Shown: positions 1 to 64,000, counted from the stretch's first letter. The stretch: DNA of 64,000 bases from Tetramitus jugosus (GCA_937625935.1 OW569380.1:186001-250000); one strand, 5' to 3'. The notes: generated by a model from the letters alone, not told the origin. Translations and numbers: made by a program.

Positions 1-17
1 GTACGAACATTAATAGG

Positions 18-1565
18 ATGAACATCAATATAGGAACAACATCAACACCCAATGTACAACAACCACAACAACCCATTCAATATCCTACTACAAATAACCA
101 TAACAACACTTTTCAACAACAACAACAACAATCTTATTTCAATCAACCGCAACAACAACAATTCAATCAATCAACATCAATAGCATCGTCATCGTCATCA
201 TCTCAATCTTCATCATCATCATCATCTTCACCGTCCATGGCCTCCTCTCTGTTCATTACACCATCTCAGGTGCATCAACTGAATAATAATCATTACAGTA
301 GTGGTGGTGGTGGTGGTGGAGCAGCAAGTAACGTACTTTCGAATGACATGCTTTTTGGAAATTCATCAATGATGAGCATGTTAAGTAATAATAACAATAA
401 CAGTAATACAACGATCACGACACCAGTTAATGATGAAATGTGTACGTGTCCATTGCGTTCACTGTTGAATTGTCCTTGGTATGGCAATAAGCTTTCCTTG
501 ACGGTTCATTTGGAACAGAGCTGTTTCCCGCGTTTTTTGCGGGAAAATATCACCGCGGCGGAAAATGGTCTCCCCCAACAACCACAGCACATTCTCTTCA
601 AAGTGCGGGATAATATTGTGGCGGGAATGAACCAGTATTTTTCGCGGGAAACAATACTACGGAATTGCGCCAAGCAGCTCCAAGTGCCAGAGGTAGTGTG
701 CGCTGAAGTTTGGAAATGGATGCGCTCAAGCAATGAATCCTTTTTTCATGCATATGACATGATTACTCTCGTTGTTGGTCAAATTGAAATTTTTAATGAA
801 TTAGCGCAGGAGATGCAAGCCAATCAAGACACACGCTATCATTTCAATGATCCCAACGTTGGACTGCTCTTGTCTCAACAACAACAACAACAGCAAACAC
901 AATCACAAGTGCAGCAGCAACTCCAACCACAGCAACAATTCTTGTTGCAAAATGAGAGTCCAATGGTAGGTCATCAAACAACTGACAGCTCAAATGGTGC
1001 AACATTGTCATTGGATCTATCCAATCAACTGTTGAGACAAAACTATTCTCAAGCTTTGACACAAACCGCAGGTAGTCAACTGCCAAATTCCAATGCTTCA
1101 CAACAGTGGAGTTTGTTGTCACAGTTTCAACAAATGCAGCAACAAACAACACTGGAGAACAATAACAATGGCCGAAGCAGTAGTGCGGCATTGGTCAGTC
1201 CCACAACTGCACTTTCATCGAGAAATCAACAAGTATGGATACCTCAAGCAACAAGCAGCATGACGACCAATCCAATGATGAACAGTGGCATCGCAATGGG
1301 AGGTGCTTCTGCTGTAGGTACAACTACTCCAAGCAATATTTCCCCTTTAATGGTCAATCAGTTCGTTTCTGGTGGAGCCATGGCGAATTCTAGGATGAGA
1401 AAGGATGTCACAAAGTCCAAAGCACTCAAATTCCACAACTATAAGCAACCGACAGCAACCACACCAGGAGGTGGAAGTTCGAGGAGGCGTAGTGAATCAT
1501 CCACACCCATTTCCTTTGTGAATTACAGTGTGGCAAATCCTAGGAACAACAATAACTCACAATGA
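18..1565 (+). CDS. Q/N/S-rich low-complexity protein with one TRAF/SINA-like zinc-finger motif; function unknown
   Basis: 515-aa ATG ORF; motif CTCPL..LLNCPWYG....LTVHLEQSC within polyQ/polyS/polyN tracts. Confidence 0.7.
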   Translation: MNINIGTTSTPNVQQPQQPIQYPTTNNHNNTFQQQQQQSYFNQPQQQQFNQSTSIASSSSSSQSSSSSSSSPSMASSLFITPSQVHQLNNNHYSSGGGGGGAASNVLSNDMLFGNSSMMSMLSNNNNNSNTTITTPVNDEMCTCPLRSLLNCPWYGNKLSLTVHLEQSCFPRFLRENITAAENGLPQQPQHILFKVRDNIVAGMNQYFSRETILRNCAKQLQVPEVVCAEVWKWMRSSNESFFHAYDMITLVVGQIEIFNELAQEMQANQDTRYHFNDPNVGLLLSQQQQQQQTQSQVQQQLQPQQQFLLQNESPMVGHQTTDSSNGATLSLDLSNQLLRQNYSQALTQTAGSQLPNSNASQQWSLLSQFQQMQQQTTLENNNNGRSSSAALVSPTTALSSRNQQVWIPQATSSMTTNPMMNSGIAMGGASAVGTTTPSNISPLMVNQFVSGGAMANSRMRKDVTKSKALKFHNYKQPTATTPGGGSSRRRSESSTPISFVNYSVANPRNNNNSQ

Positions 1566-1682
1566 CAGCATCAGAACATAAATGATGGTGGCAGCAATAG
1601 TTTGTTAACGATTTTTTTACAATTCCTTCTCGAATGTATCAGTGTTAGGGTCAAGGAGGATGTTTAGGGCAATCTATTAGCT

Positions 1683-2910
1683 CTACTCTTGAGTTGGAGT
1701 AGACGATGCACCGTTCGGATTCATAATCTGAGTCAAGGTGGGGTGGACAAGGTTGCTAATGAAGCGGTTTCTCTTTGAAACCTCATTGTCCTTATACTCC
1801 AGGTCTCGCTTCAGCAATTTCTTCTTGTTCTTCAATTGTTGAATCTTGTTATTCAATCGAGTCGTCAGGCTCTTCAATTCATTTATCTCGTTCCAGGCCG
1901 ATTCAAGTTGAGACACCTGGTTCTGCATATCAGCGTTCAAGTTATTGATGTGTTCAGAACTTTCATCCAACCTTGAAGCAAGAATCTTGTTCTGTTCTAT
2001 CGCACGCTCTAATTGATTCTCTAGCGCTTCGGTGTGTGTGCTATCTCCTCTAGACGATTCTCTAAGAGCTGTCTCAATAACTTGCTTTTCCAACTCGCTG
2101 ATCCGAGCTACTCCTTCTCGATTGAGCTCTTCCAAGTGTCGTATTTTTCGCTTGTACTTGTGCACTTTCAGTTGCATCAGTTTGAAACCCTCTTTGTACT
2201 TTGATTTCAATTTGGCCTTGTGTTCTCCGTATGTGGATTTCAGCTTCTCTTCCTTTGAATGTAGCTCTAGTTTCAAATTCTCAAGCTGTTGCATTTCCTT
2301 TAGTTCATGTTTCAATGATCTTTTTCGATTCGTAGCATCAACCTTGTCTTGCTTCAACTTCAAATCAAGTAATTCGGCTTCCAATTTGGCCTTTTCTCTT
2401 TCCAATTGTTTAACCTTATCTAGTGCATATTCTTTCTCTATTTTCTCATTCGTGTATTCATAGTACCAGTTCTTCTCTCTGACTTCTGGTCTCTTGTCCA
2501 TTGTTACTTCAAGCAAGCTCTGATGCATCGAGTTCAGCAACTTGTCCTGATCTTCTTGTTGCTCTGTGCAATGAAAAAGTAAAAGAGAAAGAGTTGACAA
2601 ATTCTATTTCAATCTTAAATCACCAGAGAACTTACTTACTCTTGAGCTTGGAATGCTGTGATTCCGTTAGAACCAGATACTTTTCGAGGTCAGCTACCTT
2701 GTTTCGAAACCAATTGTTCTCCGATCTCAATAATTCACACTCATTCGCCAAATATTTTCGATCCGTTTCAATCTCATGGACCTTGTCCTCAATGATTCGT
2801 ATCGCAGCATTCTCTGTCGTCATCCTGGGAGCAGTTGTGGGATAGTTAACGGGACTATTTAAGAAATGAGGTTCAGTACGTGTACTCTTTAATAGTTTGG
2901 ACTTCTTCAT
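1683..2910 (-). CDS. Coiled-coil protein, two exons (intron about 2564..2639)
   Basis: ORFs 2632..2910 and 1683..2600 join in frame through a GTAAGT donor at 2639 and a TTGCACAG acceptor at 2564; heptad-rich K/E/L sequence. Confidence 0.7.
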
Positions 2911-3027
2911 TCTTGTTCGATCGGTTAGGGGAAATGAAGGGAGGACAATTGGAGAGATTATCGTTTTTTCAGTTTTAACATTCTTTCGTAGCTCGTAACG
3001 GTCAGAACAGAAAAATTCAAAAAACTG

Positions 3028-3109
3028 TGCATGCGGTGAGATTTGAACTCACGCATCCGGAGATATCCGAACTTGAGTCGGACGCCTTAGACCACTCGGC
3101 CACGCATGC
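3028..3109 (-). tRNA. tRNA-Leu(CAA)
   Basis: Reverse complement GCATGCGTGGCCGAGTGGTCTAAGGCGTCCGACTCAAGTTCGGATATCTCCGGATGCGTGAGTTCAAATCTCACCGCATGCA: 7-bp acceptor stem, A and B boxes, CAA anticodon, long variable arm, T6 terminator at 3019..3024. Confidence 0.97.
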
Positions 3110-3148
3110 TTCTTGCATTATTTCATTTGTCTATTGTGATGTGTGATT

Positions 3149-3165
3149 GGCTCAAAAACGCAGAA
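3149..3165 (+). repeat. Left target-site duplication of retrotransposon copy A (GGCTCAAAAACGCAGAA)
   Basis: Exact 17-bp copy at 6628..6644, directly after the poly(A) tail. Confidence 0.95.
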
Positions 3166-6100
3166 TGACGGACAATAACCTTTTCGATGTGAACGAAAAG
3201 CTGGGTACTGAGAGGTTCCACACCTTCTACAAGAAGGGCTCCTCTTCACGCATTGACACAGTATGGTGCAACAGAGCCGCCCTTGAAGATATAGAAGCAG
3301 TGAGAATGTACACTCAAAATGGTGTAGGCAGTGATCATGTTCCCACACTGTTGGTAGTGGAAACTGATAAGCACACTCCAACCTTAAGTGAACGCACGTC
3401 GTATCGCTTTCCAAAAGATAGGAGGGATCCTGGGTGGGTGGATTATGCAAAAAACGTTGTTAGTAAGTTGAAGAGAGGGTGGATTCAGGACTCTAACGAT
3501 GTAGATTCACAATGTGAACTTATCACCAGCACCATTCTTGAGCAGGCCCAGAAATTCCGTGATGTGAAAGCAACAAAAACATGGAGACAGAGTAGAAGGG
3601 AGAGAAGACTATTGAAACATAGAGCTTTGTTGATGAAATTTATGTCTCACCACGTATGGTGCTCCAAGCTGGACCGGATCTGCTCGTCCACCGGCAAGAA
3701 TGAACCAAGAGTCGATAGAGTATTGAGTACACTCAAATACATAAATGATTCACTCCACCAAGCAAGGGCGAAGAAGGCAACACAGAAGTACAGAAAGTGG
3801 GAGTGGGTGGCGAGAACGTCTGAATTCAGTGACCCGTCTAGATTTTTCTCTGCTGCCTCTGCAAAGAAGAGTAGTAGAGTCCGCCTTGCAAGGGTCACCA
3901 AAAACGGTATGCAGTACACAGATCCTCATATAGTTGGTGAAGTAGCAGCTGACTACTTCGAAGAGGCATTCAAGAAGGATGAAGCTAGCATGGGCTTCCT
4001 TGCACTGATGGATAGTCACAGCGATAAACACAAACTGAGGGCGGCTATCCAACCGTTCAAGACAGAAGAAGTCGCGGAAGCAATCAGATGGCTAAGGAAC
4101 AGGAAATGTCCAGGTGCTGACGGTGTTCATAACGAGATGGTCAAACTTCCTCGCACCAAGAAAAGAGACTTCAGGTGGGACTTGGCGGAGATCCTCTGCG
4201 ATTTCTTCAACAACATCACTGCTACAGGCAAGTTCCCCAGAGCTTGGAAGGAGTGTGTGATCATCCCAGCCTACAAGAAAGGGGACGTCACACGACCAGA
4301 GAACTATCGTCCTATTTGCCTTCTTAGTTCTTTGTCTAAGCTTTACACTAAGCTTTTGAATCAACGCATCTCGAAGGCGGCAGAGGAAGGAGGTGTGTTT
4401 ACGAATGTTCAAGGGGGTGCAAGAAAATTTCGGGATATCAGGGAGAAACTCTCCTTGATAAGGGGTGTAATTGACTTTGCCAACCGTCATGACAAGCAAT
4501 TGTACCTCCTATTAACGGATATCTCGAAGGCATTCGACTCGGTGCCGCACAACGCTATAGAAGCAGTGTATAGATTCTTTGGTTTTCCTGAGGGAATAGT
4601 GAAACTTGTCAGTGGTATGGTGCGTGACAATCATGCGCGGGTCTTGACCTCTTCGCTTTCGAGAAGGTTTAGAATAGGGAAGGGTACGAGACAGGGTGAT
4701 TCACTATCACCCACTACCTACATCCTGGTTCACCAAGTGGTTTTGTTATATGTGAAACATCAAGTGAAGGGATTTGGTGCAATGACTCAGAGACTGTGGA
4801 ATGCAGCATACGTGGATGATTGCAATCTGTTCGCTGAGTCCAGAGCGGGCATAGAAATTGCCGCCAAAGCAATGTCTACTGCTTTGGGCTGGCTTCGAAT
4901 GACAATGCATCCTGACAAATTGGAACTCTACGTCAGAAAAGTTGACAGTAAGTCATCGAACGACATTAATGTGGACGGCACCAGGGTGGTAGGGAGAAAC
5001 AACAGGCATGTGTTTCGTGCGCTGGGTCTGTACACGAATCTTAAGGGTGCAACCCAGAAACAGAGAGAACAAGCCTGGCAAAAGGCACAGAGGGTGGTTG
5101 TTAGGCTCAAAATAATGAGACTCACCGCAAGACAAGTGAGTCGGGTGGTGAACACGTGCATCCACCCTATATTTGCCTATGCATCAGAGTTTACTGACTG
5201 GACAGCTGAGTGGTTGGACAAAGTTAATGCACTGGGAAGATCCCTAGTGAAGTTCGGGTCGAAAGCAATGAAGATGTTCCCGACTGAACTGCTATCTATC
5301 GGCTCTGAGCTCGGATCAGTAGGACTAAAAGACATAGAAGAGACAATTGCTACACAGACTGGATGGTTCGTGTTCTCAATGATCAACGGTAAGAGAGACA
5401 CTGAAGCTCGTAGGCTGTTTCTTGACACGCTTGAGGATATTAAGCACCACCAAACATTCCAACAAGAGAATGTATTTCAGTCAAGCAACAGACTCGAGAA
5501 TGTCGCGTCAACTTACCACAAGTGGTGTGCCATCAGGATGCACACACATGGGATCAGATTAACTGTAAGTACGACTACGCAGTGTGATGAGTGCAGACTG
5601 GCAAGGTACGTGCCATCCACCACCCTCAAGAAACTCTACCTCTCAGGTATAGTAAGCCGCAATCAACTGCTTGTGGAGGAACAGCCTCTGTGCTTCAAAG
5701 AATTCAAGCAACTATTCCCAACATGTAAGATAGGTGCAAATTCGCACCAAATACTGAACATTTTGATTGCGCAGATGAGGACATGTCAGTGTCCCATAAA
5801 CCAAAACTCTACTAAAGATGAACCGGCTCTGTACAAGGGTAACCTCCGAGTCGAGAGTAGGGAACATCTGCAGTCCTTGTTCGATCAGGAGAGGAATGCA
5901 CGAGTAGAGAAGAGCGAGCGTTGGTGGATTCAAAAGGATGCCAACTACAGTGGAGCAGACTTCTGCTTTCTCAAGTACCCACACTCTGTTGACAGAAGGC
6001 TGGAATGGTTCCAGCTTCAGGTCAGAAGTGGGACTCTACATACGGAGGATGTTGTTCGATGTCTGTACAACACTTGTGATGAGCCCACAAAGTGTGTCTG

Positions 6101-6497
6101 GTGCAACAAAGAGCCCGAAAGTGTGTTGCACTGTCTCATTCGATGTCCAAGGGCTGTGTATGCAAGAAGGTGTCTAGCCTTGACAGTCAGTAAGGAGCTG
6201 ATCAGAATGGGCGTGTCAGCCAACAGCTGTATCGACATATGGTTCGATAATGTGAGACTGAAGGACGGCAAGATGGAAAAGCGTCCTTTGCGATGGACGA
6301 GCAGAGAATTTCTGAAAGGTATGATGGGCATAGAAACAAATGCCATCGAAGATGTCACCAACGGACTGGTAGAGATTGGGATCAAAACAGCAGAAGCCAG
6401 TAAGAAAGCTAAAACCTATGTGAATGGGGTGAAACGGAGATGTCTCACGACTCTCCTTCACCTCTTCACAACAACAAAAGCGAAACAACAGCAATGA
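3165..6497 (+). CDS. ORF2 of copy A: C-terminal part of APE endonuclease + reverse transcriptase + CCHC knuckle
   Basis: SRIDTVW and SDH (APE end); CPGADG, YRPICLL, DISKAFDSV, GTRQGDSLSP, YVDD (RT); CVWC..ESVLHCLIRC; uninterrupted frame. Confidence 0.93.
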   Translation: MTDNNLFDVNEKLGTERFHTFYKKGSSSRIDTVWCNRAALEDIEAVRMYTQNGVGSDHVPTLLVVETDKHTPTLSERTSYRFPKDRRDPGWVDYAKNVVSKLKRGWIQDSNDVDSQCELITSTILEQAQKFRDVKATKTWRQSRRERRLLKHRALLMKFMSHHVWCSKLDRICSSTGKNEPRVDRVLSTLKYINDSLHQARAKKATQKYRKWEWVARTSEFSDPSRFFSAASAKKSSRVRLARVTKNGMQYTDPHIVGEVAADYFEEAFKKDEASMGFLALMDSHSDKHKLRAAIQPFKTEEVAEAIRWLRNRKCPGADGVHNEMVKLPRTKKRDFRWDLAEILCDFFNNITATGKFPRAWKECVIIPAYKKGDVTRPENYRPICLLSSLSKLYTKLLNQRISKAAEEGGVFTNVQGGARKFRDIREKLSLIRGVIDFANRHDKQLYLLLTDISKAFDSVPHNAIEAVYRFFGFPEGIVKLVSGMVRDNHARVLTSSLSRRFRIGKGTRQGDSLSPTTYILVHQVVLLYVKHQVKGFGAMTQRLWNAAYVDDCNLFAESRAGIEIAAKAMSTALGWLRMTMHPDKLELYVRKVDSKSSNDINVDGTRVVGRNNRHVFRALGLYTNLKGATQKQREQAWQKAQRVVVRLKIMRLTARQVSRVVNTCIHPIFAYASEFTDWTAEWLDKVNALGRSLVKFGSKAMKMFPTELLSIGSELGSVGLKDIEETIATQTGWFVFSMINGKRDTEARRLFLDTLEDIKHHQTFQQENVFQSSNRLENVASTYHKWCAIRMHTHGIRLTVSTTTQCDECRLARYVPSTTLKKLYLSGIVSRNQLLVEEQPLCFKEFKQLFPTCKIGANSHQILNILIAQMRTCQCPINQNSTKDEPALYKGNLRVESREHLQSLFDQERNARVEKSERWWIQKDANYSGADFCFLKYPHSVDRRLEWFQLQVRSGTLHTEDVVRCLYNTCDEPTKCVWCNKEPESVLHCLIRCPRAVYARRCLALTVSKELIRMGVSANSCIDIWFDNVRLKDGKMEKRPLRWTSREFLKGMMGIETNAIEDVTNGLVEIGIKTAEASKKAKTYVNGVKRRCLTTLLHLFTTTKAKQQQ

Positions 6498-6627
6498 CGT
6501 TCTGCGAGCGTCATTGGGAATTAATCAGAAGACCAAGAGCCATCGCTCAATGAGCGATGGTTGATGAATATGTATTGATAATAAAGTGAGCAACCGCAAT
6601 GGTTGTATTAAAAAAAAAAAAAAAAAA
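3166..6627 (+). mobile_element. Non-LTR retrotransposon copy A (L1/Tx1-like), 5'-truncated within the endonuclease domain, upstream of tRNA-Leu(CAA)
   Basis: RT ORF, short 3' UTR, A18 tail at 6610..6627, perfect 17-bp TSD; lacks ORF1 and the N-terminal part of the APE domain compared with the copy at 23917. Confidence 0.95.
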
Positions 6628-6644
6628 GGCTCAAAAACGCAGAA
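6628..6644 (+). repeat. Right target-site duplication of copy A
   Basis: Identical to 3149..3165. Confidence 0.95.
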
Positions 6645-6648
6645 AAAA

Positions 6649-7811
6649 CGGAATCACATGTCTGGTGATTCAACAAATTTGGTGAAGGAATACGGCAACA
6701 GCCGTTATGCAGTGTGGACCACTGCACGGAAAGGCTCTAGGCCAAGTGACAGAGAGGTGGTCATTACTGGCAACGGTAATGGTGTCTCTCAGTCATCTTT
6801 GGCAAGAAAGATAGGAGAGGAGTTTGGTGACTGGCTCAATCGAGTCCAGGTCATCAAGAGGAAAGGCCAGCAACGCTTTGTTGCATGGGTGACGGTCAAG
6901 GGTGACCGCATCTATGAGTTTGTAGAGCTATTCAACAAACAGAGGAGGATTGGCAACAGCACTGCTGCACCCAAGCGCAGTGTTGATTGCACAAGAAAGG
7001 TGGTCGTCCATGGCATGAAGAACATGTCAGTGGACGACATCAAGAAGCTACTGGGACCTGAGAAGGTTGCCAGTGTGCTACAGAAGCGTGACACTGCTTT
7101 CGTGGTCATGGGTGATGAAACCTATGCACGGGCAGTGCTCAGCGGAGAGAACAAGGTCAAGGTCACGGTCATTCGATACGCCGAGAGACCACATGATCCT
7201 CTCAAGGCTGTCAACAAGAGGTTGACGAAGATGTACGAGGAGCTGCTGATGGTGGTTGACGGACTGCGTCGACAGGTCACAGAACTCACCAAGGAATTGG
7301 CAAAGACAAAGGGTCAAGGGGGCAACAAACAGGTTCCAATGCCGGAACAAGAATTGCCCAAGCCACTGCTAGGATGGAGACTCCTGAGCTAGTGGAGGCA
7401 GGAGAACAGAGGACTGTAGCAACACCACTGCCATCAGTGCCTTTTGTGCAGCTCAGTGCGGAGAACCGGCGAATTCTGGAGCAAGTGAATGCCACTTCTC
7501 CAGTGTTCGCCAGAGTGAAAAAGGAAATTGCTGCATTGGCTCTAGCTGCTGCACGCAAAAGGTATGGTTTGACTGAGGACGAACCAGTCATTGTGGATGT
7601 GGATGATGACTCTGAAAAGGAGATTCAGAGTCCACAACTCAATGACAACAAGAAGAGGAGTGCTAGGGTCACACTGGGTGATCTGATGAGCAACAAAGCC
7701 CAAAACAAGAAAACAACAAAAGATGGCTCTGTGTCCATCACTCACAAAACAAGTCAATAAATGAGCAATCGTGCGCAAGCACACATGGTTGTATGGAAAA
7801 AAATAAAAAAA
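6649..7811 (+). mobile_element. Non-autonomous ORF1-only retroelement copy B
   Basis: ORF1 homologous to 23927..25039, followed directly by the family 3' motif (TAAATGAGCAATC...ATGGTTGTAT) and an A-rich tail at 7797..7811, then a diverged copy of the target site at 7812..7848; no ORF2. Confidence 0.85.
6658..7760 (+). CDS. ORF1 of copy B (RRM-like domains + coiled coil), split by a frame change near 7374-7392
   Basis: YAVWT..REVVITG..RVQVIK..IYEFVELFN..VVHGM..TAFV matches ORF1 at 23927; 6658..7392 plus 7374..7760 total about 367 codons versus 370 for the intact ORF1. Confidence 0.8.
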
Positions 7812-7849
7812 TGTGTGATTCGCCCACAAAAAGAAGTCGCAGAAAAAAG

Positions 7850-8512
7850 GTGCGAGTGCGATTGATAATGGTGTGCATGCAGAATTCACAACCATGAAAT
7901 ACGTGTTGTCACCAAAACTACTCGCTCATACTGTGATAGTTGTTGATTGGACAGGTATGTACCAAGTGCAATTCTCAAGAAGCTTTACCAAGCTGGTATC
8001 ACAAACCGTGCGCAACTAATGGTTGAAGATCACCCTCTGTGTCTGAAGGAATTCAAACATATCTTCCCGCCTGCAAGGTCGTTTGAGGTGCTGAAAGTGG
8101 GTGTGGATGTGCCGAAAGGAAGAGGTCAGTCGAAAGTGCAGAACTGGACTTACACCAGGGTAATCTGTATGTGGAAAGTAGATCTACACTCTATTCGACC
8201 AAGAAAGAACTGCAAGAGTAGATGAAGACGAGCGGCGTTGGCTACAGCGGGCAGCAAATAACAGTGGCTCAGATTTTAGCTTCCTCAAATACCCCCATGG
8301 TATAGACAGGAAGCTGGAATGGTTTCAGTGGAACACTACACACAGCAGAGGTTGTACGGTATCTATACAACATTGGTGATGTGTAGGTCATGTGTAGCTG
8401 GTGTCAGAGTTAGCCCGAGAGTGTGCTCCACTGTTTGATCAGTTGCTCGGAATGGGTTATTGCGAGCCATGGTGAAACAGTAAATGAAGTGAACAACCTA
8501 TGCAACCGGTTT
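7850..8512 (+). mobile_element. Degenerate 3' remnant of the same retrotransposon family (copy C)
   Basis: RYVPSAILKKLYQAGITNRAQLMVEDHPLCLKEFKHIFP matches copy A RYVPSTTLKKLYLSGIVSRNQLLVEEQPLCFKEFKQLFP; further fragments YSGSDFSFLKYPHGIDRKLEWFQ and ESVLHCLISC with stops/frameshifts; decayed 3' motif near 8480-8512. Confidence 0.88.
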
Positions 8513-8521
8513 CTTCCCGAA

Positions 8522-9035
8522 TCAATTGTTCTTGCAGCATTGTAAGGTTATCTGGATGTTGACCTTGACAGAGTGCCATATGTGAATGAAAAGCAGGAAT
8601 GTCAAACGATTGAATTTGCAGAATTTCGATTTCGATAGATTGGTAACATCCACTGCGGCTTTGTTCATCGCTTCCTTAATCTCGTCTTCGTAGTAGTGCT
8701 CCAAGTGGGTGAGCATCTTTCCACACCAAACCTCTAATGCTAATTCATCTCCCAAACAATCCAGAGCAGGGATGTATATGACAAGCCAGCCAGTCTGAGA
8801 ACAATATTGGGTCATAAGGAATAGTAAACTAGCTCCCTCTGCTCCATAGGGCATGTCCCAAACTATCGATCATGTTTTCAGTGTCAAATTGACGCGACCA
8901 ATCATCAATGATGGCAAAGAGATAAAGAGCATCCTTTCTGAGCACCAAGGTGAATTGGCCATCTTGATTTGGCTTCAATTCTGTTGTAAATAAAAGAAAC
9001 ATGATGGTTAAAGTATGATCATTAGAAAGTCCCAC
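8522..9035 (-). pseudogene. Frameshifted fragment of a possible P-loop NTPase (DAP3/AAA-like)
   Basis: Two overlapping ORFs; YGAEGA-S resembles a damaged Walker A, followed by GWLVIYIP. Confidence 0.35.
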
Positions 9036-9245
9036 TAAATCCGATAATTGAAAAGTATTGGTTGGCTACCGGAATCTTGGCTCAGTCATCACTTTTGCTT
9101 TTTTGTTGGTCTATTGGATTCATTGGCGCGTGTCTTTCGTGACGAGTCTGGCTATCTTTTCCTTGGTCTAAAAATCAAGCCCTAACTTTTTCGTGTTTTG
9201 CTGGGGAACCAATTTACTGCATTCGAACAAAACATGCACTTATAT

Positions 9246-10481
9246 TTACATTGATTTTCTCCATTTTACCGTACCACATATCTTGTTCACCTCGCGATGT
9301 TGTTCTAGGAGCCAATTGAAACTGGCTTGACACACTATCATCAAAGCTTCATCATTGTTGAAATCCTTTTCGACCAAATACAAATCCTCCAATTCATAAT
9401 GAGGTAAGTGCGTACTTATCTGACTCCATATGTGAGCTATCAGTCTGTCCAGTGTTATTTGCCCCGCTACTTGGAAATTTGTCTCCAACATGAACACTTT
9501 ACTGAGAGTGAACAGTGTGACATGAAATGTTGAAACTTTTTGTTGAATTATCTGTTGTTTCTGTGGCTGCGGTTGCTTTTGAGGTTGGATATGTGGCTGT
9601 GGCTGGACTTGTCTCTGTTGTGTCTGTGGTTGCATAGGTGCGACTTGAGTTAGAGGTGACGACGCGACATCAGTGGACGCTGATGACAGTGGAGAACTAG
9701 GTGATCTCTCTGTATCATTCGTATCTAATCTAGTTTTTGGTGGAGTCCTTTCCATATAACTTGCTATATTGGCTTGTTTTTTCGCATCTGGTACGACAGT
9801 GCACGAGGAGCACAACCATTTTGGCGAATACTTTTTCAGTTTTTCTTGGTACCGAGAGAGACATCGTTGATGACTTGCCACACCACACATACTGCACCGA
9901 TAAAACACATTATTGCCCTCTCCACCTTCATCTTCATTCTCACGACTACAAATCGAACAACGAATACACTCACCACAGTACCAATTCTCAACAATTGCAT
10001 CATACGTCGTATAGGGCAATCCACAGCACTGCAAATGCACACACTTATCACACGCCTTACACATGATCAACAAGCTCTGTTTTTCACATCCTTGTTCACA
10101 CACTGAACAAACTTCCTTGCCTGTCATCATCATCATCGTCATCATCTCCTCCTCCAATTCTTCCTCTTGTTCTTCTTCGTCATCTTCATCATCTTCATCA
10201 TACTCTTCATCATCATCTTCATCGTCACTATCATTTCCAGCATTCTCAGCATGTTGGATTCTCTCTCTATAACGACGAGACAGATCCTTCTGGCTATTGG
10301 GAAACTGACGTGTCATTCCCAATTGTGATAAATGAAAGCCTTCATCGAGAATGTCGAGATCTAGCATGGAAGAAGCGAGTTCGTCATCAAACTCGTCCTC
10401 TTCTTCTTCACTTTCGGATCCGATATCTTCTTCTTCTTCTTCTTCGTCTTCAATTAATGGGTCATTGTAGAATGGGTTCAT
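9246..10481 (-). CDS. Double PHD-finger protein with acidic N-terminus
   Basis: CSVC..CKAC..HLQC..WYCGEC followed by CSIC..CSMC..HQRC..WLCSSC; probable ATG at 10481 (MNPFYND). Confidence 0.85.
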   Translation of the reverse strand: MNPFYNDPLIEDEEEEEEDIGSESEEEEDEFDDELASSMLDLDILDEGFHLSQLGMTRQFPNSQKDLSRRYRERIQHAENAGNDSDDEDDDEEYDEDDEDDEEEQEEELEEEMMTMMMMTGKEVCSVCEQGCEKQSLLIMCKACDKCVHLQCCGLPYTTYDAIVENWYCGECIRCSICSRENEDEGGEGNNVFYRCSMCGVASHQRCLSRYQEKLKKYSPKWLCSSCTVVPDAKKQANIASYMERTPPKTRLDTNDTERSPSSPLSSASTDVASSPLTQVAPMQPQTQQRQVQPQPHIQPQKQPQPQKQQIIQQKVSTFHVTLFTLSKVFMLETNFQVAGQITLDRLIAHIWSQISTHLPHYELEDLYLVEKDFNNDEALMIVCQASFNWLLEQHREVNKICGTVKWRKSM

Positions 10482-10768
10482 TTTTCGTGCTTTGTGTGGA
10501 ATTGTCGGATGATCGGTGAATCTGTGTGAAAATTCTATTTTTGATTGTTCGAATTCAATTAGGTTATAAATTGTATGGGATTGTTGTTTACAACGGGAAG
10601 TCTGAAAAAGAATCCTTGCTTTCAGGGTGTCAATTATTAGAAAGGGCTTCTCTTCACAGAAAGTTGTTCTTCTTTTATCAGTTGGAGGATACAGACTGAA
10701 CAAGAAGAAAACAGATACAACCGATACTTTCGCACAAACAACAACAGTTAAGAACAAATCGTTTAACA

Positions 10769-11629
10769 ATGGTCGAAAGCAACAAGATTAGTAAAGTTAA
10801 GAAAGGAAAAGAAGTCAATAAGATGGAGAAAACAGAGACATCCGTTGTGGCATCTGATACCATTGACATGCTCTCTATTAACCAAGGAATGAAAGAGCAA
10901 ATGGAAAAGATGGAAGAGGAGAAAATTGAGGCATCAAAGCACCCAGATAACGAAGAACCTCTCAAAGTTCTCGTAGAAACCGAAAAGGAAAAGAAGGATG
11001 TTGAGAAACTGGCTGAATCAATTGGAGCTGAAGTGGTGGAACAAGAGCAACAACCTGATCAGAACAAGAAGAAAAAGAAGGACAGAAAGAGCCCTACTAA
11101 AGAACACAACAAGGAGGAATTCCAAGAGGTAGATGTCAAGGAAGCGTTCCAAGAAGCAAAGAAAGAGGTTTTTGAAGCCAAAGAACAATTACATTCACTG
11201 GAAGATAGCCTCAATCCAACACAGAGAAATGCATATGAGCTTCGATTGAAGCAGCATGATCCATCACAGCACCGAGCCTTCCCTACTCAGAGCGAGCATG
11301 CAATTGACATTGGTAGTCAACAACCATCTCAAGAAGAGCCAGTTCAGAAGGAGAGTAGTTGGATCAGTGAGGGAATCTCTGAAGTAACAGAGGAAGCCAA
11401 GGAGATGGTGAACGATGCAATTTCTTTTGTCAAGGGAATCTTCAATCCAAAGGAAGAAGAACCGAAGGAAGAAGACAATGAAGACAACAGCCTTGATAGA
11501 GATATGAATCAACTCTCCATTACGGAGAAGATTATGAATACAATAGACTCTGGTAAGGAACGTGTGTACAATGCCTTTGGATACGATAAATCCAACCAGG
11601 AAGAAAAGAAGGAAGAAGGAGATAATTGA
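10769..11629 (+). CDS. Hydrophilic E/K-rich protein of unknown function
   Basis: 286-aa ATG ORF with coding-like composition. Confidence 0.7.
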   Translation: MVESNKISKVKKGKEVNKMEKTETSVVASDTIDMLSINQGMKEQMEKMEEEKIEASKHPDNEEPLKVLVETEKEKKDVEKLAESIGAEVVEQEQQPDQNKKKKKDRKSPTKEHNKEEFQEVDVKEAFQEAKKEVFEAKEQLHSLEDSLNPTQRNAYELRLKQHDPSQHRAFPTQSEHAIDIGSQQPSQEEPVQKESSWISEGISEVTEEAKEMVNDAISFVKGIFNPKEEEPKEEDNEDNSLDRDMNQLSITEKIMNTIDSGKERVYNAFGYDKSNQEEKKEEGDN

Positions 11630-11716
11630 GCACATGAACTTCAAAATACATTGTAACAACAATAACAAACCAATCAATATAAGTCACAAAACAAACAAAC
11701 AAAACCCTTTTGTCCT

Positions 11717-12181
11717 TTACTTTGTCTTCTTCTTTTCAACAGCACCACTGTCTCTTGTCGTCACAATCAAAAACTCATAACCAGTCAACGAGATGCCCAC
11801 CGTGTACAGCACAAATGGCACTAGATACGGAGCTCCAAACAAGAAAACGAACAAAAATCGGAAGCTACCAAATGCCGCCAACGACATTGTCGCCCAAAAA
11901 GCAAAGTAGTAAAGGGAATGAGGCGCCAAAAGTGAAGAATAATCCACTTGTGATTTTGGCGCCATCATGGAACTGACAACAGCAAAAACCTGTATCAATA
12001 AATAAGCAAATACCATCAACATATCAATCAATGAGAAGAATGAGTGATTATTCTTCTGATATCGATTGATTGTGAGAAGGAATATGAGAGCTCCTACTCC
12101 AATGTTGACAAATCGTCCAGCCTTGTTTGCCAACTGTTGTGCTTGAGAGAACACTTGTTCAATGGGTTTGCTACTTTGCAT
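11717..12181 (-). CDS. Small multi-pass membrane protein (possibly COPI-associated/TVP15-like)
   Basis: 154 aa, about four hydrophobic segments, lysine-rich C-terminus (EKKKTK). Confidence 0.55.
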   Translation of the reverse strand: MQSSKPIEQVFSQAQQLANKAGRFVNIGVGALIFLLTINRYQKNNHSFFSLIDMLMVFAYLLIQVFAVVSSMMAPKSQVDYSSLLAPHSLYYFAFWATMSLAAFGSFRFLFVFLFGAPYLVPFVLYTVGISLTGYEFLIVTTRDSGAVEKKKTK

Positions 12182-12387
12182 GATGAGATCTTGTTTCTGG
12201 TCGTTTTTGTGTGCGTTGGGTTGAAATTTCTTCTCTCGTGAGAAAAATTTCCTTTTCTTTTAAAAAACTTCAAGCGTTGAAATGAGGTCGTAAGACGAGG
12301 GTTTGTTTCACTTCCTTTAACACCTCAGAGGGCGAGGTTGAGTCATGAACTTGAACTGTTGATACTCTCAAAAGAAAAAGAAAAAAT

Positions 12388-13308
12388 TTATGGATATGTA
12401 ATGTCCCAATGGTTTCCTTCGTGGGCATAGATGCTTCCAGAGGATGCCTTATACATCAGAGCTCCATCACCTCTTCTGCCAATGTAAGGAAAACTAGAAG
12501 TGATATACTTGTTGATGCAAGAGTTCAATGAGATATCTAGCTTGAAACCATTGCCGTGGCTTAACGGCATGATTGCATGACCAACCTCAGTTCCTCCAGT
12601 GATGTTAATTGGACATCCAGAGGCTCTCTTGAGAGTCACAATCATGTCAATGGTCCTAGTGTTGACTTGATCCAGAGAGGTGCATCTAACACTGTTTCTA
12701 TTGGGACATATCTGATTGTAAATAGTTATACCAGCAGAACGAACCTTGTTCAAAGCATCAGCATTGGACATCTTGCCGCCGCCTCCACCTCCACCTCCAC
12801 CAACAACAGTGACAAAGTTGCTTGCGACCCATCCACCATTGATCGAGTACCAAGTGTAACCACATCCAGCCGCAGTTTGACCAGTGAAGGTTGCAGTATG
12901 ACCTGGAGACAATACTCTGACGACAGAGTTGGTGGTACATGGACCAGAACGGATATTTAAATGAGTTGTAGCTTTCAATGTAGCACCATTGGAGATGGAT
13001 GCATCAGAGAGAGTCTCTTCAGTTGGAGTGGCAGTTTCAGTGGTCTTCTTGGTGCCCTTCTTGAAGGAATAAGCAATCTTTCTGGCGTTTTCAGCCTTTC
13101 GAATCGCCTTGTTCAACTTTTCAATCAGCTTCTTGACCTCTGGGTCAGTGATCTTTGACAAGTCAACAGATCGTCTGGCTTGGACAGCCTTCGTAACCCA
13201 ATGGTTAGGCTGCTTTCTGGCAAGCTTGTTGTGTGAGGCAGCCTGGGAGACAGTCAACAATGCCAACAACAGAACTGCAACGATTGCAATCATAGAGATT
13301 CTCATCAT
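12388..13308 (-). CDS. Secreted protein: signal peptide + bacterial SH3b domain + Gly linker + M15/Hedgehog-like Zn-peptidase-fold domain (putative peptidoglycan hydrolase)
   Basis: N-terminal signal peptide; LNIRSGP...WYSI.GGWVASNFV (SH3b); ITGGTE.GH..SHGNGFKLD (HxxxxxxD) and HEGNHWD. Confidence 0.75.
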   Translation of the reverse strand: MMRISMIAIVAVLLLALLTVSQAASHNKLARKQPNHWVTKAVQARRSVDLSKITDPEVKKLIEKLNKAIRKAENARKIAYSFKKGTKKTTETATPTEETLSDASISNGATLKATTHLNIRSGPCTTNSVVRVLSPGHTATFTGQTAAGCGYTWYSINGGWVASNFVTVVGGGGGGGGGKMSNADALNKVRSAGITIYNQICPNRNSVRCTSLDQVNTRTIDMIVTLKRASGCPINITGGTEVGHAIMPLSHGNGFKLDISLNSCINKYITSSFPYIGRRGDGALMYKASSGSIYAHEGNHWDITYP

Positions 13309-13718
13309 TGGTTAGGATAATGTAGTGTGATATGTTTTATGTCAAAGAATGGATGATGGTTGAAAGAATTGAGTCGCCGCTACGTTGCTGATTTTATGGA
13401 GGATGATGTGGTGGTTCACGCTTGAAAGTCCCGATAAGGTGATTGAGCCGCGAAGGGAGGGTTTGTTTGGAAGCTCAGTCGGACCATGGTTGTCACCTTT
13501 CTCGAAATTATTGACAGGATCACAGACATCGCACATGCACTCATGCTGGCATTGTTTGTTTGAATTTGGGTGACTGGAGTTTTTACATGTCTCCGATGAA
13601 AGGCATCAAGTAAAAGCTTGTTTTGATATTCTATTGTTTTATTCTAATAAATTACAGGAGAGATAACGGGAGTGGAGAATGTGGTGAAAAAGTGAGAGGT
13701 GGCTCTAGAGTCAGAAAT

Positions 13719-14315
13719 CTAGTTCTTTCTGGCAGCAGCAGTTCTCTTCGTTCTAACGGTACGTGCAGCAGTTCTTGCCTTCTTAACTCTGTCAGCACTC
13801 GTCTTTTTCTTGGCAACAGCAGAGCTCTTGAGTGGCTTTCTGGTTCTTGGACCATCAGTCGACTCTTCTTCTTCCTTCTTTGTTGATTTGGTTGCTCCTC
13901 TCTTCTTTGCGACTCTTGGTTCAGGTTGTTCCTTCTTTGCTCTTGGCACAGCGGCTGCCTTCTTCTTTGGTTCAGGCTTCGTCTCTTCGACTTCAGATTC
14001 GCTCTCCTCGTCACTGGCATCCTTCATTGCCTTGAGCACTTCTCTCTTGTATGATTGAGAGAACTTGTAGGATTGGCTGGTCACCTTCTCAAGCTTTGTC
14101 TCTTCGACCATCTTGGCCAATGCTTGCTTCAAGTGAACATTAAAGTTGTCTGGCAAGTCATAGTGCTCTTCTAGGTAGGACTTGATGGCAGCCAAGCTGA
14201 CACCACCTCTCTTGGATTGCTTGTGCACAGCCTTGGTGACCATCTCACGGTAAGTTGGATGGGAAGCGGAGGAGGCCTTTGATTTGGATTTGGATTGAGT
14301 TCTAACTTCAGTCAT
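13719..14315 (-). CDS. Linker histone H1
   Basis: HPTYREMVTKAV..RGGVSLAAIKSYL..LKQALAKMV..SYK winged-helix globular domain plus K/A/R-rich tail. Confidence 0.9.
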   Translation of the reverse strand: MTEVRTQSKSKSKASSASHPTYREMVTKAVHKQSKRGGVSLAAIKSYLEEHYDLPDNFNVHLKQALAKMVEETKLEKVTSQSYKFSQSYKREVLKAMKDASDEESESEVEETKPEPKKKAAAVPRAKKEQPEPRVAKKRGATKSTKKEEEESTDGPRTRKPLKSSAVAKKKTSADRVKKARTAARTVRTKRTAAARKN

Positions 14316-14556
14316 GTTTGGAGATATGATACTACTAATTACTACTACTTTACGATTCTTCGGTTTGTTTGTATGTGATAAAGAAAACAGTTGTCTGGTA
14401 ATCTGGTAATTCTATTTATTCCAAGTGAAAAAGAGAACTTGCACTGTGATAAAAAAGTAACGGATTTTACTTTCAACTCCGATCACAAAATCCGATAACG
14501 AGAAACACCGCCTCCTCCCCATGCTTTGCAGCAAAAACAACAGAACCAAAAATCAA

Positions 14557-16248
14557 ATGTTCAAAGTGCCCAATGCCCCTCCATCAAAACACCATCAGTC
14601 TTCTCTCAAGAGAGAAAGATCATCATCATCCTCACCCACCACATCCACCACCAAAAAAGCAAAACTATCATCATCACCCAATGAAGACCTAACTTTGCAA
14701 CTCAAAAAAACAATCAAGCAACTCACTCAACAATCGGAGATTAATCTCGAGCGGAGAAATAAATACCCCACCGATCCAAATCAATGGCTAGAGAGTGAAC
14801 TAAAGATTGACGAGTCATTGAAGCAAATGCAAGACTTATCACTCCACAACTCACTATATCCTCAAATGGTTCAATTAGAGTTGATACCCGTACTGAGTCA
14901 ATTGCTGTCACATGAGAATGTAGATGTCGTTTTGGATGTCATTGATTTGTTGATTGAATTTACAGAATTTGATGATGATGATGAGAATGATGAGAATAAG
15001 AGGATAGAAATGATGAATCCCATGTTGGATGCCATTTTTGAGTGTGAAGTTTTGCAAATTTTGGTGAGTTTATTGAACGAAGAGAATCGTCGATTGAACC
15101 GATTCAAGCAATCACTCATTTTGCAAATTATTGAAAATTTGCATCGCTGGGATGCGCAACGCACGATTCGCGCTACGATTTTACCCGAGTCCAAAACAAA
15201 ATTTTGCGAATGGATCATGAGTGAAATTAGTATGGACGATCAAAACAAGAGTGCAAAAAATTGGGATGAGTTGCATGCATATGTGTTTGAGATTTTGGCA
15301 GTGATGGCTGCGACAGAGTTGGACAATGATGAATCGCATCGAATTACGATTGGTCAACACACGGAAACCATGTTGAACACGATGAATTATTTTCGAAAGA
15401 ATAAGCCTAGGTCAATGGACGAAGAAGAAATGGTGCATAATTTGTTTGATTGTCTGTGTTCGTGTCTCATGACTCGTGAGACTCAGGATCTTTTGAGATT
15501 GTTGGAAGGATTGGAGTTGTTGATTCTCGTGACGCGTGAGAGCTCAAAAATGAGACATGCAGCCATTAAAGCCATCAGTTTTGCACTGTTGAACAATAGA
15601 GAAAATTGTGTAAAGTTTATGGATATTGGTGGGCATGCGACATTGTTTGCCGTGTTTATGAAGATTGGAGCGCAGGAGAAGAAACAAAAGGGAAAAGGCA
15701 AGAAGAAGGAAAGTACGAACAAGAAGAAGGAGATGGAGAGTCAAGAGCTGAATGATCAGTTGGAGGAGCACATCATATCGATCCTTGTGTCTCTATTCAT
15801 TCATACCACTGATCAAGATCAATACTTTAATACTTTGATTAAGAAGTTTTCAGAGAATCAATTTGAAAAGACAAGTGTGCTCATGAGTTTGTTCCGCAAG
15901 TATTACACTCGTGTGTACCTGTTTGATCATCGAGTGGAGAGTGGAGCTTGGGATCGCGATTATGGTTTTCTAGGGATGGACGAAGAGCAGAGAGAGGCGC
16001 TCATCTACTCGGAGCGGCTGAAAGAAGGTTTGTTTCTTGTGCAGCGAATGTGTATTATCATTGCATTTCTTCATGGCGATTCATCCATTCGAGAGCAGTT
16101 GTTGTCCAAGCTTTCTGAACTACAAGTGAATATTGCGACTGTTCACGCAATCTTGCAAGATGCCGGCTATGGAGATGAGGATGAGGAGGGAGATGACGAG
16201 GCTTCAAAACGATTGAATAATATCGTCAAACTACTTGTTTCTGCCTGA
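14557..16248 (+). CDS. CTNNBL1: Beta-catenin-like protein 1 (Prp19 complex)
   Basis: RNKYPTDP..ESE, LLSHENVD, DEEEMVHNLFDCLCSCL, EGLELL, LEEHIISIL, KFSENQFEK motifs. Confidence 0.92.
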   Translation: MFKVPNAPPSKHHQSSLKRERSSSSSPTTSTTKKAKLSSSPNEDLTLQLKKTIKQLTQQSEINLERRNKYPTDPNQWLESELKIDESLKQMQDLSLHNSLYPQMVQLELIPVLSQLLSHENVDVVLDVIDLLIEFTEFDDDDENDENKRIEMMNPMLDAIFECEVLQILVSLLNEENRRLNRFKQSLILQIIENLHRWDAQRTIRATILPESKTKFCEWIMSEISMDDQNKSAKNWDELHAYVFEILAVMAATELDNDESHRITIGQHTETMLNTMNYFRKNKPRSMDEEEMVHNLFDCLCSCLMTRETQDLLRLLEGLELLILVTRESSKMRHAAIKAISFALLNNRENCVKFMDIGGHATLFAVFMKIGAQEKKQKGKGKKKESTNKKKEMESQELNDQLEEHIISILVSLFIHTTDQDQYFNTLIKKFSENQFEKTSVLMSLFRKYYTRVYLFDHRVESGAWDRDYGFLGMDEEQREALIYSERLKEGLFLVQRMCIIIAFLHGDSSIREQLLSKLSELQVNIATVHAILQDAGYGDEDEEGDDEASKRLNNIVKLLVSA

Positions 16249-16390
16249 TTTTTCCACTTCCAGGATATCAATACAATTTTGAATTGTTGTAAGACCATTT
16301 ATTTGTTCATAGTTTTGGAATCATCAATCAGTCCATAAGAAAATTATGAGAGCCAGTAATTACATTAGAATTCATTGTAAAAGGAATTGT

Positions 16391-18835
16391 TTATTGGAAC
16401 AAGTCGCCATTAGGATTCATGACATCAGCGAGTTCGACTGGATCAGCGTTGTGCTTCAAGCAATAGTCATCATGCTTTCTGAGCAAATATTGGAAGTATG
16501 GAATCTTGATTGGTGCATCTACGGCAATTCTAGGATTGTATGGAGTAACCTTGTTGATTGCTTCAATACAAATGTCGAATCTGCTGGCCTTGTTAGCTGT
16601 CAACATTCTGAATGGAGTAGTGGTTGTACCTTCTTCAATGTAACCGAGCACTTCGAATCGTTGAATATGCTTTCTACCAAAGAGCAATTGCTTGACAGCG
16701 GATGGATAACCATGGAAGTTAAAAATACATGGCTTATCATTGGTAAGCAAAGCATTGAACAGCACTTCGGTCAAACCGTGAGGATGTCTTCCATTGACAT
16801 CCAAAATCATCAAATCGGTAATGTTGACAACACGAACAGTCATTGCTGGGCAGTGTTTCTTCAACAATTGAGCTGCTGCGATCACTTCGGTTGTGGTTTC
16901 ATTACCAATACCAACAAGAACTACATCTGGTTCAACACCATCTTGCTCAGTACCTGCCCACTTCCAAATGGAAGCACCAGCTCTGCAATGTTCAACTGCT
17001 TCATCCATTGACAACCAGTTGGATCCTTCATTCTTTGAAGAAATAATCAAGTTAATGTAATCCTTACTCCTCAAACAGTGGTCCAAGGTGGAAACCAAGC
17101 AGTTGGCATCTGGAGGCAAGTATACTCTGACAACATCACTCTTCATGTTGATCAACGTATTGATGAAACCAGGGTTCTGGTGACTGAAACCGTTGTGTTC
17201 TTGTCTCCACAATGTACTGGAGGCAATATAGTTGAAGGAGGCAACAGGATTTCTCCATGGAATCTCCTTTGAAATCTTCATGAACTTTGCATATTGGGTC
17301 ATCATTGTGGCAACAATGCCCAAGAAAGCTTCATAACTTGGGAACAAAGCAAATCTACCGGTCAAAATGTATCCTTGCATCATTGCTTGGCATGTGTGCT
17401 CAGACAAGATTTCAATGACACCGCCATCATCATTGGCAGTAGGTTCCCACCATTGATAGTTACGGTGAGTGGTCTTGAATACACCATGCAGCTTATTGCT
17501 CTCCAACTCATCTGGACTGAAAATCTTGAATCTAGTCAAGTTCTTCTCAAACACCTCAGCCATATAGTTACCGCCTTGTTGGGTAGCGCTGACTGCTAGC
17601 TTCCCTCTCGAGTTGTTATCAATTTTAACAGTGTAGTTGAAGATGTCAGGCAAATCCATTGGCTTGAACTTTGGTTGAACGTGTCTATTGGCACCCATTC
17701 TTCTGTGTCCAGTTGGGCAAGTGTCACGAATCACTTGCTTGATAGTACCATTCGCATCGAACAAATTATCAACGTTGTATGATCTCAACCATGATTCCAA
17801 GAGTGATAATTCCTCAGGATCTTCACGTACCTTTGGTGCAGGAACTTGATGACTGAGGCAGTTGCCCTCAATCTTCTTGCCATGTAATTGCTTAATGCCA
17901 GTCCATCCCTTTGGTGTCTTCATAATGATCATTGGCCATCTTGGCTTAAAGATTGGCTTTCCACTTCTGGCTGCTTGTTGAATCTTTCTAATCTCAGAGT
18001 AAGCCCACTCCATTGCGTCCATCATATCAATATCGACTCTTGCCAAATCATTACCAACAATTCTTGGTTGATAGCCATAACCAATGAACAAGTGAATCAA
18101 ATTCTTGTCACTCATGGTACCGTACAGAGTTGGAGAAGAAATCTTGTAGCCGTTCAAGTGAACAATAGGGATCACAGCACCACTTGCTCTTGGATCGATA
18201 AACTTGTGTGCATGCCATGCAGTAGCAGTTGGTCCAGTCTCACACTCACCATCACCAACGAGAACAGTTGTAATGAGATCAGGGTTGTTCAAAACGGAGC
18301 CATAAGCCACACCTAGAGCATAACCCAATTCACCACCTTCGTGCAAAGTTCCTGGAAGCATTGGATTCACGTGACTTGGGAATCCACCATGTCTAGAGAA
18401 ATCTCTAATCAACAAACTGACTCCCTTTTCATCAAACTCATACTGTGGATAATGCTCAGTCAATTCACCAGAAATGTACAAGTTGGCAACCACAGCTGGA
18501 GCACCGTGACCTGGACCCAAGATAAAGATCATATCCACATCTTCGTGCTTCCTGATCAAGTAGTTGCAATGGCCATAGACCAGATTAATACCAGGACAAG
18601 TACCCCAATGACCCAACAATCTAGTTTTGATGTGATCCACAGTCAATGGCTCTCTCAACAAGCAATTCTTGTTCAAGTAGATTTGAGCAGCAGACAAATA
18701 GTTGGCACAGTCTCTTTGGAGCTTCAAGGCATCCAAATCCTTCTTTTGTTCCTCTGTAAGGGAACGTTCCACCTGATCAATGTTGGTAAAGTGGGCATCA
18801 ATTGGAGAATCTACCTCTTGGTCTACGTTGCTCAT
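16391..18835 (-). CDS. xfp: Xylulose-5-P/fructose-6-P phosphoketolase
   Basis: RLLGHWGTCPG, GPGHGAP, HEGGELGY, GDGECETGP (TPP motif), FSPDELESN, ILSEHTCQ, QEHNGFSHQNPG, EEGTTTTPF. Confidence 0.97.
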   Translation of the reverse strand: MSNVDQEVDSPIDAHFTNIDQVERSLTEEQKKDLDALKLQRDCANYLSAAQIYLNKNCLLREPLTVDHIKTRLLGHWGTCPGINLVYGHCNYLIRKHEDVDMIFILGPGHGAPAVVANLYISGELTEHYPQYEFDEKGVSLLIRDFSRHGGFPSHVNPMLPGTLHEGGELGYALGVAYGSVLNNPDLITTVLVGDGECETGPTATAWHAHKFIDPRASGAVIPIVHLNGYKISSPTLYGTMSDKNLIHLFIGYGYQPRIVGNDLARVDIDMMDAMEWAYSEIRKIQQAARSGKPIFKPRWPMIIMKTPKGWTGIKQLHGKKIEGNCLSHQVPAPKVREDPEELSLLESWLRSYNVDNLFDANGTIKQVIRDTCPTGHRRMGANRHVQPKFKPMDLPDIFNYTVKIDNNSRGKLAVSATQQGGNYMAEVFEKNLTRFKIFSPDELESNKLHGVFKTTHRNYQWWEPTANDDGGVIEILSEHTCQAMMQGYILTGRFALFPSYEAFLGIVATMMTQYAKFMKISKEIPWRNPVASFNYIASSTLWRQEHNGFSHQNPGFINTLINMKSDVVRVYLPPDANCLVSTLDHCLRSKDYINLIISSKNEGSNWLSMDEAVEHCRAGASIWKWAGTEQDGVEPDVVLVGIGNETTTEVIAAAQLLKKHCPAMTVRVVNITDLMILDVNGRHPHGLTEVLFNALLTNDKPCIFNFHGYPSAVKQLLFGRKHIQRFEVLGYIEEGTTTTPFRMLTANKASRFDICIEAINKVTPYNPRIAVDAPIKIPYFQYLLRKHDDYCLKHNADPVELADVMNPNGDLFQ

Positions 18836-19325
18836 CTTGTATGTTGCTATAGTGTGTCTTTGGTTGGTTTGTTGTGATGGTTTGGTTGTTAGATGGGTGT
18901 GGTGCTTTGTTGGTTGTTAATTTTGGGTTTAGCACAGTGCTGAGGATCTCGTCATCTACGAATTATAAACCAATCTCAGGGACCAAATTTAACAAAACTT
19001 TTGGGTATTCATTGGATGTTTCGATCAGGTATTGTCGGGGAAAATTGGTCCCTACAAAGAAACGTCCGAGAATGGCCATAGTGTTGTCCTAGGTGGGCAA
19101 AAACACCTGGGCGTTTCAGTCACCGCGGAACTGTCCTACCTAACTGATAGTGAATATCTTCTCAAGGGCAACGTGCAAGACCAATGCGTAAAGAGCCCTT
19201 GAATTACGGTTCTGTAGTCCAGGCAGAGTTGGTTCCGACCATTCATTCTTCTGTGTGTATTTTTACTTGCACACGGATCTTTGAGCTTACCGGATATCAC
19301 AAAAAACACGAACTTCACAGCAGAC

Positions 19326-20663
19326 ATGAGTGCACCAAAACATCATATACTAATTCTCAATCTGGGCAGCTCTTCCCTCAAGTTTCACTTGTATCACGTA
19401 TCAGATGGCTCTGATCAGAGCAGTGTCAGATCAAGTCAAATTTCGCTCCTGTATCATGGACTCGTGGAACGCATTGGTGAGTTAAAGGGTAGTGCTATCA
19501 AACTTCGAAGCAATGTGGACAATCAGAAGAAGAAGGAACAATGGGACGAAAAAATGGACTCGCATGCAGATGCCATTGACAAGGTGTTTGAAATCTTGAA
19601 AGACAAGGACATTAAGGATATTAAGGACTCTTTGTTGTTCATTGGTCATCGTGTCGTTCATGGGGGTCAATCGTTCCACGACAAGAATTCTGCTCATTTG
19701 ATCAATGATGACACTGTGCAGGAGATTGAAAAGGTGTCAGAGCTCGCACCACTGCACAATCCAGTCAACCTCAAGGGTATTGTCGAATGCAGGAAAAAGT
19801 TTGAGGATACACCGCAGATTGCAGTGTTTGACACGAGCTTTCATCACACTTTACCTCCAGTGGCCTTCACATATGCATTACCAAAGGATATTGTCGATCG
19901 TCAAGTAAGAAAATATGGTTTCCATGGTATCTCGCACGAGTATGTATCTCATGAAGCGACCAAGTTCCTTCGAGAGAGAGCAAGTCGTAACAGTGGTAGC
20001 GCCAATGAAGATGATGAAGAACTAAAGTTGATCACACTGCATTTGGGCAATGGTTGCAGTGCTTGTGCAATCAAGGGAGGCAAAAGCATTGAAACATCGA
20101 TGGGAATGACACCACTACAGGGATTGGTGATGGGAACGAGGTGTGGAGATATCGACCCAGAATTCATCTTTTATACGTTGAGAAAGCATGATAATACAGT
20201 GAATCGCGACACTGTGTATGCGATTGAGAAGATGTTGAATGGAAAGAGTGGACTCAAAGGCGTGTGTGGAGTCAATGACATGAGAAGTGTAATTGAACAA
20301 ATGAATAGTGGCAGTGAAGATGCAAAGTTAGCATTTGAGCTCTTTTGCTATCGTATTAAGCAATACATTGGTTCCTACTTTGTAACATTGAGCGGATGTA
20401 ATGCCATAGTGTTCACTGCTGGTATCGGAGAGAACTCTGCTGATGTGAGAAGAGAGGTTTGCAAGCAATTGACATGCATTGGTGTTGAGTTGGATGATGA
20501 GTTGAACTCCAGTCAGGATCACGACTCAAGTGCAGTGCGTGATGTTGCAACAGCAAACAGTGCCGTACGGATCCTGGTTGTACCAACTGACGAAGAACGG
20601 CAGATTGCTCTCATGGGACTACAGTTGCTCGCAGAGAGGAAGGATGCCACAGTAAACTCATAA
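19326..20663 (+). CDS. ackA: Acetate kinase
   Basis: ILILNLGSSSLKF, GHRVVHGG, LAPLHN, FDTSFH, YGFHGISH, HLGNGCS, TSMGMTPLQGLVMGTRCGDID, FTAGIGENS, PTDEE. Confidence 0.97.
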   Translation: MSAPKHHILILNLGSSSLKFHLYHVSDGSDQSSVRSSQISLLYHGLVERIGELKGSAIKLRSNVDNQKKKEQWDEKMDSHADAIDKVFEILKDKDIKDIKDSLLFIGHRVVHGGQSFHDKNSAHLINDDTVQEIEKVSELAPLHNPVNLKGIVECRKKFEDTPQIAVFDTSFHHTLPPVAFTYALPKDIVDRQVRKYGFHGISHEYVSHEATKFLRERASRNSGSANEDDEELKLITLHLGNGCSACAIKGGKSIETSMGMTPLQGLVMGTRCGDIDPEFIFYTLRKHDNTVNRDTVYAIEKMLNGKSGLKGVCGVNDMRSVIEQMNSGSEDAKLAFELFCYRIKQYIGSYFVTLSGCNAIVFTAGIGENSADVRREVCKQLTCIGVELDDELNSSQDHDSSAVRDVATANSAVRILVVPTDEERQIALMGLQLLAERKDATVNS

Positions 20664-20723
20664 TTCCAACAAGTTCATTTGTAGAACACTCACGTTTGCG
20701 ATCATAACCCAATATGAGAGAAC

Positions 20724-21062
20724 TGTTACCTTCATTTCTCGAGCTGTAATAATCTTTGTTTACACGGAATATCATGTTTGCTTGTTACTTCAGATCTGTT
20801 TGCTCCAAAGATGCATCATGATACTTATCCACCAACTCTGGAACAACATGTTTGCTATTAATTGTACTGACTAAACTCATTTGAAAACATTTGCAATCAT
20901 AACTCACTCTGAGAGAAGAACTTCTGATACTTTGTTTATTTTCTTTCAGACATCTTGTCGGTCTCATATACTTTGGAAATGAACGAGCAAAACCTTGGTC
21001 TCATTGTGCTTTCATTCAGAATTTCATCGTGTCCATCCATTGTTACCTTCATTTCTCGAGCT
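20724..21062 (+). repeat. 22-bp direct repeat TGTTACCTTCATTTCTCGAGCT at 20724..20745 and 21041..21062
   Basis: Two exact copies 317 bp apart in a region of broken minus-strand ORFs. Confidence 0.85.
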
Positions 21063-21679
21063 CTATTGGAGAGAATGTTTCTTTAGTAGCTACTTAGACG
21101 CGCACTATCTGTTTGTTCTCTGTTCGAACTCTATGGCGCTTCACTGGTCATGAAGCTTACACAATTGGGTTTTGATTCGTTGTAAAATTCGTGTTCGAAG
21201 TGACCTGATTGTTCTTTGTCAACACTGTCGCATCTGAATGCTTGACTATTGGATCATGCAAAATCAAGCTCTCTGGCAACAATTGAACAAAATTGTCATT
21301 CAAATGTCTCACTCGATAGTAGTGCTCGTGGTCTCTGCTGAATGGATTGGATGGAGCTCTATTCTCTACAATGTACACATGAGGTGCATCTGCAAACTTT
21401 CTAATGGTGCCAGTCAATGTCATTGCTATCTTGTATCGCTTGAATGTAGGTTGGTTCTTTGTTGTAGTTTGTGGTTACGTGTTGGTTCGTTTATTTGTGC
21501 CAATGTGAGCTCGAATATAAATTTGAATTGAGGGTGTGTGGTGGTACCTTGGTGATTAGTCTGAATTATCTGCCAGGTGTCGCTCCACGTTTCCTAAAGA
21601 CAAAAAAAGGCAATGGATTCAATCATTTGCAATCAAAAAGATCGCCGCTGGATGGAAACTCAAAAAAACAACTAAAGGC

Positions 21680-21702
21680 AGGCCCAACCGAGAATCGAAC
21701 CC
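21680..21702 (-). pseudogene. 3' fragment of a tRNA gene (T-loop/B box + acceptor 3' strand; Gln-like)
   Basis: Reverse complement GGGTTCGATTCTCGGTTGGGCCT followed by a T7 terminator at 21662..21668; 5' two-thirds missing; isotype is a guess from the CTCGG-TNGGNCC-T end. Confidence 0.6.
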
Positions 21703-21719
21703 TTACCTTTGTCTCTATT

Positions 21720-22030
21720 TTTGCCGCTTTGGAGAAATCACTACGCAGATGGAATCATCAAGATCGTCGATAGTACTAACTTCATGTGGCCCATGCCGAG
21801 GAAGTCGAGCAGAGAGTACCTCATGGGAATGATGGGATTAGAGAACGACGCTGTCGACCAGGTGGCAGATGCGCTGATGAAAAATGGGATGAAACAAGAA
21901 GTAGCGCATCGAAAGGCCCGTAGTTTTGTGTGCACACAAAAGCAGAATTGGCATGTGCAACCAGCTTGTAGTAACAGGAGAACTCCATGAAGAATTGGAT
22001 TGGCTGGCTCAACAACTAAAAGTATAGGGC
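21720..22030 (+). mobile_element. Remnant of ORF2 C-terminus of the same retrotransposon family (copy E)
   Basis: RKSSREYLMGMMGLENDAVDQVADALMKNGMKQEVAHRKARSFV aligns with RWTSREFLKGMMGIETNAIEDVTNGLVEIGIKTAEASKKAKTYV (copy A) and RKTSKEYMLGMLGIE (copy D). Confidence 0.85.
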
Positions 22031-22052
22031 GAACAGAGAACAATAATTTTGA

Positions 22053-23630
22053 TTAGTATGAGCATGTTCGACGATGTTGTTGTGCTTGATCCGGGTCTCG
22101 GTAGCTCCTCAAACAACACCAAAAGAATTCATAGGTACAGGATCCACATGTCATATGCATGCACCTACCATTCTTTTCTATTGCCACGCTACAGCGTGGA
22201 CAAGATTTGGTGTGGCTCAAGATCCAAGCTTCTGATGTTTGCTGATCTTTCTTTTTCTGCAGTTGCCTCTTTTGGTCCTCATCATATCCAGCACATGATA
22301 AACCTCTGTGCCAAACCATTTCATGTTCTGTGCAAATGATCTGATCACAAGCCTTGCAGAGTTCTTTTGGTTTTGAAGCGTTAGGCACATGAATTTCTTC
22401 ACAACCAGGAGAGGGACACCAAATCCAATCCCTTCTTACATCAGTCGATTGAATTGATTCAAAGAATACGGAATTCCTACGAGCCTCCAAATGCTCTGTT
22501 CTTTTGGATGTTTCATAAATCTTGAATTCAGCATCACTAATTAGTCCATTCTTCAATGCAGCTCGAATATCTAGGTAAGTGATCAATTTTCCACAATTCA
22601 TAGCACATGTAATGTTTGAACTCTGATTATTCATTATTTTTGTCCTCAACTGGGTTGAAAAGCATGTAGGGCAAACCTCGCACTCCTTACTACATCTGGA
22701 AGCACAAATGAAAGCCTCTTCACGCTCCATATAGCAGATGTTGCATGTTTTAACTCTGTTGTCATGAATAGTGGGGATAACAATATCTGAAGTACCAGTA
22801 GATGTACCTGTTTTTCCCTTTCTCCAATCAGATCTGAGTGACTTTCCTTGGGCGACCGATGGGGAAGTGTGCCCTGCTTCTTCAGGGATATGGGAGAAAG
22901 AACTTCGCAATGATCCAAAGTATTCGGAGCGGTTAGATATCAGCGAATCTGTGTTGATCTGAGTATTTTGATTTGTATCAGGTTTCGTGTGACTATCTCT
23001 GGACTTTCCACAGTTTCTACATGTCTTTTTCCAGATGTGCTCTTCATAATTCGAACAACCAAGAGAATTGGTAGTTAGTGGCACTACCTCGTTTGAAACT
23101 GTGATTCTTTCACTTTGAGGAGATCGATTTGTGACAACACTAGGTCTGTTCACCGAAATGTCAGCTTGGGAAGAAATAGTTTGCCTCTTGGTGTGTTGCA
23201 CATCAGTTGATTGCAGAGCTATAGGTTCTGCAACGTGTTCTTCCCTAGTTCTGCCACAGCTCTTGCAAGTCTTTTTCCAAGTGTGCTCATATCTTGTGCA
23301 ATGGATGTCTCTTGGCTCCGGATTCATGACATCCGAGTGTTTCTTTTGACTGCTATCATGTGGCTCTGATCTAGCAACTTGGTGGGAAGTAATTGAGTTT
23401 TCCTCCTTGATGTGGCCATGTTTTCTCTCTGCTGAACCGAATTCTACTCTCGAATTGACTCGCTGGGAACTCTCTGAACGGCCATGTGACAGTACATTTG
23501 CTCTTGTTGGAGAATTTTCAACAGTGACCGACTGACCTACTCCTTGTTGAGATTGTTCAAGTCGAAGAACACTTGCAGTCACTAAAAAACCTTGATTCAC
23601 CAAATACCTATGAATTGATTCCAAATCCAT
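22053..23630 (-). CDS. RBR (RING1-IBR-RING2) E3 ubiquitin ligase with N-terminal LisH-like motif and two CHCCH Zn-finger-like repeats
   Basis: CNICY..CPTC..C; WCPSPGC..CKAC..C..H..WH.GLSC; KSCPRC..IEKNGRCMHMTC..C.YEFFWCC. Confidence 0.9.
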   Translation of the reverse strand: MDLESIHRYLVNQGFLVTASVLRLEQSQQGVGQSVTVENSPTRANVLSHGRSESSQRVNSRVEFGSAERKHGHIKEENSITSHQVARSEPHDSSQKKHSDVMNPEPRDIHCTRYEHTWKKTCKSCGRTREEHVAEPIALQSTDVQHTKRQTISSQADISVNRPSVVTNRSPQSERITVSNEVVPLTTNSLGCSNYEEHIWKKTCRNCGKSRDSHTKPDTNQNTQINTDSLISNRSEYFGSLRSSFSHIPEEAGHTSPSVAQGKSLRSDWRKGKTGTSTGTSDIVIPTIHDNRVKTCNICYMEREEAFICASRCSKECEVCPTCFSTQLRTKIMNNQSSNITCAMNCGKLITYLDIRAALKNGLISDAEFKIYETSKRTEHLEARRNSVFFESIQSTDVRRDWIWCPSPGCEEIHVPNASKPKELCKACDQIICTEHEMVWHRGLSCAGYDEDQKRQLQKKKDQQTSEAWILSHTKSCPRCSVAIEKNGRCMHMTCGSCTYEFFWCCLRSYRDPDQAQQHRRTCSY

Positions 23631-23780
23631 TGTTTTTGTTTGTTCCGTTCACAAGTTTTGACGTGGTGAAATGTGAAGGAAGACTTCGGACAAAATTCTA
23701 GTTCCCATTCCACAAAGTACATGCACGACGAAGAACTCAATGAGCCAATGTAACAGGAACCAAGGAAAAGGTCAAAACTC

Positions 23781-23860
23781 TGACGAGGGCGGGATTTGAA
23801 CCCGCGCCCCGAAGGACTGCGGCCTTAACACAGCGTCTTAGACCACTCGACCACCTCGCC
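23781..23860 (-). tRNA. tRNA-Leu(AAG)
   Basis: Reverse complement GGCGAGGTGGTCGAGTGGTCTAAGACGCTGTGTTAAGGCCGCAGTCCTTCGGGGCGCGGGTTCAAATCCCGCCCTCGTCA: cloverleaf, AAG anticodon, long variable arm, T4 runs downstream. Confidence 0.97.
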
Positions 23861-23901
23861 ATTTCGATAATTTTGCTCCGAAAGTAGACCAGCTCCAGTT
23901 T

Positions 23902-23916
23902 TTTGGAATGAATTTC
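23902..23916 (+). repeat. Left target-site duplication of copy D (TTTGGAATGAATTTC)
   Basis: Exact 15-bp copy at 28995..29009, right after the poly(A). Confidence 0.95.
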
Positions 23917-23926
23917 AAAAAAACAG

Positions 23927-25039
23927 ATGCAAACAAACGAAATCATTCCATCCTCTCAAGGGGTGCGCGAGTATGTCAAAAACAGGCATGCGGTATGGAC
24001 TGCACTTCCCACAGGAGGTACAGTCAACAAACGTGAAGTGGTCATTAAGGGTAGTAACCAACAGGGCTCGGTCATGGAGGTTGCGAGGCATGTCGCAAGC
24101 AGGTGTTCACCTTGGGCCACTAGAGTCCAGGTGATCAAATGGGAGAAAGATGAGTACATTGCATGGCTCAACATCAAGAAAGACGAGATCTATGAGTTTG
24201 TGGAGCATTTCAACACAACAAAGTGTGTGAAAAATGCCAAGGCATTCATCAAGAGAGGATTAGACAATGACAAGAAGCTTGTTATGCATGGTGTAGAAGG
24301 AAAAACTACGGAGGAGATTGCAAGACTTGTTGGAACTGAGAAAGTACAACAAGTGGTGAAGAACAGTAATACGGCCTTTGTTACAATGAGGTCACCAACA
24401 TACGCGCAAGCACTGATTGAAGATTCTCGTCTCAGTGTGAAGGTGAGCAAGTACACTGAAAGAAGGGAGGAACCAATCATGGTGGTTAACCGAAGATTGG
24501 AAACCACTAGAAAACAACTCACTCTAATGGTCGAGTCTCTTACAAGAAAAATGAACAAGTTGGAACTGGAGTTGAATAAGCTCAAAGTAAATGCTTCTAT
24601 TCAGCAAGAGGAGCCACAAAGGAAGATACAGAAGAGGACGACTAAGAAGCGAGCATCGAACCAGTCAAGAGACGGGGCTGAAGCAACACAAACCACTGCG
24701 GAGCTAGCAGTGGAAACAGATAATTGGGACTCAGTTTTACTTCCTGATGTAAGAGACGATATGCTAGATGATCTAGGCCACTCCCCTCAAAGACGTAGAA
24801 GTAAGAGCACGAGTGCACTAGGAAGCAGGTCAGCTTTCGAGGAACTGGCCGAGATGTGTCTCGTGAATGGCGGAGACACTCCTGTGAAGAGTAATGGCAA
24901 GAGGTGCTCCACCACGCAACTGGATGAACAAAATCAGAGAAAGAGGCAATTGGTCAACACTCCGATCAGATTGCCGTCTTTAAGAAGCAGAAGGGCACCT
25001 GAAGCGGAAGTGCCGAGGAGAGTTCCGAACCAATGTTAG
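23927..25039 (+). CDS. Retrotransposon ORF1 (two RRM-like domains, coiled coil, disordered basic tail)
   Basis: Position before ORF2; homology to 6658..7392; KLVMHGV..TTEEIARLVG..TAFVTM (RRM-like); heptads LETTRKQLTLMVESLTRKMNKLELELNKL. Confidence 0.9.
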   Translation: MQTNEIIPSSQGVREYVKNRHAVWTALPTGGTVNKREVVIKGSNQQGSVMEVARHVASRCSPWATRVQVIKWEKDEYIAWLNIKKDEIYEFVEHFNTTKCVKNAKAFIKRGLDNDKKLVMHGVEGKTTEEIARLVGTEKVQQVVKNSNTAFVTMRSPTYAQALIEDSRLSVKVSKYTERREEPIMVVNRRLETTRKQLTLMVESLTRKMNKLELELNKLKVNASIQQEEPQRKIQKRTTKKRASNQSRDGAEATQTTAELAVETDNWDSVLLPDVRDDMLDDLGHSPQRRRSKSTSALGSRSAFEELAEMCLVNGGDTPVKSNGKRCSTTQLDEQNQRKRQLVNTPIRLPSLRSRRAPEAEVPRRVPNQC

Positions 25040-28000
25040 AAATCATGTGGTACAATGTCAACGGACTGCCTGGTAAATCCGTCGACATACTCAACATGTT
25101 GGAGCAGGAGGACATCGATGTGCTTTTGCTGCAAGAAACAAGAATATTACACCAGGTGCAACTGACGCGGTTGCAAAAACAATTGGCAGCACTGAATTAT
25201 GCAATCCTATGCGAATTTCCCAGTCGATATCTGGCTACGATTATCAACACGAAGAACGTCACCAGTTATGGCAGTGTCCACAACGGGGAACGCCTCCAAG
25301 TGGTGAGAGTAGAATGTGCCAGTGAAACCATTTACATTGCTAATCATTACGGTCCACACAAGATTGATGTTCCCCACTACAACTACGTCAAAGAAACAAT
25401 GAGCAGTATCGCATCATCTGGTAAGGTCCTATTTGGAGGTGATCATAATGCAGTGGTCGCTAAGGAGGACAGAACATCGGGTCGCAAAGATCCGAATACG
25501 AATTGTCTGATCAGCTCCATGTATAGTTGTAACATGCAGGATATCAACCGGGTGTTAGGAGTGCATAAATTCCACACCTACTTCAAGAGGACTATGTCAT
25601 CTAGAATTGATTCTACATGGGCCAACAAGGCAGCTCTAAGTGTCGTCCGAAATATAGAAGCGTTCACAAGAAACGGGGCTCTGACTGATCACATACCAAC
25701 GAAGGTGTCAGTGGAAGTGGAACACAAGACTGATGGCTGTGACAAGGATGATAGAACAAGCATGGTCTTCCCCAAGAACAAACTGGACAGTAGATGGGCG
25801 AACTACGCCACTGAAGTGCTGTCTGATCTGTCTAAGCAACGGATAGAGGATATGAGTGACCCACAAACACAATGCGAAATGTTGACCAAAGTCCTGGTTA
25901 CTCGGGCTGTGGAGTTCTTTGGCGAACAGAGCACTACAAAGCGCTGGGTGGATAATAGGCGTGTGAGAAGACTCATCCAGAGCAGAAAACTTGTGCTCGA
26001 TTATCTAGTCAGCGGTACTGTCGGCGAGCATTTGTGTAAAGTACTCACTAACTATGGTGGACAAACAGAAATAGGAAGAGAGTCAGTATGGTCGACACTG
26101 GGAATAATCAATCAGAGATTGTATCAAGAGAGGACTAGACACACGTGTAAGAGATTCAGACGGTGGGAGTGGGTTGCAAGAACATCAGAGTTCGTAAACC
26201 CGAGTAAGTTCTTCTCTACGGCAAGCGCAAAGAAATCTAACCGAATCAGGCTTAACACCATTGAAGAAGAGGGCATGACTCACACCGACCCAGAAAAGGT
26301 AAGCAGCAAGGCGGCAGAATATTTTGAGTCGGCCTTCTCACATTCCTATGCGGACATGAGCTATCTTAGTGAGCTTGAAGCTCCCAGAATGGAGGAAATG
26401 ATTAAGAAGGAGTATACGGAGATCACGGTGGAAGAAGTTCGTAATGCAGTTAAATGGCTGAGGAATAGGAAATGCCCGGGGCCTGATGGCATTCACAACG
26501 AAATGCTCAAAATGCCAGTGACTGAAAGCAGAGATTACAGTTGGGAACTAGCAGAAGTGCTGGCCCACCTTTTCAACAACATACTGGTGAGTGGGGTGTT
26601 CCCCACCGTGTGGAAGGAGTGTACGATTATTCCGGCGTACAAGAAAGGGAGTGCACAAGACATTGCGAACTACAGGCCCATCTGCCTCCTCAGCTCAGTG
26701 GCTAAGTTGTTCACCAGATTGCTTAACACCAGAGTGTCTAAGGCAGCGGAAGCGGCTTCGATATTCACAAATACTCAAGGAGGAGGTAGGAAATTCAGGG
26801 ACATCAGAGAGAAGCTATCGATTATGAGGGGTGTTATCGACCATGCAAACAGGAACGATAGCCAGTTGTATTTGTTGCTGACCGATATTGCGAAAGCTTT
26901 TGATTCTGTCCCACACAACGCCATCAGGGAAGTGTACTCGTTCTTTGGATTCCCAAGTAGTATCGTCGGACTGGTACACGATATGGTTACAAACAATTGG
27001 GCCCGAGTGATGACGGGAACATTATCGCGACGTTTTTCAATAGGTAAGGGTACAAGGCAGGGTGATTCGTTGTCACCAACTACGTACGTTCTAGTCCATC
27101 AAACTGTGCTACTGTATACTGCCAGGCTTGCTAAGGGTTACCCGGCAGGGACTCAAAACATTTGGAATGTTGCGTACGTGGACGATTGTAATCTCATGTC
27201 AAGTGATAGAAATGACATCGAGATGACTGCAAACCGCATGAACGAGGTTTTGGGTAAGTTAAAGATGACCATGCACCCCACCAAGCTGGAATTGTATGTC
27301 AGAAAACATGGAAAAACACCATCAGACCATAATATAATGGTCAATGGAGTGGTTGTGGCTGCAAATGGAAGTAGGAAAGTTTTCAGGGCACTAGGACTCT
27401 TCACGAACCTAAATGGTTGCACTGTCAAACAGAAAGAGCAAGCCCGAGACAAGGTGGAAAGGGTCATCAAGCGACTCCACATTATGAGACTAACTGCCAG
27501 ACAAGTAGCGAGGATCGTCAACACATGCATCCACCCGGTGTTTCTTTACGCTTCCGAGTTCACTGAGTGGGGGGCAGGGTGGATCAACCGAGTGAATCAT
27601 ATAGGCAAAGCATTGATCAAACGGGGTTCTGTTGCAATGCGGAGGTACCCCTCAGAATTGTTGCATGTGGCGTGCGATAATGGTGGCTTCGGTCTCCGTA
27701 GATTTGAGGAATCATTGCTGGTGAACACTGCTTGGTTCATCATCAACATGCTGAAAGGGAAGCATGATGGCGAGGCTCACAGACTGTTGTTGGATACGCT
27801 TGAGGAGATCAGGCATCTACAAACATTCCAGGTAGAGAATGTATTCCAATCCAACAACAGGATTGAGCTCGTCGCACATAGCTATCTTAAGTGGTGTGCT
27901 GTCCGTATGCACACCAACCACCTCACTATTTCTTGTGGGAATGAGGTCAACTGTCTGAGTTGCAATCTGGCACTCTCTCAGCCAAATGACATCATCAAAA

Positions 28001-28884
28001 GGTTGTTCAAGGTGGGAATAGGGCTGAGGAGTCAATTGACAGTGGGTGGAAAGTGGATCAGGCATAGCGAATTGATCAAAAGGCATGGAAATTTTGGAAT
28101 TAGTTCTCGCAGATACAAGTACTTGACAAGTGACCTTGAAATGCTACAGTGCAATGGAAATCACGAGCATTCAGCCGACACTACCCCAAGGTTAATGTAC
28201 AATGATAGTTTTGAGGTCGTAGAGAAGGAACAGTTGTGGCGAGTCTTCTTGCGACGACATAGGGATAGGGTGAAAGAGGAGAAGGTATGGTGGATACAGT
28301 CTAAGTGTTTAGGAGGTGCTGTAGATTTTAAATTTATGAGATGCCCTTTCAGGGTCGACCGTGCACTGGAATGGTTTGTGGCTCAGGTGAAAAGTCACAC
28401 AATTCACACTAAGGCCGTTGTCCAACATCTCTATGGAGTAGTGGACATGGATACGCTATGTCCCAAATGCAAATTTGAACAGGAAACGGTGTTACATTGT
28501 CTCGTTAGATGCCCGGTGGCGATAATGGCCAGAAAACTGTTGGTGAAGGAAGTTTCCACCAAGCTGAGTAAAATGGGTCTTCACAAGGACCAAAGAGTAG
28601 ACATGTGGTTCGACAACCAACGATGGAGCAACGGCGCATTACTAGTCAATAAGCGGAGGAAAACTAGCAAGGAATACATGCTTGGCATGTTGGGTATTGA
28701 AACAAGGGCGCTGAAACAAGTGATCAAAGGACTGACGAAGAGTGGAATAGAGAAGAAGAAGGCAAGGGAGAAGGCCCAACAATTTGTCGATCATACAAAG
28801 AGGAGATGTGTGGAGGTGATGCGACGCCTCTTCACGAGTTCAAAGGAGATTGCTGGTTGGTTGCTAATGCTCTACGAGCATTAG
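25033..28884 (+). CDS. Retrotransposon ORF2: APE endonuclease + reverse transcriptase + CCHC zinc knuckle
   Basis: WYNVNGL, DVLLLQET, GGDHN, SRID, TDH (APE); CPGPDG, YRPICLL, DIAKAFDSV, GTRQGDSLSP, YVDD (RT); CPKC..ETVLHCLVRC. Confidence 0.97.
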   Translation: MLEIMWYNVNGLPGKSVDILNMLEQEDIDVLLLQETRILHQVQLTRLQKQLAALNYAILCEFPSRYLATIINTKNVTSYGSVHNGERLQVVRVECASETIYIANHYGPHKIDVPHYNYVKETMSSIASSGKVLFGGDHNAVVAKEDRTSGRKDPNTNCLISSMYSCNMQDINRVLGVHKFHTYFKRTMSSRIDSTWANKAALSVVRNIEAFTRNGALTDHIPTKVSVEVEHKTDGCDKDDRTSMVFPKNKLDSRWANYATEVLSDLSKQRIEDMSDPQTQCEMLTKVLVTRAVEFFGEQSTTKRWVDNRRVRRLIQSRKLVLDYLVSGTVGEHLCKVLTNYGGQTEIGRESVWSTLGIINQRLYQERTRHTCKRFRRWEWVARTSEFVNPSKFFSTASAKKSNRIRLNTIEEEGMTHTDPEKVSSKAAEYFESAFSHSYADMSYLSELEAPRMEEMIKKEYTEITVEEVRNAVKWLRNRKCPGPDGIHNEMLKMPVTESRDYSWELAEVLAHLFNNILVSGVFPTVWKECTIIPAYKKGSAQDIANYRPICLLSSVAKLFTRLLNTRVSKAAEAASIFTNTQGGGRKFRDIREKLSIMRGVIDHANRNDSQLYLLLTDIAKAFDSVPHNAIREVYSFFGFPSSIVGLVHDMVTNNWARVMTGTLSRRFSIGKGTRQGDSLSPTTYVLVHQTVLLYTARLAKGYPAGTQNIWNVAYVDDCNLMSSDRNDIEMTANRMNEVLGKLKMTMHPTKLELYVRKHGKTPSDHNIMVNGVVVAANGSRKVFRALGLFTNLNGCTVKQKEQARDKVERVIKRLHIMRLTARQVARIVNTCIHPVFLYASEFTEWGAGWINRVNHIGKALIKRGSVAMRRYPSELLHVACDNGGFGLRRFEESLLVNTAWFIINMLKGKHDGEAHRLLLDTLEEIRHLQTFQVENVFQSNNRIELVAHSYLKWCAVRMHTNHLTISCGNEVNCLSCNLALSQPNDIIKRLFKVGIGLRSQLTVGGKWIRHSELIKRHGNFGISSRRYKYLTSDLEMLQCNGNHEHSADTTPRLMYNDSFEVVEKEQLWRVFLRRHRDRVKEEKVWWIQSKCLGGAVDFKFMRCPFRVDRALEWFVAQVKSHTIHTKAVVQHLYGVVDMDTLCPKCKFEQETVLHCLVRCPVAIMARKLLVKEVSTKLSKMGLHKDQRVDMWFDNQRWSNGALLVNKRRKTSKEYMLGMLGIETRALKQVIKGLTKSGIEKKKAREKAQQFVDHTKRRCVEVMRRLFTSSKEIAGWLLMLYEH

Positions 28885-28994
28885 CAACTACTTGAATCAA
28901 TAATGACGGCATTCTGCCGTCACGAAACCGATACAGAGAATCAACAAAGAAGTAAAATGAGCAACCAATGGTTGTATTTAAAAAAAAAAAAAAA

Positions 28995-29009
28995 TTTGGA
29001 ATGAATTTC
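28995..29009 (+). repeat. Right target-site duplication of copy D
   Basis: Identical to 23902..23916. Confidence 0.95.
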
Positions 29010-29228
29010 CAAAGTCCTTTCGGCCGGAAGTGACGTTACGCCTTTGTGATGCTGCTATCAATCTTTGAGAAACTCAACCCGGATTCACAAATGAGGCGTT
29101 TCAGGAGAGAACTTCCGGAAGTTGCCGTCTCGCAAATTTCGTCATCGGATAAAAAAACTCAGGAAGATCAAATCCGAAGAAAGGCCCAACAAAACAAAAA
29201 ACAAACCAAAGAACAAACCATAAAAAGA

Positions 29229-30152
29229 ATGCATCGTGTTTCTTCACAATTGTGTCGCCCTTCATCTCTCAGGTCATCATTGATCAACAAGAGTACTCCA
29301 TCCACACTCTCCCGCCATTTTTCATTTCTCCGCTCCGATCTCACTGTTTACAGTAACAACAATCACAATATCATCAAAAGAAGAACAATAACTTGTCCAT
29401 GTCATCACTCTCACCATTGTCCACTCGTTCGATCCTACACATCCACCACCACCACCACCACTACTACTACTACTACTTCAAACAACAATAATAATTCAAC
29501 TTCACAAGAACCAATGATTGGTGCAGAGGAAGACCTAGTGATTGTGGATGATGCGACTCCACTCTTTCATCAACATCATGAACATGACATGGAAAATCAA
29601 GTTCAATCATCATCAGTAAGTGCTGCTGAAACAACAACAACTGAAAATGTCATGGCCAACAAAAAATATGCCATTGGAAAAGTGGATCAATACATGGCAG
29701 CAGAGTTCAAGTGTGGAAAATGCAAAACACACAATACACATGTGTTTTTGAAGAAATCGTATGAACAGGGAGAGGTCATTGTGAGATGTCCTGGTTGTAA
29801 ACACTTGCATCTGATGGCCGATAATAAAGGATGGTTCGGTGAAGCGAAAAATGTGGAGGAAATTCTAAAGGCACAAGGAAAACCTGTTCGACGCATGAGC
29901 GCCAACCAAGTTTTGGAGGCGACTACGGGAAGCTCGAAAACAGTTGCGAGTGAAAGTGTTGGCACTGAAGGTCCAGTGTTCAACGCTCAAAATTTGTCAG
30001 TCATACAGGATATGATTGATCGGAGAGTGGCTCGGACCAGAGAGCGCATTGTTGCCGAGGAACAAAAGTTGAAGCGAATTTTGAGTGCTCAAGCAGAAGA
30101 AGATTATGCACCGATTGTTGTGCCCGAATCAACCAAGGCAAATGAACAATAA
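29229..30152 (+). CDS. ZIM17: Mitochondrial DNL-type zinc finger protein (Zim17/Hep1)
   Basis: R/S-rich transit-like N-terminus; FKCGKC..KKSYEQGEVIVRCPGCKHLHLMADNKGWF..NVEEIL. Confidence 0.9.
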   Translation: MHRVSSQLCRPSSLRSSLINKSTPSTLSRHFSFLRSDLTVYSNNNHNIIKRRTITCPCHHSHHCPLVRSYTSTTTTTTTTTTTSNNNNNSTSQEPMIGAEEDLVIVDDATPLFHQHHEHDMENQVQSSSVSAAETTTTENVMANKKYAIGKVDQYMAAEFKCGKCKTHNTHVFLKKSYEQGEVIVRCPGCKHLHLMADNKGWFGEAKNVEEILKAQGKPVRRMSANQVLEATTGSSKTVASESVGTEGPVFNAQNLSVIQDMIDRRVARTRERIVAEEQKLKRILSAQAEEDYAPIVVPESTKANEQ

Positions 30153-30311
30153 AACAATACTGCAGCTCTAATAACCTAGATTATCCTAGTGTTGTCTTTA
30201 TAGATGAATATAAATTGGGAATCCTAATCCACAAGCGCTTACTTTGCTCGGTCGTTCTTGTGCGGTCACTTTCGTGTTGGTTGAGCTCGTATTGGCTTTG
30301 TGGTTGACCGC

Positions 30312-33209
30312 TTAGAGCAAATAGATGGCGAATCTTGTCTTGGGTTCGATTGGGAACTCGTCAAAGCAATCGTCCTCCAAAAATCCAACGTGTAGCTCTC
30401 TGCCCCACTTGTCCTGTTCGACCATGGTTAGATGAGAGATTCTCTTGGATTCAGATATCATATTCTGATCACAAAACTTGTTCAAAATCTCCTCTGCTAC
30501 TCTCAGTAGCTCCGAGTGTGTTGACTGAGAGTCGACACTTTGTCTGAATGATGTGACAAGATCGGTTTGCTCGCTGGTATTATTGTTGGATAAGCTCTTG
30601 TCTCTAATTTCAAAGAGCGCCAAAACAGACTCGCCATTTCTAGGTGCTTGTTGCTGTTGTCCTGTTGAAGATTGACCAGAGGATCTTCTTGATCTCTTGC
30701 TCTGTGGTTCCTCATCAGACAAGTTTTGTGCGTCAGGTGTACCAGATGTTCTGCGCTTCTTGCTTGCAGAATCAGAAGTCTTCAACATACCATTTCTCTT
30801 CTTAAAGTTCCTAAGCTTTCTATAACATGCGGGACAGACATGACCACTGTTGGTGTCATTCTTGACATCAGGGCACATGGCCTTATACTCATCTGCATTA
30901 CTGGCATACAGATAATTGAACTGTGGATGGAGACGCAGCTTGCACAGAACACACTTCTCTCCGGCCTTTGCAGGATCTGAATCAACAGAGCTATTCGAGC
31001 TGGCCTTTGTCATCGAGACGGCATCAGCAGGATTATTATTGAGTTCGACATTGTTGCCAACATTGCCTGAGACACGACGCTCTGTAGCTCCATCCATAGG
31101 AAGAGGAGTAGATGGAGTGCTCACATTGTTTGTTGCTTCTCGTTCGCTGCTAGAACCAGCAAAAACAACAACAGAAGCAGCAGTAGGTGTAACTGGAGTA
31201 GTAGAAACAGAATGAGATGGTGGCACAAAATCCTTCTCATTGCCTCCTAAAGAGGACCTAGATGAGTCAATGAGTACGGTAGAAGCCGAGGAAGGGTGTT
31301 CAAAGTGATGAGCAATGGATGTAGTGGTGTTGGCACTCATGGCCAATGGAACAGCAGAGAAGGGAGTACGAGGAGAGAGTGTCGTCGGTGTGCTGCATGG
31401 ACTAATCGTTTCATTGCCATTCTCCATTTTGGACTGTCTCATCTTGAAGCACTTTCTGTAGCAACCGTGACAGACCATGCTATCTTCGCTAATCTCAGTC
31501 ACATCTGGATACAGCTTCTGATAATCAGCGGCATAGCTCGAGTACTTGTATGTATGTTTGCCCTGTTTCGAACAGCAGACACAAGTTGAGATATTGTTTG
31601 TCTTTTCTTCGGATTTAACAATGGATGGAGAATCACCTGCCAGCATCATTACCGTACCATCTGGACCAGCAACTACCATACCATTTCCAGGAGAAGCAGT
31701 ACCCGGATGACCAAAGCCTATGCTACCAGTGGAGATTGGAGTACCAGGAGCACTACCAATCATACTAGTGCCGTTCACGCCAGCAGTTGCAGCACACACA
31801 CCCATCATCAATTGACCTTCCTTCAACTTCTTGTTATGCAACTTTTTAATGTTCATATTGTTCTTCTTTCTGTACGCATAGCACTTTGCATAGCACGATG
31901 CACACAAAATACCATCTTCAATCGAATGATCACCAAAACACAATCGATACACTTCCAATATGGAACCTGTTGTGTAATTTCTCTGGAAACTGACGCCATC
32001 GGAGCCTTTTCGATGACAGACGACACAAGATGGATCTCCCTTGAGCCAATTCTTCTTCCGAGGTGGTCTCTTGTCACCCAAATGGTGAATTCCACCAACC
32101 ATTGTATGAATACCACTGTGACCACTGTGACTACCACCGACTCCAACTGCAGAACCAGCTCCCATATGAGAACCAAGCATCATCATGAGACCCGAGTGAG
32201 AAGCCGATGCGGGAGACACTGGAGAGTACTGATCTTCCATGTCGTCCATCATCATCATTCCATCGTCCATCATTTCATCTTCTTCTTCTTCATCATCATT
32301 TTCATCGTCATTTTCATCAAATCTGCTGTCACTGCTGCTGTTGCTATTGTGATTGACACTGGTTGGTGTCATCATTTCTCCTGATGATAAATGTCTATGC
32401 TGTTGAAGATGAGGATGACTATTGTTGTCATACATGTACGGTGGAGACGAAGATGTGGCCGATAATGGATAATGTGCATGAGAATGCTGTTGTTGCTGGT
32501 GATGATGATGATGGTGATAATGACCATATTGGTGATGACCAACATGTTGCTGATGTTGTTCACTATGTGTTATCTGATTATGATAATGAGTACCATGTTG
32601 TTGTTGTTGTTGCTGTTGCTGTGATGATGATGATGGAGATCCTTTGTCATCCGATGAAACACCCACTACTGTCGGAGTAATAACCGTCGATGGTGCGGCA
32701 TCAACAGCGGTAGGAGTAATGGTAGAAACAGGTCCTTCTGACTCTGCACTTGCATGTGGTTGATGTGGTTGTTGTTGTTGTTGTTGAGAAAAGTGTTGTT
32801 GATAACGATGATAGTGACGCTTGAGTGGTGGAATAGATAGCATGGGAGGTGCAGAGTGATTTCCTTGAGAATAGTGCAACCGATTGATAATGCCCATGCC
32901 TTGTTGATGATGTGAATGTGGTGAATGTGAGTGGTAGTTGTTGTTGTTTTCATCTGTTGGTGTAGTAGTTGTTGAGCTATCCTCAATTTTGGAATGTTCA
33001 CTCACTATTGAGGTGTTGTCGAGTTCTTGTTGTGGTGAAGTACCAACATGATGATGATGATGTAGTTGTTTAGCTGCTATTGAGTTTGTTTCGCTGGAAA
33101 CAACAAGTGTAGCTTCACATGGAGTAGAGCTACTATCATTGTTACTCAACTGATCAGAAGTGGCAAAATGTGCTTGCGGTTGTTCTGAATTTTCAACGTT
33201 GTTGGTCAT
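30312..33209 (-). CDS. Low-complexity (H/Q/S) nuclear protein with three CxxC...CxxCY repeats; putative transcription factor
   Basis: CVVC..LCASCYAK, CVCC..VCHGCYRK, CVLC..VCPACYRK, each followed by a basic patch; NLS-like KKRR. Confidence 0.75.
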   Translation of the reverse strand: MTNNVENSEQPQAHFATSDQLSNNDSSSTPCEATLVVSSETNSIAAKQLHHHHHVGTSPQQELDNTSIVSEHSKIEDSSTTTTPTDENNNNYHSHSPHSHHQQGMGIINRLHYSQGNHSAPPMLSIPPLKRHYHRYQQHFSQQQQQQPHQPHASAESEGPVSTITPTAVDAAPSTVITPTVVGVSSDDKGSPSSSSQQQQQQQQHGTHYHNQITHSEQHQQHVGHHQYGHYHHHHHHQQQQHSHAHYPLSATSSSPPYMYDNNSHPHLQQHRHLSSGEMMTPTSVNHNSNSSSDSRFDENDDENDDEEEEDEMMDDGMMMMDDMEDQYSPVSPASASHSGLMMMLGSHMGAGSAVGVGGSHSGHSGIHTMVGGIHHLGDKRPPRKKNWLKGDPSCVVCHRKGSDGVSFQRNYTTGSILEVYRLCFGDHSIEDGILCASCYAKCYAYRKKNNMNIKKLHNKKLKEGQLMMGVCAATAGVNGTSMIGSAPGTPISTGSIGFGHPGTASPGNGMVVAGPDGTVMMLAGDSPSIVKSEEKTNNISTCVCCSKQGKHTYKYSSYAADYQKLYPDVTEISEDSMVCHGCYRKCFKMRQSKMENGNETISPCSTPTTLSPRTPFSAVPLAMSANTTTSIAHHFEHPSSASTVLIDSSRSSLGGNEKDFVPPSHSVSTTPVTPTAASVVVFAGSSSEREATNNVSTPSTPLPMDGATERRVSGNVGNNVELNNNPADAVSMTKASSNSSVDSDPAKAGEKCVLCKLRLHPQFNYLYASNADEYKAMCPDVKNDTNSGHVCPACYRKLRNFKKRNGMLKTSDSASKKRRTSGTPDAQNLSDEEPQSKRSRRSSGQSSTGQQQQAPRNGESVLALFEIRDKSLSNNNTSEQTDLVTSFRQSVDSQSTHSELLRVAEEILNKFCDQNMISESKRISHLTMVEQDKWGRELHVGFLEDDCFDEFPIEPKTRFAIYLL

Positions 33210-33798
33210 GAAATAATTTGTGCTTGTTGTGGACAGACAAAAAATGTTTTAAGCTTATGTGTGTTGTTCTTGTTTGGGTGAAGATGAAGGGTTGAAAGCT
33301 CGTATGACAGTACACAACTGAGAAGAAAGTTGTCGGTTGTGTTGGTTAGGTTATGGCTGTTGTTTTGTTTTTTGAGCTAAAGGGTGTGTCCTCAGAGAGG
33401 TAGGTAGGTGGATATGTTCTGCGCAACAATATTGAAGCTGAGAAAATTGGGTGTGTGTGAAAAAGCACAACCAATGGTTTTGCTTCAAGCTAAGCCACCC
33501 AGAAATTGCCGCCAAGAAACACAAAATGGCCGACACAGGAAGAATGGACACTTCGAGGTGTGTCAAATTGGATGTCCTAGAGCAAACAGGGTCCCCCCTG
33601 CGGTGGTCGCAATCTCTCTTCTGAATTCTAATAGGTCCAGTACATAACAAGTATTGCTGTGATACTCCCCTATTTCCAAGAGAACAAACTAACTACACAA
33701 CTAGCTAACATAAATACAAAGCTTCTTCATTACTATAATAATTCGAATTTTACAAAATGATGAGAATGAACTTTCTTTTTCCAAACAAAAAACACTTC

Positions 33799-34230
33799 CT
33801 ACTTTGGCGACGCAATCAAAAACTTTTGCAAACCATAAGCAGCAGCAAAAATGATAGCAGGCACCAAAATGTACTTGATCAAACCAGCACTTCCTGATGC
33901 ATTCTTGGCCGTCTCCGAATCAGTGCTTGAGCTTGATGATGCAGAGCTTGACTTTTTGAGTCCTGCAGCATCATCAGGATGAAGCTCACCAATTGCATAT
34001 TCCAACATGGTCTCACGTGCCTCCTTGGAATGACCTACACTGTTGAAGCTATCAGTTCCATCAGCTCCTGCGTGTTCCAACAGGATCTCATCACCTCCTG
34101 GATGTTGGAACTTGTAATTTGTAATGTCAATGATTTTTCCGTCGATTAACGTCCATTGTTCTTCATGATCAATGTCGTGTAACTCAAGTTCTGCCTTGGT
34201 AATGTATCTGACTGACTTTTCTTCTGCCAT
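33799..34230 (-). CDS. Cytochrome b5, tail-anchored
   Basis: HPGGDEILLEHAGADGTDSFNSVGHS heme-binding motif; C-terminal TM helix; ATG at 34230. Confidence 0.93.
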   Translation of the reverse strand: MAEEKSVRYITKAELELHDIDHEEQWTLIDGKIIDITNYKFQHPGGDEILLEHAGADGTDSFNSVGHSKEARETMLEYAIGELHPDDAAGLKKSSSASSSSSTDSETAKNASGSAGLIKYILVPAIIFAAAYGLQKFLIASPK

Positions 34231-34483
34231 TGTTGTTTTTTTCCGTGTGTTGTTGTTGTTGTTGTGTGATTTTGTTTTGTTTTCTTTTTTCTCGTGTGTG
34301 GAAACGAAGAAGAAGAGACGGAGGACTGGCGGAACAACCAATTGCCTGAATCCACAAAAATCAAGCCGAGGCGGGATTTCGGATGCACCTCGCTGGAGGC
34401 TGGAATCTGCGTACCAAAGGACAGCGTGATACACTCAAGGCGAGGATGCGAGATTACGTTAATGGTATATTGATTTTATTCAT

Positions 34484-36574
34484 TTAGTAGACTCCTTCAA
34501 GGATCAATTTCTTTTCTTCAATGGCTGCAGTTCTGTATGACAAGCCACATGCGATACTGTTCCAGAGAATGACAACCAACATGATAGCTGCGTTGACTGA
34601 GAAAGCAGTGTAGAAAATGGCAACGAATCCCTTTCTGACATTCATGTTTTCTTGTTCGCAATCCACTTGCCACAAACCACTGTGAGCAGTTCTAAACTTC
34701 AATGCCTTCACCTTCTTTGTTGGAGGAGCAGTGGTTGGAGCGTCGAAAATGCATCCAAGCAAGTAATCTTCACGAATCTTGTATCTCTCAGTGTCGATTG
34801 GAACCTTCAAGAGAGCACGCTTGATCAAGGTGACAGTGTTACTTCCAGAGTATCCAACACGGAGGTTGTACAATTGATTGTGTTGGTCAACATTCATCAA
34901 ATCTTCCATGGATGGAGCACCAGTGTTGTTTTGAGAAGGCAACTCAATCAAGAACAATCTTCCATCGGCAGCATATGGAGAGTCATATCTGACAATGCTT
35001 CCACCCAAAGTAATAGTGGATCCAACAACGAGGGTATTGAGAGAGAATGCACCAGCATAGGCAACAAATCTTTGGTTGGCATTAAAGTTCTTTGGTGTAC
35101 CAGGGAGTTGGTAGGTCTTGGCAACACCGGAGATTGTGTCAACCATGGAGACGAATGGAACTTGAGCTTCAGAGATGATACCGTTGAAGGCAAAGTTGTC
35201 AGAGTTACCAGTGACCAAAACATGGGACTCCTTAACGTCCATTGAAGTGGCAAAAGCAGTCTTCAATGTGAGTTGAATGGACAAGTTCTCAACGAGGATC
35301 ACCTTTCCAGTAGTGATGTCAATCTTGATGAACAAGACTGCGTCTTCTTGAGACTCGGAGAAGGCAACTTCAACATCATGAACAGCCTTAAATGCAGCAA
35401 TCTGTCTCTTGTTCAATGTGGCAACAGCAAAAACGCTCTCTCCATCAGTGCTCAACTCGATTCTAGCACCCAAATTGTTATTCTCAATAAAGTTGAACTC
35501 ATCGGATGAGTCGACTCTTGGGATCAAAATGGTCTTGAAGACAACATCACGCGACACAACAGTGTGTCCTTGAGATTTAACATTGTATCTGACCAACTTT
35601 GTGCTTCCCTGAGTGGTCACCAATGCGACATATTGAGTGGCAAATGATGGCGAGGCCTTGGCACGAGCATCAATGGATGCAACAGAGATGACTCTGAGAC
35701 GAACAGTGTTGTCTTGACTAGCTTGAGCAACACTTCTAATATCGGTCAAGTTGACCATGCTTTGTTCGAAACCAGTTGGTTGATCACCCAGAACAACACC
35801 ATTCTCATTGTAAATCTTTTCTTCACCTTGATTGAATGGATAGGTAAACTTGTGAACACCAAAAGTACCATTCAAATTCTTGATTGTCTCTGTTTGAGAA
35901 TCAAAGAACATGAAGAGAACGTGAGCGTATCCAGTGTGCTCTCCACAAGGCTTCAAAACAGAAGAGGCAGTATAGCCAGCAATCACATGAACCAGTGAAG
36001 AAGAAGCAGCAGCATCAGAAGAAGCATCAACAGACAAATCAACTGCATTTTCAGTCTTCAAAATCTTCGAGTTGATAAAGTGAGTATTGTCCTCTTCGTC
36101 ATTGACATCTTGCACATCACTCACAGAGTCACCATTCGCATTGGCCAACAAATCATACTCGACATTGACCACGTTGGAGATGGACCAAACCAATGGATAA
36201 GTTTTTGGTCCTTCTTCAGCAGCCATTGTTGACAATAGAGTGTCAGTGATAATGTTGGTGGAGGTTGCTTTTGATCCCATATCGACACGCAACACTCGAG
36301 TGTTTCTTGGCTTCAACTCCAATGATGTCATGTCCATTGTTTGAATGTGAAGTATTTGAAGGTTTGTGCTCTGATAAACGGCACCACTTGGTGCAATCAC
36401 TGGTTGTAAATCTCCAAGGTATTGTTGATAAAAACTTTCTGCACGGAATTGAGCGACAGCATTGAGAGCTTTGCATTGTCCATTGCTTTTGGCGTTGGTG
36501 ATGTGTGCAAGGACAAACAAAATGGCGAGTAACAACAGTGTCGTCACTTGCTTTTGCTGTTGTTGTTGACTCAT
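34484..36574 (-). CDS. Type I membrane/surface protein of unknown function
   Basis: Signal peptide, beta-rich ectodomain, C-terminal TM segment; strongly biased codon use. Confidence 0.8.
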   Translation of the reverse strand: MSQQQQQKQVTTLLLLAILFVLAHITNAKSNGQCKALNAVAQFRAESFYQQYLGDLQPVIAPSGAVYQSTNLQILHIQTMDMTSLELKPRNTRVLRVDMGSKATSTNIITDTLLSTMAAEEGPKTYPLVWSISNVVNVEYDLLANANGDSVSDVQDVNDEEDNTHFINSKILKTENAVDLSVDASSDAAASSSLVHVIAGYTASSVLKPCGEHTGYAHVLFMFFDSQTETIKNLNGTFGVHKFTYPFNQGEEKIYNENGVVLGDQPTGFEQSMVNLTDIRSVAQASQDNTVRLRVISVASIDARAKASPSFATQYVALVTTQGSTKLVRYNVKSQGHTVVSRDVVFKTILIPRVDSSDEFNFIENNNLGARIELSTDGESVFAVATLNKRQIAAFKAVHDVEVAFSESQEDAVLFIKIDITTGKVILVENLSIQLTLKTAFATSMDVKESHVLVTGNSDNFAFNGIISEAQVPFVSMVDTISGVAKTYQLPGTPKNFNANQRFVAYAGAFSLNTLVVGSTITLGGSIVRYDSPYAADGRLFLIELPSQNNTGAPSMEDLMNVDQHNQLYNLRVGYSGSNTVTLIKRALLKVPIDTERYKIREDYLLGCIFDAPTTAPPTKKVKALKFRTAHSGLWQVDCEQENMNVRKGFVAIFYTAFSVNAAIMLVVILWNSIACGLSYRTAAIEEKKLILEGVY

Positions 36575-36817
36575 TTTTTTTTCACAATTTGCTGTTGTAC
36601 TTGTTTTTTGAGTCGAAATCGTTGTTATTGTTGGATGGAAAAAGCTTTCTGTTTCGCAGTTTTGTTTGTGATGATACTCCGAGTTGGTGTGTGAAAGGGA
36701 GAGGCGCGTGTTGGAAACACGTCAAGCGCTTTAAAGTTTCGCGCTTTATACATGGCGCATTTACAATAGTTGTGTATCATAATCCTAGAGTCTTATCTAT
36801 GTACACACATAAATTGT

Positions 36818-39193
36818 CTATTGCTGCTCCATGGACCAGTTGAACTGATCCATGTGAATACTTAAATCTCTCTCGCAACATAGCTTCAGAGTGGGATTGA
36901 TCAGTGCGAGTGACATCCCACAAAACAAGTAGAATTGCCACAGGCAAGGTACCTGCTTGAGTGTATCACAATCTTGAAAGGCCATTCGAAGTTCCTTGCG
37001 TCTGTATTCTCTACCCGATGGAAACTTGATTCCTTGCAGGGCGTACTCGAGTCTCTCCTTTAAAATCTGGAAAACAAAGGAACCAAAGTTGCCATGCTCC
37101 TGGAAGTAGTCCATTGTTTCATTTTTGTCAATCAATAAATGTTCATAGAAGCTTCTAAAGTCTTTAAAGAAGTAGAAGCTACCCTCCATCATTTGAGTCG
37201 GGTCAATGAACAATTGAGCTGTCTGAGCATTGGTAACACTTAGAATGAACGAGAAGGCTTCATCAAATCTCAACTTCATAATATCCAAGATACTCACTCG
37301 TTGTACTCTTGGCAGTTCATACACTCTATGAAGATCTTTCAGACAAGGACAAGCTCGCATCTCTAAATTGAGAGTCAGTAGATTAGGGCACATGGATGAA
37401 AGCGAATCGTAGAATCGAGCATATCCTCTCTGTGTTGATGGAACAATATGATCTGACTCCATATTGGACAATTTCAGATGCTTCAAGTTGGGAGAAGCCG
37501 AAAACAGAGTGATAAAGAATGCGCAAGTGAGAGCAGAGTCTTGAACCTCGAGATCAACAATCTTTGTTCGCCTTGTTTCCTGTGGTATCGGAGGAAGTTT
37601 GAGTGCCTTTGAACTATTTGATTCACAGAACACATAGGCAAACTTTAAGATTTCTAGATTGGGTAGTGAGAAGATGAGCGATGTGAGCTTCTTTGTCTTT
37701 GCAAAGCTAACATTCTCCAGAAACAGCACCTTGAGTGAGCTCCATACGAATGGGGGACGCTTCAAATAGTTGTCCATCTTTTCATTGATGCCAAACACTA
37801 CTGCCTTTTCCAAATTTGGACTACATCCCTGAAACTGCGAACACACGCTGAATGGCAAGTTGGACGTACTAACTTGTTTCAAATTAGGGTACTGCTTACC
37901 AGGGAAGAACTGAAAAGCTTTCTTCAGTGGGAAACGATTCCGTGACAAGTCTTCGTAATATTGAGGCACATTCAATGACAATATCTGAAGTGACTTCGTA
38001 CAATTGTTCACAATATTCGTGATCAGTGGTGTCATCATTGGCTCCACATTGTGCAATCGAAGTACTTGCAAGTGACACATATTCAACGCCTCAATCGTCT
38101 GATTTGACGAAGAAGAGTCTTGCAGAGCCTCATCATACATATTCATCCACTGCAGAGGATCCATCAACGATGGTTCAAATCGCAGAGACAACTCTCTCAG
38201 CGACGAAGACTGAGGCATTCTTGCAATTCTCTGCAACAGAGCTTGGTTGCAAATGCCGCGACAGCTCTGTAAATTCATCGAGTTCCACTGTGGCTTTGAC
38301 GTGTAGAGCTCAAAAAACTCATCCAACAACAGTTCGTCCATGCCCAACAGCGACAAATTACAGAGTTTCGGTTGCGCAAAAATCAATTTTGCCGTATCGA
38401 GATTGGCGCAGTTCTGAGTTGCAAATTGCACCGTTTCCAACTGAGGACACTTCCTCAGTATAGCTCCTAGCACTTGATTCGACAATTGGACCGTTCCAAA
38501 ATGAACGTGCACCCATCGCAACGAAACACAATGATCCAAATTGCTCCATTCATTGTCCCACAACGTACCTTTGACAAATTCTTCACTCAATGCTACATCA
38601 AGATCATACACCTCTAATTGACTCAGTGAGACATTGACCACATTTTGATTAGAGAACAAGAGAGAGGCCAATTGTGAGAGCTGAATGCGAGTAGAGCTCA
38701 ACTCTAAAACAGTCAAGTTTTCAGAGTGATAAAACGCACGATACAATTGAAAGTTGTGTCTCTTGATTTGCACGTGATTCAGAGCTCGCATAATTCCACT
38801 CAAGGGAATCTGCTCCATTGTGCGATCAATCACAAAGACGCGATTGCGCCAAGTGAGCTCACTGTGCACAATAGAGTGCGTCATGCGATTCACCGCCGTA
38901 AAACTCTCCAACAAAAAGCGCTGATCCAAATAGCTCAAAATTTTTTCAAAGAGCTCAATCGGAAGTTGAAGGAACAGCGGAGAAACTTCCTCACATTGAA
39001 ATGAGGTGTTACTGCTTTCATCATCAACAACAATCATCAATGGACTCGTTGTGCTGAGAATGCTACTTGTTTCATCGTCATTGCTTTGATGAGATTTTTG
39101 TCGTTTGCTCGGTGGAGAAGAGTGATGACGAAGAGGTGAAGAGGAGGATGAAGATGAGGAAGGAGAAGAAGAGACGGATTGCCTTCGCTTCAT
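36818..39193 (-). CDS. F-box/LRR protein
   Basis: FLQLPIELFEKILSYL F-box followed by degenerate LRRs (CPQLETV, LPNLEIL, CPNLLTLNL). Confidence 0.85.
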   Translation of the reverse strand: MKRRQSVSSSPSSSSSSSSPLRHHSSPPSKRQKSHQSNDDETSSILSTTSPLMIVVDDESSNTSFQCEEVSPLFLQLPIELFEKILSYLDQRFLLESFTAVNRMTHSIVHSELTWRNRVFVIDRTMEQIPLSGIMRALNHVQIKRHNFQLYRAFYHSENLTVLELSSTRIQLSQLASLLFSNQNVVNVSLSQLEVYDLDVALSEEFVKGTLWDNEWSNLDHCVSLRWVHVHFGTVQLSNQVLGAILRKCPQLETVQFATQNCANLDTAKLIFAQPKLCNLSLLGMDELLLDEFFELYTSKPQWNSMNLQSCRGICNQALLQRIARMPQSSSLRELSLRFEPSLMDPLQWMNMYDEALQDSSSSNQTIEALNMCHLQVLRLHNVEPMMTPLITNIVNNCTKSLQILSLNVPQYYEDLSRNRFPLKKAFQFFPGKQYPNLKQVSTSNLPFSVCSQFQGCSPNLEKAVVFGINEKMDNYLKRPPFVWSSLKVLFLENVSFAKTKKLTSLIFSLPNLEILKFAYVFCESNSSKALKLPPIPQETRRTKIVDLEVQDSALTCAFFITLFSASPNLKHLKLSNMESDHIVPSTQRGYARFYDSLSSMCPNLLTLNLEMRACPCLKDLHRVYELPRVQRVSILDIMKLRFDEAFSFILSVTNAQTAQLFIDPTQMMEGSFYFFKDFRSFYEHLLIDKNETMDYFQEHGNFGSFVFQILKERLEYALQGIKFPSGREYRRKELRMAFQDCDTLKQVPCLWQFYLFCGMSLALINPTLKLCCERDLSIHMDQFNWSMEQQ

Positions 39194-39748
39194 GGAAAAT
39201 TCGTTTGACTTTGGTTTGTTTTCGCAAGTGAAGAGTATCCAGAAAAAATGTTATTGATGTTTTTGATTGAAGTTGTTGTTGAGGAGGAAGCGGTGCGCGA
39301 AGATAGCTCGGGAATTTTAGCGAGGGATTCCCTTTTGATGGAATCAAAAATACAGCAGAGATATTGGTCACCATTCGACCAGTGATGGACATGAAAAGGT
39401 GTGCTTAAGGGTTGAGTGAAGGACATGAGATGAATGAAAATCCTAGGGAAACGGGAGGCTGGATAACTGTAGGTTGTGTCGAATTCTTCTGTCCTCGACT
39501 GCACGAAGCGGCAAGGAATTATGTAATTTGATTGGATTATCCCATTGACCTAAAACAGCTGGAGAATTTCATTCGAACGACGTTAATAATACATTCGCTT
39601 TTATCCAGTCTTGTACTCATCGAGTGAATGCTAGCTTTGTGAGTCGCTTCAAGTACAGAACATTCTTCTTCGTTACTCTCATCACTTGCGCGACTGCTCT
39701 TTCGCTTGTTTCATCACCAAAAGCTTTCCTTTTGAACTCATTCAGCTC

Positions 39749-42361
39749 TTAATTGTTGTCATTAATATAGATATCATCTGATCTCTGCATGACAAAAAAT
39801 GGATGCTTGTGCTTGTCGTTCTTACCTCTCGTCAAATGCGATTCATCCTTGAGCATAAAACCATGCCGCAGGAAGAAGCTCACATTTGCTGGGTCAACAG
39901 GCATACTATAGCACGATAGTCCATTTTCATTGGCTATCCTGAGTACTGGTTGAGTGACGAGAGAGCCAAATCCATGATTAACCATGGATGGCAACACTCC
40001 GACTGCATACATGAGCCAGTGATGATCTGATTTTGTTTGTTGGGAGGTTGCCAAATGAACACGATGTAGAACATCGATTAGCTGCAGTATCCGATTACAT
40101 GTTTTGATGCTGACAAGTTTCATCAGTTGAGAGTATAGCTTAATAGAGCGTAACCGATTTCTAGTCTCTTGCCAGAAGCAAATTGGATCTGGTTTTGGAT
40201 GCTGCCATATTGATACAGCTTGAACGGCCGACTGGCCGTACAGGTCATGATTTGTGAGAACATAGATACGACCATGGCTGATGGCTACACGTATCAACTC
40301 TCCCATAACCAAAAGTAACACCTTTTGTTGCTTGTATGTGAGCTCAGGTAGTTCACAACTCCTTGATCGTGCATACAGATTGGCAAACTTTTCTTCTTTG
40401 ACTCTGTTGATTAACAATTCATTGACTTCATCAATAGAACGTGGTTGAGCATCGATTGAGCGCTGAAAGTCCATTGATGATAGTGCAACTGAGTAATCAT
40501 GGTCTGCCCTGTTTAAATTTTCTGCCTTCTCCTTGCTTTCTAATTGAAACAGGATCCGGATGAATGAGTGACTAGAGAATGCCTGGGCCATGACTTGAAT
40601 ACATTGATCAACTTGATTTGGCAGCATTTCATGCACCATTTTCTTTCCTAGTGTTGACTTTTTTCTCTTCGCCAACGCCTTCTTCTTATGCTTGAAGTAA
40701 TACTTTAGATATCGCTGAAGTGTTTCTGATGTGTGCGTTGAATTCACACTTGGTTTGACATGAGAACTTTTCTCGTTCAGAGCTCTCTTTGTTCCAAAAT
40801 CTGGTTTCTGTACTTGATTACCTAGAGTACGTTCGCAAATGCTTCTCCATAATGTTTGATTCTGACACAGTTGGTACCATTGTCGATTGGCACGCATAAT
40901 ATTATACAAGGAAGATAGACCCAAGAAAGATAGGATGTGGACTTTGATCGATTCGGATTGAATCATTGAATCGAACGATACCAAACTGATCAGTGGGCTC
41001 GAGGAGTAAAATGAATGCTGGTTATGAGCATCATCCAGCGCCGGAGTATGTGAATCATAGAGCATCTGCTGTAGAATCGTTATACATTCGAACGCACTTG
41101 GTCTATCCTTTGGGTTATAGGATAACAGTCGCTTCATAAAGTCAAACAGTGCCACCCTATATCCATATTGTTCACAGATCTTTACTCGCAAATTATCAAA
41201 GAATTCCGAGAGACCAATCATAGAGTCATGCCCATTGTTCGTTGTTGTTGTGGCATAGAGATCTGTACCATTCTTCCTTCCGGATGTAGAGCTATTCCAT
41301 TGCTTCGTGAGCATGCATGTTTTTCCAGTCAGCATGTTCATCAAAATCATTCCTAACGAATAGATATCAATCTTCTCGTTGTAAGGTTCGTTGAGCAAGA
41401 CTTCAATTGCAATAAAGTCGGGTGTTCCACACAATGTGTATGCCTTGTACGAATCCTCTCTCCTCAATTGCTTCACAGTTCCAAAATCTGCAATTTTCAA
41501 AATATTGTCCCGCGAAATGAGCACATTTGATGGTTTCAAATCTCTGTGTAGCAATCCATTTTCGTGCAATTGATTGAGACCATTTGCAATCTGAATCAAA
41601 AATTGAATCACTATTCTTTCCTTGATGGGCTGATAGCAAGAATACGCTCCATTCCCACCACTGGTAACTATTGTCCTTCTTCTCATCATTTCCGTTGCAC
41701 CTCCACTCGAATCAATCGCGAGGATAGGGATACTATCATCATTTGAAAAAACAGATGCTTCAAGGTGTTGACTCGTACTCGTGCTACTCGTACTACCGCT
41801 ACTACTTGTATTGGAGCTACGCATATGATTGTGATTATTATGACTAAGAAAAGGATTCCAATGTCTCTGAATAAAAGAACTAAGATCTCCACCCTCACAA
41901 TACTCCATCACTAAACAAATATACATTGTATGTGCCTTTTGTAAACGATCGTGTCAGTGACATCAAATGTCATCCGCCAACACAAAAAATAAAAAATGAA
42001 ATATTTGTTCCAACACGACCGACACACAACATACAGCAGGATATCGATGCAAAAAAACTCTCTTGTACTCGACTAGATTGTTTTCATCAATCAGTGCACT
42101 GCGATTCGAATTATTACTGGTACTAGTGGTAGTAGCAGTACCCTGTTGGGAGTCTGACTTGTTATTTGTTATTTGAAAGTTTCGCCTATTCGTCAACAGC
42201 ATAAACGACGTTGCCTCATTCATGTGTAAATTGGCCTTTTCCATACTTGAAATTTCCATTCTCTTGATGGCCAACAACTCGTGAGTCGTCTTGTTCTGGC
42301 ACTGTAGGACATGACCTTCGGCACCCTGTCCTAACAACTTGACAACAAAATATTGATCCAT
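39749..42361 (-). CDS. Ser/Thr kinase (NEK-like) - F-box - GNAT-like fusion protein; intron about 41936..42034
   Basis: Exon 1 LGQGAEG/AIK joins in frame (GTATGT...CACTGAC...AAG) to VMEYCEGGDL, HRDLKPSN, DFG, CGTPDFIA; HILSFL..ANRQWYQLCQNQTLWR (F-box); WLMYAVGVLPSMVNHGFGSLV..NVSFFLRHGF (GNAT). Confidence 0.85.
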
Positions 42362-42502
42362 TCAATGAACATAACAACTGGACTTCTGCGGTTTGGTGAG
42401 GTTTTGCAGTCCGGATGTGGGATATCGGGAAGAGATGTCAAAAGTCATCGGACAAATAAAAGTAAAAATCCAGTCTATCGGAAAATTAATGATAACATCC
42501 AA

Positions 42503-42575
42503 AGCATCTTGGCGCAGCGGTTAGCGCGACGGGCTCATAACCCGTAGGTCCCAGGATCGATACCTGGAGATGCTA
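42503..42575 (+). tRNA. Initiator tRNA-Met(CAT)
   Basis: AGCATCTTGGCGCAGCGGTTAGCGCGACGGGCTCATAACCCGTAGGTCCCAGGATCGATACCTGGAGATGCTA: A1:U72, three G:C pairs in anticodon stem, GATCG T-loop (eukaryotic initiator hallmarks). Confidence 0.96.
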
Positions 42576-42638
42576 ATCAACCCTTTTGTTTCTGGGCGAT
42601 TGATTGAAAAGCAAAGCCACAAAAGCACAAAAACCATC

Positions 42639-44192
42639 ATGCAACAATCGTCCAAATTGATCTCTCAAGCGTCTGCTGTGCTGCTCAAGCGATCCTCTCC
42701 ATTGATCAGGTCATCAAGAAATTGTGGAACCAAAGCACCATTCCTCAAGCATTACTCCAATGATGCTTCTTCTGAAGAAACAGAAGTGAAACCAAGTCAC
42801 TTGCAATCAAGTGGTGTCAAGACAACTCCAGCTGTTGCAGAACAATCGTTCAACACTGTTTTTATTGAACAAATGAGAGTCGCTTCAGAGTAAGTCGTTT
42901 AGTTGGAGTTATTGTAATCATAACTCCTTGACATTTTTTTGTTGGTTTTTTTGTAAGCTCAGAGAAGAAATTTACAAGTTTTTTTTGTCTTTTTTCTCAC
43001 TAATTACAGCATGGATTATCATTTGAATGTTGGAAGACACAAGAGAAAGCAAGAATCACAAGAATTGGAAGAAAAGAGAGTACAGGATGAACAAAAGGCG
43101 GGAAAGAATGTCTCAGTGTTTGAATTAAAAACAAGAAAGCCAAGTGACTCTATTGTGGAGTACTCGTTGCCATTCTCGACAGATGCTCGTCTGAGAGACA
43201 TGTATACCACAGAGGGACAACGTGGTATTCGCATTGGTCGTCTCTTGGAGGATTTGGATGCTCTGGCAGGAGAAATTGCTTACAAGCATGCAGAAGGTAC
43301 ACATCCTGCTCGCCCAATCACAATCGTCACTGCCAGTGTCGATCGTATCGAGCTACAAAGAAATTTGTGGCCATTCTTTGATTTGAGATTCAGAGGATGG
43401 GTTACATGGGTCGGTAGTTCGTCCATGGAAGTACGAATCGATGTGCAGCACGTGGATTCTACTGGTAAGGAACAAAAGGCAATGGTTGCCTATTTTATGA
43501 TGGTGGCAAGAGACAAGTACTCCAACAAGGCCGTTCCTGTGCACTCGCTGAGCCCTGAAACAGAGCAAGACAAGAAATTGTATAGATTGGGTGAGGAGAA
43601 CAAGCAGAGAAGAAAGACAACTGGTGATCAATCATTGACAATTTCACCTCCGTCCAGTGAAGAAGCCAAGCTCATTCACGAACTCTTCTTAGAACAGCAA
43701 AAGCAAAAGCGCATGAGGTTGGTCAGCTCTGAAGATGTACCAATGTCTCAAACCGTTGTTGATAGCACATACCTCATGCAACCACAACAGAGAAACATTC
43801 ATAACAAGATTTTTGGTGGTTACATCATGAGAAAGGGATTCGAGCTTGCCTATACTGCTTCTTGGATTTTCAGCAAGCACAGACCTAGATTCATTGCTCT
43901 GGATGATAACACTTTCCTGAAGCCAGTCGAGATCGGATCTGTGGTTACCTTTACTGCGACTGTCGTTTATGCTGAAGGTGACTCCTGTACAGTTGTTGTC
44001 AAAGTGGAAGTTTTGCACCCAGAGACTGGCAAGAAGGAAACCACAAACATTTTCTATTTCTCATTCGGTATTCCAGTTCAAAACAGGATTGTCCCAGAGA
44101 CCTACCAGGAAGCAATGATGTTCATTGAGGGAAAGAGAATACATGAGAAATCGAGAAAAATGTCCCATATTCTCATGACCACAACACATTAA
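42639..44192 (+). CDS. ACOT9: Mitochondrial acyl-CoA thioesterase (ACOT9/10-like, double hotdog); intron 42890..43009
   Basis: RIGRLLEDLDALAG, IVTASVDRI, VTWVGSSSMEV, RNIHNKIFGGYIMRKGFELA; GTAAGT...CTAAT.ACAG intron restores frame. Confidence 0.92.
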
Positions 44193-44281
44193 TCGGACAC
44201 AACCTTTTGGAAAAGGGATACAATACAAAAATTAAACCATAAATCTATGCTCATTTGATAGACGACAGACACCGTAAGCAT

Positions 44282-46807
44282 TTATTCTGGCTTGATTTGC
44301 CATTCTTGCTTGTAAAGAATCTTGTCTTGGCTTGGAAGACTCCATCCCCAGAAGGTAACTCTTCCTTGCTTGTCCCACTTGCAGTCAAAGAACTTCAAGA
44401 AGTGGCAAACCTTGGTTGCATAATAGCCTTCCAAAGCAGCACTCATTGGCTGAGTCTGCAACTTGACGTCAATTCCGACAGTGCATGTAGTTCCGTGAAT
44501 GTATGCCTGAGGGATGACATCAGCATTGAACCTGGCGTTCAATTCAATACCTCCTCTGACAATCAACAAATTAATTTCAGCATTACCAGCAAGCACAACT
44601 GTTGCACTTGGCACAATTTGGGCCATTGCACTCAATTGGCTGTCACATATTTGCCAACCCCATGAGGCATCGAGAATCAAAGAAGCAGAAGCCTTGAAGG
44701 TAACTGGGACAACACTGATCCAAACAGTATAGGACAGTGAGACACCAGGTGCAGCATGATACAAGTGATAAGAGTGTTCGCCGCAGTCAACCAAGGCCAA
44801 GCTCTTTTGATAGACAACCTTGCCAAACACAGAAAGGAACAACTCATTACCAATCACTTGACCGCCTCTCTTTCCATAAACGGCTCTTGCGTCGAGCGCT
44901 GGTTGAGGGATGCCCAAGATGTTAATGTTTGCTGTAGCTTCAGCCAAAGCCTTGTAGTTGAAGCTTGGGTGATTGCAGTCAAAGTTGGTGCCGACGAACA
45001 AGTTAGCATTGAAATCAGCACTAATCTTTTCGCCACCAATAGTGTAATCTACGGTGTAGTTCTTGTTGTATGGGAAATCTGGGTCAGAGGCAAATGGATA
45101 AGTTCTCATCATATTTTGAGCAACCTCAGGATAACTGCTTGGTTCATAGTTCTTGAGTGCGAAAGCAGCAGCCATTCTGACACGCAAATCACCACTAGTG
45201 AAAGCAGCAGCTGGGATAGCAGACAATGGAACAAGAGAGCTACCAGCATTGCTGATGGCACCAAGTGCAGAAACAGCAATGGTGGTGTTAGCAGTCTTGA
45301 TGGACTGAGCCAATACCTTGATCAAGTTGCTAGCTCCTTCTTGAGCGATGGCTTTGTCAACATTGTTCTGTGACAACAAAGAACCAAAGGCCAACAAAGT
45401 AGCATCACTCATCTCAGCATCATTAATATTGGCATAGAAATGTTGCAAGATTGAGGTAATCAAGAATGAGGATGGTTGCTTGACGCCAGAACCAATAGAG
45501 ACAATAGAGTGATATCTCGATTGTCTATCCTTGTTCTTCAAACCATACTTGATGAGCAGATTGTGAACATTCTCTCTGTTCATTCCAGTAGCAATAAACA
45601 ACAATTTTTCTCTGTAGATCTTATCGTTGCTTCTTGCCTCTTGGAATTCAACAAAGAATGGCTCCAACAGAGCATTGACTGGCAAGGTTTCGTCTTGATT
45701 CAAATGAATAATCAAGTTTTGAATGGTGTTGTAGTGCTTCTTGATGCAACCACTGTCCATCATAACCTGCTTCAATACGATAGATGGAGAATCAGACAGG
45801 ATTGGCAATTGAGTAGCCTTTGAAATGGCAACAGCATCCGATGCAATATCAAACAAGGTACCAGTCTGGAGGGACTCTTCGTTGCTCAAAGCAGCCTTGT
45901 TCATTGACATGACACCCTCAGCAAAGTAATCATTGTTTGTAGCACTCACAATGGATTGACTCTTCATAGCAATGGACAAAACACCACGAGACTTCATATC
46001 CATATCGAATCCAATTTGATCAGAGTTGGATGGAGAAGCAGAGGAGGAGGATTGACGAGCCATATTCACAAAAAGAACAGTCTGTTCAACAGTAGATCCA
46101 GCAATCAAACCAGAGGAATGAATGTTGGTGCTTGTAGTAGCTTGAACAGCCACATTCTTCTTTGTCAAGCTTGGATCAGCAAACTTTTCAAAATCTTGTT
46201 GATCAAATGTCTTGATCACATGAACGGAATCGTCGTTGCTTGCACTGGAAACAGATCCAACGAATTGAGACAAGTGAACACCAGATGGATCTTGTTCAAC
46301 AGCAGATTGAGATTGACCAGGTTGAGTAACTCTAGTTTGAAGACTGTTGATGGCAGAAAGCTTCACATTGAGCACATAGGACTCATCCTTCTTGTTGTAC
46401 CAAATCGTGGTGATCTCACCAGATTTTTGTTGCTCAAAATAAACATCGTAGCCCAATGGTTGCGCGCCAGAAGCCGTTGGAAGAGCAAAGAGCGGCAATT
46501 TTCTGCTTGTTCTTTCTTGTTCGACATGAACACTTGTGTCGAACATGTTGGACACAAACAAAAAGGAGTTTGGTCTGACTTCTTGACATAGAATCACGAG
46601 AGTGGATGTCATGGAAGAAACGGAACCACTTGTTTGTGCAGAGGTGGACATGACCTGACCTCTGGCATCGATATTTGCGTTCAAGCTATAGACAATTTGT
46701 TGACCCTTTGTAAAGTTGAGTTGAGTTGGTGCAGCTGCATTCATTAGCATTGCAGAGCTAGTGAACAGAGCAACCAACACCCACAGGAAAATGAGGGAAG
46801 GTTTCAT
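44282..46807 (-). CDS. Secreted large protein, vitellogenin/large lipid-transfer N-domain-like
   Basis: Signal peptide; beta-rich N domain (YFEQQKSGEI, QDPSGVHLSQF), helical-repeat middle (LLAFGSL..ALGAISNAG..VRMAAAFAL), Cys-containing beta C domain. Confidence 0.6.
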   Translation of the reverse strand: MKPSLIFLWVLVALFTSSAMLMNAAAPTQLNFTKGQQIVYSLNANIDARGQVMSTSAQTSGSVSSMTSTLVILCQEVRPNSFLFVSNMFDTSVHVEQERTSRKLPLFALPTASGAQPLGYDVYFEQQKSGEITTIWYNKKDESYVLNVKLSAINSLQTRVTQPGQSQSAVEQDPSGVHLSQFVGSVSSASNDDSVHVIKTFDQQDFEKFADPSLTKKNVAVQATTSTNIHSSGLIAGSTVEQTVLFVNMARQSSSSASPSNSDQIGFDMDMKSRGVLSIAMKSQSIVSATNNDYFAEGVMSMNKAALSNEESLQTGTLFDIASDAVAISKATQLPILSDSPSIVLKQVMMDSGCIKKHYNTIQNLIIHLNQDETLPVNALLEPFFVEFQEARSNDKIYREKLLFIATGMNRENVHNLLIKYGLKNKDRQSRYHSIVSIGSGVKQPSSFLITSILQHFYANINDAEMSDATLLAFGSLLSQNNVDKAIAQEGASNLIKVLAQSIKTANTTIAVSALGAISNAGSSLVPLSAIPAAAFTSGDLRVRMAAAFALKNYEPSSYPEVAQNMMRTYPFASDPDFPYNKNYTVDYTIGGEKISADFNANLFVGTNFDCNHPSFNYKALAEATANINILGIPQPALDARAVYGKRGGQVIGNELFLSVFGKVVYQKSLALVDCGEHSYHLYHAAPGVSLSYTVWISVVPVTFKASASLILDASWGWQICDSQLSAMAQIVPSATVVLAGNAEINLLIVRGGIELNARFNADVIPQAYIHGTTCTVGIDVKLQTQPMSAALEGYYATKVCHFLKFFDCKWDKQGRVTFWGWSLPSQDKILYKQEWQIKPE

Positions 46808-47053
46808 TTTTTATAAAATAACAATTATTAATGAATTCGGTAATAGTTGATGTTGGATTTTGTTGTTGGCAGATGTTGGAGGTTGAAGCTGTGAAACACG
46901 ACTGTGTGCAGGGGCTCGGGACTTCCATTCACAGATGACATGTAGCGGGTAAAAAACACGCTCTCAAGATAAAAATAAGAATTAAATTCCACCGCTTCCG
47001 GAGAAAATTATCGGAGGAATAGAGAATCAAACAACGAAGAAAAAAAAAGGAAA

Positions 47054-48790
47054 ATGATCAACGCTCAATTGTCATCAAAGAAACGCAAGCGTGACACGGC
47101 ACCCTTCATTGACAATGAAGATGACGATGAAGACGACGACGATGAAGAGGAAGAATACACTTCCAACCATTTTTTTTCACCATCGTCATCCTCCTCCTCA
47201 TATGATCTCCAAAATAGACCCTATCTCGTTCAAGCAACCATGACTCAAAACAGTACAAATCATAACAGTCAACAAAATTCCAATAGTAACTCCACCAATA
47301 ATAATAATAATAATAAGAATAGTAGTAGTGGAGAACAAAGTAACAGCACCACTTCGAGTGACAATAATCGATCTGCGAGTAGTGCATCTGGTGCCAAATA
47401 TCACTGTAATGGATGTGGAAAAGACATTACAAACAAGGTGAGAATCAAGTGTGCACAGTGTCAAGACTTTGATTTGTGTGTCGATTGTTTTTTCGTCGGA
47501 GTCGAAACAGCGCCTCACAAGAACAATCATTCGTATCGGATCATGGACGATTTGAGTGCTCCATTGTATACGAGTCGTTGGAGTGCAGATGAAGAGTTGT
47601 TGTTGTTGGAGGGTATTGAACAGTTTGGACTGGGAAATTGGTTAGATATTTCGGAGCATGTCGGTACAAAGAATCGATTTGAATGCGAGTATCACTATTG
47701 GACAGTGTATATTGATGTTCCGACTTTTCCTGTTCCTCCACCGAGAAAAGCAATTGTAGAGGATGTGACCATCAAGTTGGATGATGTCAAGAAGAATGAT
47801 GATGGAATGTTGTTGTGCTTGGAGAAGGATAAGCCACGAGTGGAGAAGAAGAGAAAGTTGAATACGAAATTGATCAACATGGGTGCTGAATTGGAGTACA
47901 TGCCACTGAGAGGTGATTTTACAGTGGAGTTTGAGAATGAGGCAGAGGATTTGATTGCTGAGATGGAAATTACGGGGAATGACTCGGAAACTGAACGTCA
48001 ACGAAAACTACAAATGCTCTCGACATATGATTTTATATTGGATGAGAGAGAAAAGAGGAAACGATTCGCGTTGGAGAGAGGTGTGATCACTGATTGGAAA
48101 AATTTGACAAAGGATGATAAGAAGCGACCAAAACCCGAGATGGAGCTGTATGAAAAGTATCGAAGATATGCTCGATTCACGACACCAGAGGTCTTCTCTT
48201 CACTGATTGAGAGTTTGATTGAGGAGAGAAGAATTGCGAAACGTATTGAGCAGTTGCAAAACTATAGAAGAAGTGGTATCATGTCTCTCGAACAGGGAGA
48301 GGAGAAGAGGGAGAGTGGATTAGCAAAGAAGACAACAACGTCTACGATTGGATCTGTTGCTGGAGTACTTTCCTTATCAAGTAGCATGACTCGAACACAA
48401 TATCACTATGTCTCACGATCAAAGTCAGCCAGTAACAGATATAGAGCAGATTACGATGGTGCGTTCGATATTCGTCTTTATCCGGGAGCTGAGCTATTAT
48501 CTCAGAGAGAACGAGAGATATGTATCGAGATCAAGATGCCTCCAAAGGTCTATCTTGCATCCAAGGATGCACTCATACGAGAATCGTTCAGACTGAGTCA
48601 AATGGGCACTACACTCAACAAGAAACAAGCCTGTGACTTGATATGTAATTTAACAAGAGGAGATAACGAAGAAGCCAACGATTTGAGTCATGATCTTCCA
48701 GATAGAGGACAGATTAGTGTCATATACGACTTTTGCGTGCTCAGTGGATGGATCAGCAGTGCTGCTCACCATTCCTCTTCTTCCATGTAA
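47054..48790 (+). CDS. ADA2: Transcriptional adaptor ADA2 (SAGA)
   Basis: ZZ finger (YHCNGC..RIKCAQC.DFDLC), SANT (WSADEELLLLEGIEQFGLGNW), YMPLRGDF..EFENEAE, C-terminal SWIRM. Confidence 0.95.
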   Translation: MINAQLSSKKRKRDTAPFIDNEDDDEDDDDEEEEYTSNHFFSPSSSSSSYDLQNRPYLVQATMTQNSTNHNSQQNSNSNSTNNNNNNKNSSSGEQSNSTTSSDNNRSASSASGAKYHCNGCGKDITNKVRIKCAQCQDFDLCVDCFFVGVETAPHKNNHSYRIMDDLSAPLYTSRWSADEELLLLEGIEQFGLGNWLDISEHVGTKNRFECEYHYWTVYIDVPTFPVPPPRKAIVEDVTIKLDDVKKNDDGMLLCLEKDKPRVEKKRKLNTKLINMGAELEYMPLRGDFTVEFENEAEDLIAEMEITGNDSETERQRKLQMLSTYDFILDEREKRKRFALERGVITDWKNLTKDDKKRPKPEMELYEKYRRYARFTTPEVFSSLIESLIEERRIAKRIEQLQNYRRSGIMSLEQGEEKRESGLAKKTTTSTIGSVAGVLSLSSSMTRTQYHYVSRSKSASNRYRADYDGAFDIRLYPGAELLSQREREICIEIKMPPKVYLASKDALIRESFRLSQMGTTLNKKQACDLICNLTRGDNEEANDLSHDLPDRGQISVIYDFCVLSGWISSAAHHSSSSM

Positions 48791-48966
48791 AACAACAACC
48801 CACCATCACTTTTCGTTCCATGTGGAAGTTGAACTTTCAACAAAAATCGGGATTACAACAAAAAAAGCTTCACACACAAACTTTCCCCGCCAACAGAACA
48901 ACGAAGGCTCAAATCACACCGGTATTCAATTTTTTTTAATTTCACAACACAACACCTGATCAAAAT

Positions 48967-49850
48967 ATGACCGTTCAAATTGGAAACTTTACTTATGACA
49001 AGGACGACGTAGCTGATGCTTATGATCCAAACTTGGCACAACACTTGGAAAAATATCTTGAAACGAGCGCATATGACAAGAGTGCCAATCTACGATTGTT
49101 GAAGCTCTATCAATTCTATCCAAATTTGGTCAACTTGAATGCTGTTCAAGGATGTTTGCTAAGAGCTTTGATGTACGGTCTTCCTGATACTGACTTTACC
49201 CTGTGTCTATATTTGCTAAGTGAGAAGAATGTATGTGTTGATGATTGTGTTTTTAGTTTTTGTTGGTGTGCCATGCAGTGTTGTTGTTGATTTTTATTGT
49301 GATTGGTGACAACATACATATTCAGAAGCTCATGCTGTTTTTTTTTAATTTTTGTAATGACAGTTGCAAGAGGAAACTGTTGCCAAGTTGATTCAGATGC
49401 AAACCTGTTTGGAGGAGGGCCAATTCTCCACATTCTGGACTTTGAAGGCTCAAGCTACCGGCATTACCTTCCCAACCAACTTTGATGACTCTATTCAGAA
49501 CTGTACGTTTTTTTTCGCTCGCGAGTTGTGAAGAAGCTTTTGTCTGTTGTTTTTTTGGTCAAAGTGGTTTGCTTACGACATTTATTTTTTTTCTTGTTTG
49601 TATTTTAGTTATTGTAAAGGTGTTGAGCATGACCTACACTGTCATCTCATCTGCAGTCTTCAAACAACAATTGAACAATGGTGATGTTGCACAATTGACC
49701 AAGAAGTACGCAGAGTTGATTGATGTTGCATCTTCTCAAGGTGAATCCGTCACCTTCTTGCCTAATGCATACAACAAGATTGTTGAGAAGAAGCACGTTA
49801 AGAATGTGACCTATGAGCGCCTCTATGGTCTCATTGCCGAATTGAAGTAA
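48967..49850 (+). CDS. eIF3k: Translation initiation factor 3 subunit K; introns about 49231..49363 and 49503..49608
   Basis: YDP..LEKY..YDKSANLRLLKLYQFYP, LPDTDFTLCLYLL; spliced exon LEEGQFSTFW. Confidence 0.88.
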
Positions 49851-49945
49851 AATGAAAATTTATTTTTTTACACGTCCACGCACACAATACACTCATATTT
49901 ACAATGAAACTTCCTGCAGTTTTGGCAGAGAAGTTCTGAGCCATT

Positions 49946-50335
49946 TCAAGCATTGGGTTCGTCCTGTTGTGGTGGTGCACGACGATGATCAACAACTGGA
50001 TGATTGACGACAATGTTCAGTGGACTCTGCTGCAAGAAATGAGTCAATTGAAGTATTCTCATCATATGACCATCACACATTTTCTTGCGCAACAAACATT
50101 CGTACTCTCGTCTCTCAATTTCTCTCGCAATCATGTTGCAGTGGGTCTCATTCTGTAGATCCATCTCATAGAGGTTCAGATGTGTGATTTGAGATCGTAT
50201 CTCTTGCATTTCCAGAGCATGGTTCGGACAGAACAAACCTCCATAGATTTCAGTTAGTTTACTCCTCTTACGGCAGGTTATTCGATGACAAATCGACACT
50301 CCGTGTTGGTTCTCCAGGTCATAAGCTTTTGACAT
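49946..50335 (-). CDS. Small hypothetical protein with a Cys/His motif
   Basis: ATG ORF MSKAYDL..; ICHRITC..GLFCPNH. Confidence 0.5.
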   Translation of the reverse strand: MSKAYDLENQHGVSICHRITCRKRSKLTEIYGGLFCPNHALEMQEIRSQITHLNLYEMDLQNETHCNMIAREIERREYECLLRKKMCDGHMMRILQLTHFLQQSPLNIVVNHPVVDHRRAPPQQDEPNA

Positions 50336-51176
50336 CTTCAAATTTGAGTCGTTCTTTGTCCAGGTGATGGAAAAAAAGAACTGTGAACGCAAGAGAAGTT
50401 CTCAACTTGGGAACGGAGAAATATAGAAGGAGGCCCAAGTTTATTGTATCAATTTCTCTCTTGTCTTTCTGCGACTACTCACCAATACACTTCTTTTCAC
50501 ACAATATCTCTACAGTGAAAACCGTTGTCAAAAGACCCCATCGCTACCCAATCCAAATTGCAGAGTGGGTGACGACCGACACCTTGCCGCGAACTAAATT
50601 GATTTTTGGCGGACCGAATTTCACACCGCGGACCAAAATGCAACCCTGCGTGGAACTAATAAAGCACTGCGATCGCAGCATTGCTTGCACCCGCTTGTTG
50701 TTTATTTGTGAAAACAACACAACACCTCCTCTAACAAGGTCTATATCCATTAAGGAGCTCTATTGCCAGATTGGCTATTAACAAGTGTCCTTATCTCCCA
50801 AAAACACTCCCCACACGAAGTGTTTGAGTTTAAAAGATTAGCTTTTATTTTTTTTGATAATACTTGTTGTTGTCGTACGCACAACCAACCAACCACAGAG
50901 CAAGTTGAAGTTTTCCAGTCATTCCTAAAGGAAATCTTTATTACTGACCAAAACAGTTCAGTTGAATCATTGAAGTTCATTTGTAGGTTTCCTATGTCTA
51001 TGTTACATATCTCTCATTTTCATGTTTCGTGCATGTGTGTGTTGTCAAGCTGTCTGTTTCTCCCAAACACAATTTGACATAGAAACTAACCTTTCCATTT
51101 TGGCGACGACAATTTCTCACCCTACCACACCCCCCAATACAATTTTTATTGTAATGTGGTTAGTTCTCTGCTGAAA

Positions 51177-52556
51177 ATGGCGCCAAGTTTGAAAGACACA
51201 AGCTCTACGGCAAGTAGTGGTAGCAATCACTCTAACAGTGGTGATGCCACGACTCAAAAGACCTTGAACGTGAATGAACACACTGTACAGGAAGAAGAGG
51301 AGACTCACTACCTGCCATTTGTTCTCTTTAGCATCATGATGCTAATCACAATTGTCGTTATTCTCCTGTCAGGATACATCCTAAAGGTCAGTGTGCTTCA
51401 TCGTGTTCTCACTCGAGAGTACTCACAGGGTGAATTGTTGAACGTTGGTGGAGCTACTACAACCACAACTATGCTATTACCTGTGCACAAGAAGAATCAA
51501 TTGGTCAAGAGAAAGGATAACAAGAACAACAACAAGATTGGTGATCGAAGGATCGATTTGTACGTTAGTAACTTCCCTGCTTCCGTCTCCAATATCAACG
51601 TTTACACGTTGAATGCTCTCCCAACACAATTTGTGTCATTGTCGTGGAACTACACTGTGGAGGGTTCTATGGCAAGAGAGCTACAGACAGGATCTGTGGG
51701 TAGAATGGTGTTGAACAAGAACAGGTTTGCGATCAGAAACAACACCAAGTTAAATGTAAAATACAATGTACAGCAAGAAACAGAGAACTGCTCGTCATGT
51801 CGAGTTCGGTTAACTGCCACAAAGTTTGGCGCCAATGAAGAGGATGAAGAACAAACGTTTGGTTCCTCACCATCAACTGACAGCTCTAAAGCTTTAGTGT
51901 TGGTCTCTGAGAACTTGACTCCGTCTCAGGATGGATCACTCAATTTTGAGCTCTATTGGAGTGGAGAAGATGATCAGAGCACAGAACGGTACTTTGAGTT
52001 TGCAGTAGAATACGAAAACTATGATCCAAATGCATCTAGATTGAATCAGCTAGATATGGAGTTGCACTTTGAGATTCCTTCACTGGCGATTCCTACCCAA
52101 TACTCGAAAAAGTATGAGAATGTGAACTCTCAAACAAGAATCGAATATTGCAAGTTCATGCTCATTGAATATCAATTTGCGAGTGACTCGAAGCACATCC
52201 CTTCATTGGAGGGAAAGATCAAGTACATGAAACTGGCTGCAGAGTCGAGACTAGGAATTGTAGGCGCAATCTGTTTAGTGGTTGCTTGCATCGTTGCAGA
52301 CATGCTTGTTATGATTGGATACTGCTGTTGCTGTTGCTGGAACAGGATTGGCGACAACGAAGAACAAGATGAACTCCCTCTATTCCCAGCTGCAGATTCA
52401 CCACAGCCAGATCAGAGCAAGGACAAGCCATCCGAAGCTGACTCTTTGCTGCGATCTCCAAAGAAGCACAAGAACAACAAACCAACGACAGAATACTACA
52501 CGTGTTCCATCAATCCAGATCAAGTTTTGCTCACAAAGGCCGACAAGCAAGTCTGA
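51177..52556 (+). CDS. Two-TM membrane protein with a Cys5 juxtamembrane run
   Basis: Hydrophobic segments near both ends; YCCCCCW after the second TM. Confidence 0.7.
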   Translation: MAPSLKDTSSTASSGSNHSNSGDATTQKTLNVNEHTVQEEEETHYLPFVLFSIMMLITIVVILLSGYILKVSVLHRVLTREYSQGELLNVGGATTTTTMLLPVHKKNQLVKRKDNKNNNKIGDRRIDLYVSNFPASVSNINVYTLNALPTQFVSLSWNYTVEGSMARELQTGSVGRMVLNKNRFAIRNNTKLNVKYNVQQETENCSSCRVRLTATKFGANEEDEEQTFGSSPSTDSSKALVLVSENLTPSQDGSLNFELYWSGEDDQSTERYFEFAVEYENYDPNASRLNQLDMELHFEIPSLAIPTQYSKKYENVNSQTRIEYCKFMLIEYQFASDSKHIPSLEGKIKYMKLAAESRLGIVGAICLVVACIVADMLVMIGYCCCCCWNRIGDNEEQDELPLFPAADSPQPDQSKDKPSEADSLLRSPKKHKNNKPTTEYYTCSINPDQVLLTKADKQV

Positions 52557-52730
52557 GCTACTGCTGTCCTTTTATTTTACCTTACATTTTTGCATAAATT
52601 ATTGTTTCATTTCAAATGTCACTCGATTGCTCGGACGCGAAAAGTTCCATCTCGCTCATTTTCACACAGAAAAAAACAACCTTTGTTCTTTCTCTCGAAA
52701 AACAAACAACAACAAACAACCAACAACAAA

Positions 52731-53540
52731 ATGAGTTCACCAAGCCTCAGCAAGATTCAACAAGAACACATGGATCAGTGGACATCCACTCGATTGAGGA
52801 GTTTGAGCAGTGGAACTCCTCCTCCCGTTTCCACCTTACAAAATTATCGGACTAAACAATTACCCGCCGAAACTACGGAAGAAGAAAATTCGCCGCCATT
52901 CATCATTGGCATTTGTGGCGGCAGCGCCAGTGGAAAAACTACGGTGTGTCGGGAAATTATCGACACGTTGTCTCACAAGCGTGTGGTAACCATCTCTCAA
53001 GACTCATTCTACAGAAATTTGACAGAGGAGGAGAATGAGAGAGCTTTTGCTTCTGATTTCAACTTTGATTCGCCAGATGCCTTTGATTATGAAGCTTTTG
53101 AGCAAGTCGTGTCAGAGCTAAAGAGTGGAAAACAGAATATTGATATTCCAGTCTATGATTTCAAGACCAATGCGCGAGTGGATGGAGAGTCGTATCAGTT
53201 GCCTTCTGCCGACGTGATTTTAATTGAGGGAATTCTCGTTTTTTATTCAAAGGCGTTGCGCGAATCCATGGACATGAAGATTTTTGTGGACACGGATCCC
53301 GATGTCAGTTTGGCCAGAAGAATCCGAAGAGATATCAAGGAACGTGGAAGAGATTTGGACGGAGTGTTGACACAGTACGAAAGGTTTGTGAAGCCATCCT
53401 ATGATGATTTTATTACTCCTACGAAGAAGTATGCCGATCTTATTATTCCAAGAGGTGGTGCGAATCGAGTGGCCATTGATCTCATTGCACAACATGTCAA
53501 GTTGAAGCTCAAGACAGAGGGAGATGCGTCATCCGAATAA
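52731..53540 (+). CDS. UCK: Uridine-cytidine kinase
   Basis: IIGICGGSASGKTT, SQDSFY, NFDSPDAFD, ILIEGIL, FVDTD.D..LARRI.RD..ERGR. Confidence 0.95.
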   Translation: MSSPSLSKIQQEHMDQWTSTRLRSLSSGTPPPVSTLQNYRTKQLPAETTEEENSPPFIIGICGGSASGKTTVCREIIDTLSHKRVVTISQDSFYRNLTEEENERAFASDFNFDSPDAFDYEAFEQVVSELKSGKQNIDIPVYDFKTNARVDGESYQLPSADVILIEGILVFYSKALRESMDMKIFVDTDPDVSLARRIRRDIKERGRDLDGVLTQYERFVKPSYDDFITPTKKYADLIIPRGGANRVAIDLIAQHVKLKLKTEGDASSE

Positions 53541-53625
53541 AACAGAATATTTTTCCCATGTGTGGGGAACAATATTGAACTGAAACTGAAACTGGATCGA
53601 TCGAGGTGTGAGAAGGTTGTGTATT

Positions 53626-55104
53626 TTACAACTTGCGTTTCTTGGAGAGTGTCTCTGGTTCTTCATCGCTGCTCTCATCCTCTGAGGACGATAGATCAAA
53701 GGTTATGGTTTTATCCTGTTCGATGCCTCGTCCCAGTTTCGGTATGAATGAGTTGTTGGACGATTGAACAATTTTGGAAGCAATCTCACGTGATAAGTTA
53801 GACAGTCCCTTTGTTTTAACGAGGGCTTTTTCAATGGCCTGCTCGCAGTTCTTTCGATTTTGTTCGAGAATGAGCTGAGCTCCTCGAGAATTGTTGCCTG
53901 TGCTAGAGATGTTATCGAGCATGGCGGCCACTATGGCTGGATTTCTCTTGGTCAGTTTCTTGGCTGTGGTTCTTCTTTGTGATTCAATCAGCATCTCACG
54001 TCTTCTGTGGAGCTTCGTGTTGATTTGAGGATCGATGAACACTTGAATATCTTCGGTATCGTAAGGAGCGAGAAATACGAGAGGCTTCGTGTACAGGCTC
54101 GCTTGCTGTGACATAATAGGTTTCACAAAAGATGTTCCACACAGCTCTAATCTCGAGCCACAAACATCATCTGATCTCTTAAGTACATGATGAGTGCAGT
54201 ATTTGCTCACATCGGTATCCACTGGTGAGTAGCACTTTAAAACATCGGCAAGAAACTTTTTGGCAACTGCAGGTTTCTTTGCCGATGATGAATTTGTTGA
54301 TACGAGTGAATCATAGGCCATCTTGTCCTCATATTCAGGTCCATATGTCACATGCTTACAGATTCCAAAGTTCGAGGCACGACCAATCAAATGCACTCTA
54401 TCTTGGAGATTCACTAAAAGTCCAATGGGAGCAATACTGACAACTGTTTGTGCTTTAACTTGTCTTATTCCATCATCTGGCTCTTGTTGTTCATTATCTT
54501 CATTGGAGAGCCCAGCAATTTTATTCGCCAGCTGATGTTCTTCGCATTTCAGCTTTCGTTTTAATACTTGTGGTGATTGCACGACAATGACCTGTCCAGG
54601 AACGATATCCTTCTTAATATCCTTTCGAACGAATAATATGGCTGGACAATCGCCCACCGACTCGGAAACTCTAAAAATCTTGTACTGTTCACTCGCCTTC
54701 TTGTTCCATGTGGCACATTGAGACTTGAAGCTCACAAAAGAATTGGTAGGCACAAACGTGGAGGATTGATTTGCACTCTGTGCTCCCTCCTTTGTCCGTT
54801 TCAGATGATTATTCTTGGCAGCAGACGCAGTCTTCGATTTCTGGGTTGCACTTGCACCACCTGGAGCAACTCGAATCTCTTCAATAATAACTACAGAGGT
54901 AGACCAGGGTTGTTTGTCCTTGACTACAGAGGATTTCACATTGGTCTTTGTTCGAACAACTTGAGTTTCCTCTTTGAAGACAGTGCTCAGATTCTTGTGG
55001 GGAAAATGTTCGGTTAGACTTTCTATTGAGATTGGAGGTTCATTAGGCAGAATATCCAAAGCCGAATAGGAGGGTGTTTCTTGTTGTTGTTCTTCAGTCT
55101 TCAT
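53626..55104 (-). CDS. MCM10: Replication factor MCM10-like
   Basis: OB-fold region then IGRASNFGICK...C..PVD...SKYCTHH...RLEL (MCM10 CCCH finger). Confidence 0.7.
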   Translation of the reverse strand: MKTEEQQQETPSYSALDILPNEPPISIESLTEHFPHKNLSTVFKEETQVVRTKTNVKSSVVKDKQPWSTSVVIIEEIRVAPGGASATQKSKTASAAKNNHLKRTKEGAQSANQSSTFVPTNSFVSFKSQCATWNKKASEQYKIFRVSESVGDCPAILFVRKDIKKDIVPGQVIVVQSPQVLKRKLKCEEHQLANKIAGLSNEDNEQQEPDDGIRQVKAQTVVSIAPIGLLVNLQDRVHLIGRASNFGICKHVTYGPEYEDKMAYDSLVSTNSSSAKKPAVAKKFLADVLKCYSPVDTDVSKYCTHHVLKRSDDVCGSRLELCGTSFVKPIMSQQASLYTKPLVFLAPYDTEDIQVFIDPQINTKLHRRREMLIESQRRTTAKKLTKRNPAIVAAMLDNISSTGNNSRGAQLILEQNRKNCEQAIEKALVKTKGLSNLSREIASKIVQSSNNSFIPKLGRGIEQDKTITFDLSSSEDESSDEEPETLSKKRKL

Positions 55105-57533
55105 TTTCTCATTTGAGTTTCTTCAACGTTATTTTTTTCTTTCAAAAAGGCGCCGTTTTTATAGTCCGCCCAATGAGGAATACACTCAGGTATCCAGTCG
55201 AGAAGCATAGCGGAGAGTACGAACACTTTCACTAAAATGTTCCGCGTCAGATAAGACACAGAAGTAGAAAAGAATGTAGGTTTCAGGTACTTGGAGATAG
55301 TTAGCCACCGTCGAAAAACACGAGGAAAAAAGAACGAAGAGTACTTACAGAGTATGTCGCTGAGAAAGTTTGTAAACTTGGATGTTCGGTAGGGCACCAT
55401 TGGCTGGTTCAGAGACTTCTTTGTATCAGAGAAACTATTTGTTCTCAAAGAGTGATTCAGTTTCTTGTGCAATGCTGATATCACTAGATTTAGTGAATCA
55501 AAGTTCTTCTGGGCGGTGGTAAACTCCCTTCGAGCTTCCCTTCCTTTCACATTTATCTGCATTTCTGAACTCGCAAGATCAATAAATGATACACTTCTTT
55601 GAGTGGTTAACAGAGTGACCGTGTTTGATATGTTTAGATGAATTGTTATGACCAAGGTCCGCTTCACATCAATCTTGCTTCCAAATAAAGCATCATATGT
55701 GTCGTTGTTCTGGGAATCTTTAAAGGGGTTCCTGTTTCTATGAATTGATTTCATGATTTTCCAAAACTCATCAAGGGTACTAAAGGTCTTTGAAGACAGA
55801 TGTTGTTTCAAGAGAGTGTTCTGAAACATTCGATTCTGGGGGGTGATAATATCTCTCAGTACCTCTCCTTTCAATTCCGCGCATTGTATCGAAAAATGGT
55901 ACTGAATAGTTTCTGTTTCTCGTCTGTTGAACAGTAGTTCCAAAACTTTTGGCAGTATGCCTCTCTCTGCATCTTCAGCTTCATTCAACAGAGTATATGT
56001 TTTTCCTGATGCCTTTTGACCGTAAGCAAAGAAGCATAGATTGTTCACATCTCCATGCACTAATCTCTCCACTATATCTCGAGCATCTTCCCATAAATCA
56101 TCCTGGTTGTTAGAAGGACCATACACACGATCGAACGAGAAGGTAGAGTACTCTGCATATCGAGAGGCCTGGATAGTATTATAATCGAGGAGACGTAGAC
56201 AGTTTTCGTGCACCTTTCGAGGAACTTTCATCCGCACATAGACAAACACTCTCTTGTCCAAAATCATTGGATGTTCGGTCTGTTCTGGAAACAGAATGTC
56301 TGATTGTTGTTCCTGGATGCTTACATCTTGTTCGAATGATGAAAAACCATAGACATTGTCACTTGACTTATCTGTCGAATTGATCCGCGCAACAACATTA
56401 TGGAATTCTTGAGAATAAAAATCTATCATATCCTGAAAGTCTTTTGTAAACTTACAGATATCATCTCGAACTCTCAAGTACATCTTCTTAATTGTTTCTT
56501 GTTCTTTCCTCACGATATGAATTTTTGATGCTAGAAGATCAGGACGAACATGTTCCATAGGCTCAGATTGAGAGTTTTGGTTTTGTTTTGATTCCAATGA
56601 TTGAATTCGTGTTGTTAATCCTTGCAAGGTCTCGCGGAGCCATACCTTCTCCATTCTATCATCCTCCGCCTTGTTTCGCATAGATTGAACTTTCTCAATG
56701 ACAAGAGCGTCTACTTCGTCTTCAGATAATGGAGCTACAATTCCATTATTTGAGTTCGGTGATTTTCCTCGAATAACCTTAACTAAATCACGAGTATCAG
56801 GCTGTTGTTCCTCAGTAAGCTGAGATATTTCAGAAGAAACAACTTCTGAAACAAGTTCCAAGGAGTCTTTTCCATATGTGTACGAGTTAGAGTCTACAGT
56901 TTCTATTCTTACTAGTAGATTATCGTTTTCCCGTCTTTCGTTCTTCTTTTCCGTGACCTCTCTTCTCAATGACTTCTCGATACTTCGAAATGTTTTTCTG
57001 CCCACTCGCTCCCTTACACGAAACAGTATCTCTAATTCATGATCAGTCAATACTTCTCCGTTCATATTTTTTCTGACAAGCTCTTTGAAATCTTTCTTAT
57101 CCATGTTGAAGTTTTGTGAAAGAACAGATCTTAACGATACACGCTCAGTTTTCTCTTCGCTGGTGGCAACAGAAGAAGAAGTTTGAGCTAAATCAAGAGA
57201 TTTTTCCTCTGAATCCAAGGGATTGTTTGGAGTAACAGTATTCAATACTTGTAACTGAGCGATATCGAGCTTTTCTGGGAGCTCGGTGCCAGTTTTCCCT
57301 AGTGATACAATGTTCATTGAGTTTGAATGACCAGAATCAATAGGAGGAAGATCAAAATCATCCATTAAGTCGTCAATGTTGCTTGCTATCATAATTTCAT
57401 CACAGTAAGAGCTACTACTTGGAGCATTGTTTCCTGGCCTTACCGCACTAGATGCACGACAACTATTCTCATTCTTGGAAGAGTGATTCTTGAAACCAGT
57501 GAAAAGTTTCTTCATTTTGAATTGTTGCATCAA
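55101..57533 (-). CDS. Divergent C-terminal-motor kinesin-like protein (exon boundaries uncertain)
   Basis: RVFVYVR, FSFDRVY, FAYGQKASGKTYT, GILP, FIDLASSE, VPYRTSKFT after coiled coil; probable intron near 55345. Confidence 0.8.
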   Translation of the reverse strand: MMQQFKMKKLFTGFKNHSSKNENSCRASSAVRPGNNAPSSSSYCDEIMIASNIDDLMDDFDLPPIDSGHSNSMNIVSLGKTGTELPEKLDIAQLQVLNTVTPNNPLDSEEKSLDLAQTSSSVATSEEKTERVSLRSVLSQNFNMDKKDFKELVRKNMNGEVLTDHELEILFRVRERVGRKTFRSIEKSLRREVTEKKNERRENDNLLVRIETVDSNSYTYGKDSLELVSEVVSSEISQLTEEQQPDTRDLVKVIRGKSPNSNNGIVAPLSEDEVDALVIEKVQSMRNKAEDDRMEKVWLRETLQGLTTRIQSLESKQNQNSQSEPMEHVRPDLLASKIHIVRKEQETIKKMYLRVRDDICKFTKDFQDMIDFYSQEFHNVVARINSTDKSSDNVYGFSSFEQDVSIQEQQSDILFPEQTEHPMILDKRVFVYVRMKVPRKVHENCLRLLDYNTIQASRYAEYSTFSFDRVYGPSNNQDDLWEDARDIVERLVHGDVNNLCFFAYGQKASGKTYTLLNEAEDAERGILPKVLELLFNRRETETIQYHFSIQCAELKGEVLRDIITPQNRMFQNTLLKQHLSSKTFSTLDEFWKIMKSIHRNRNPFKDSQNNDTYDALFGSKIDVKRTLVITIHLNISNTVTLLTTQRSVSFIDLASSEMQINVKGREARREFTTAQKNFDSLNLVISALHKKLNHSLRTNSFSDTKKSLNQPMVPYRTSKFTNFLSDILCKYSSFFFPRVFRRWLTISKYLKPTFFSTSVSYLTRNILVKVFVLSAMLLDWIPECIPHWADYKNGAFLKEKNNVEETQMRK

Positions 57534-57602
57534 ACAGGGAATTCTTTATCAATGATGCAATGTAATTTTTGCTCAACAGCGGCAATATTATGGCAGTTAC
57601 TG

Positions 57603-58724
57603 TCAGTTGAGTTGTTCAATTTGCTTGGTTCGATCTTGGTAAAGACAGTCCAAAATATGAAGCCTCCTCTGTTCTTTGGTTAATGATGGATCGCAGAGGT
57701 GTTTCTTTGGTTGAAGGTTTTTGTAACCTCCTTTCTTGGTATTCTTTGGGGAAGTAGTTGTTCTATATTGAGACACTAAAAGGTCATTCGCTACACTGGG
57801 TGCTGCTGGTGGTGTTAATCCCTCGAGAGATTGACGAAACTTTTGGCGATGAGGAAATACTTGCCGTATTGGCTTGGTTGTGCTCAGATATTGCTTTGTG
57901 AGATACTTTTGCGTCTCCAAGTAATCATTTGGATACCCAATAGTACTATTGTCAACAGGGTGAAGCAGGGAAGTACGCCGTGATTCCCTCTCGAAAACAA
58001 TATCATTCATGGTATTGTTGTTCGAATAGTGAATTACTGGATCAGGAGTGCCACTAAAGTCTCTCAGATTGGATCGATCGGACATGAAGCGAGATGATGT
58101 GGGTTGGAAGAAATTGTGAATCACAGGAGATGGGTGAATGTTCTGACTCTCTTTTTGATCAGAGGAGCAGGATTGTTTTGGTTCGGATGATACTGATCGA
58201 GCACTTCTTCTGCCCTTTGGACGTTCGAGTGTCACCTCCTTATTGTCCAGTACCATAGTTGAGGAAGGATGTTCTTCCTCAACTTGAAAGTCAATCAGGG
58301 CTCTCAAGTTTGCTCTGATGATTCCTACAGAAAGACCTTCTCCACATTGTGCGCTTTTTCTTTCTCTGGTCTGTATGGCGAGGTACAATTCCTTCCATTT
58401 GTTGTTGAGAGATTTCACTTCCTTCTCCAACAAATCTCGATTGAAGGGATTACTAATCGCTCTTACCTGGGCTTTTGTTTTCTTCATCTTTTCCTTCTGT
58501 CTGGCCAGTATCGTTCGTCGTTGTACTCTAATGTTGGTGGGATCTCTAGCTTTCACATCCATCGGAGCACTGTTTGCGAGAACGAGCTGACCAAACAGAG
58601 CAACACTGTTCAAACACGTTCCTTTTGAGTTGGTGTGACTCTCTGATACCATCCTTTCAATCTTACTTGTAGTAGTTGGTTGATTAACCGATCTCGCGTC
58701 ATCAGATTCTTCTTCCGATATCAT
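57603..58724 (-). CDS. Hypothetical protein; possibly the 5' exon of the kinesin-like gene
   Basis: 373-aa ATG ORF ending only about 70 bp from the next ORF on the same strand. Confidence 0.55.
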   Translation of the reverse strand: MISEEESDDARSVNQPTTTSKIERMVSESHTNSKGTCLNSVALFGQLVLANSAPMDVKARDPTNIRVQRRTILARQKEKMKKTKAQVRAISNPFNRDLLEKEVKSLNNKWKELYLAIQTRERKSAQCGEGLSVGIIRANLRALIDFQVEEEHPSSTMVLDNKEVTLERPKGRRSARSVSSEPKQSCSSDQKESQNIHPSPVIHNFFQPTSSRFMSDRSNLRDFSGTPDPVIHYSNNNTMNDIVFERESRRTSLLHPVDNSTIGYPNDYLETQKYLTKQYLSTTKPIRQVFPHRQKFRQSLEGLTPPAAPSVANDLLVSQYRTTTSPKNTKKGGYKNLQPKKHLCDPSLTKEQRRLHILDCLYQDRTKQIEQLN

Positions 58725-58883
58725 GTATCGATCAATGGGTGTCTCTCAAAAACTAACTCGAATCAATCAGTATGTTCAGAAATTGAGATAATGTTTCCAA
58801 ATTTTTGATATCGATTATTGCAAGCAGGCTGCGAAGCGGGTAACATTTGACACACGTCAGTATGTGATCTCATAACCTATCAT

Positions 58884-60614
58884 TTATTTTTTCAGTCGCT
58901 GTAAAAGCAGAAAACCGGTCACACTCACCAGAACTACGACTGAACCAATAATTTGATAGATGTTGCAAATCCACTCATTCAGCAAAAATCCGGCAAAAAT
59001 AATAGCACTCACAAGACGTAGAGCTAACATACTTCCTGCGTTGGCAGCTCCTAAGACTTGCATTCCGATGAAAGAACACTGTGACGCTACCAGAGTAACC
59101 AGAACGCCAGTCATCGAAAAAATCACCCAGTCCACGGGTTTCAAATACAACCACCGACTCCAGTCTTCGATAAGTATACTTGGAAGCAACAGGAAGCATG
59201 GAATAGCAATCATTTGTGAATAGAAAAAGGCTTCAGCACCAAATGGATTAGTTTTGAGCCATAGCGACTTCTTTTCCTTTTGAGCATCTTCTTGTGTGTC
59301 CATTGGTGCGTCTGTTTGTTGGTCAGAGTATTCACTCAGAGAAACACTCGACAAACTTGGCTCCAATGGATTATTTCTCTCCTTCTCTCTTATTTTCCGA
59401 CGGAAATCGACTGCCATTGCACCAACCTTGACAGTAATGTTCATGCATGCCAATGCAACAGTTGATCCAAGTGATAAACAGATTCCTAGTATGTCATAAA
59501 CGGAGAAAGTTTTCGATAGAGCAGCCAAGTCGATTGTCCAATAAAATGTATAACCGCTTGATTCCTCAATTCCACTGCCATTAAGCGCACGAATTTCATC
59601 ATATCCTAACGAAATGCTATCAAAGCCACTAATACTACTAAATGAGAGAGCACTGCCGTTGTTGACACTGGGAAGCTTAGGAGTATTGAAACTGCCCAAC
59701 ACCACTAACACACCTCCACCCACAATCGCTGCGAGAGCAACTAATGAAATGATTGTAATCTTTTCCTTCAAAATCGGATATCCAAGGATCAATATCATAA
59801 ACGGCAAAACCAACATGACCAATTGTGAAATGGTAGAACTGGTGAATCTGGTAGAATAAAAGGCACCGACGACTCTTGCTGTCACGAGAACAGCAAAAAC
59901 AAAAAAGAGCCAACCATGAACAATCACTCTCGGATTCTTCCAAACCTTCAATAAAAAGTACGTCTTTTCATCATCGTTTTCGTCGTCTTCGCCTTCTCCT
60001 CCACCACTTTCATCATTCGAATTCGTTACTGCGTTACTCTTCAATTCTCTCCGTAAATTACCATCCTTGTACTCATCTTCATTATTGAGCAATTCGTTCA
60101 TTTCAAATACTCGACTATCCACCTGTTTCATCGATAAAGTACTACTACTCCCATCATTATCACCCTCATTATTCAAACTCTGTACAGAACTACTCAAACT
60201 GCTCGTACTCTGCAAAGATTGCATTTTTCGCTGCCTTCTCTGTTTTTGTTGCCTATACTGAACCCATATTCGATAAAATAAATAAAAAGTTCTCGGCGAG
60301 TACAATATCAATGATAAAACATGTGCATTGATCAGTACAGAAAGTGCCGGAAGCTTTGATTTTCGTTGGAGGTACCGTGAGAGAACAACATCCAATCCAA
60401 ATGTCAAATGCGCAATGCAGTTGGCCAATAGACCAAACAAGAACACACGCGTAGTCATTCCACCATTTCCAGTACCAGTGCCAGTTGTAGTCGTAGATTT
60501 TGGTTCGATCGGCGTTTCATTTTCGTCCAAATTTAAATCTTGTTCAACAACAACATGTTCATTCAAGTTCTCAAAGTTGCTGTTGTTGTCCACAAAATCA
60601 GCAGACTTGGTCAT
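58884..60614 (-). CDS. DMT/EamA-family transporter
   Basis: About 10 TM segments in two repeats; ILGYPILKEKI..AAIVGGGVLVV and AGFLLNEW..YQIIGSVVVL. Confidence 0.8.
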   Translation of the reverse strand: MTKSADFVDNNSNFENLNEHVVVEQDLNLDENETPIEPKSTTTTGTGTGNGGMTTRVFLFGLLANCIAHLTFGLDVVLSRYLQRKSKLPALSVLINAHVLSLILYSPRTFYLFYRIWVQYRQQKQRRQRKMQSLQSTSSLSSSVQSLNNEGDNDGSSSTLSMKQVDSRVFEMNELLNNEDEYKDGNLRRELKSNAVTNSNDESGGGEGEDDENDDEKTYFLLKVWKNPRVIVHGWLFFVFAVLVTARVVGAFYSTRFTSSTISQLVMLVLPFMILILGYPILKEKITIISLVALAAIVGGGVLVVLGSFNTPKLPSVNNGSALSFSSISGFDSISLGYDEIRALNGSGIEESSGYTFYWTIDLAALSKTFSVYDILGICLSLGSTVALACMNITVKVGAMAVDFRRKIREKERNNPLEPSLSSVSLSEYSDQQTDAPMDTQEDAQKEKKSLWLKTNPFGAEAFFYSQMIAIPCFLLLPSILIEDWSRWLYLKPVDWVIFSMTGVLVTLVASQCSFIGMQVLGAANAGSMLALRLVSAIIFAGFLLNEWICNIYQIIGSVVVLVSVTGFLLLQRLKK

Positions 60615-60883
60615 CTCTCAACAAAGTAGCTTTGGTGTTTGTGAGCAAAAACAACTGTTTTGAGGCAAAAGAGCTCGATTTGTGCGCTTCAATGAAGAAA
60701 CAGCGGAGGAACGGATGTTTCAACGAAGAGGATGAACAAGGACTTGAACCGTTTGCTTAGGAGAATTTTTGATTTGCCTAATGCGAACATCGAGGGCGAC
60801 GTGAGAGTGATGGAAGATTGTCGCGCCAATCGGTTGATCGAACTTGAGCTGGAAGCTCGTTGGACAGATAACTTTTGCAAAAC

Positions 60884-63800
60884 ATGTCACACATTCATGG
60901 AAATTTAACCTTGACTCTTGTAGCTCTTGCAACACTGGCAGTCTTTGTTGTTTGTTGGTTTCCATCGTTTGCTTACAGTAACCAGAGCATTACGTTTGGT
61001 AAAATAGAGATTTTTGACGATGTCACTGATGATTATCAAGTCACTGGACTAAAAGTTTACAACCAATCCACAATCTATCGATCCCTCATGAACAAGGATG
61101 TGCCAACAGGAAACTTCACCAAGAAAACCATTCTGGCCAAATACAATGCCAAGATAACAAAGTATGACTGGATGATTGATATTGACACTGGTGATGAGCA
61201 CTTTGTTCCCATCTTCTTGCCTTGTTGTGATCAGAGAAGTGTCATTGTGGTATTTCCAAACTGCACGAATGACGTTCTTCCGTTTCATCAGAGAGTCAAG
61301 GGTGATGAAAGTCCTTTTACATTAATGATAAAGTTGGATGACTTGGGTGAAGTGGTTTGGAACAGGACAGTGAATTCAACTGTTCCAAACACTGGTGGTG
61401 TTGTGACAACGAGTGTTCATAATGTTTGCAATGGCACTGACGATATCATTTACCTCGCTGGTCCTATGAATCGAACCATTCCATTCGATTGCGAAATCGC
61501 CAATTCGGATCCTGATGGCAACAGTATTGTCTCACAATTTAGTCATAGAGGATATTGTATGTGGGTTACATCCTTGTCAAATGCAACAGTGACAGCACTT
61601 GAATGCAATTATGATCCTATTTACGTGACAGGCAATCAGGACGACGGATCCTTTCCTTCGCTTTTCATTGCAAAGTTGGATACTTCAAATGGTGCACGTG
61701 GAGGTTCGTTCACTATTTTCAACTACAATGATGCTATTCCGGTTGGCATATCAGTAAGCGATGCGGATCTAGGGTCACTATATCTCATGACTCCACTTTC
61801 ATCCTCTGCTTACTTTGAGAAACAACATTTCGACAAGTTAACCCTGTATTTCGAAAGTAGAGAAACTCTTTTTGACAAACCAAGTGAGATTTCTGGAATG
61901 GAGTATGGCTTGAATGAAACAATATATTTGACTGGATCGTTGTTCCAGCTTAATTCTTTGACTGGATCTGAAATTGCCTTCGTTGCCAAATTGAACACCA
62001 GTGACAGGAATTATGACATAATTATGGTGTACAACAATGTGTCTTCAACTGGCATGGTAATATCAGTTGGAAACGATGGTTATGTTTCTGCATTGGGGCG
62101 CAGTGAATCTCCTCTTTCACTAACATATCCTTCAAATAGAACTCTCTCCAGTAACTCGACATTTAACTTTATCGCGGAGATTTTAGAGAGCCCTCAACTC
62201 ACTTGCTTTGGATATGATAAATCTGATTCACGTGTTTGTAGCGGTAGAGGAAAGTGTTGGCAGAACAATATTTGCAATTGCGACGATGGATACTCAGGTA
62301 GCAAGTGTCAATACCTTCTATGCAACGGCATCTCCTCGAATGATACTACTGTGTGTAATGGAAGAGGCTCTTGTGAATTGAATGACACTTGTGTCTGTGA
62401 AAAAGGATATGTGGGACAGAAGTGCGAGGCGTCTAACGCAACCCTCTGGCTCAGCTCTAATACGATTGGAGACTATCTTTTTGATGATTCATTGATATTG
62501 AAGGCAACAGTCGAGTATGCAGGAATCTTTCCTGTGAATGTCTACACTCACTGGATCTTATTTGATGTTGTTGCAGGAACTCAACGAATTTACAATGAAT
62601 CCTACACTCTTCACTCTCCGATTCAATTGATGCAAATGAACATCACAGATCTCATCCAACTTCGTCAATACAATGCTACTACCACAATTCAGATCGAGAA
62701 CACGACAAACATCGTCTCATCTGAAACACTCTCCATATGGGTACCAATCCGCATCGAGATGAAGTCTCTGACAGTCATACCCACATCTGGCGCCATTCTC
62801 TATGATCACTTTTTGTTGGTTACAAATCGCACTGGTGGACCAAGAGTTATGTCTTATCGCTTTGGGTATTTTGATGGAAACAATCGAGTGCTTCTAACCG
62901 ATTGGATACGGAGTACTGGTTACAACTTGAATACCACACTTCCTATTCTTGGAAATGTCACCTTGTTCGCTCAGGTGTTACGACAGGCGGATGGCAAAAT
63001 ATTTGAAGCCACAACCACTGTGACAGTGCACAAAGGAGAATCATCAAAAGTGACAGATGTTTTGACTGAACAAGCCAATAATCTATTTCACACCAATGGA
63101 ACTCAGTTCGAAGCTCAATTGACCACCTACACCAATTCTTTGATCAATTCTATTCAAGTCATCTCTGCCAATCAAACATCTCATTTGTTGAGTAATCTGA
63201 TCAATATTGTGCAATCGAAGCAAGATGAACTGAGTGCAACTGTTCAAATCGAAACGATCAGAGCCATCGCTCAACAGTATCTTTATCTCTCAGAAGCATC
63301 AACAGTTCAGACGTCTCTCATCTTGATCAACTCCATTCAAAGAAATGATTCAAAGATAAGTGATTCCATCAGTGTTGCTCACAACTTGGCCAATGTGATG
63401 ATATCAACAAACAGTTCAATGGCTCAAAGAGAATCCTTCTCATCAATGGTGGTTGTGCTGACAGACAAAGTTCGTCAGAACATGACTGATGGTCAAACAG
63501 AAGAAATCTCACTTCCAAACCTTGAAACCGTGATTTCAAGATTGAATTCAACCTCAATGAATGCCAACTCCACAGTGCTTGTGAGACATCCATCTTCAAG
63601 TGACACCAACACAAACACTAAGTTTGTCCAGATTGTTCTCAATCGAGATGTTCTTGCTGATTCTGGAGTTGCCTTTGTTCAAGGTCAAGTGATTGCAAAT
63701 CCTCCAAATCAGTATTCAGACAAGTGCAACACAAGTGGAGTGTCTCCAACTGTCTCAACCACGTTGTTCACAAAGAATCAACAACAAGTTCAGCCAATTG

Positions 63801-64000
63801 ATTCTTCAACTCCATTGAGTGAAGCCTCGCTCGTACTTCCCAGCATCTCTTCACTTCGCAATCGATCCGACGATTATCAATATGCTTGCAAGTATTTGAA
63901 CTCTGAAAACAAGAAATGGTTGAGTAATTCCAACATCTGTCGAACCGTGACAATGTCAAAGAGCAACACAACAAGTGAGAATGTGGTTGTTCAATGCGTG
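60884..64000 (+). CDS. Large surface protein: signal peptide, beta-rich domain, EGF-like repeats, REJ-like region and start of a GPS/GAIN motif; runs off the window end
   Basis: Not in the ORF track (no stop in window). ATG 60884 MSHIHGNLTLTLVALATLAVFVVCW; VCSGRGKC..C.CDDGYSGSKC, VCNGRGSC..C.CEKGYVGQKC; SYRFGY; final YACKYL....W.....C....VVVQCV. Confidence 0.8.
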   Translation, partial: MSHIHGNLTLTLVALATLAVFVVCWFPSFAYSNQSITFGKIEIFDDVTDDYQVTGLKVYNQSTIYRSLMNKDVPTGNFTKKTILAKYNAKITKYDWMIDIDTGDEHFVPIFLPCCDQRSVIVVFPNCTNDVLPFHQRVKGDESPFTLMIKLDDLGEVVWNRTVNSTVPNTGGVVTTSVHNVCNGTDDIIYLAGPMNRTIPFDCEIANSDPDGNSIVSQFSHRGYCMWVTSLSNATVTALECNYDPIYVTGNQDDGSFPSLFIAKLDTSNGARGGSFTIFNYNDAIPVGISVSDADLGSLYLMTPLSSSAYFEKQHFDKLTLYFESRETLFDKPSEISGMEYGLNETIYLTGSLFQLNSLTGSEIAFVAKLNTSDRNYDIIMVYNNVSSTGMVISVGNDGYVSALGRSESPLSLTYPSNRTLSSNSTFNFIAEILESPQLTCFGYDKSDSRVCSGRGKCWQNNICNCDDGYSGSKCQYLLCNGISSNDTTVCNGRGSCELNDTCVCEKGYVGQKCEASNATLWLSSNTIGDYLFDDSLILKATVEYAGIFPVNVYTHWILFDVVAGTQRIYNESYTLHSPIQLMQMNITDLIQLRQYNATTTIQIENTTNIVSSETLSIWVPIRIEMKSLTVIPTSGAILYDHFLLVTNRTGGPRVMSYRFGYFDGNNRVLLTDWIRSTGYNLNTTLPILGNVTLFAQVLRQADGKIFEATTTVTVHKGESSKVTDVLTEQANNLFHTNGTQFEAQLTTYTNSLINSIQVISANQTSHLLSNLINIVQSKQDELSATVQIETIRAIAQQYLYLSEASTVQTSLILINSIQRNDSKISDSISVAHNLANVMISTNSSMAQRESFSSMVVVLTDKVRQNMTDGQTEEISLPNLETVISRLNSTSMNANSTVLVRHPSSSDTNTNTKFVQIVLNRDVLADSGVAFVQGQVIANPPNQYSDKCNTSGVSPTVSTTLFTKNQQQVQPIDSSTPLSEASLVLPSISSLRNRSDDYQYACKYLNSENKKWLSNSNICRTVTMSKSNTTSENVVVQCV

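Follow-up and report, generated by a model that had tools for sequence, protein, structure and literature searches.

Two LINE insertions lie upstream of tRNA-Leu genes

The window, a 64-kb stretch of DNA analyzed over its full length, harbors two APE-RT elements with perfect TSDs, each placed head-to-head upstream of a different tRNA-Leu gene (Table 1), as described in the first-pass annotation. Element 2 is intact and its TSD, TTTGGAATGAATTTC, has only two exact matches in the window, compared with 0.06 expected by chance. Its 5' UTR comprises 10 nt, placing the ORF1 ATG 10 nt past the junction, and its 3' UTR contains AGTAAA and a hairpin (28961-28979) followed by a 15-nt poly(A) (28980-28994). 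The ORF2 fragment of element 1 begins at residue ~163, includes the RT domain and shares 49% identity with ORF2 of element 2 (tblastn). A hairpin (6590-6609) and an 18-nt poly(A) (6610-6627) form its 3' end, and its TSD, GGCTCAAAAACGCAGAA, present on either side, has a chance expectation of 0.03 matches in the window. Both elements are oriented away from the tRNA, with TSDs starting 40 and 41 bp and 5' junctions lying 56-59 bp upstream of +1. The values given previously were 40 and 42 bp for the TSDs and 57 bp for both junctions. No further family copies were found in the window by tblastn, in agreement with the earlier reading, and a tRNA-Met gene (42503-42575) carries no family insertion upstream.

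The target of element 1 is not naive DNA. The element inserted into the 5' leader belonging to an earlier, ORF1-only copy, which resumes on the far side of the element at 6645-7812, and the locus is hence a stack; the 5' TSD copy of element 1 doubles as the leader start of the older copy. This X-type copy is composed of a leader, a frameshifted ORF1, a short 3' UTR with a hairpin and an A-rich tail, and its own TSD is probably TGTGTGATT (3141-3149 and 7813-7821). The decayed remnants at the outer end of the stack include a direct repeat, D2 (8194-8328), with a 70% match to 5880-6014. An association of all other remnants with tRNA genes, claimed initially, does not extend to the ORF2 remnant at 21799-21930, next to which Rfam detected no tRNA even at E ≤10. 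Only the B-box-like motif GGTTCGATTC is present there, spaced and oriented as would suit a target gene of this remnant; the motif may be all that is left of a tRNA gene with its +1 ~46 bp from the remnant.

Table 1 Features of the insertion loci within the 64-kb window.
Feature	Position	Strand	Evidence or remark
tRNA-Leu(CAA), Pol III target gene of stack 1	3027..3109	-	ARAGORN; Rfam tRNA model 59.8 bits
Element 1 TSD, 5' copy, GGCTCAAAAACGCAGAA	3149..3165	+	40-56 bp upstream of tRNA-Leu(CAA) +1
Element 1, subfamily C, 5'-truncated	3166..6627	+	Pfam RVT_1 1.7e-25; tblastn
Element 1 TSD, 3' copy, GGCTCAAAAACGCAGAA	6628..6644	+	Repeat of 3149-3165
Older ORF1-only (X-type) non-autonomous copy	6645..7812	+	ORF1 tblastn 38% identity; sequence read
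Oldest decayed remnants, outer end of stack 1	7822..8500	+	Leader-like start and ORF2 C-terminal fragment
B-box-like motif GGTTCGATTC	21692..21701	-	2 matches in window, 0.46 expected by chance
Short ORF2 C-terminal remnant	21799..21930	+	tblastn q1209-1252, 45% identity, E 4e-7
tRNA-Leu(AAG), Pol III target gene of element 2	23780..23861	-	ARAGORN; Rfam
Element 2 TSD, 5' copy, TTTGGAATGAATTTC	23902..23916	+	Exact repeat
Element 2, subfamily A, full-length, intact, 5078 bp	23917..28994	+	
Element 2 ORF1, 370 aa	23927..25039	+	AF2 model, Foldseek, alignment of 12 ORF1s
Element 2 ORF2, 1283 aa	25033..28884	+	APE endonuclease, RT, Cys/His-rich C-terminal region
Element 2 TSD, 3' copy, TTTGGAATGAATTTC	28995..29009	+	Exact repeat

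Family structure and encoded proteins

With two ORFs, a poly(A) tail, variable TSDs, common 5' truncation and no LTRs, the family is an APE-type LINE. Five subfamilies (A-E) were distinguished, with seven copies retaining both ORFs intact. Element 2 and a full-length copy on another contig (L002) share 99.25% nucleotide identity, and judging from its sequences the family is recently active. The 5' UTR measures only 10-30 nt and the hairpin-bearing 3' UTR ~110-185 nt; a repeat scan revealed no module shared between the two. A conserved 3'-terminal hairpin, GCAAC-loop-GTTGTAT, directly precedes the poly(A) and was identified at 26 sites in 264 kb compared with none in the control. Its sixth pair covaries (C-G, T-A, A-T), and the hairpin probably marks the RNA for the family's own RT.

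The ~1.2 kb X-type structure recurs at loci L005, L017, L011 and L014 with 85-96% identity. One structure, which retains leader, ORF1 and 3' end and lacks ORF2, is therewith present at at least five loci, all in the same Pol III-upstream niche as the presumed helpers. We infer that X-type copies are mobilized in trans, where the 3' hairpin would let the 1.2 kb derivative ride along. HAL1 (half-L1) elements of mammals are likewise ORF1-only, non-autonomous LINE derivatives devoid of ORF2; sharing the Pol III-upstream niche of putative helpers sets the X-type copies apart from them.

The ORF1 product is predicted to carry a pair of RRM-like domains followed by a long coiled coil and to end in a basic tail that is disordered. 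Its AF2 model reaches pLDDT values of 78-92 per 10 residues across residues 11-220, and Foldseek matches it to proteins with tandem RRMs, among them HuR, nucleolin and NONO/SFPQ (E ~1e-5). ORF2 combines an N-terminal APE domain (Pfam Exo_endo_phos, 1.9e-5) with a subsequent RT domain (RVT_1, 4.7e-24) and sub-threshold zf-RVT matches (E 0.0024-0.076), and Pfam detected no RNase H in it. A PDB profile search returned L1 EN and R2 RT, L1 EN being closest to the APE domain among solved structures, and the best Foldseek match of the ORF2 model was full-length human L1 ORF2p (E 3e-31, ~1200 aligned columns), at a TM of only 0.35 and a model pLDDT of 65. In element 2, the two ORFs overlap by 7 nt, ORF2 being shifted to the -1 frame and starting at an ATG of its own that overlaps the stop codon of ORF1; for subfamily E a 4-nt overlap is suggested by coordinates alone. 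From this arrangement, translation of ORF2 after ORF1 looks like termination-reinitiation.

Genome-wide association with tRNA and 5S rRNA genes

The genome examined comprises 26.35 Mb at 42% GC and is highly compact, its ORFs being long and its spacers short. An unbiased sample was obtained by picking 20 places by ORF2 protein similarity alone. In 18 of these a tRNA or 5S gene is situated at the 5' side of the element, invariably on the opposite strand, and the remaining two are devoid of a recognizable Pol III gene, with only a B-box-like motif at L004 and an unknown ~95-nt unit at L020. None of the 20 places has a Pol II promoter as target. Both U6 genes examined are free of insertions, a number too small to weigh much.

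Family 3' ends amount to ~251 genome-wide compared with one in a reversed-pattern control. Such an end is located at most 7 kb upstream and on the opposite strand of 17 out of 53 tRNA genes (~1.8 expected, Poisson P 8e-12) and of 15 out of 47 5S genes (~1.6 expected, Poisson P 1.5e-10), the latter being chromosomal and dispersed. The three mirror configurations apply to 0-2 tRNA genes and 1-4 5S genes. These counts refer to the best-scoring 53 tRNA and 47 5S genes with coordinates, which is why ~85% of the 251 3' ends have no assigned gene and some of them may lie away from Pol III genes. Collectively, these data extend to the whole genome the tRNA association in a single orientation that had been noted in the window.

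Insertions occur at a fixed offset irrespective of target sequence

Junctions were measured at 17 independent insertions, located at Leu, Arg, Asp, Glu, Lys, Val, Gly, Tyr, Ser and Asn tRNA genes, at three intron-containing tRNA genes and at one 5S gene (locus L015), and cover at least 13 tRNA species and one 5S gene with a common offset and orientation. All 17 fall within one positional window, TSDs starting 32-45 bp (median 41) and 5' junctions lying 43-61 bp (median 55) upstream of +1. Poly(A) tracts at the junctions measure 15-29 nt and 5'-truncated copies 1.0-3.8 kb. Each junction is flanked by a TSD of 12-22 bp, all of which differ and are unrelated in sequence, and the TSDs and flanks of the 17 sites yielded no nick-site consensus or motif beyond some A-richness. 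As junctions share offset and orientation while TSD sequences differ, the cue appears to be position and not sequence, which supports the proposal made from the two window elements.

The first-strand nick, deduced from the poly(A)-side TSD edge, is placed on the tRNA-sense strand 32-45 bp upstream of the mature 5' end; at certain sites runs of A leave its position uncertain by as many as 6 residues. The second nick lies 12-22 bp farther from the gene, so that the element 5' end faces the gene at 43-61 bp. At the single 5S site the nick is found at 34 bp compared with the tRNA median of 41; this gap approximates the length of a pre-tRNA leader, and the transcription start may hence be the reference point for the distance. 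TRE5-A likewise inserts at a shorter distance from 5S than from tRNA genes (PMC5911963). Nick offsets at tRNA genes further differ between subfamilies, with non-overlapping ranges of 32-33 bp for D and E and 39-45 bp for A, B and C. The shift maps onto a single branch of the ORF2 tree, which fits a ruler set by the protein.

A conserved DNA sequence or shape, for instance a TATA-like tract or one rich in A, might be read by the endonuclease/RT without any contact to the transcription complex. Many targets are indeed A-rich, 10 of the 17 sites have A at -1 and -3 ahead of the TSD, and repeat insertions often land in the A-rich leaders of earlier copies. This A preference is, however, partly an artefact of letting the TSD begin where the poly(A) ends, and besides the lack of a common motif the offset stays constant at tRNA and 5S genes, which differ in their upstream sequences, and in unrelated leaders of older elements. 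A-rich tracts are moreover ubiquitous at 42% GC, yet mirror configurations are confined to 0-4 genes. We regard a sequence or shape cue as very unlikely.

Open or bent chromatin resulting from Pol III transcription (a nucleosome-free region, the TBP bend) would account for the equal targeting of tRNA and 5S genes in the place of a specific protein contact, and direct contact with the Pol III complex is itself a proposal. A ~13-bp window, an orientation that is strictly kept and a 9-bp shift between subfamilies are nonetheless finer than what open chromatin usually gives, and Pol II promoters of the same dense genome were untouched in the 20-place sample, making chromatin alone an improbable cue. 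Random insertion, with copies surviving only where they do no harm, upstream of Pol III genes, would draw on a gene-dense genome whose compactness implies strong selection against other sites. Selection, however, cannot produce an offset fixed within ±7 bp or a single orientation; downstream and same-strand configurations are nearly unused (0-4 genes), and the near-identical young copies (99.25%) already reside at the canonical position. We consider this explanation scarcely credible.

Proposed targeting mechanism

We consider it very probable that the family is an active, multi-subfamily APE-type LINE, which inserts at a fixed offset and orientation upstream of tRNA and 5S genes on a cue from the Pol III complex. 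Integration would proceed via target-primed reverse transcription (TPRT) upstream of tRNA and dispersed 5S rRNA genes, with the Pol III pre-initiation complex, rather than DNA sequence, as the putative cue. TFIIIB appears the most likely tethering partner, because it is common to tRNA and 5S promoters and asymmetric at the insertion position. By analogy with ORF1p of TRE5-A, for which binding to TBP, Brf1 and Bdp1 is described, the complex may be read by ORF1p, with its predicted tandem RRM, coiled coil and basic tail, and/or by ORF2p. Repeated insertions at a single site are observed as stacks; the TSD re-creates the target beside the gene, where later copies insert and displace older ones outward.

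Host, relatedness and comparison with known systems

HSP90 of the host groups with Naegleria, Willaertia and Acrasis (99/96 support). The host is thus probably a heterolobosean (Discoba) and, as suspected at the outset, not a dictyostelid. Among 1.84 billion representatives no close ORF2 relative was found outside the family's own lineage, the best full-length matches there reaching ~200-260 bits over ~900 positions, and the family sits on a branch of 3.6 substitutions/site.

The modelled ORF2p comes nearest to that of L1 in the order of its domains and, at the low TM given above, in its fold, and the predicted ORF1p, like that of L1, has an RRM and a coiled coil. Sequence identity nevertheless amounts to 15-16%, the ORF1p described here has two RRMs placed ahead of the coiled coil, insertion is position-specific in contrast to the loose TTTT/A site of L1, and 3'-end recognition looks stringent, given the conserved hairpin. 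Tx1-group LINEs, likewise APE-type with small-RNA genes as targets, reportedly hit multicopy RNA genes (Kojima and Fujiwara 2004), namely 5S (Mutsu), tRNA arrays (Dewa) and U2 (Keno). Elements of the Tx1 group and of R1/R2 type cut a defined sequence inside a gene or repeat, whereas the targets here are unrelated sequences outside intact genes, and a sequence-specific RNA-gene LINE was rejected on these grounds.

A close parallel in geometry is TRE5-A (DRE) of Dictyostelium discoideum, which inserts ~50 bp upstream with its 5' end towards the tRNA gene and also targets 5S genes (PMC3159450, PMC5911963), bearing out the TRE5-like arrangement noted initially. Both are non-LTR elements with two ORFs, an oligo(A) tail, frequent 5' truncation and an ORF2 of APE-RT-zinc-finger type, the zinc finger being putative in the present family; both insert slightly closer to 5S genes (PMC3159450, PMC5911963, PMC5006619), and occupancy of tRNA genes runs from about a third to 60%. 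True kinship with TRE5, ancient or by horizontal transfer, with targeting inherited rather than convergent, would be in line with the identical geometry, the order of APE, RT and putative zinc-binding region in ORF2 (PMC5911963), the -1 frame of ORF2 relative to ORF1 and a predicted L1-like ORF2p architecture, TRE5 being filed under L1 (PMC5911963). The hosts, however, belong to different supergroups, a probable heterolobosean versus an amoebozoan, and the ORF2 matches and long branch given above also weigh against it. The modular UTRs of TRE5 (A+B at the 5' end, B+C at the 3' end) are absent, the 5' UTR comprising 10-30 nt. In TRE5, ORF2 is reached by -1 frameshift; the ORF2 examined here, in the -1 frame too, possesses its own ATG over the ORF1 stop. 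The predicted tandem-RRM and coiled-coil ORF1p contrasts with a TRE5-A ORF1p described as of unknown function, and 5S targets are chromosomal and dispersed. Spaller et al. saw no TRE-like elements beyond dictyostelids (PMC5006619). Inherited targeting is unlikely in our assessment, and Pol III-upstream targeting is probably convergent with TRE5, which was compared by published description only.

A precedent for such convergence is NLTR-B of Polysphondylium pallidum, a LINE unrelated to TREs that independently gained TRE5-like positioning 39-64 bp upstream of tRNA genes (PMC5006619). It differs in containing RNase H and in carrying APE, RT and RNH in separate ORFs. tRNA-gene targeting by convergence is an established theme in compact genomes (PMC5006619). 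Yeast Ty3 and Ty1 also use Pol III genes as safe harbours, tethered by TFIIIB and by Pol III subunits, respectively (PMC5911963). Both are LTR elements that integrate via integrase in both orientations, Ty3 a few bp from the transcription start and Ty1 across a broad nucleosomal window, unlike the TPRT-type insertion in a single orientation ~40 bp out described here. Fixed-position safe-harbour targeting upstream of Pol III genes had until now been known only from social amoebae and yeasts, to which a probable heterolobosean can be added.

Elements and remnants in the window

ARAGORN and Rfam each place three tRNA genes in the window, and members of the family, APE-type LINEs with ORF1, ORF2, a poly(A) tail and TSDs, lie upstream of two of them. 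Element 2, the full-length subfamily A copy, has a 5′ UTR of 10 nt, an ORF1 stop overlapped by the ATG of ORF2, a 3′ UTR that is short and structured, and a poly(A) of 15 nt; its perfect 15-bp TSD has no further occurrence in the window. Element 1, a 5′-truncated subfamily C copy, is likewise bordered by a perfect TSD of 17 bp, which coincides with the first bases of an older copy directly behind it. This older copy likely has a 9-bp TSD of its own, and still older debris extends beyond it up to ~8500. As element 1, the older copy and the debris lie in tandem, at least three successive insertions have accumulated at tRNA-Leu(CAA), an arrangement termed a stack.

The first-pass annotation had found no copies elsewhere in the 64 kb, and tblastn indeed adds none. 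It had also assigned all remnants to tRNA genes, which holds for the older copy and the debris at tRNA-Leu(CAA), but not for the ORF2 fragment between the two elements, which adjoins no recognisable tRNA. A minus-strand tRNA start would fall ~46 bp from this fragment if the B-box-like 10-mer at 21692–21701 were its T-arm; since tRNA models do not recognise the region, the association is only suggestive. A second B-box-like sequence, GGTTCGATTC, has neither a tRNA call nor a nearby element remnant and may be a chance match, 0.46 being expected per window. Two further open reading frames of the window were noted: a full-length phosphoketolase (XFP_N, XFP and XFP_C, E 7e-140), for which horizontal acquisition is possible because the enzyme occurs mainly in bacteria and fungi, and a single ORF fusing a protein kinase domain with an F-box-like domain.

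Features of the window and of the compared loci (positions are those of the window unless a locus is named)
Feature	Positions	Strand	Remarks
tRNA-Leu(CAA)	3027-3109	-	ARAGORN, Rfam
Element 1	3166-6627		5′-truncated, first ORF2 residue ~163; upstream of tRNA-Leu(CAA)
Older copy behind element 1 (X-type)	6645-7812		leader, ORF1, 3′ hairpin, A-rich tail
Phosphoketolase	16391-18835	-	
ORF2 fragment	21799-21930		130 bp; tblastn
tRNA-Leu(AAG)	23780-23861	-	ARAGORN, Rfam
Element 2	23917-28994	+	complete non-LTR element, 5078 bp; upstream of tRNA-Leu(AAG)
Element 2 ORF1	23927-25039	+	370 aa
Element 2 ORF2	25033-28884	+	1283 aa; Exo_endo_phos, RVT_1 (Pfam)
Kinase/F-box-like ORF	39749-41926	-	725 aa
tRNA-Met(CAT)	42503-42575	+	ARAGORN, Rfam; no element adjoining
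B-box-like GGTTCGATTC	61468-61477	-	
X-type copy	L005 1018-2344		
X-type copy	L017 1075-2373		
X-type copy	L011 3354-4413		
X-type copy	L014 2991-3800		
Unit with terminal T-run	L020 7512-7640		~95 nt; G000:C16:364511-364639

As the first-pass annotation had supposed, the host is not a dictyostelid; it is very probably a heterolobosean of free-living habit. Its only usable placement comes from HSP90, a CTNNBL1 search having yielded metagenome relatives at 48% identity. The best named relatives of the cytosolic HSP90 are those of Willaertia (77%), Naegleria (75%) and Acrasis (74%), and a tree sampled from the top matches only groups the host and its metagenomic kin with heteroloboseans (99/96 support), separate from Euglena and the green plants. 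Near-identical DNA is present in groundwater, soil and freshwater metagenomes.

Genome-wide position and junction geometry

The host assembly comprises 26.35 Mb on 56 contigs, with the window at C37:186001-250000. A six-frame search with ORF2 yielded 505 first-look candidates and, from these, 38 scored matches of 42–100% identity, the best of which were sampled at 20 places including the window, with ORF2 similarity as the sole criterion. At 18 of the 20 places the element or stack has a tRNA gene on its 5′ side, on the opposite strand every time; at one locus (L015) the tRNA gene is accompanied by a 5S rRNA gene. The head-to-head insertion upstream of tRNA genes first proposed for the window thus extends across the genome, and the sampled copies are neither mostly remote from Pol III genes nor randomly oriented. 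At L004, a B-box-like GGTTCGAATCC alone faces the element, at a distance of ~43 bp plus half a tRNA length; neither this remnant nor those of the window are recognised by tRNA models. At L020, an intact subfamily E copy, its TSD clean, faces a unit of ~95 nt that begins with the A-box-like GGGGGGTTAGCTCA and ends in a T-run, the TSD edge lying ~28 bp upstream. No Rfam family matched this unit, and its only copies elsewhere are two partial ones on the same contig, at most 12 kb away. It is possibly an unannotated Pol III unit.

Junctions were measured for the 17 gene-proximal elements with both ends readable. The TSD starts 32–45 bp upstream of the mature 5′ end of the gene (median 41) and the 5′ junction lies 43–61 bp upstream (median 55), in line with the ~40 and ~57 bp read from the window; TSDs measure 12–22 bp (median 15) and poly(A) tails 15–29 nt. 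No common motif was found among the 17 targets save some A-richness at the nick, which arises partly from the definition of the TSD start, and the notion that position rather than sequence is the cue is thereby supported. The idea that the tRNA gene is itself part of the mobile unit was ruled out: the TSD separates gene from element, and at least 13 different genes are involved. Among short Logan contigs, no joint skipping an element was found.

An independent count made use of the 3′ end that all subfamilies share, GCAAC-loop-GTTGTAT immediately ahead of the poly(A). Searching the genome with four exact patterns detects 251 family 3′ ends compared with one for the reversed patterns, and a looser pattern gives 343 raw matches compared with four in the control. 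The 53 nuclear tRNA genes and 47 5S genes located by Rfam genome searches are part of the genome's complement, so that the majority of the 251 family 3′ ends are not tied to them. The expected configuration was defined as a 3′ end upstream, on the opposite strand and within 7 kb, with the three mirror configurations as controls. It was found at 17 of the 53 tRNA genes (mirrors 0, 0 and 2; ~1.8 by chance; Poisson P 8e-12) and at 15 of the 47 5S genes (mirrors 4, 1 and 2; ~1.6 by chance; P 1.5e-10), and at least three mirror matches are elements belonging to an adjacent Pol III gene. Occupancy is therefore about one third in both gene classes; neither of two U6 genes is occupied, a number too small to interpret. 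The 5S rRNA genes themselves, at least 47 near-identical copies, are single and dispersed over the chromosomes, not in tandem arrays and not on an rDNA unit. Contigs C54 and C56 share the same tRNA coordinates (941, 12773, 14364, 14438 and 44585) and are probably an organelle genome assembled twice.

Subfamilies, proteins and ORF1-only copies

In the ORF2 tree the family forms one clade of five subfamilies (A–E, 42–68% ORF2 identity among them), joined by a very long branch to the nearest outside sequences. Both ORFs are intact in seven copies, and element 2 is 99.25% identical over 5077 nt to a copy on another contig, which together indicate recent activity. ORF1p has no Pfam match; in its structural model, two RRM-like domains are predicted with confidence, a coiled-coil helix of ~45 residues comes next, and the basic, disordered tail contains the conserved motif GKR...K...P. 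Its Foldseek matches are tandem-RRM proteins. ORF2p has an APE domain, to which L1 EN is nearest among solved structures, and an RT; its C-terminal region is rich in Cys and His and matches zf-RVT below threshold. RNase H is absent. The best fold match of the ORF2p model, itself of moderate quality (pLDDT 65), is full-length human L1 ORF2p (E 3e-31), with R2 behind. A PDB sequence search appeared to favour R2 over L1, which is not meaningful, as no human L1 RT chain was among its results. The leader AAAAA(A)CGC, ~10–30 nt ahead of ORF1, is conserved and is the predicted transcription start. Besides the terminal hairpin, the 3′ UTR holds an AATAAA-like signal and one or two hairpins rich in GC. 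The terminal hairpin occurs at 26 sites in 264 kb versus none in the control (direct count of motifs and pairs), with covariation at its sixth pair.

X-type copies of ~1.2–1.3 kb consist of a leader, an ORF1 of up to 388 aa, the 3′ hairpin and poly(A). They share one structure at at least five loci with 85–96% identity, and other copies always stand between them and the Pol III gene. By their sequence they look like a non-autonomous derivative rather than independent deletions, and this derivative is likely a HAL1-like partner of the family.

A model for target-site selection

The TSD geometry fixes both nick positions relative to the gene and shows that the first nick falls on the strand with the sense sequence of the tRNA. 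Insertion duplicates the target beside the gene and the same site is reused in stacks, as at L002, where three layers have the TSD core AACGGAATC in common. The ruler would be the Pol III initiation complex. Internal promoters differ between tRNA and 5S genes, and TFIIIB upstream of the start is common to both; its asymmetric binding would explain the single orientation. At the one 5S site measured the nick lies at 34 bp, ~7 bp nearer than the tRNA median, as expected if the transcription start is the point from which the distance is measured. A 5S offset shorter than the tRNA offset is shared with TRE5-A, a tRNA-targeting LINE of dictyostelids (37–41 bp at 5S versus 40–54 bp at tRNA genes; PMC5911963).

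Among tRNA genes, the nick offset is 32–33 bp for subfamilies D/E (4 sites) versus 39–45 bp for A/B/C (12 sites), with no overlap, and in the ORF2 tree this shift falls on a single branch. It is more easily explained by a protein-encoded spacer than by a DNA cue. ORF1p of TRE5-A is described as binding TBP, Brf1 and Bdp1 (Chung et al. 2007, via PMC5911963). By analogy, ORF1p would be the first candidate for an adaptor, with ORF2p as the alternative.

Implications and comparison with known systems

The safe harbour at Pol III genes is a textbook example of how a transposon fits into a compact genome. To our knowledge, such targeting by LINEs is documented in dictyostelids only; here a well-populated, apparently active family occurs in a distant protist lineage. 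Taken jointly, the data can be read as Pol III-complex-guided LINE integration that arose independently in Discoba, the third supergroup after Amoebozoa and fungi, with ORF1p and ORF2p unrelated to TRE5, subfamily nicks about one helical turn apart and insertions that map Pol III loading sites, a composite view to which we assign an even chance. If it is true, intact copies and subfamily offsets form a natural allelic series from which one could map how a LINE gauges its distance to TFIIIB, and the insertions provide a free in vivo map of Pol III loading, including the unannotated L020 unit and solo B-box-like sites. The TRE5 geometry would then be a repeatable solution, probably dictated by the way TFIIIB presents DNA. 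The family further offers subfamilies that are diverged, intact and different in offset, suited to mechanism studies, a compact tandem-RRM ORF1p as candidate adaptor and a naturally position-specific TPRT system, relevant to directing LINE/R2-type insertion to defined sites.

Among 1.84 billion representatives no close ORF2 relative was found outside the family's own lineage, a word-indexed search for RT relatives returned four weak matches, and Atlas matches of the RT are generic RVT/APE clusters. The closest outside ORF2 fragment (P0130, 682 aa, 1038 bits) is on a 3.1-kb contig (L025; GCA_037189345.1, JBBCKJ010004670.1), and its source may be a close host relative or a contaminant. A distant APE-RT-RNase H LINE of another organism (P0140; L024 1-110, Logan ERR11571142) starts with AAAAACGCG, resembling the family leader, and the contig ends there. 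No tRNA was seen on the contigs of the distant relatives, which end at the repeat.

In behaviour, the family equals TRE5 (PMC3159450, PMC5911963) and matches NLTR-B of Polysphondylium pallidum, a LINE unrelated to TRE5 with the same geometry (PMC5006619). Spaller et al. did not find TRE-like elements outside dictyostelids (PMC5006619), and a 2018 review lists dictyostelid LINEs as the only Pol III-targeting non-LTR elements; full-text searches gave no report for Heterolobosea and no later "TRE5-like" family. We describe a family of LINEs inserted head-to-head upstream of Pol III genes and do not place it in the TRE5 family proper, of which its RT may be a distant relative. Unlike TRE5-A, it lacks UTR modules and has only a minimal 5′ UTR, an ORF1 stop overlapped by the ORF2 ATG, a tandem-RRM ORF1p and 5S targets that are chromosomal and dispersed. 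Convergence with TRE5 is the more likely origin.
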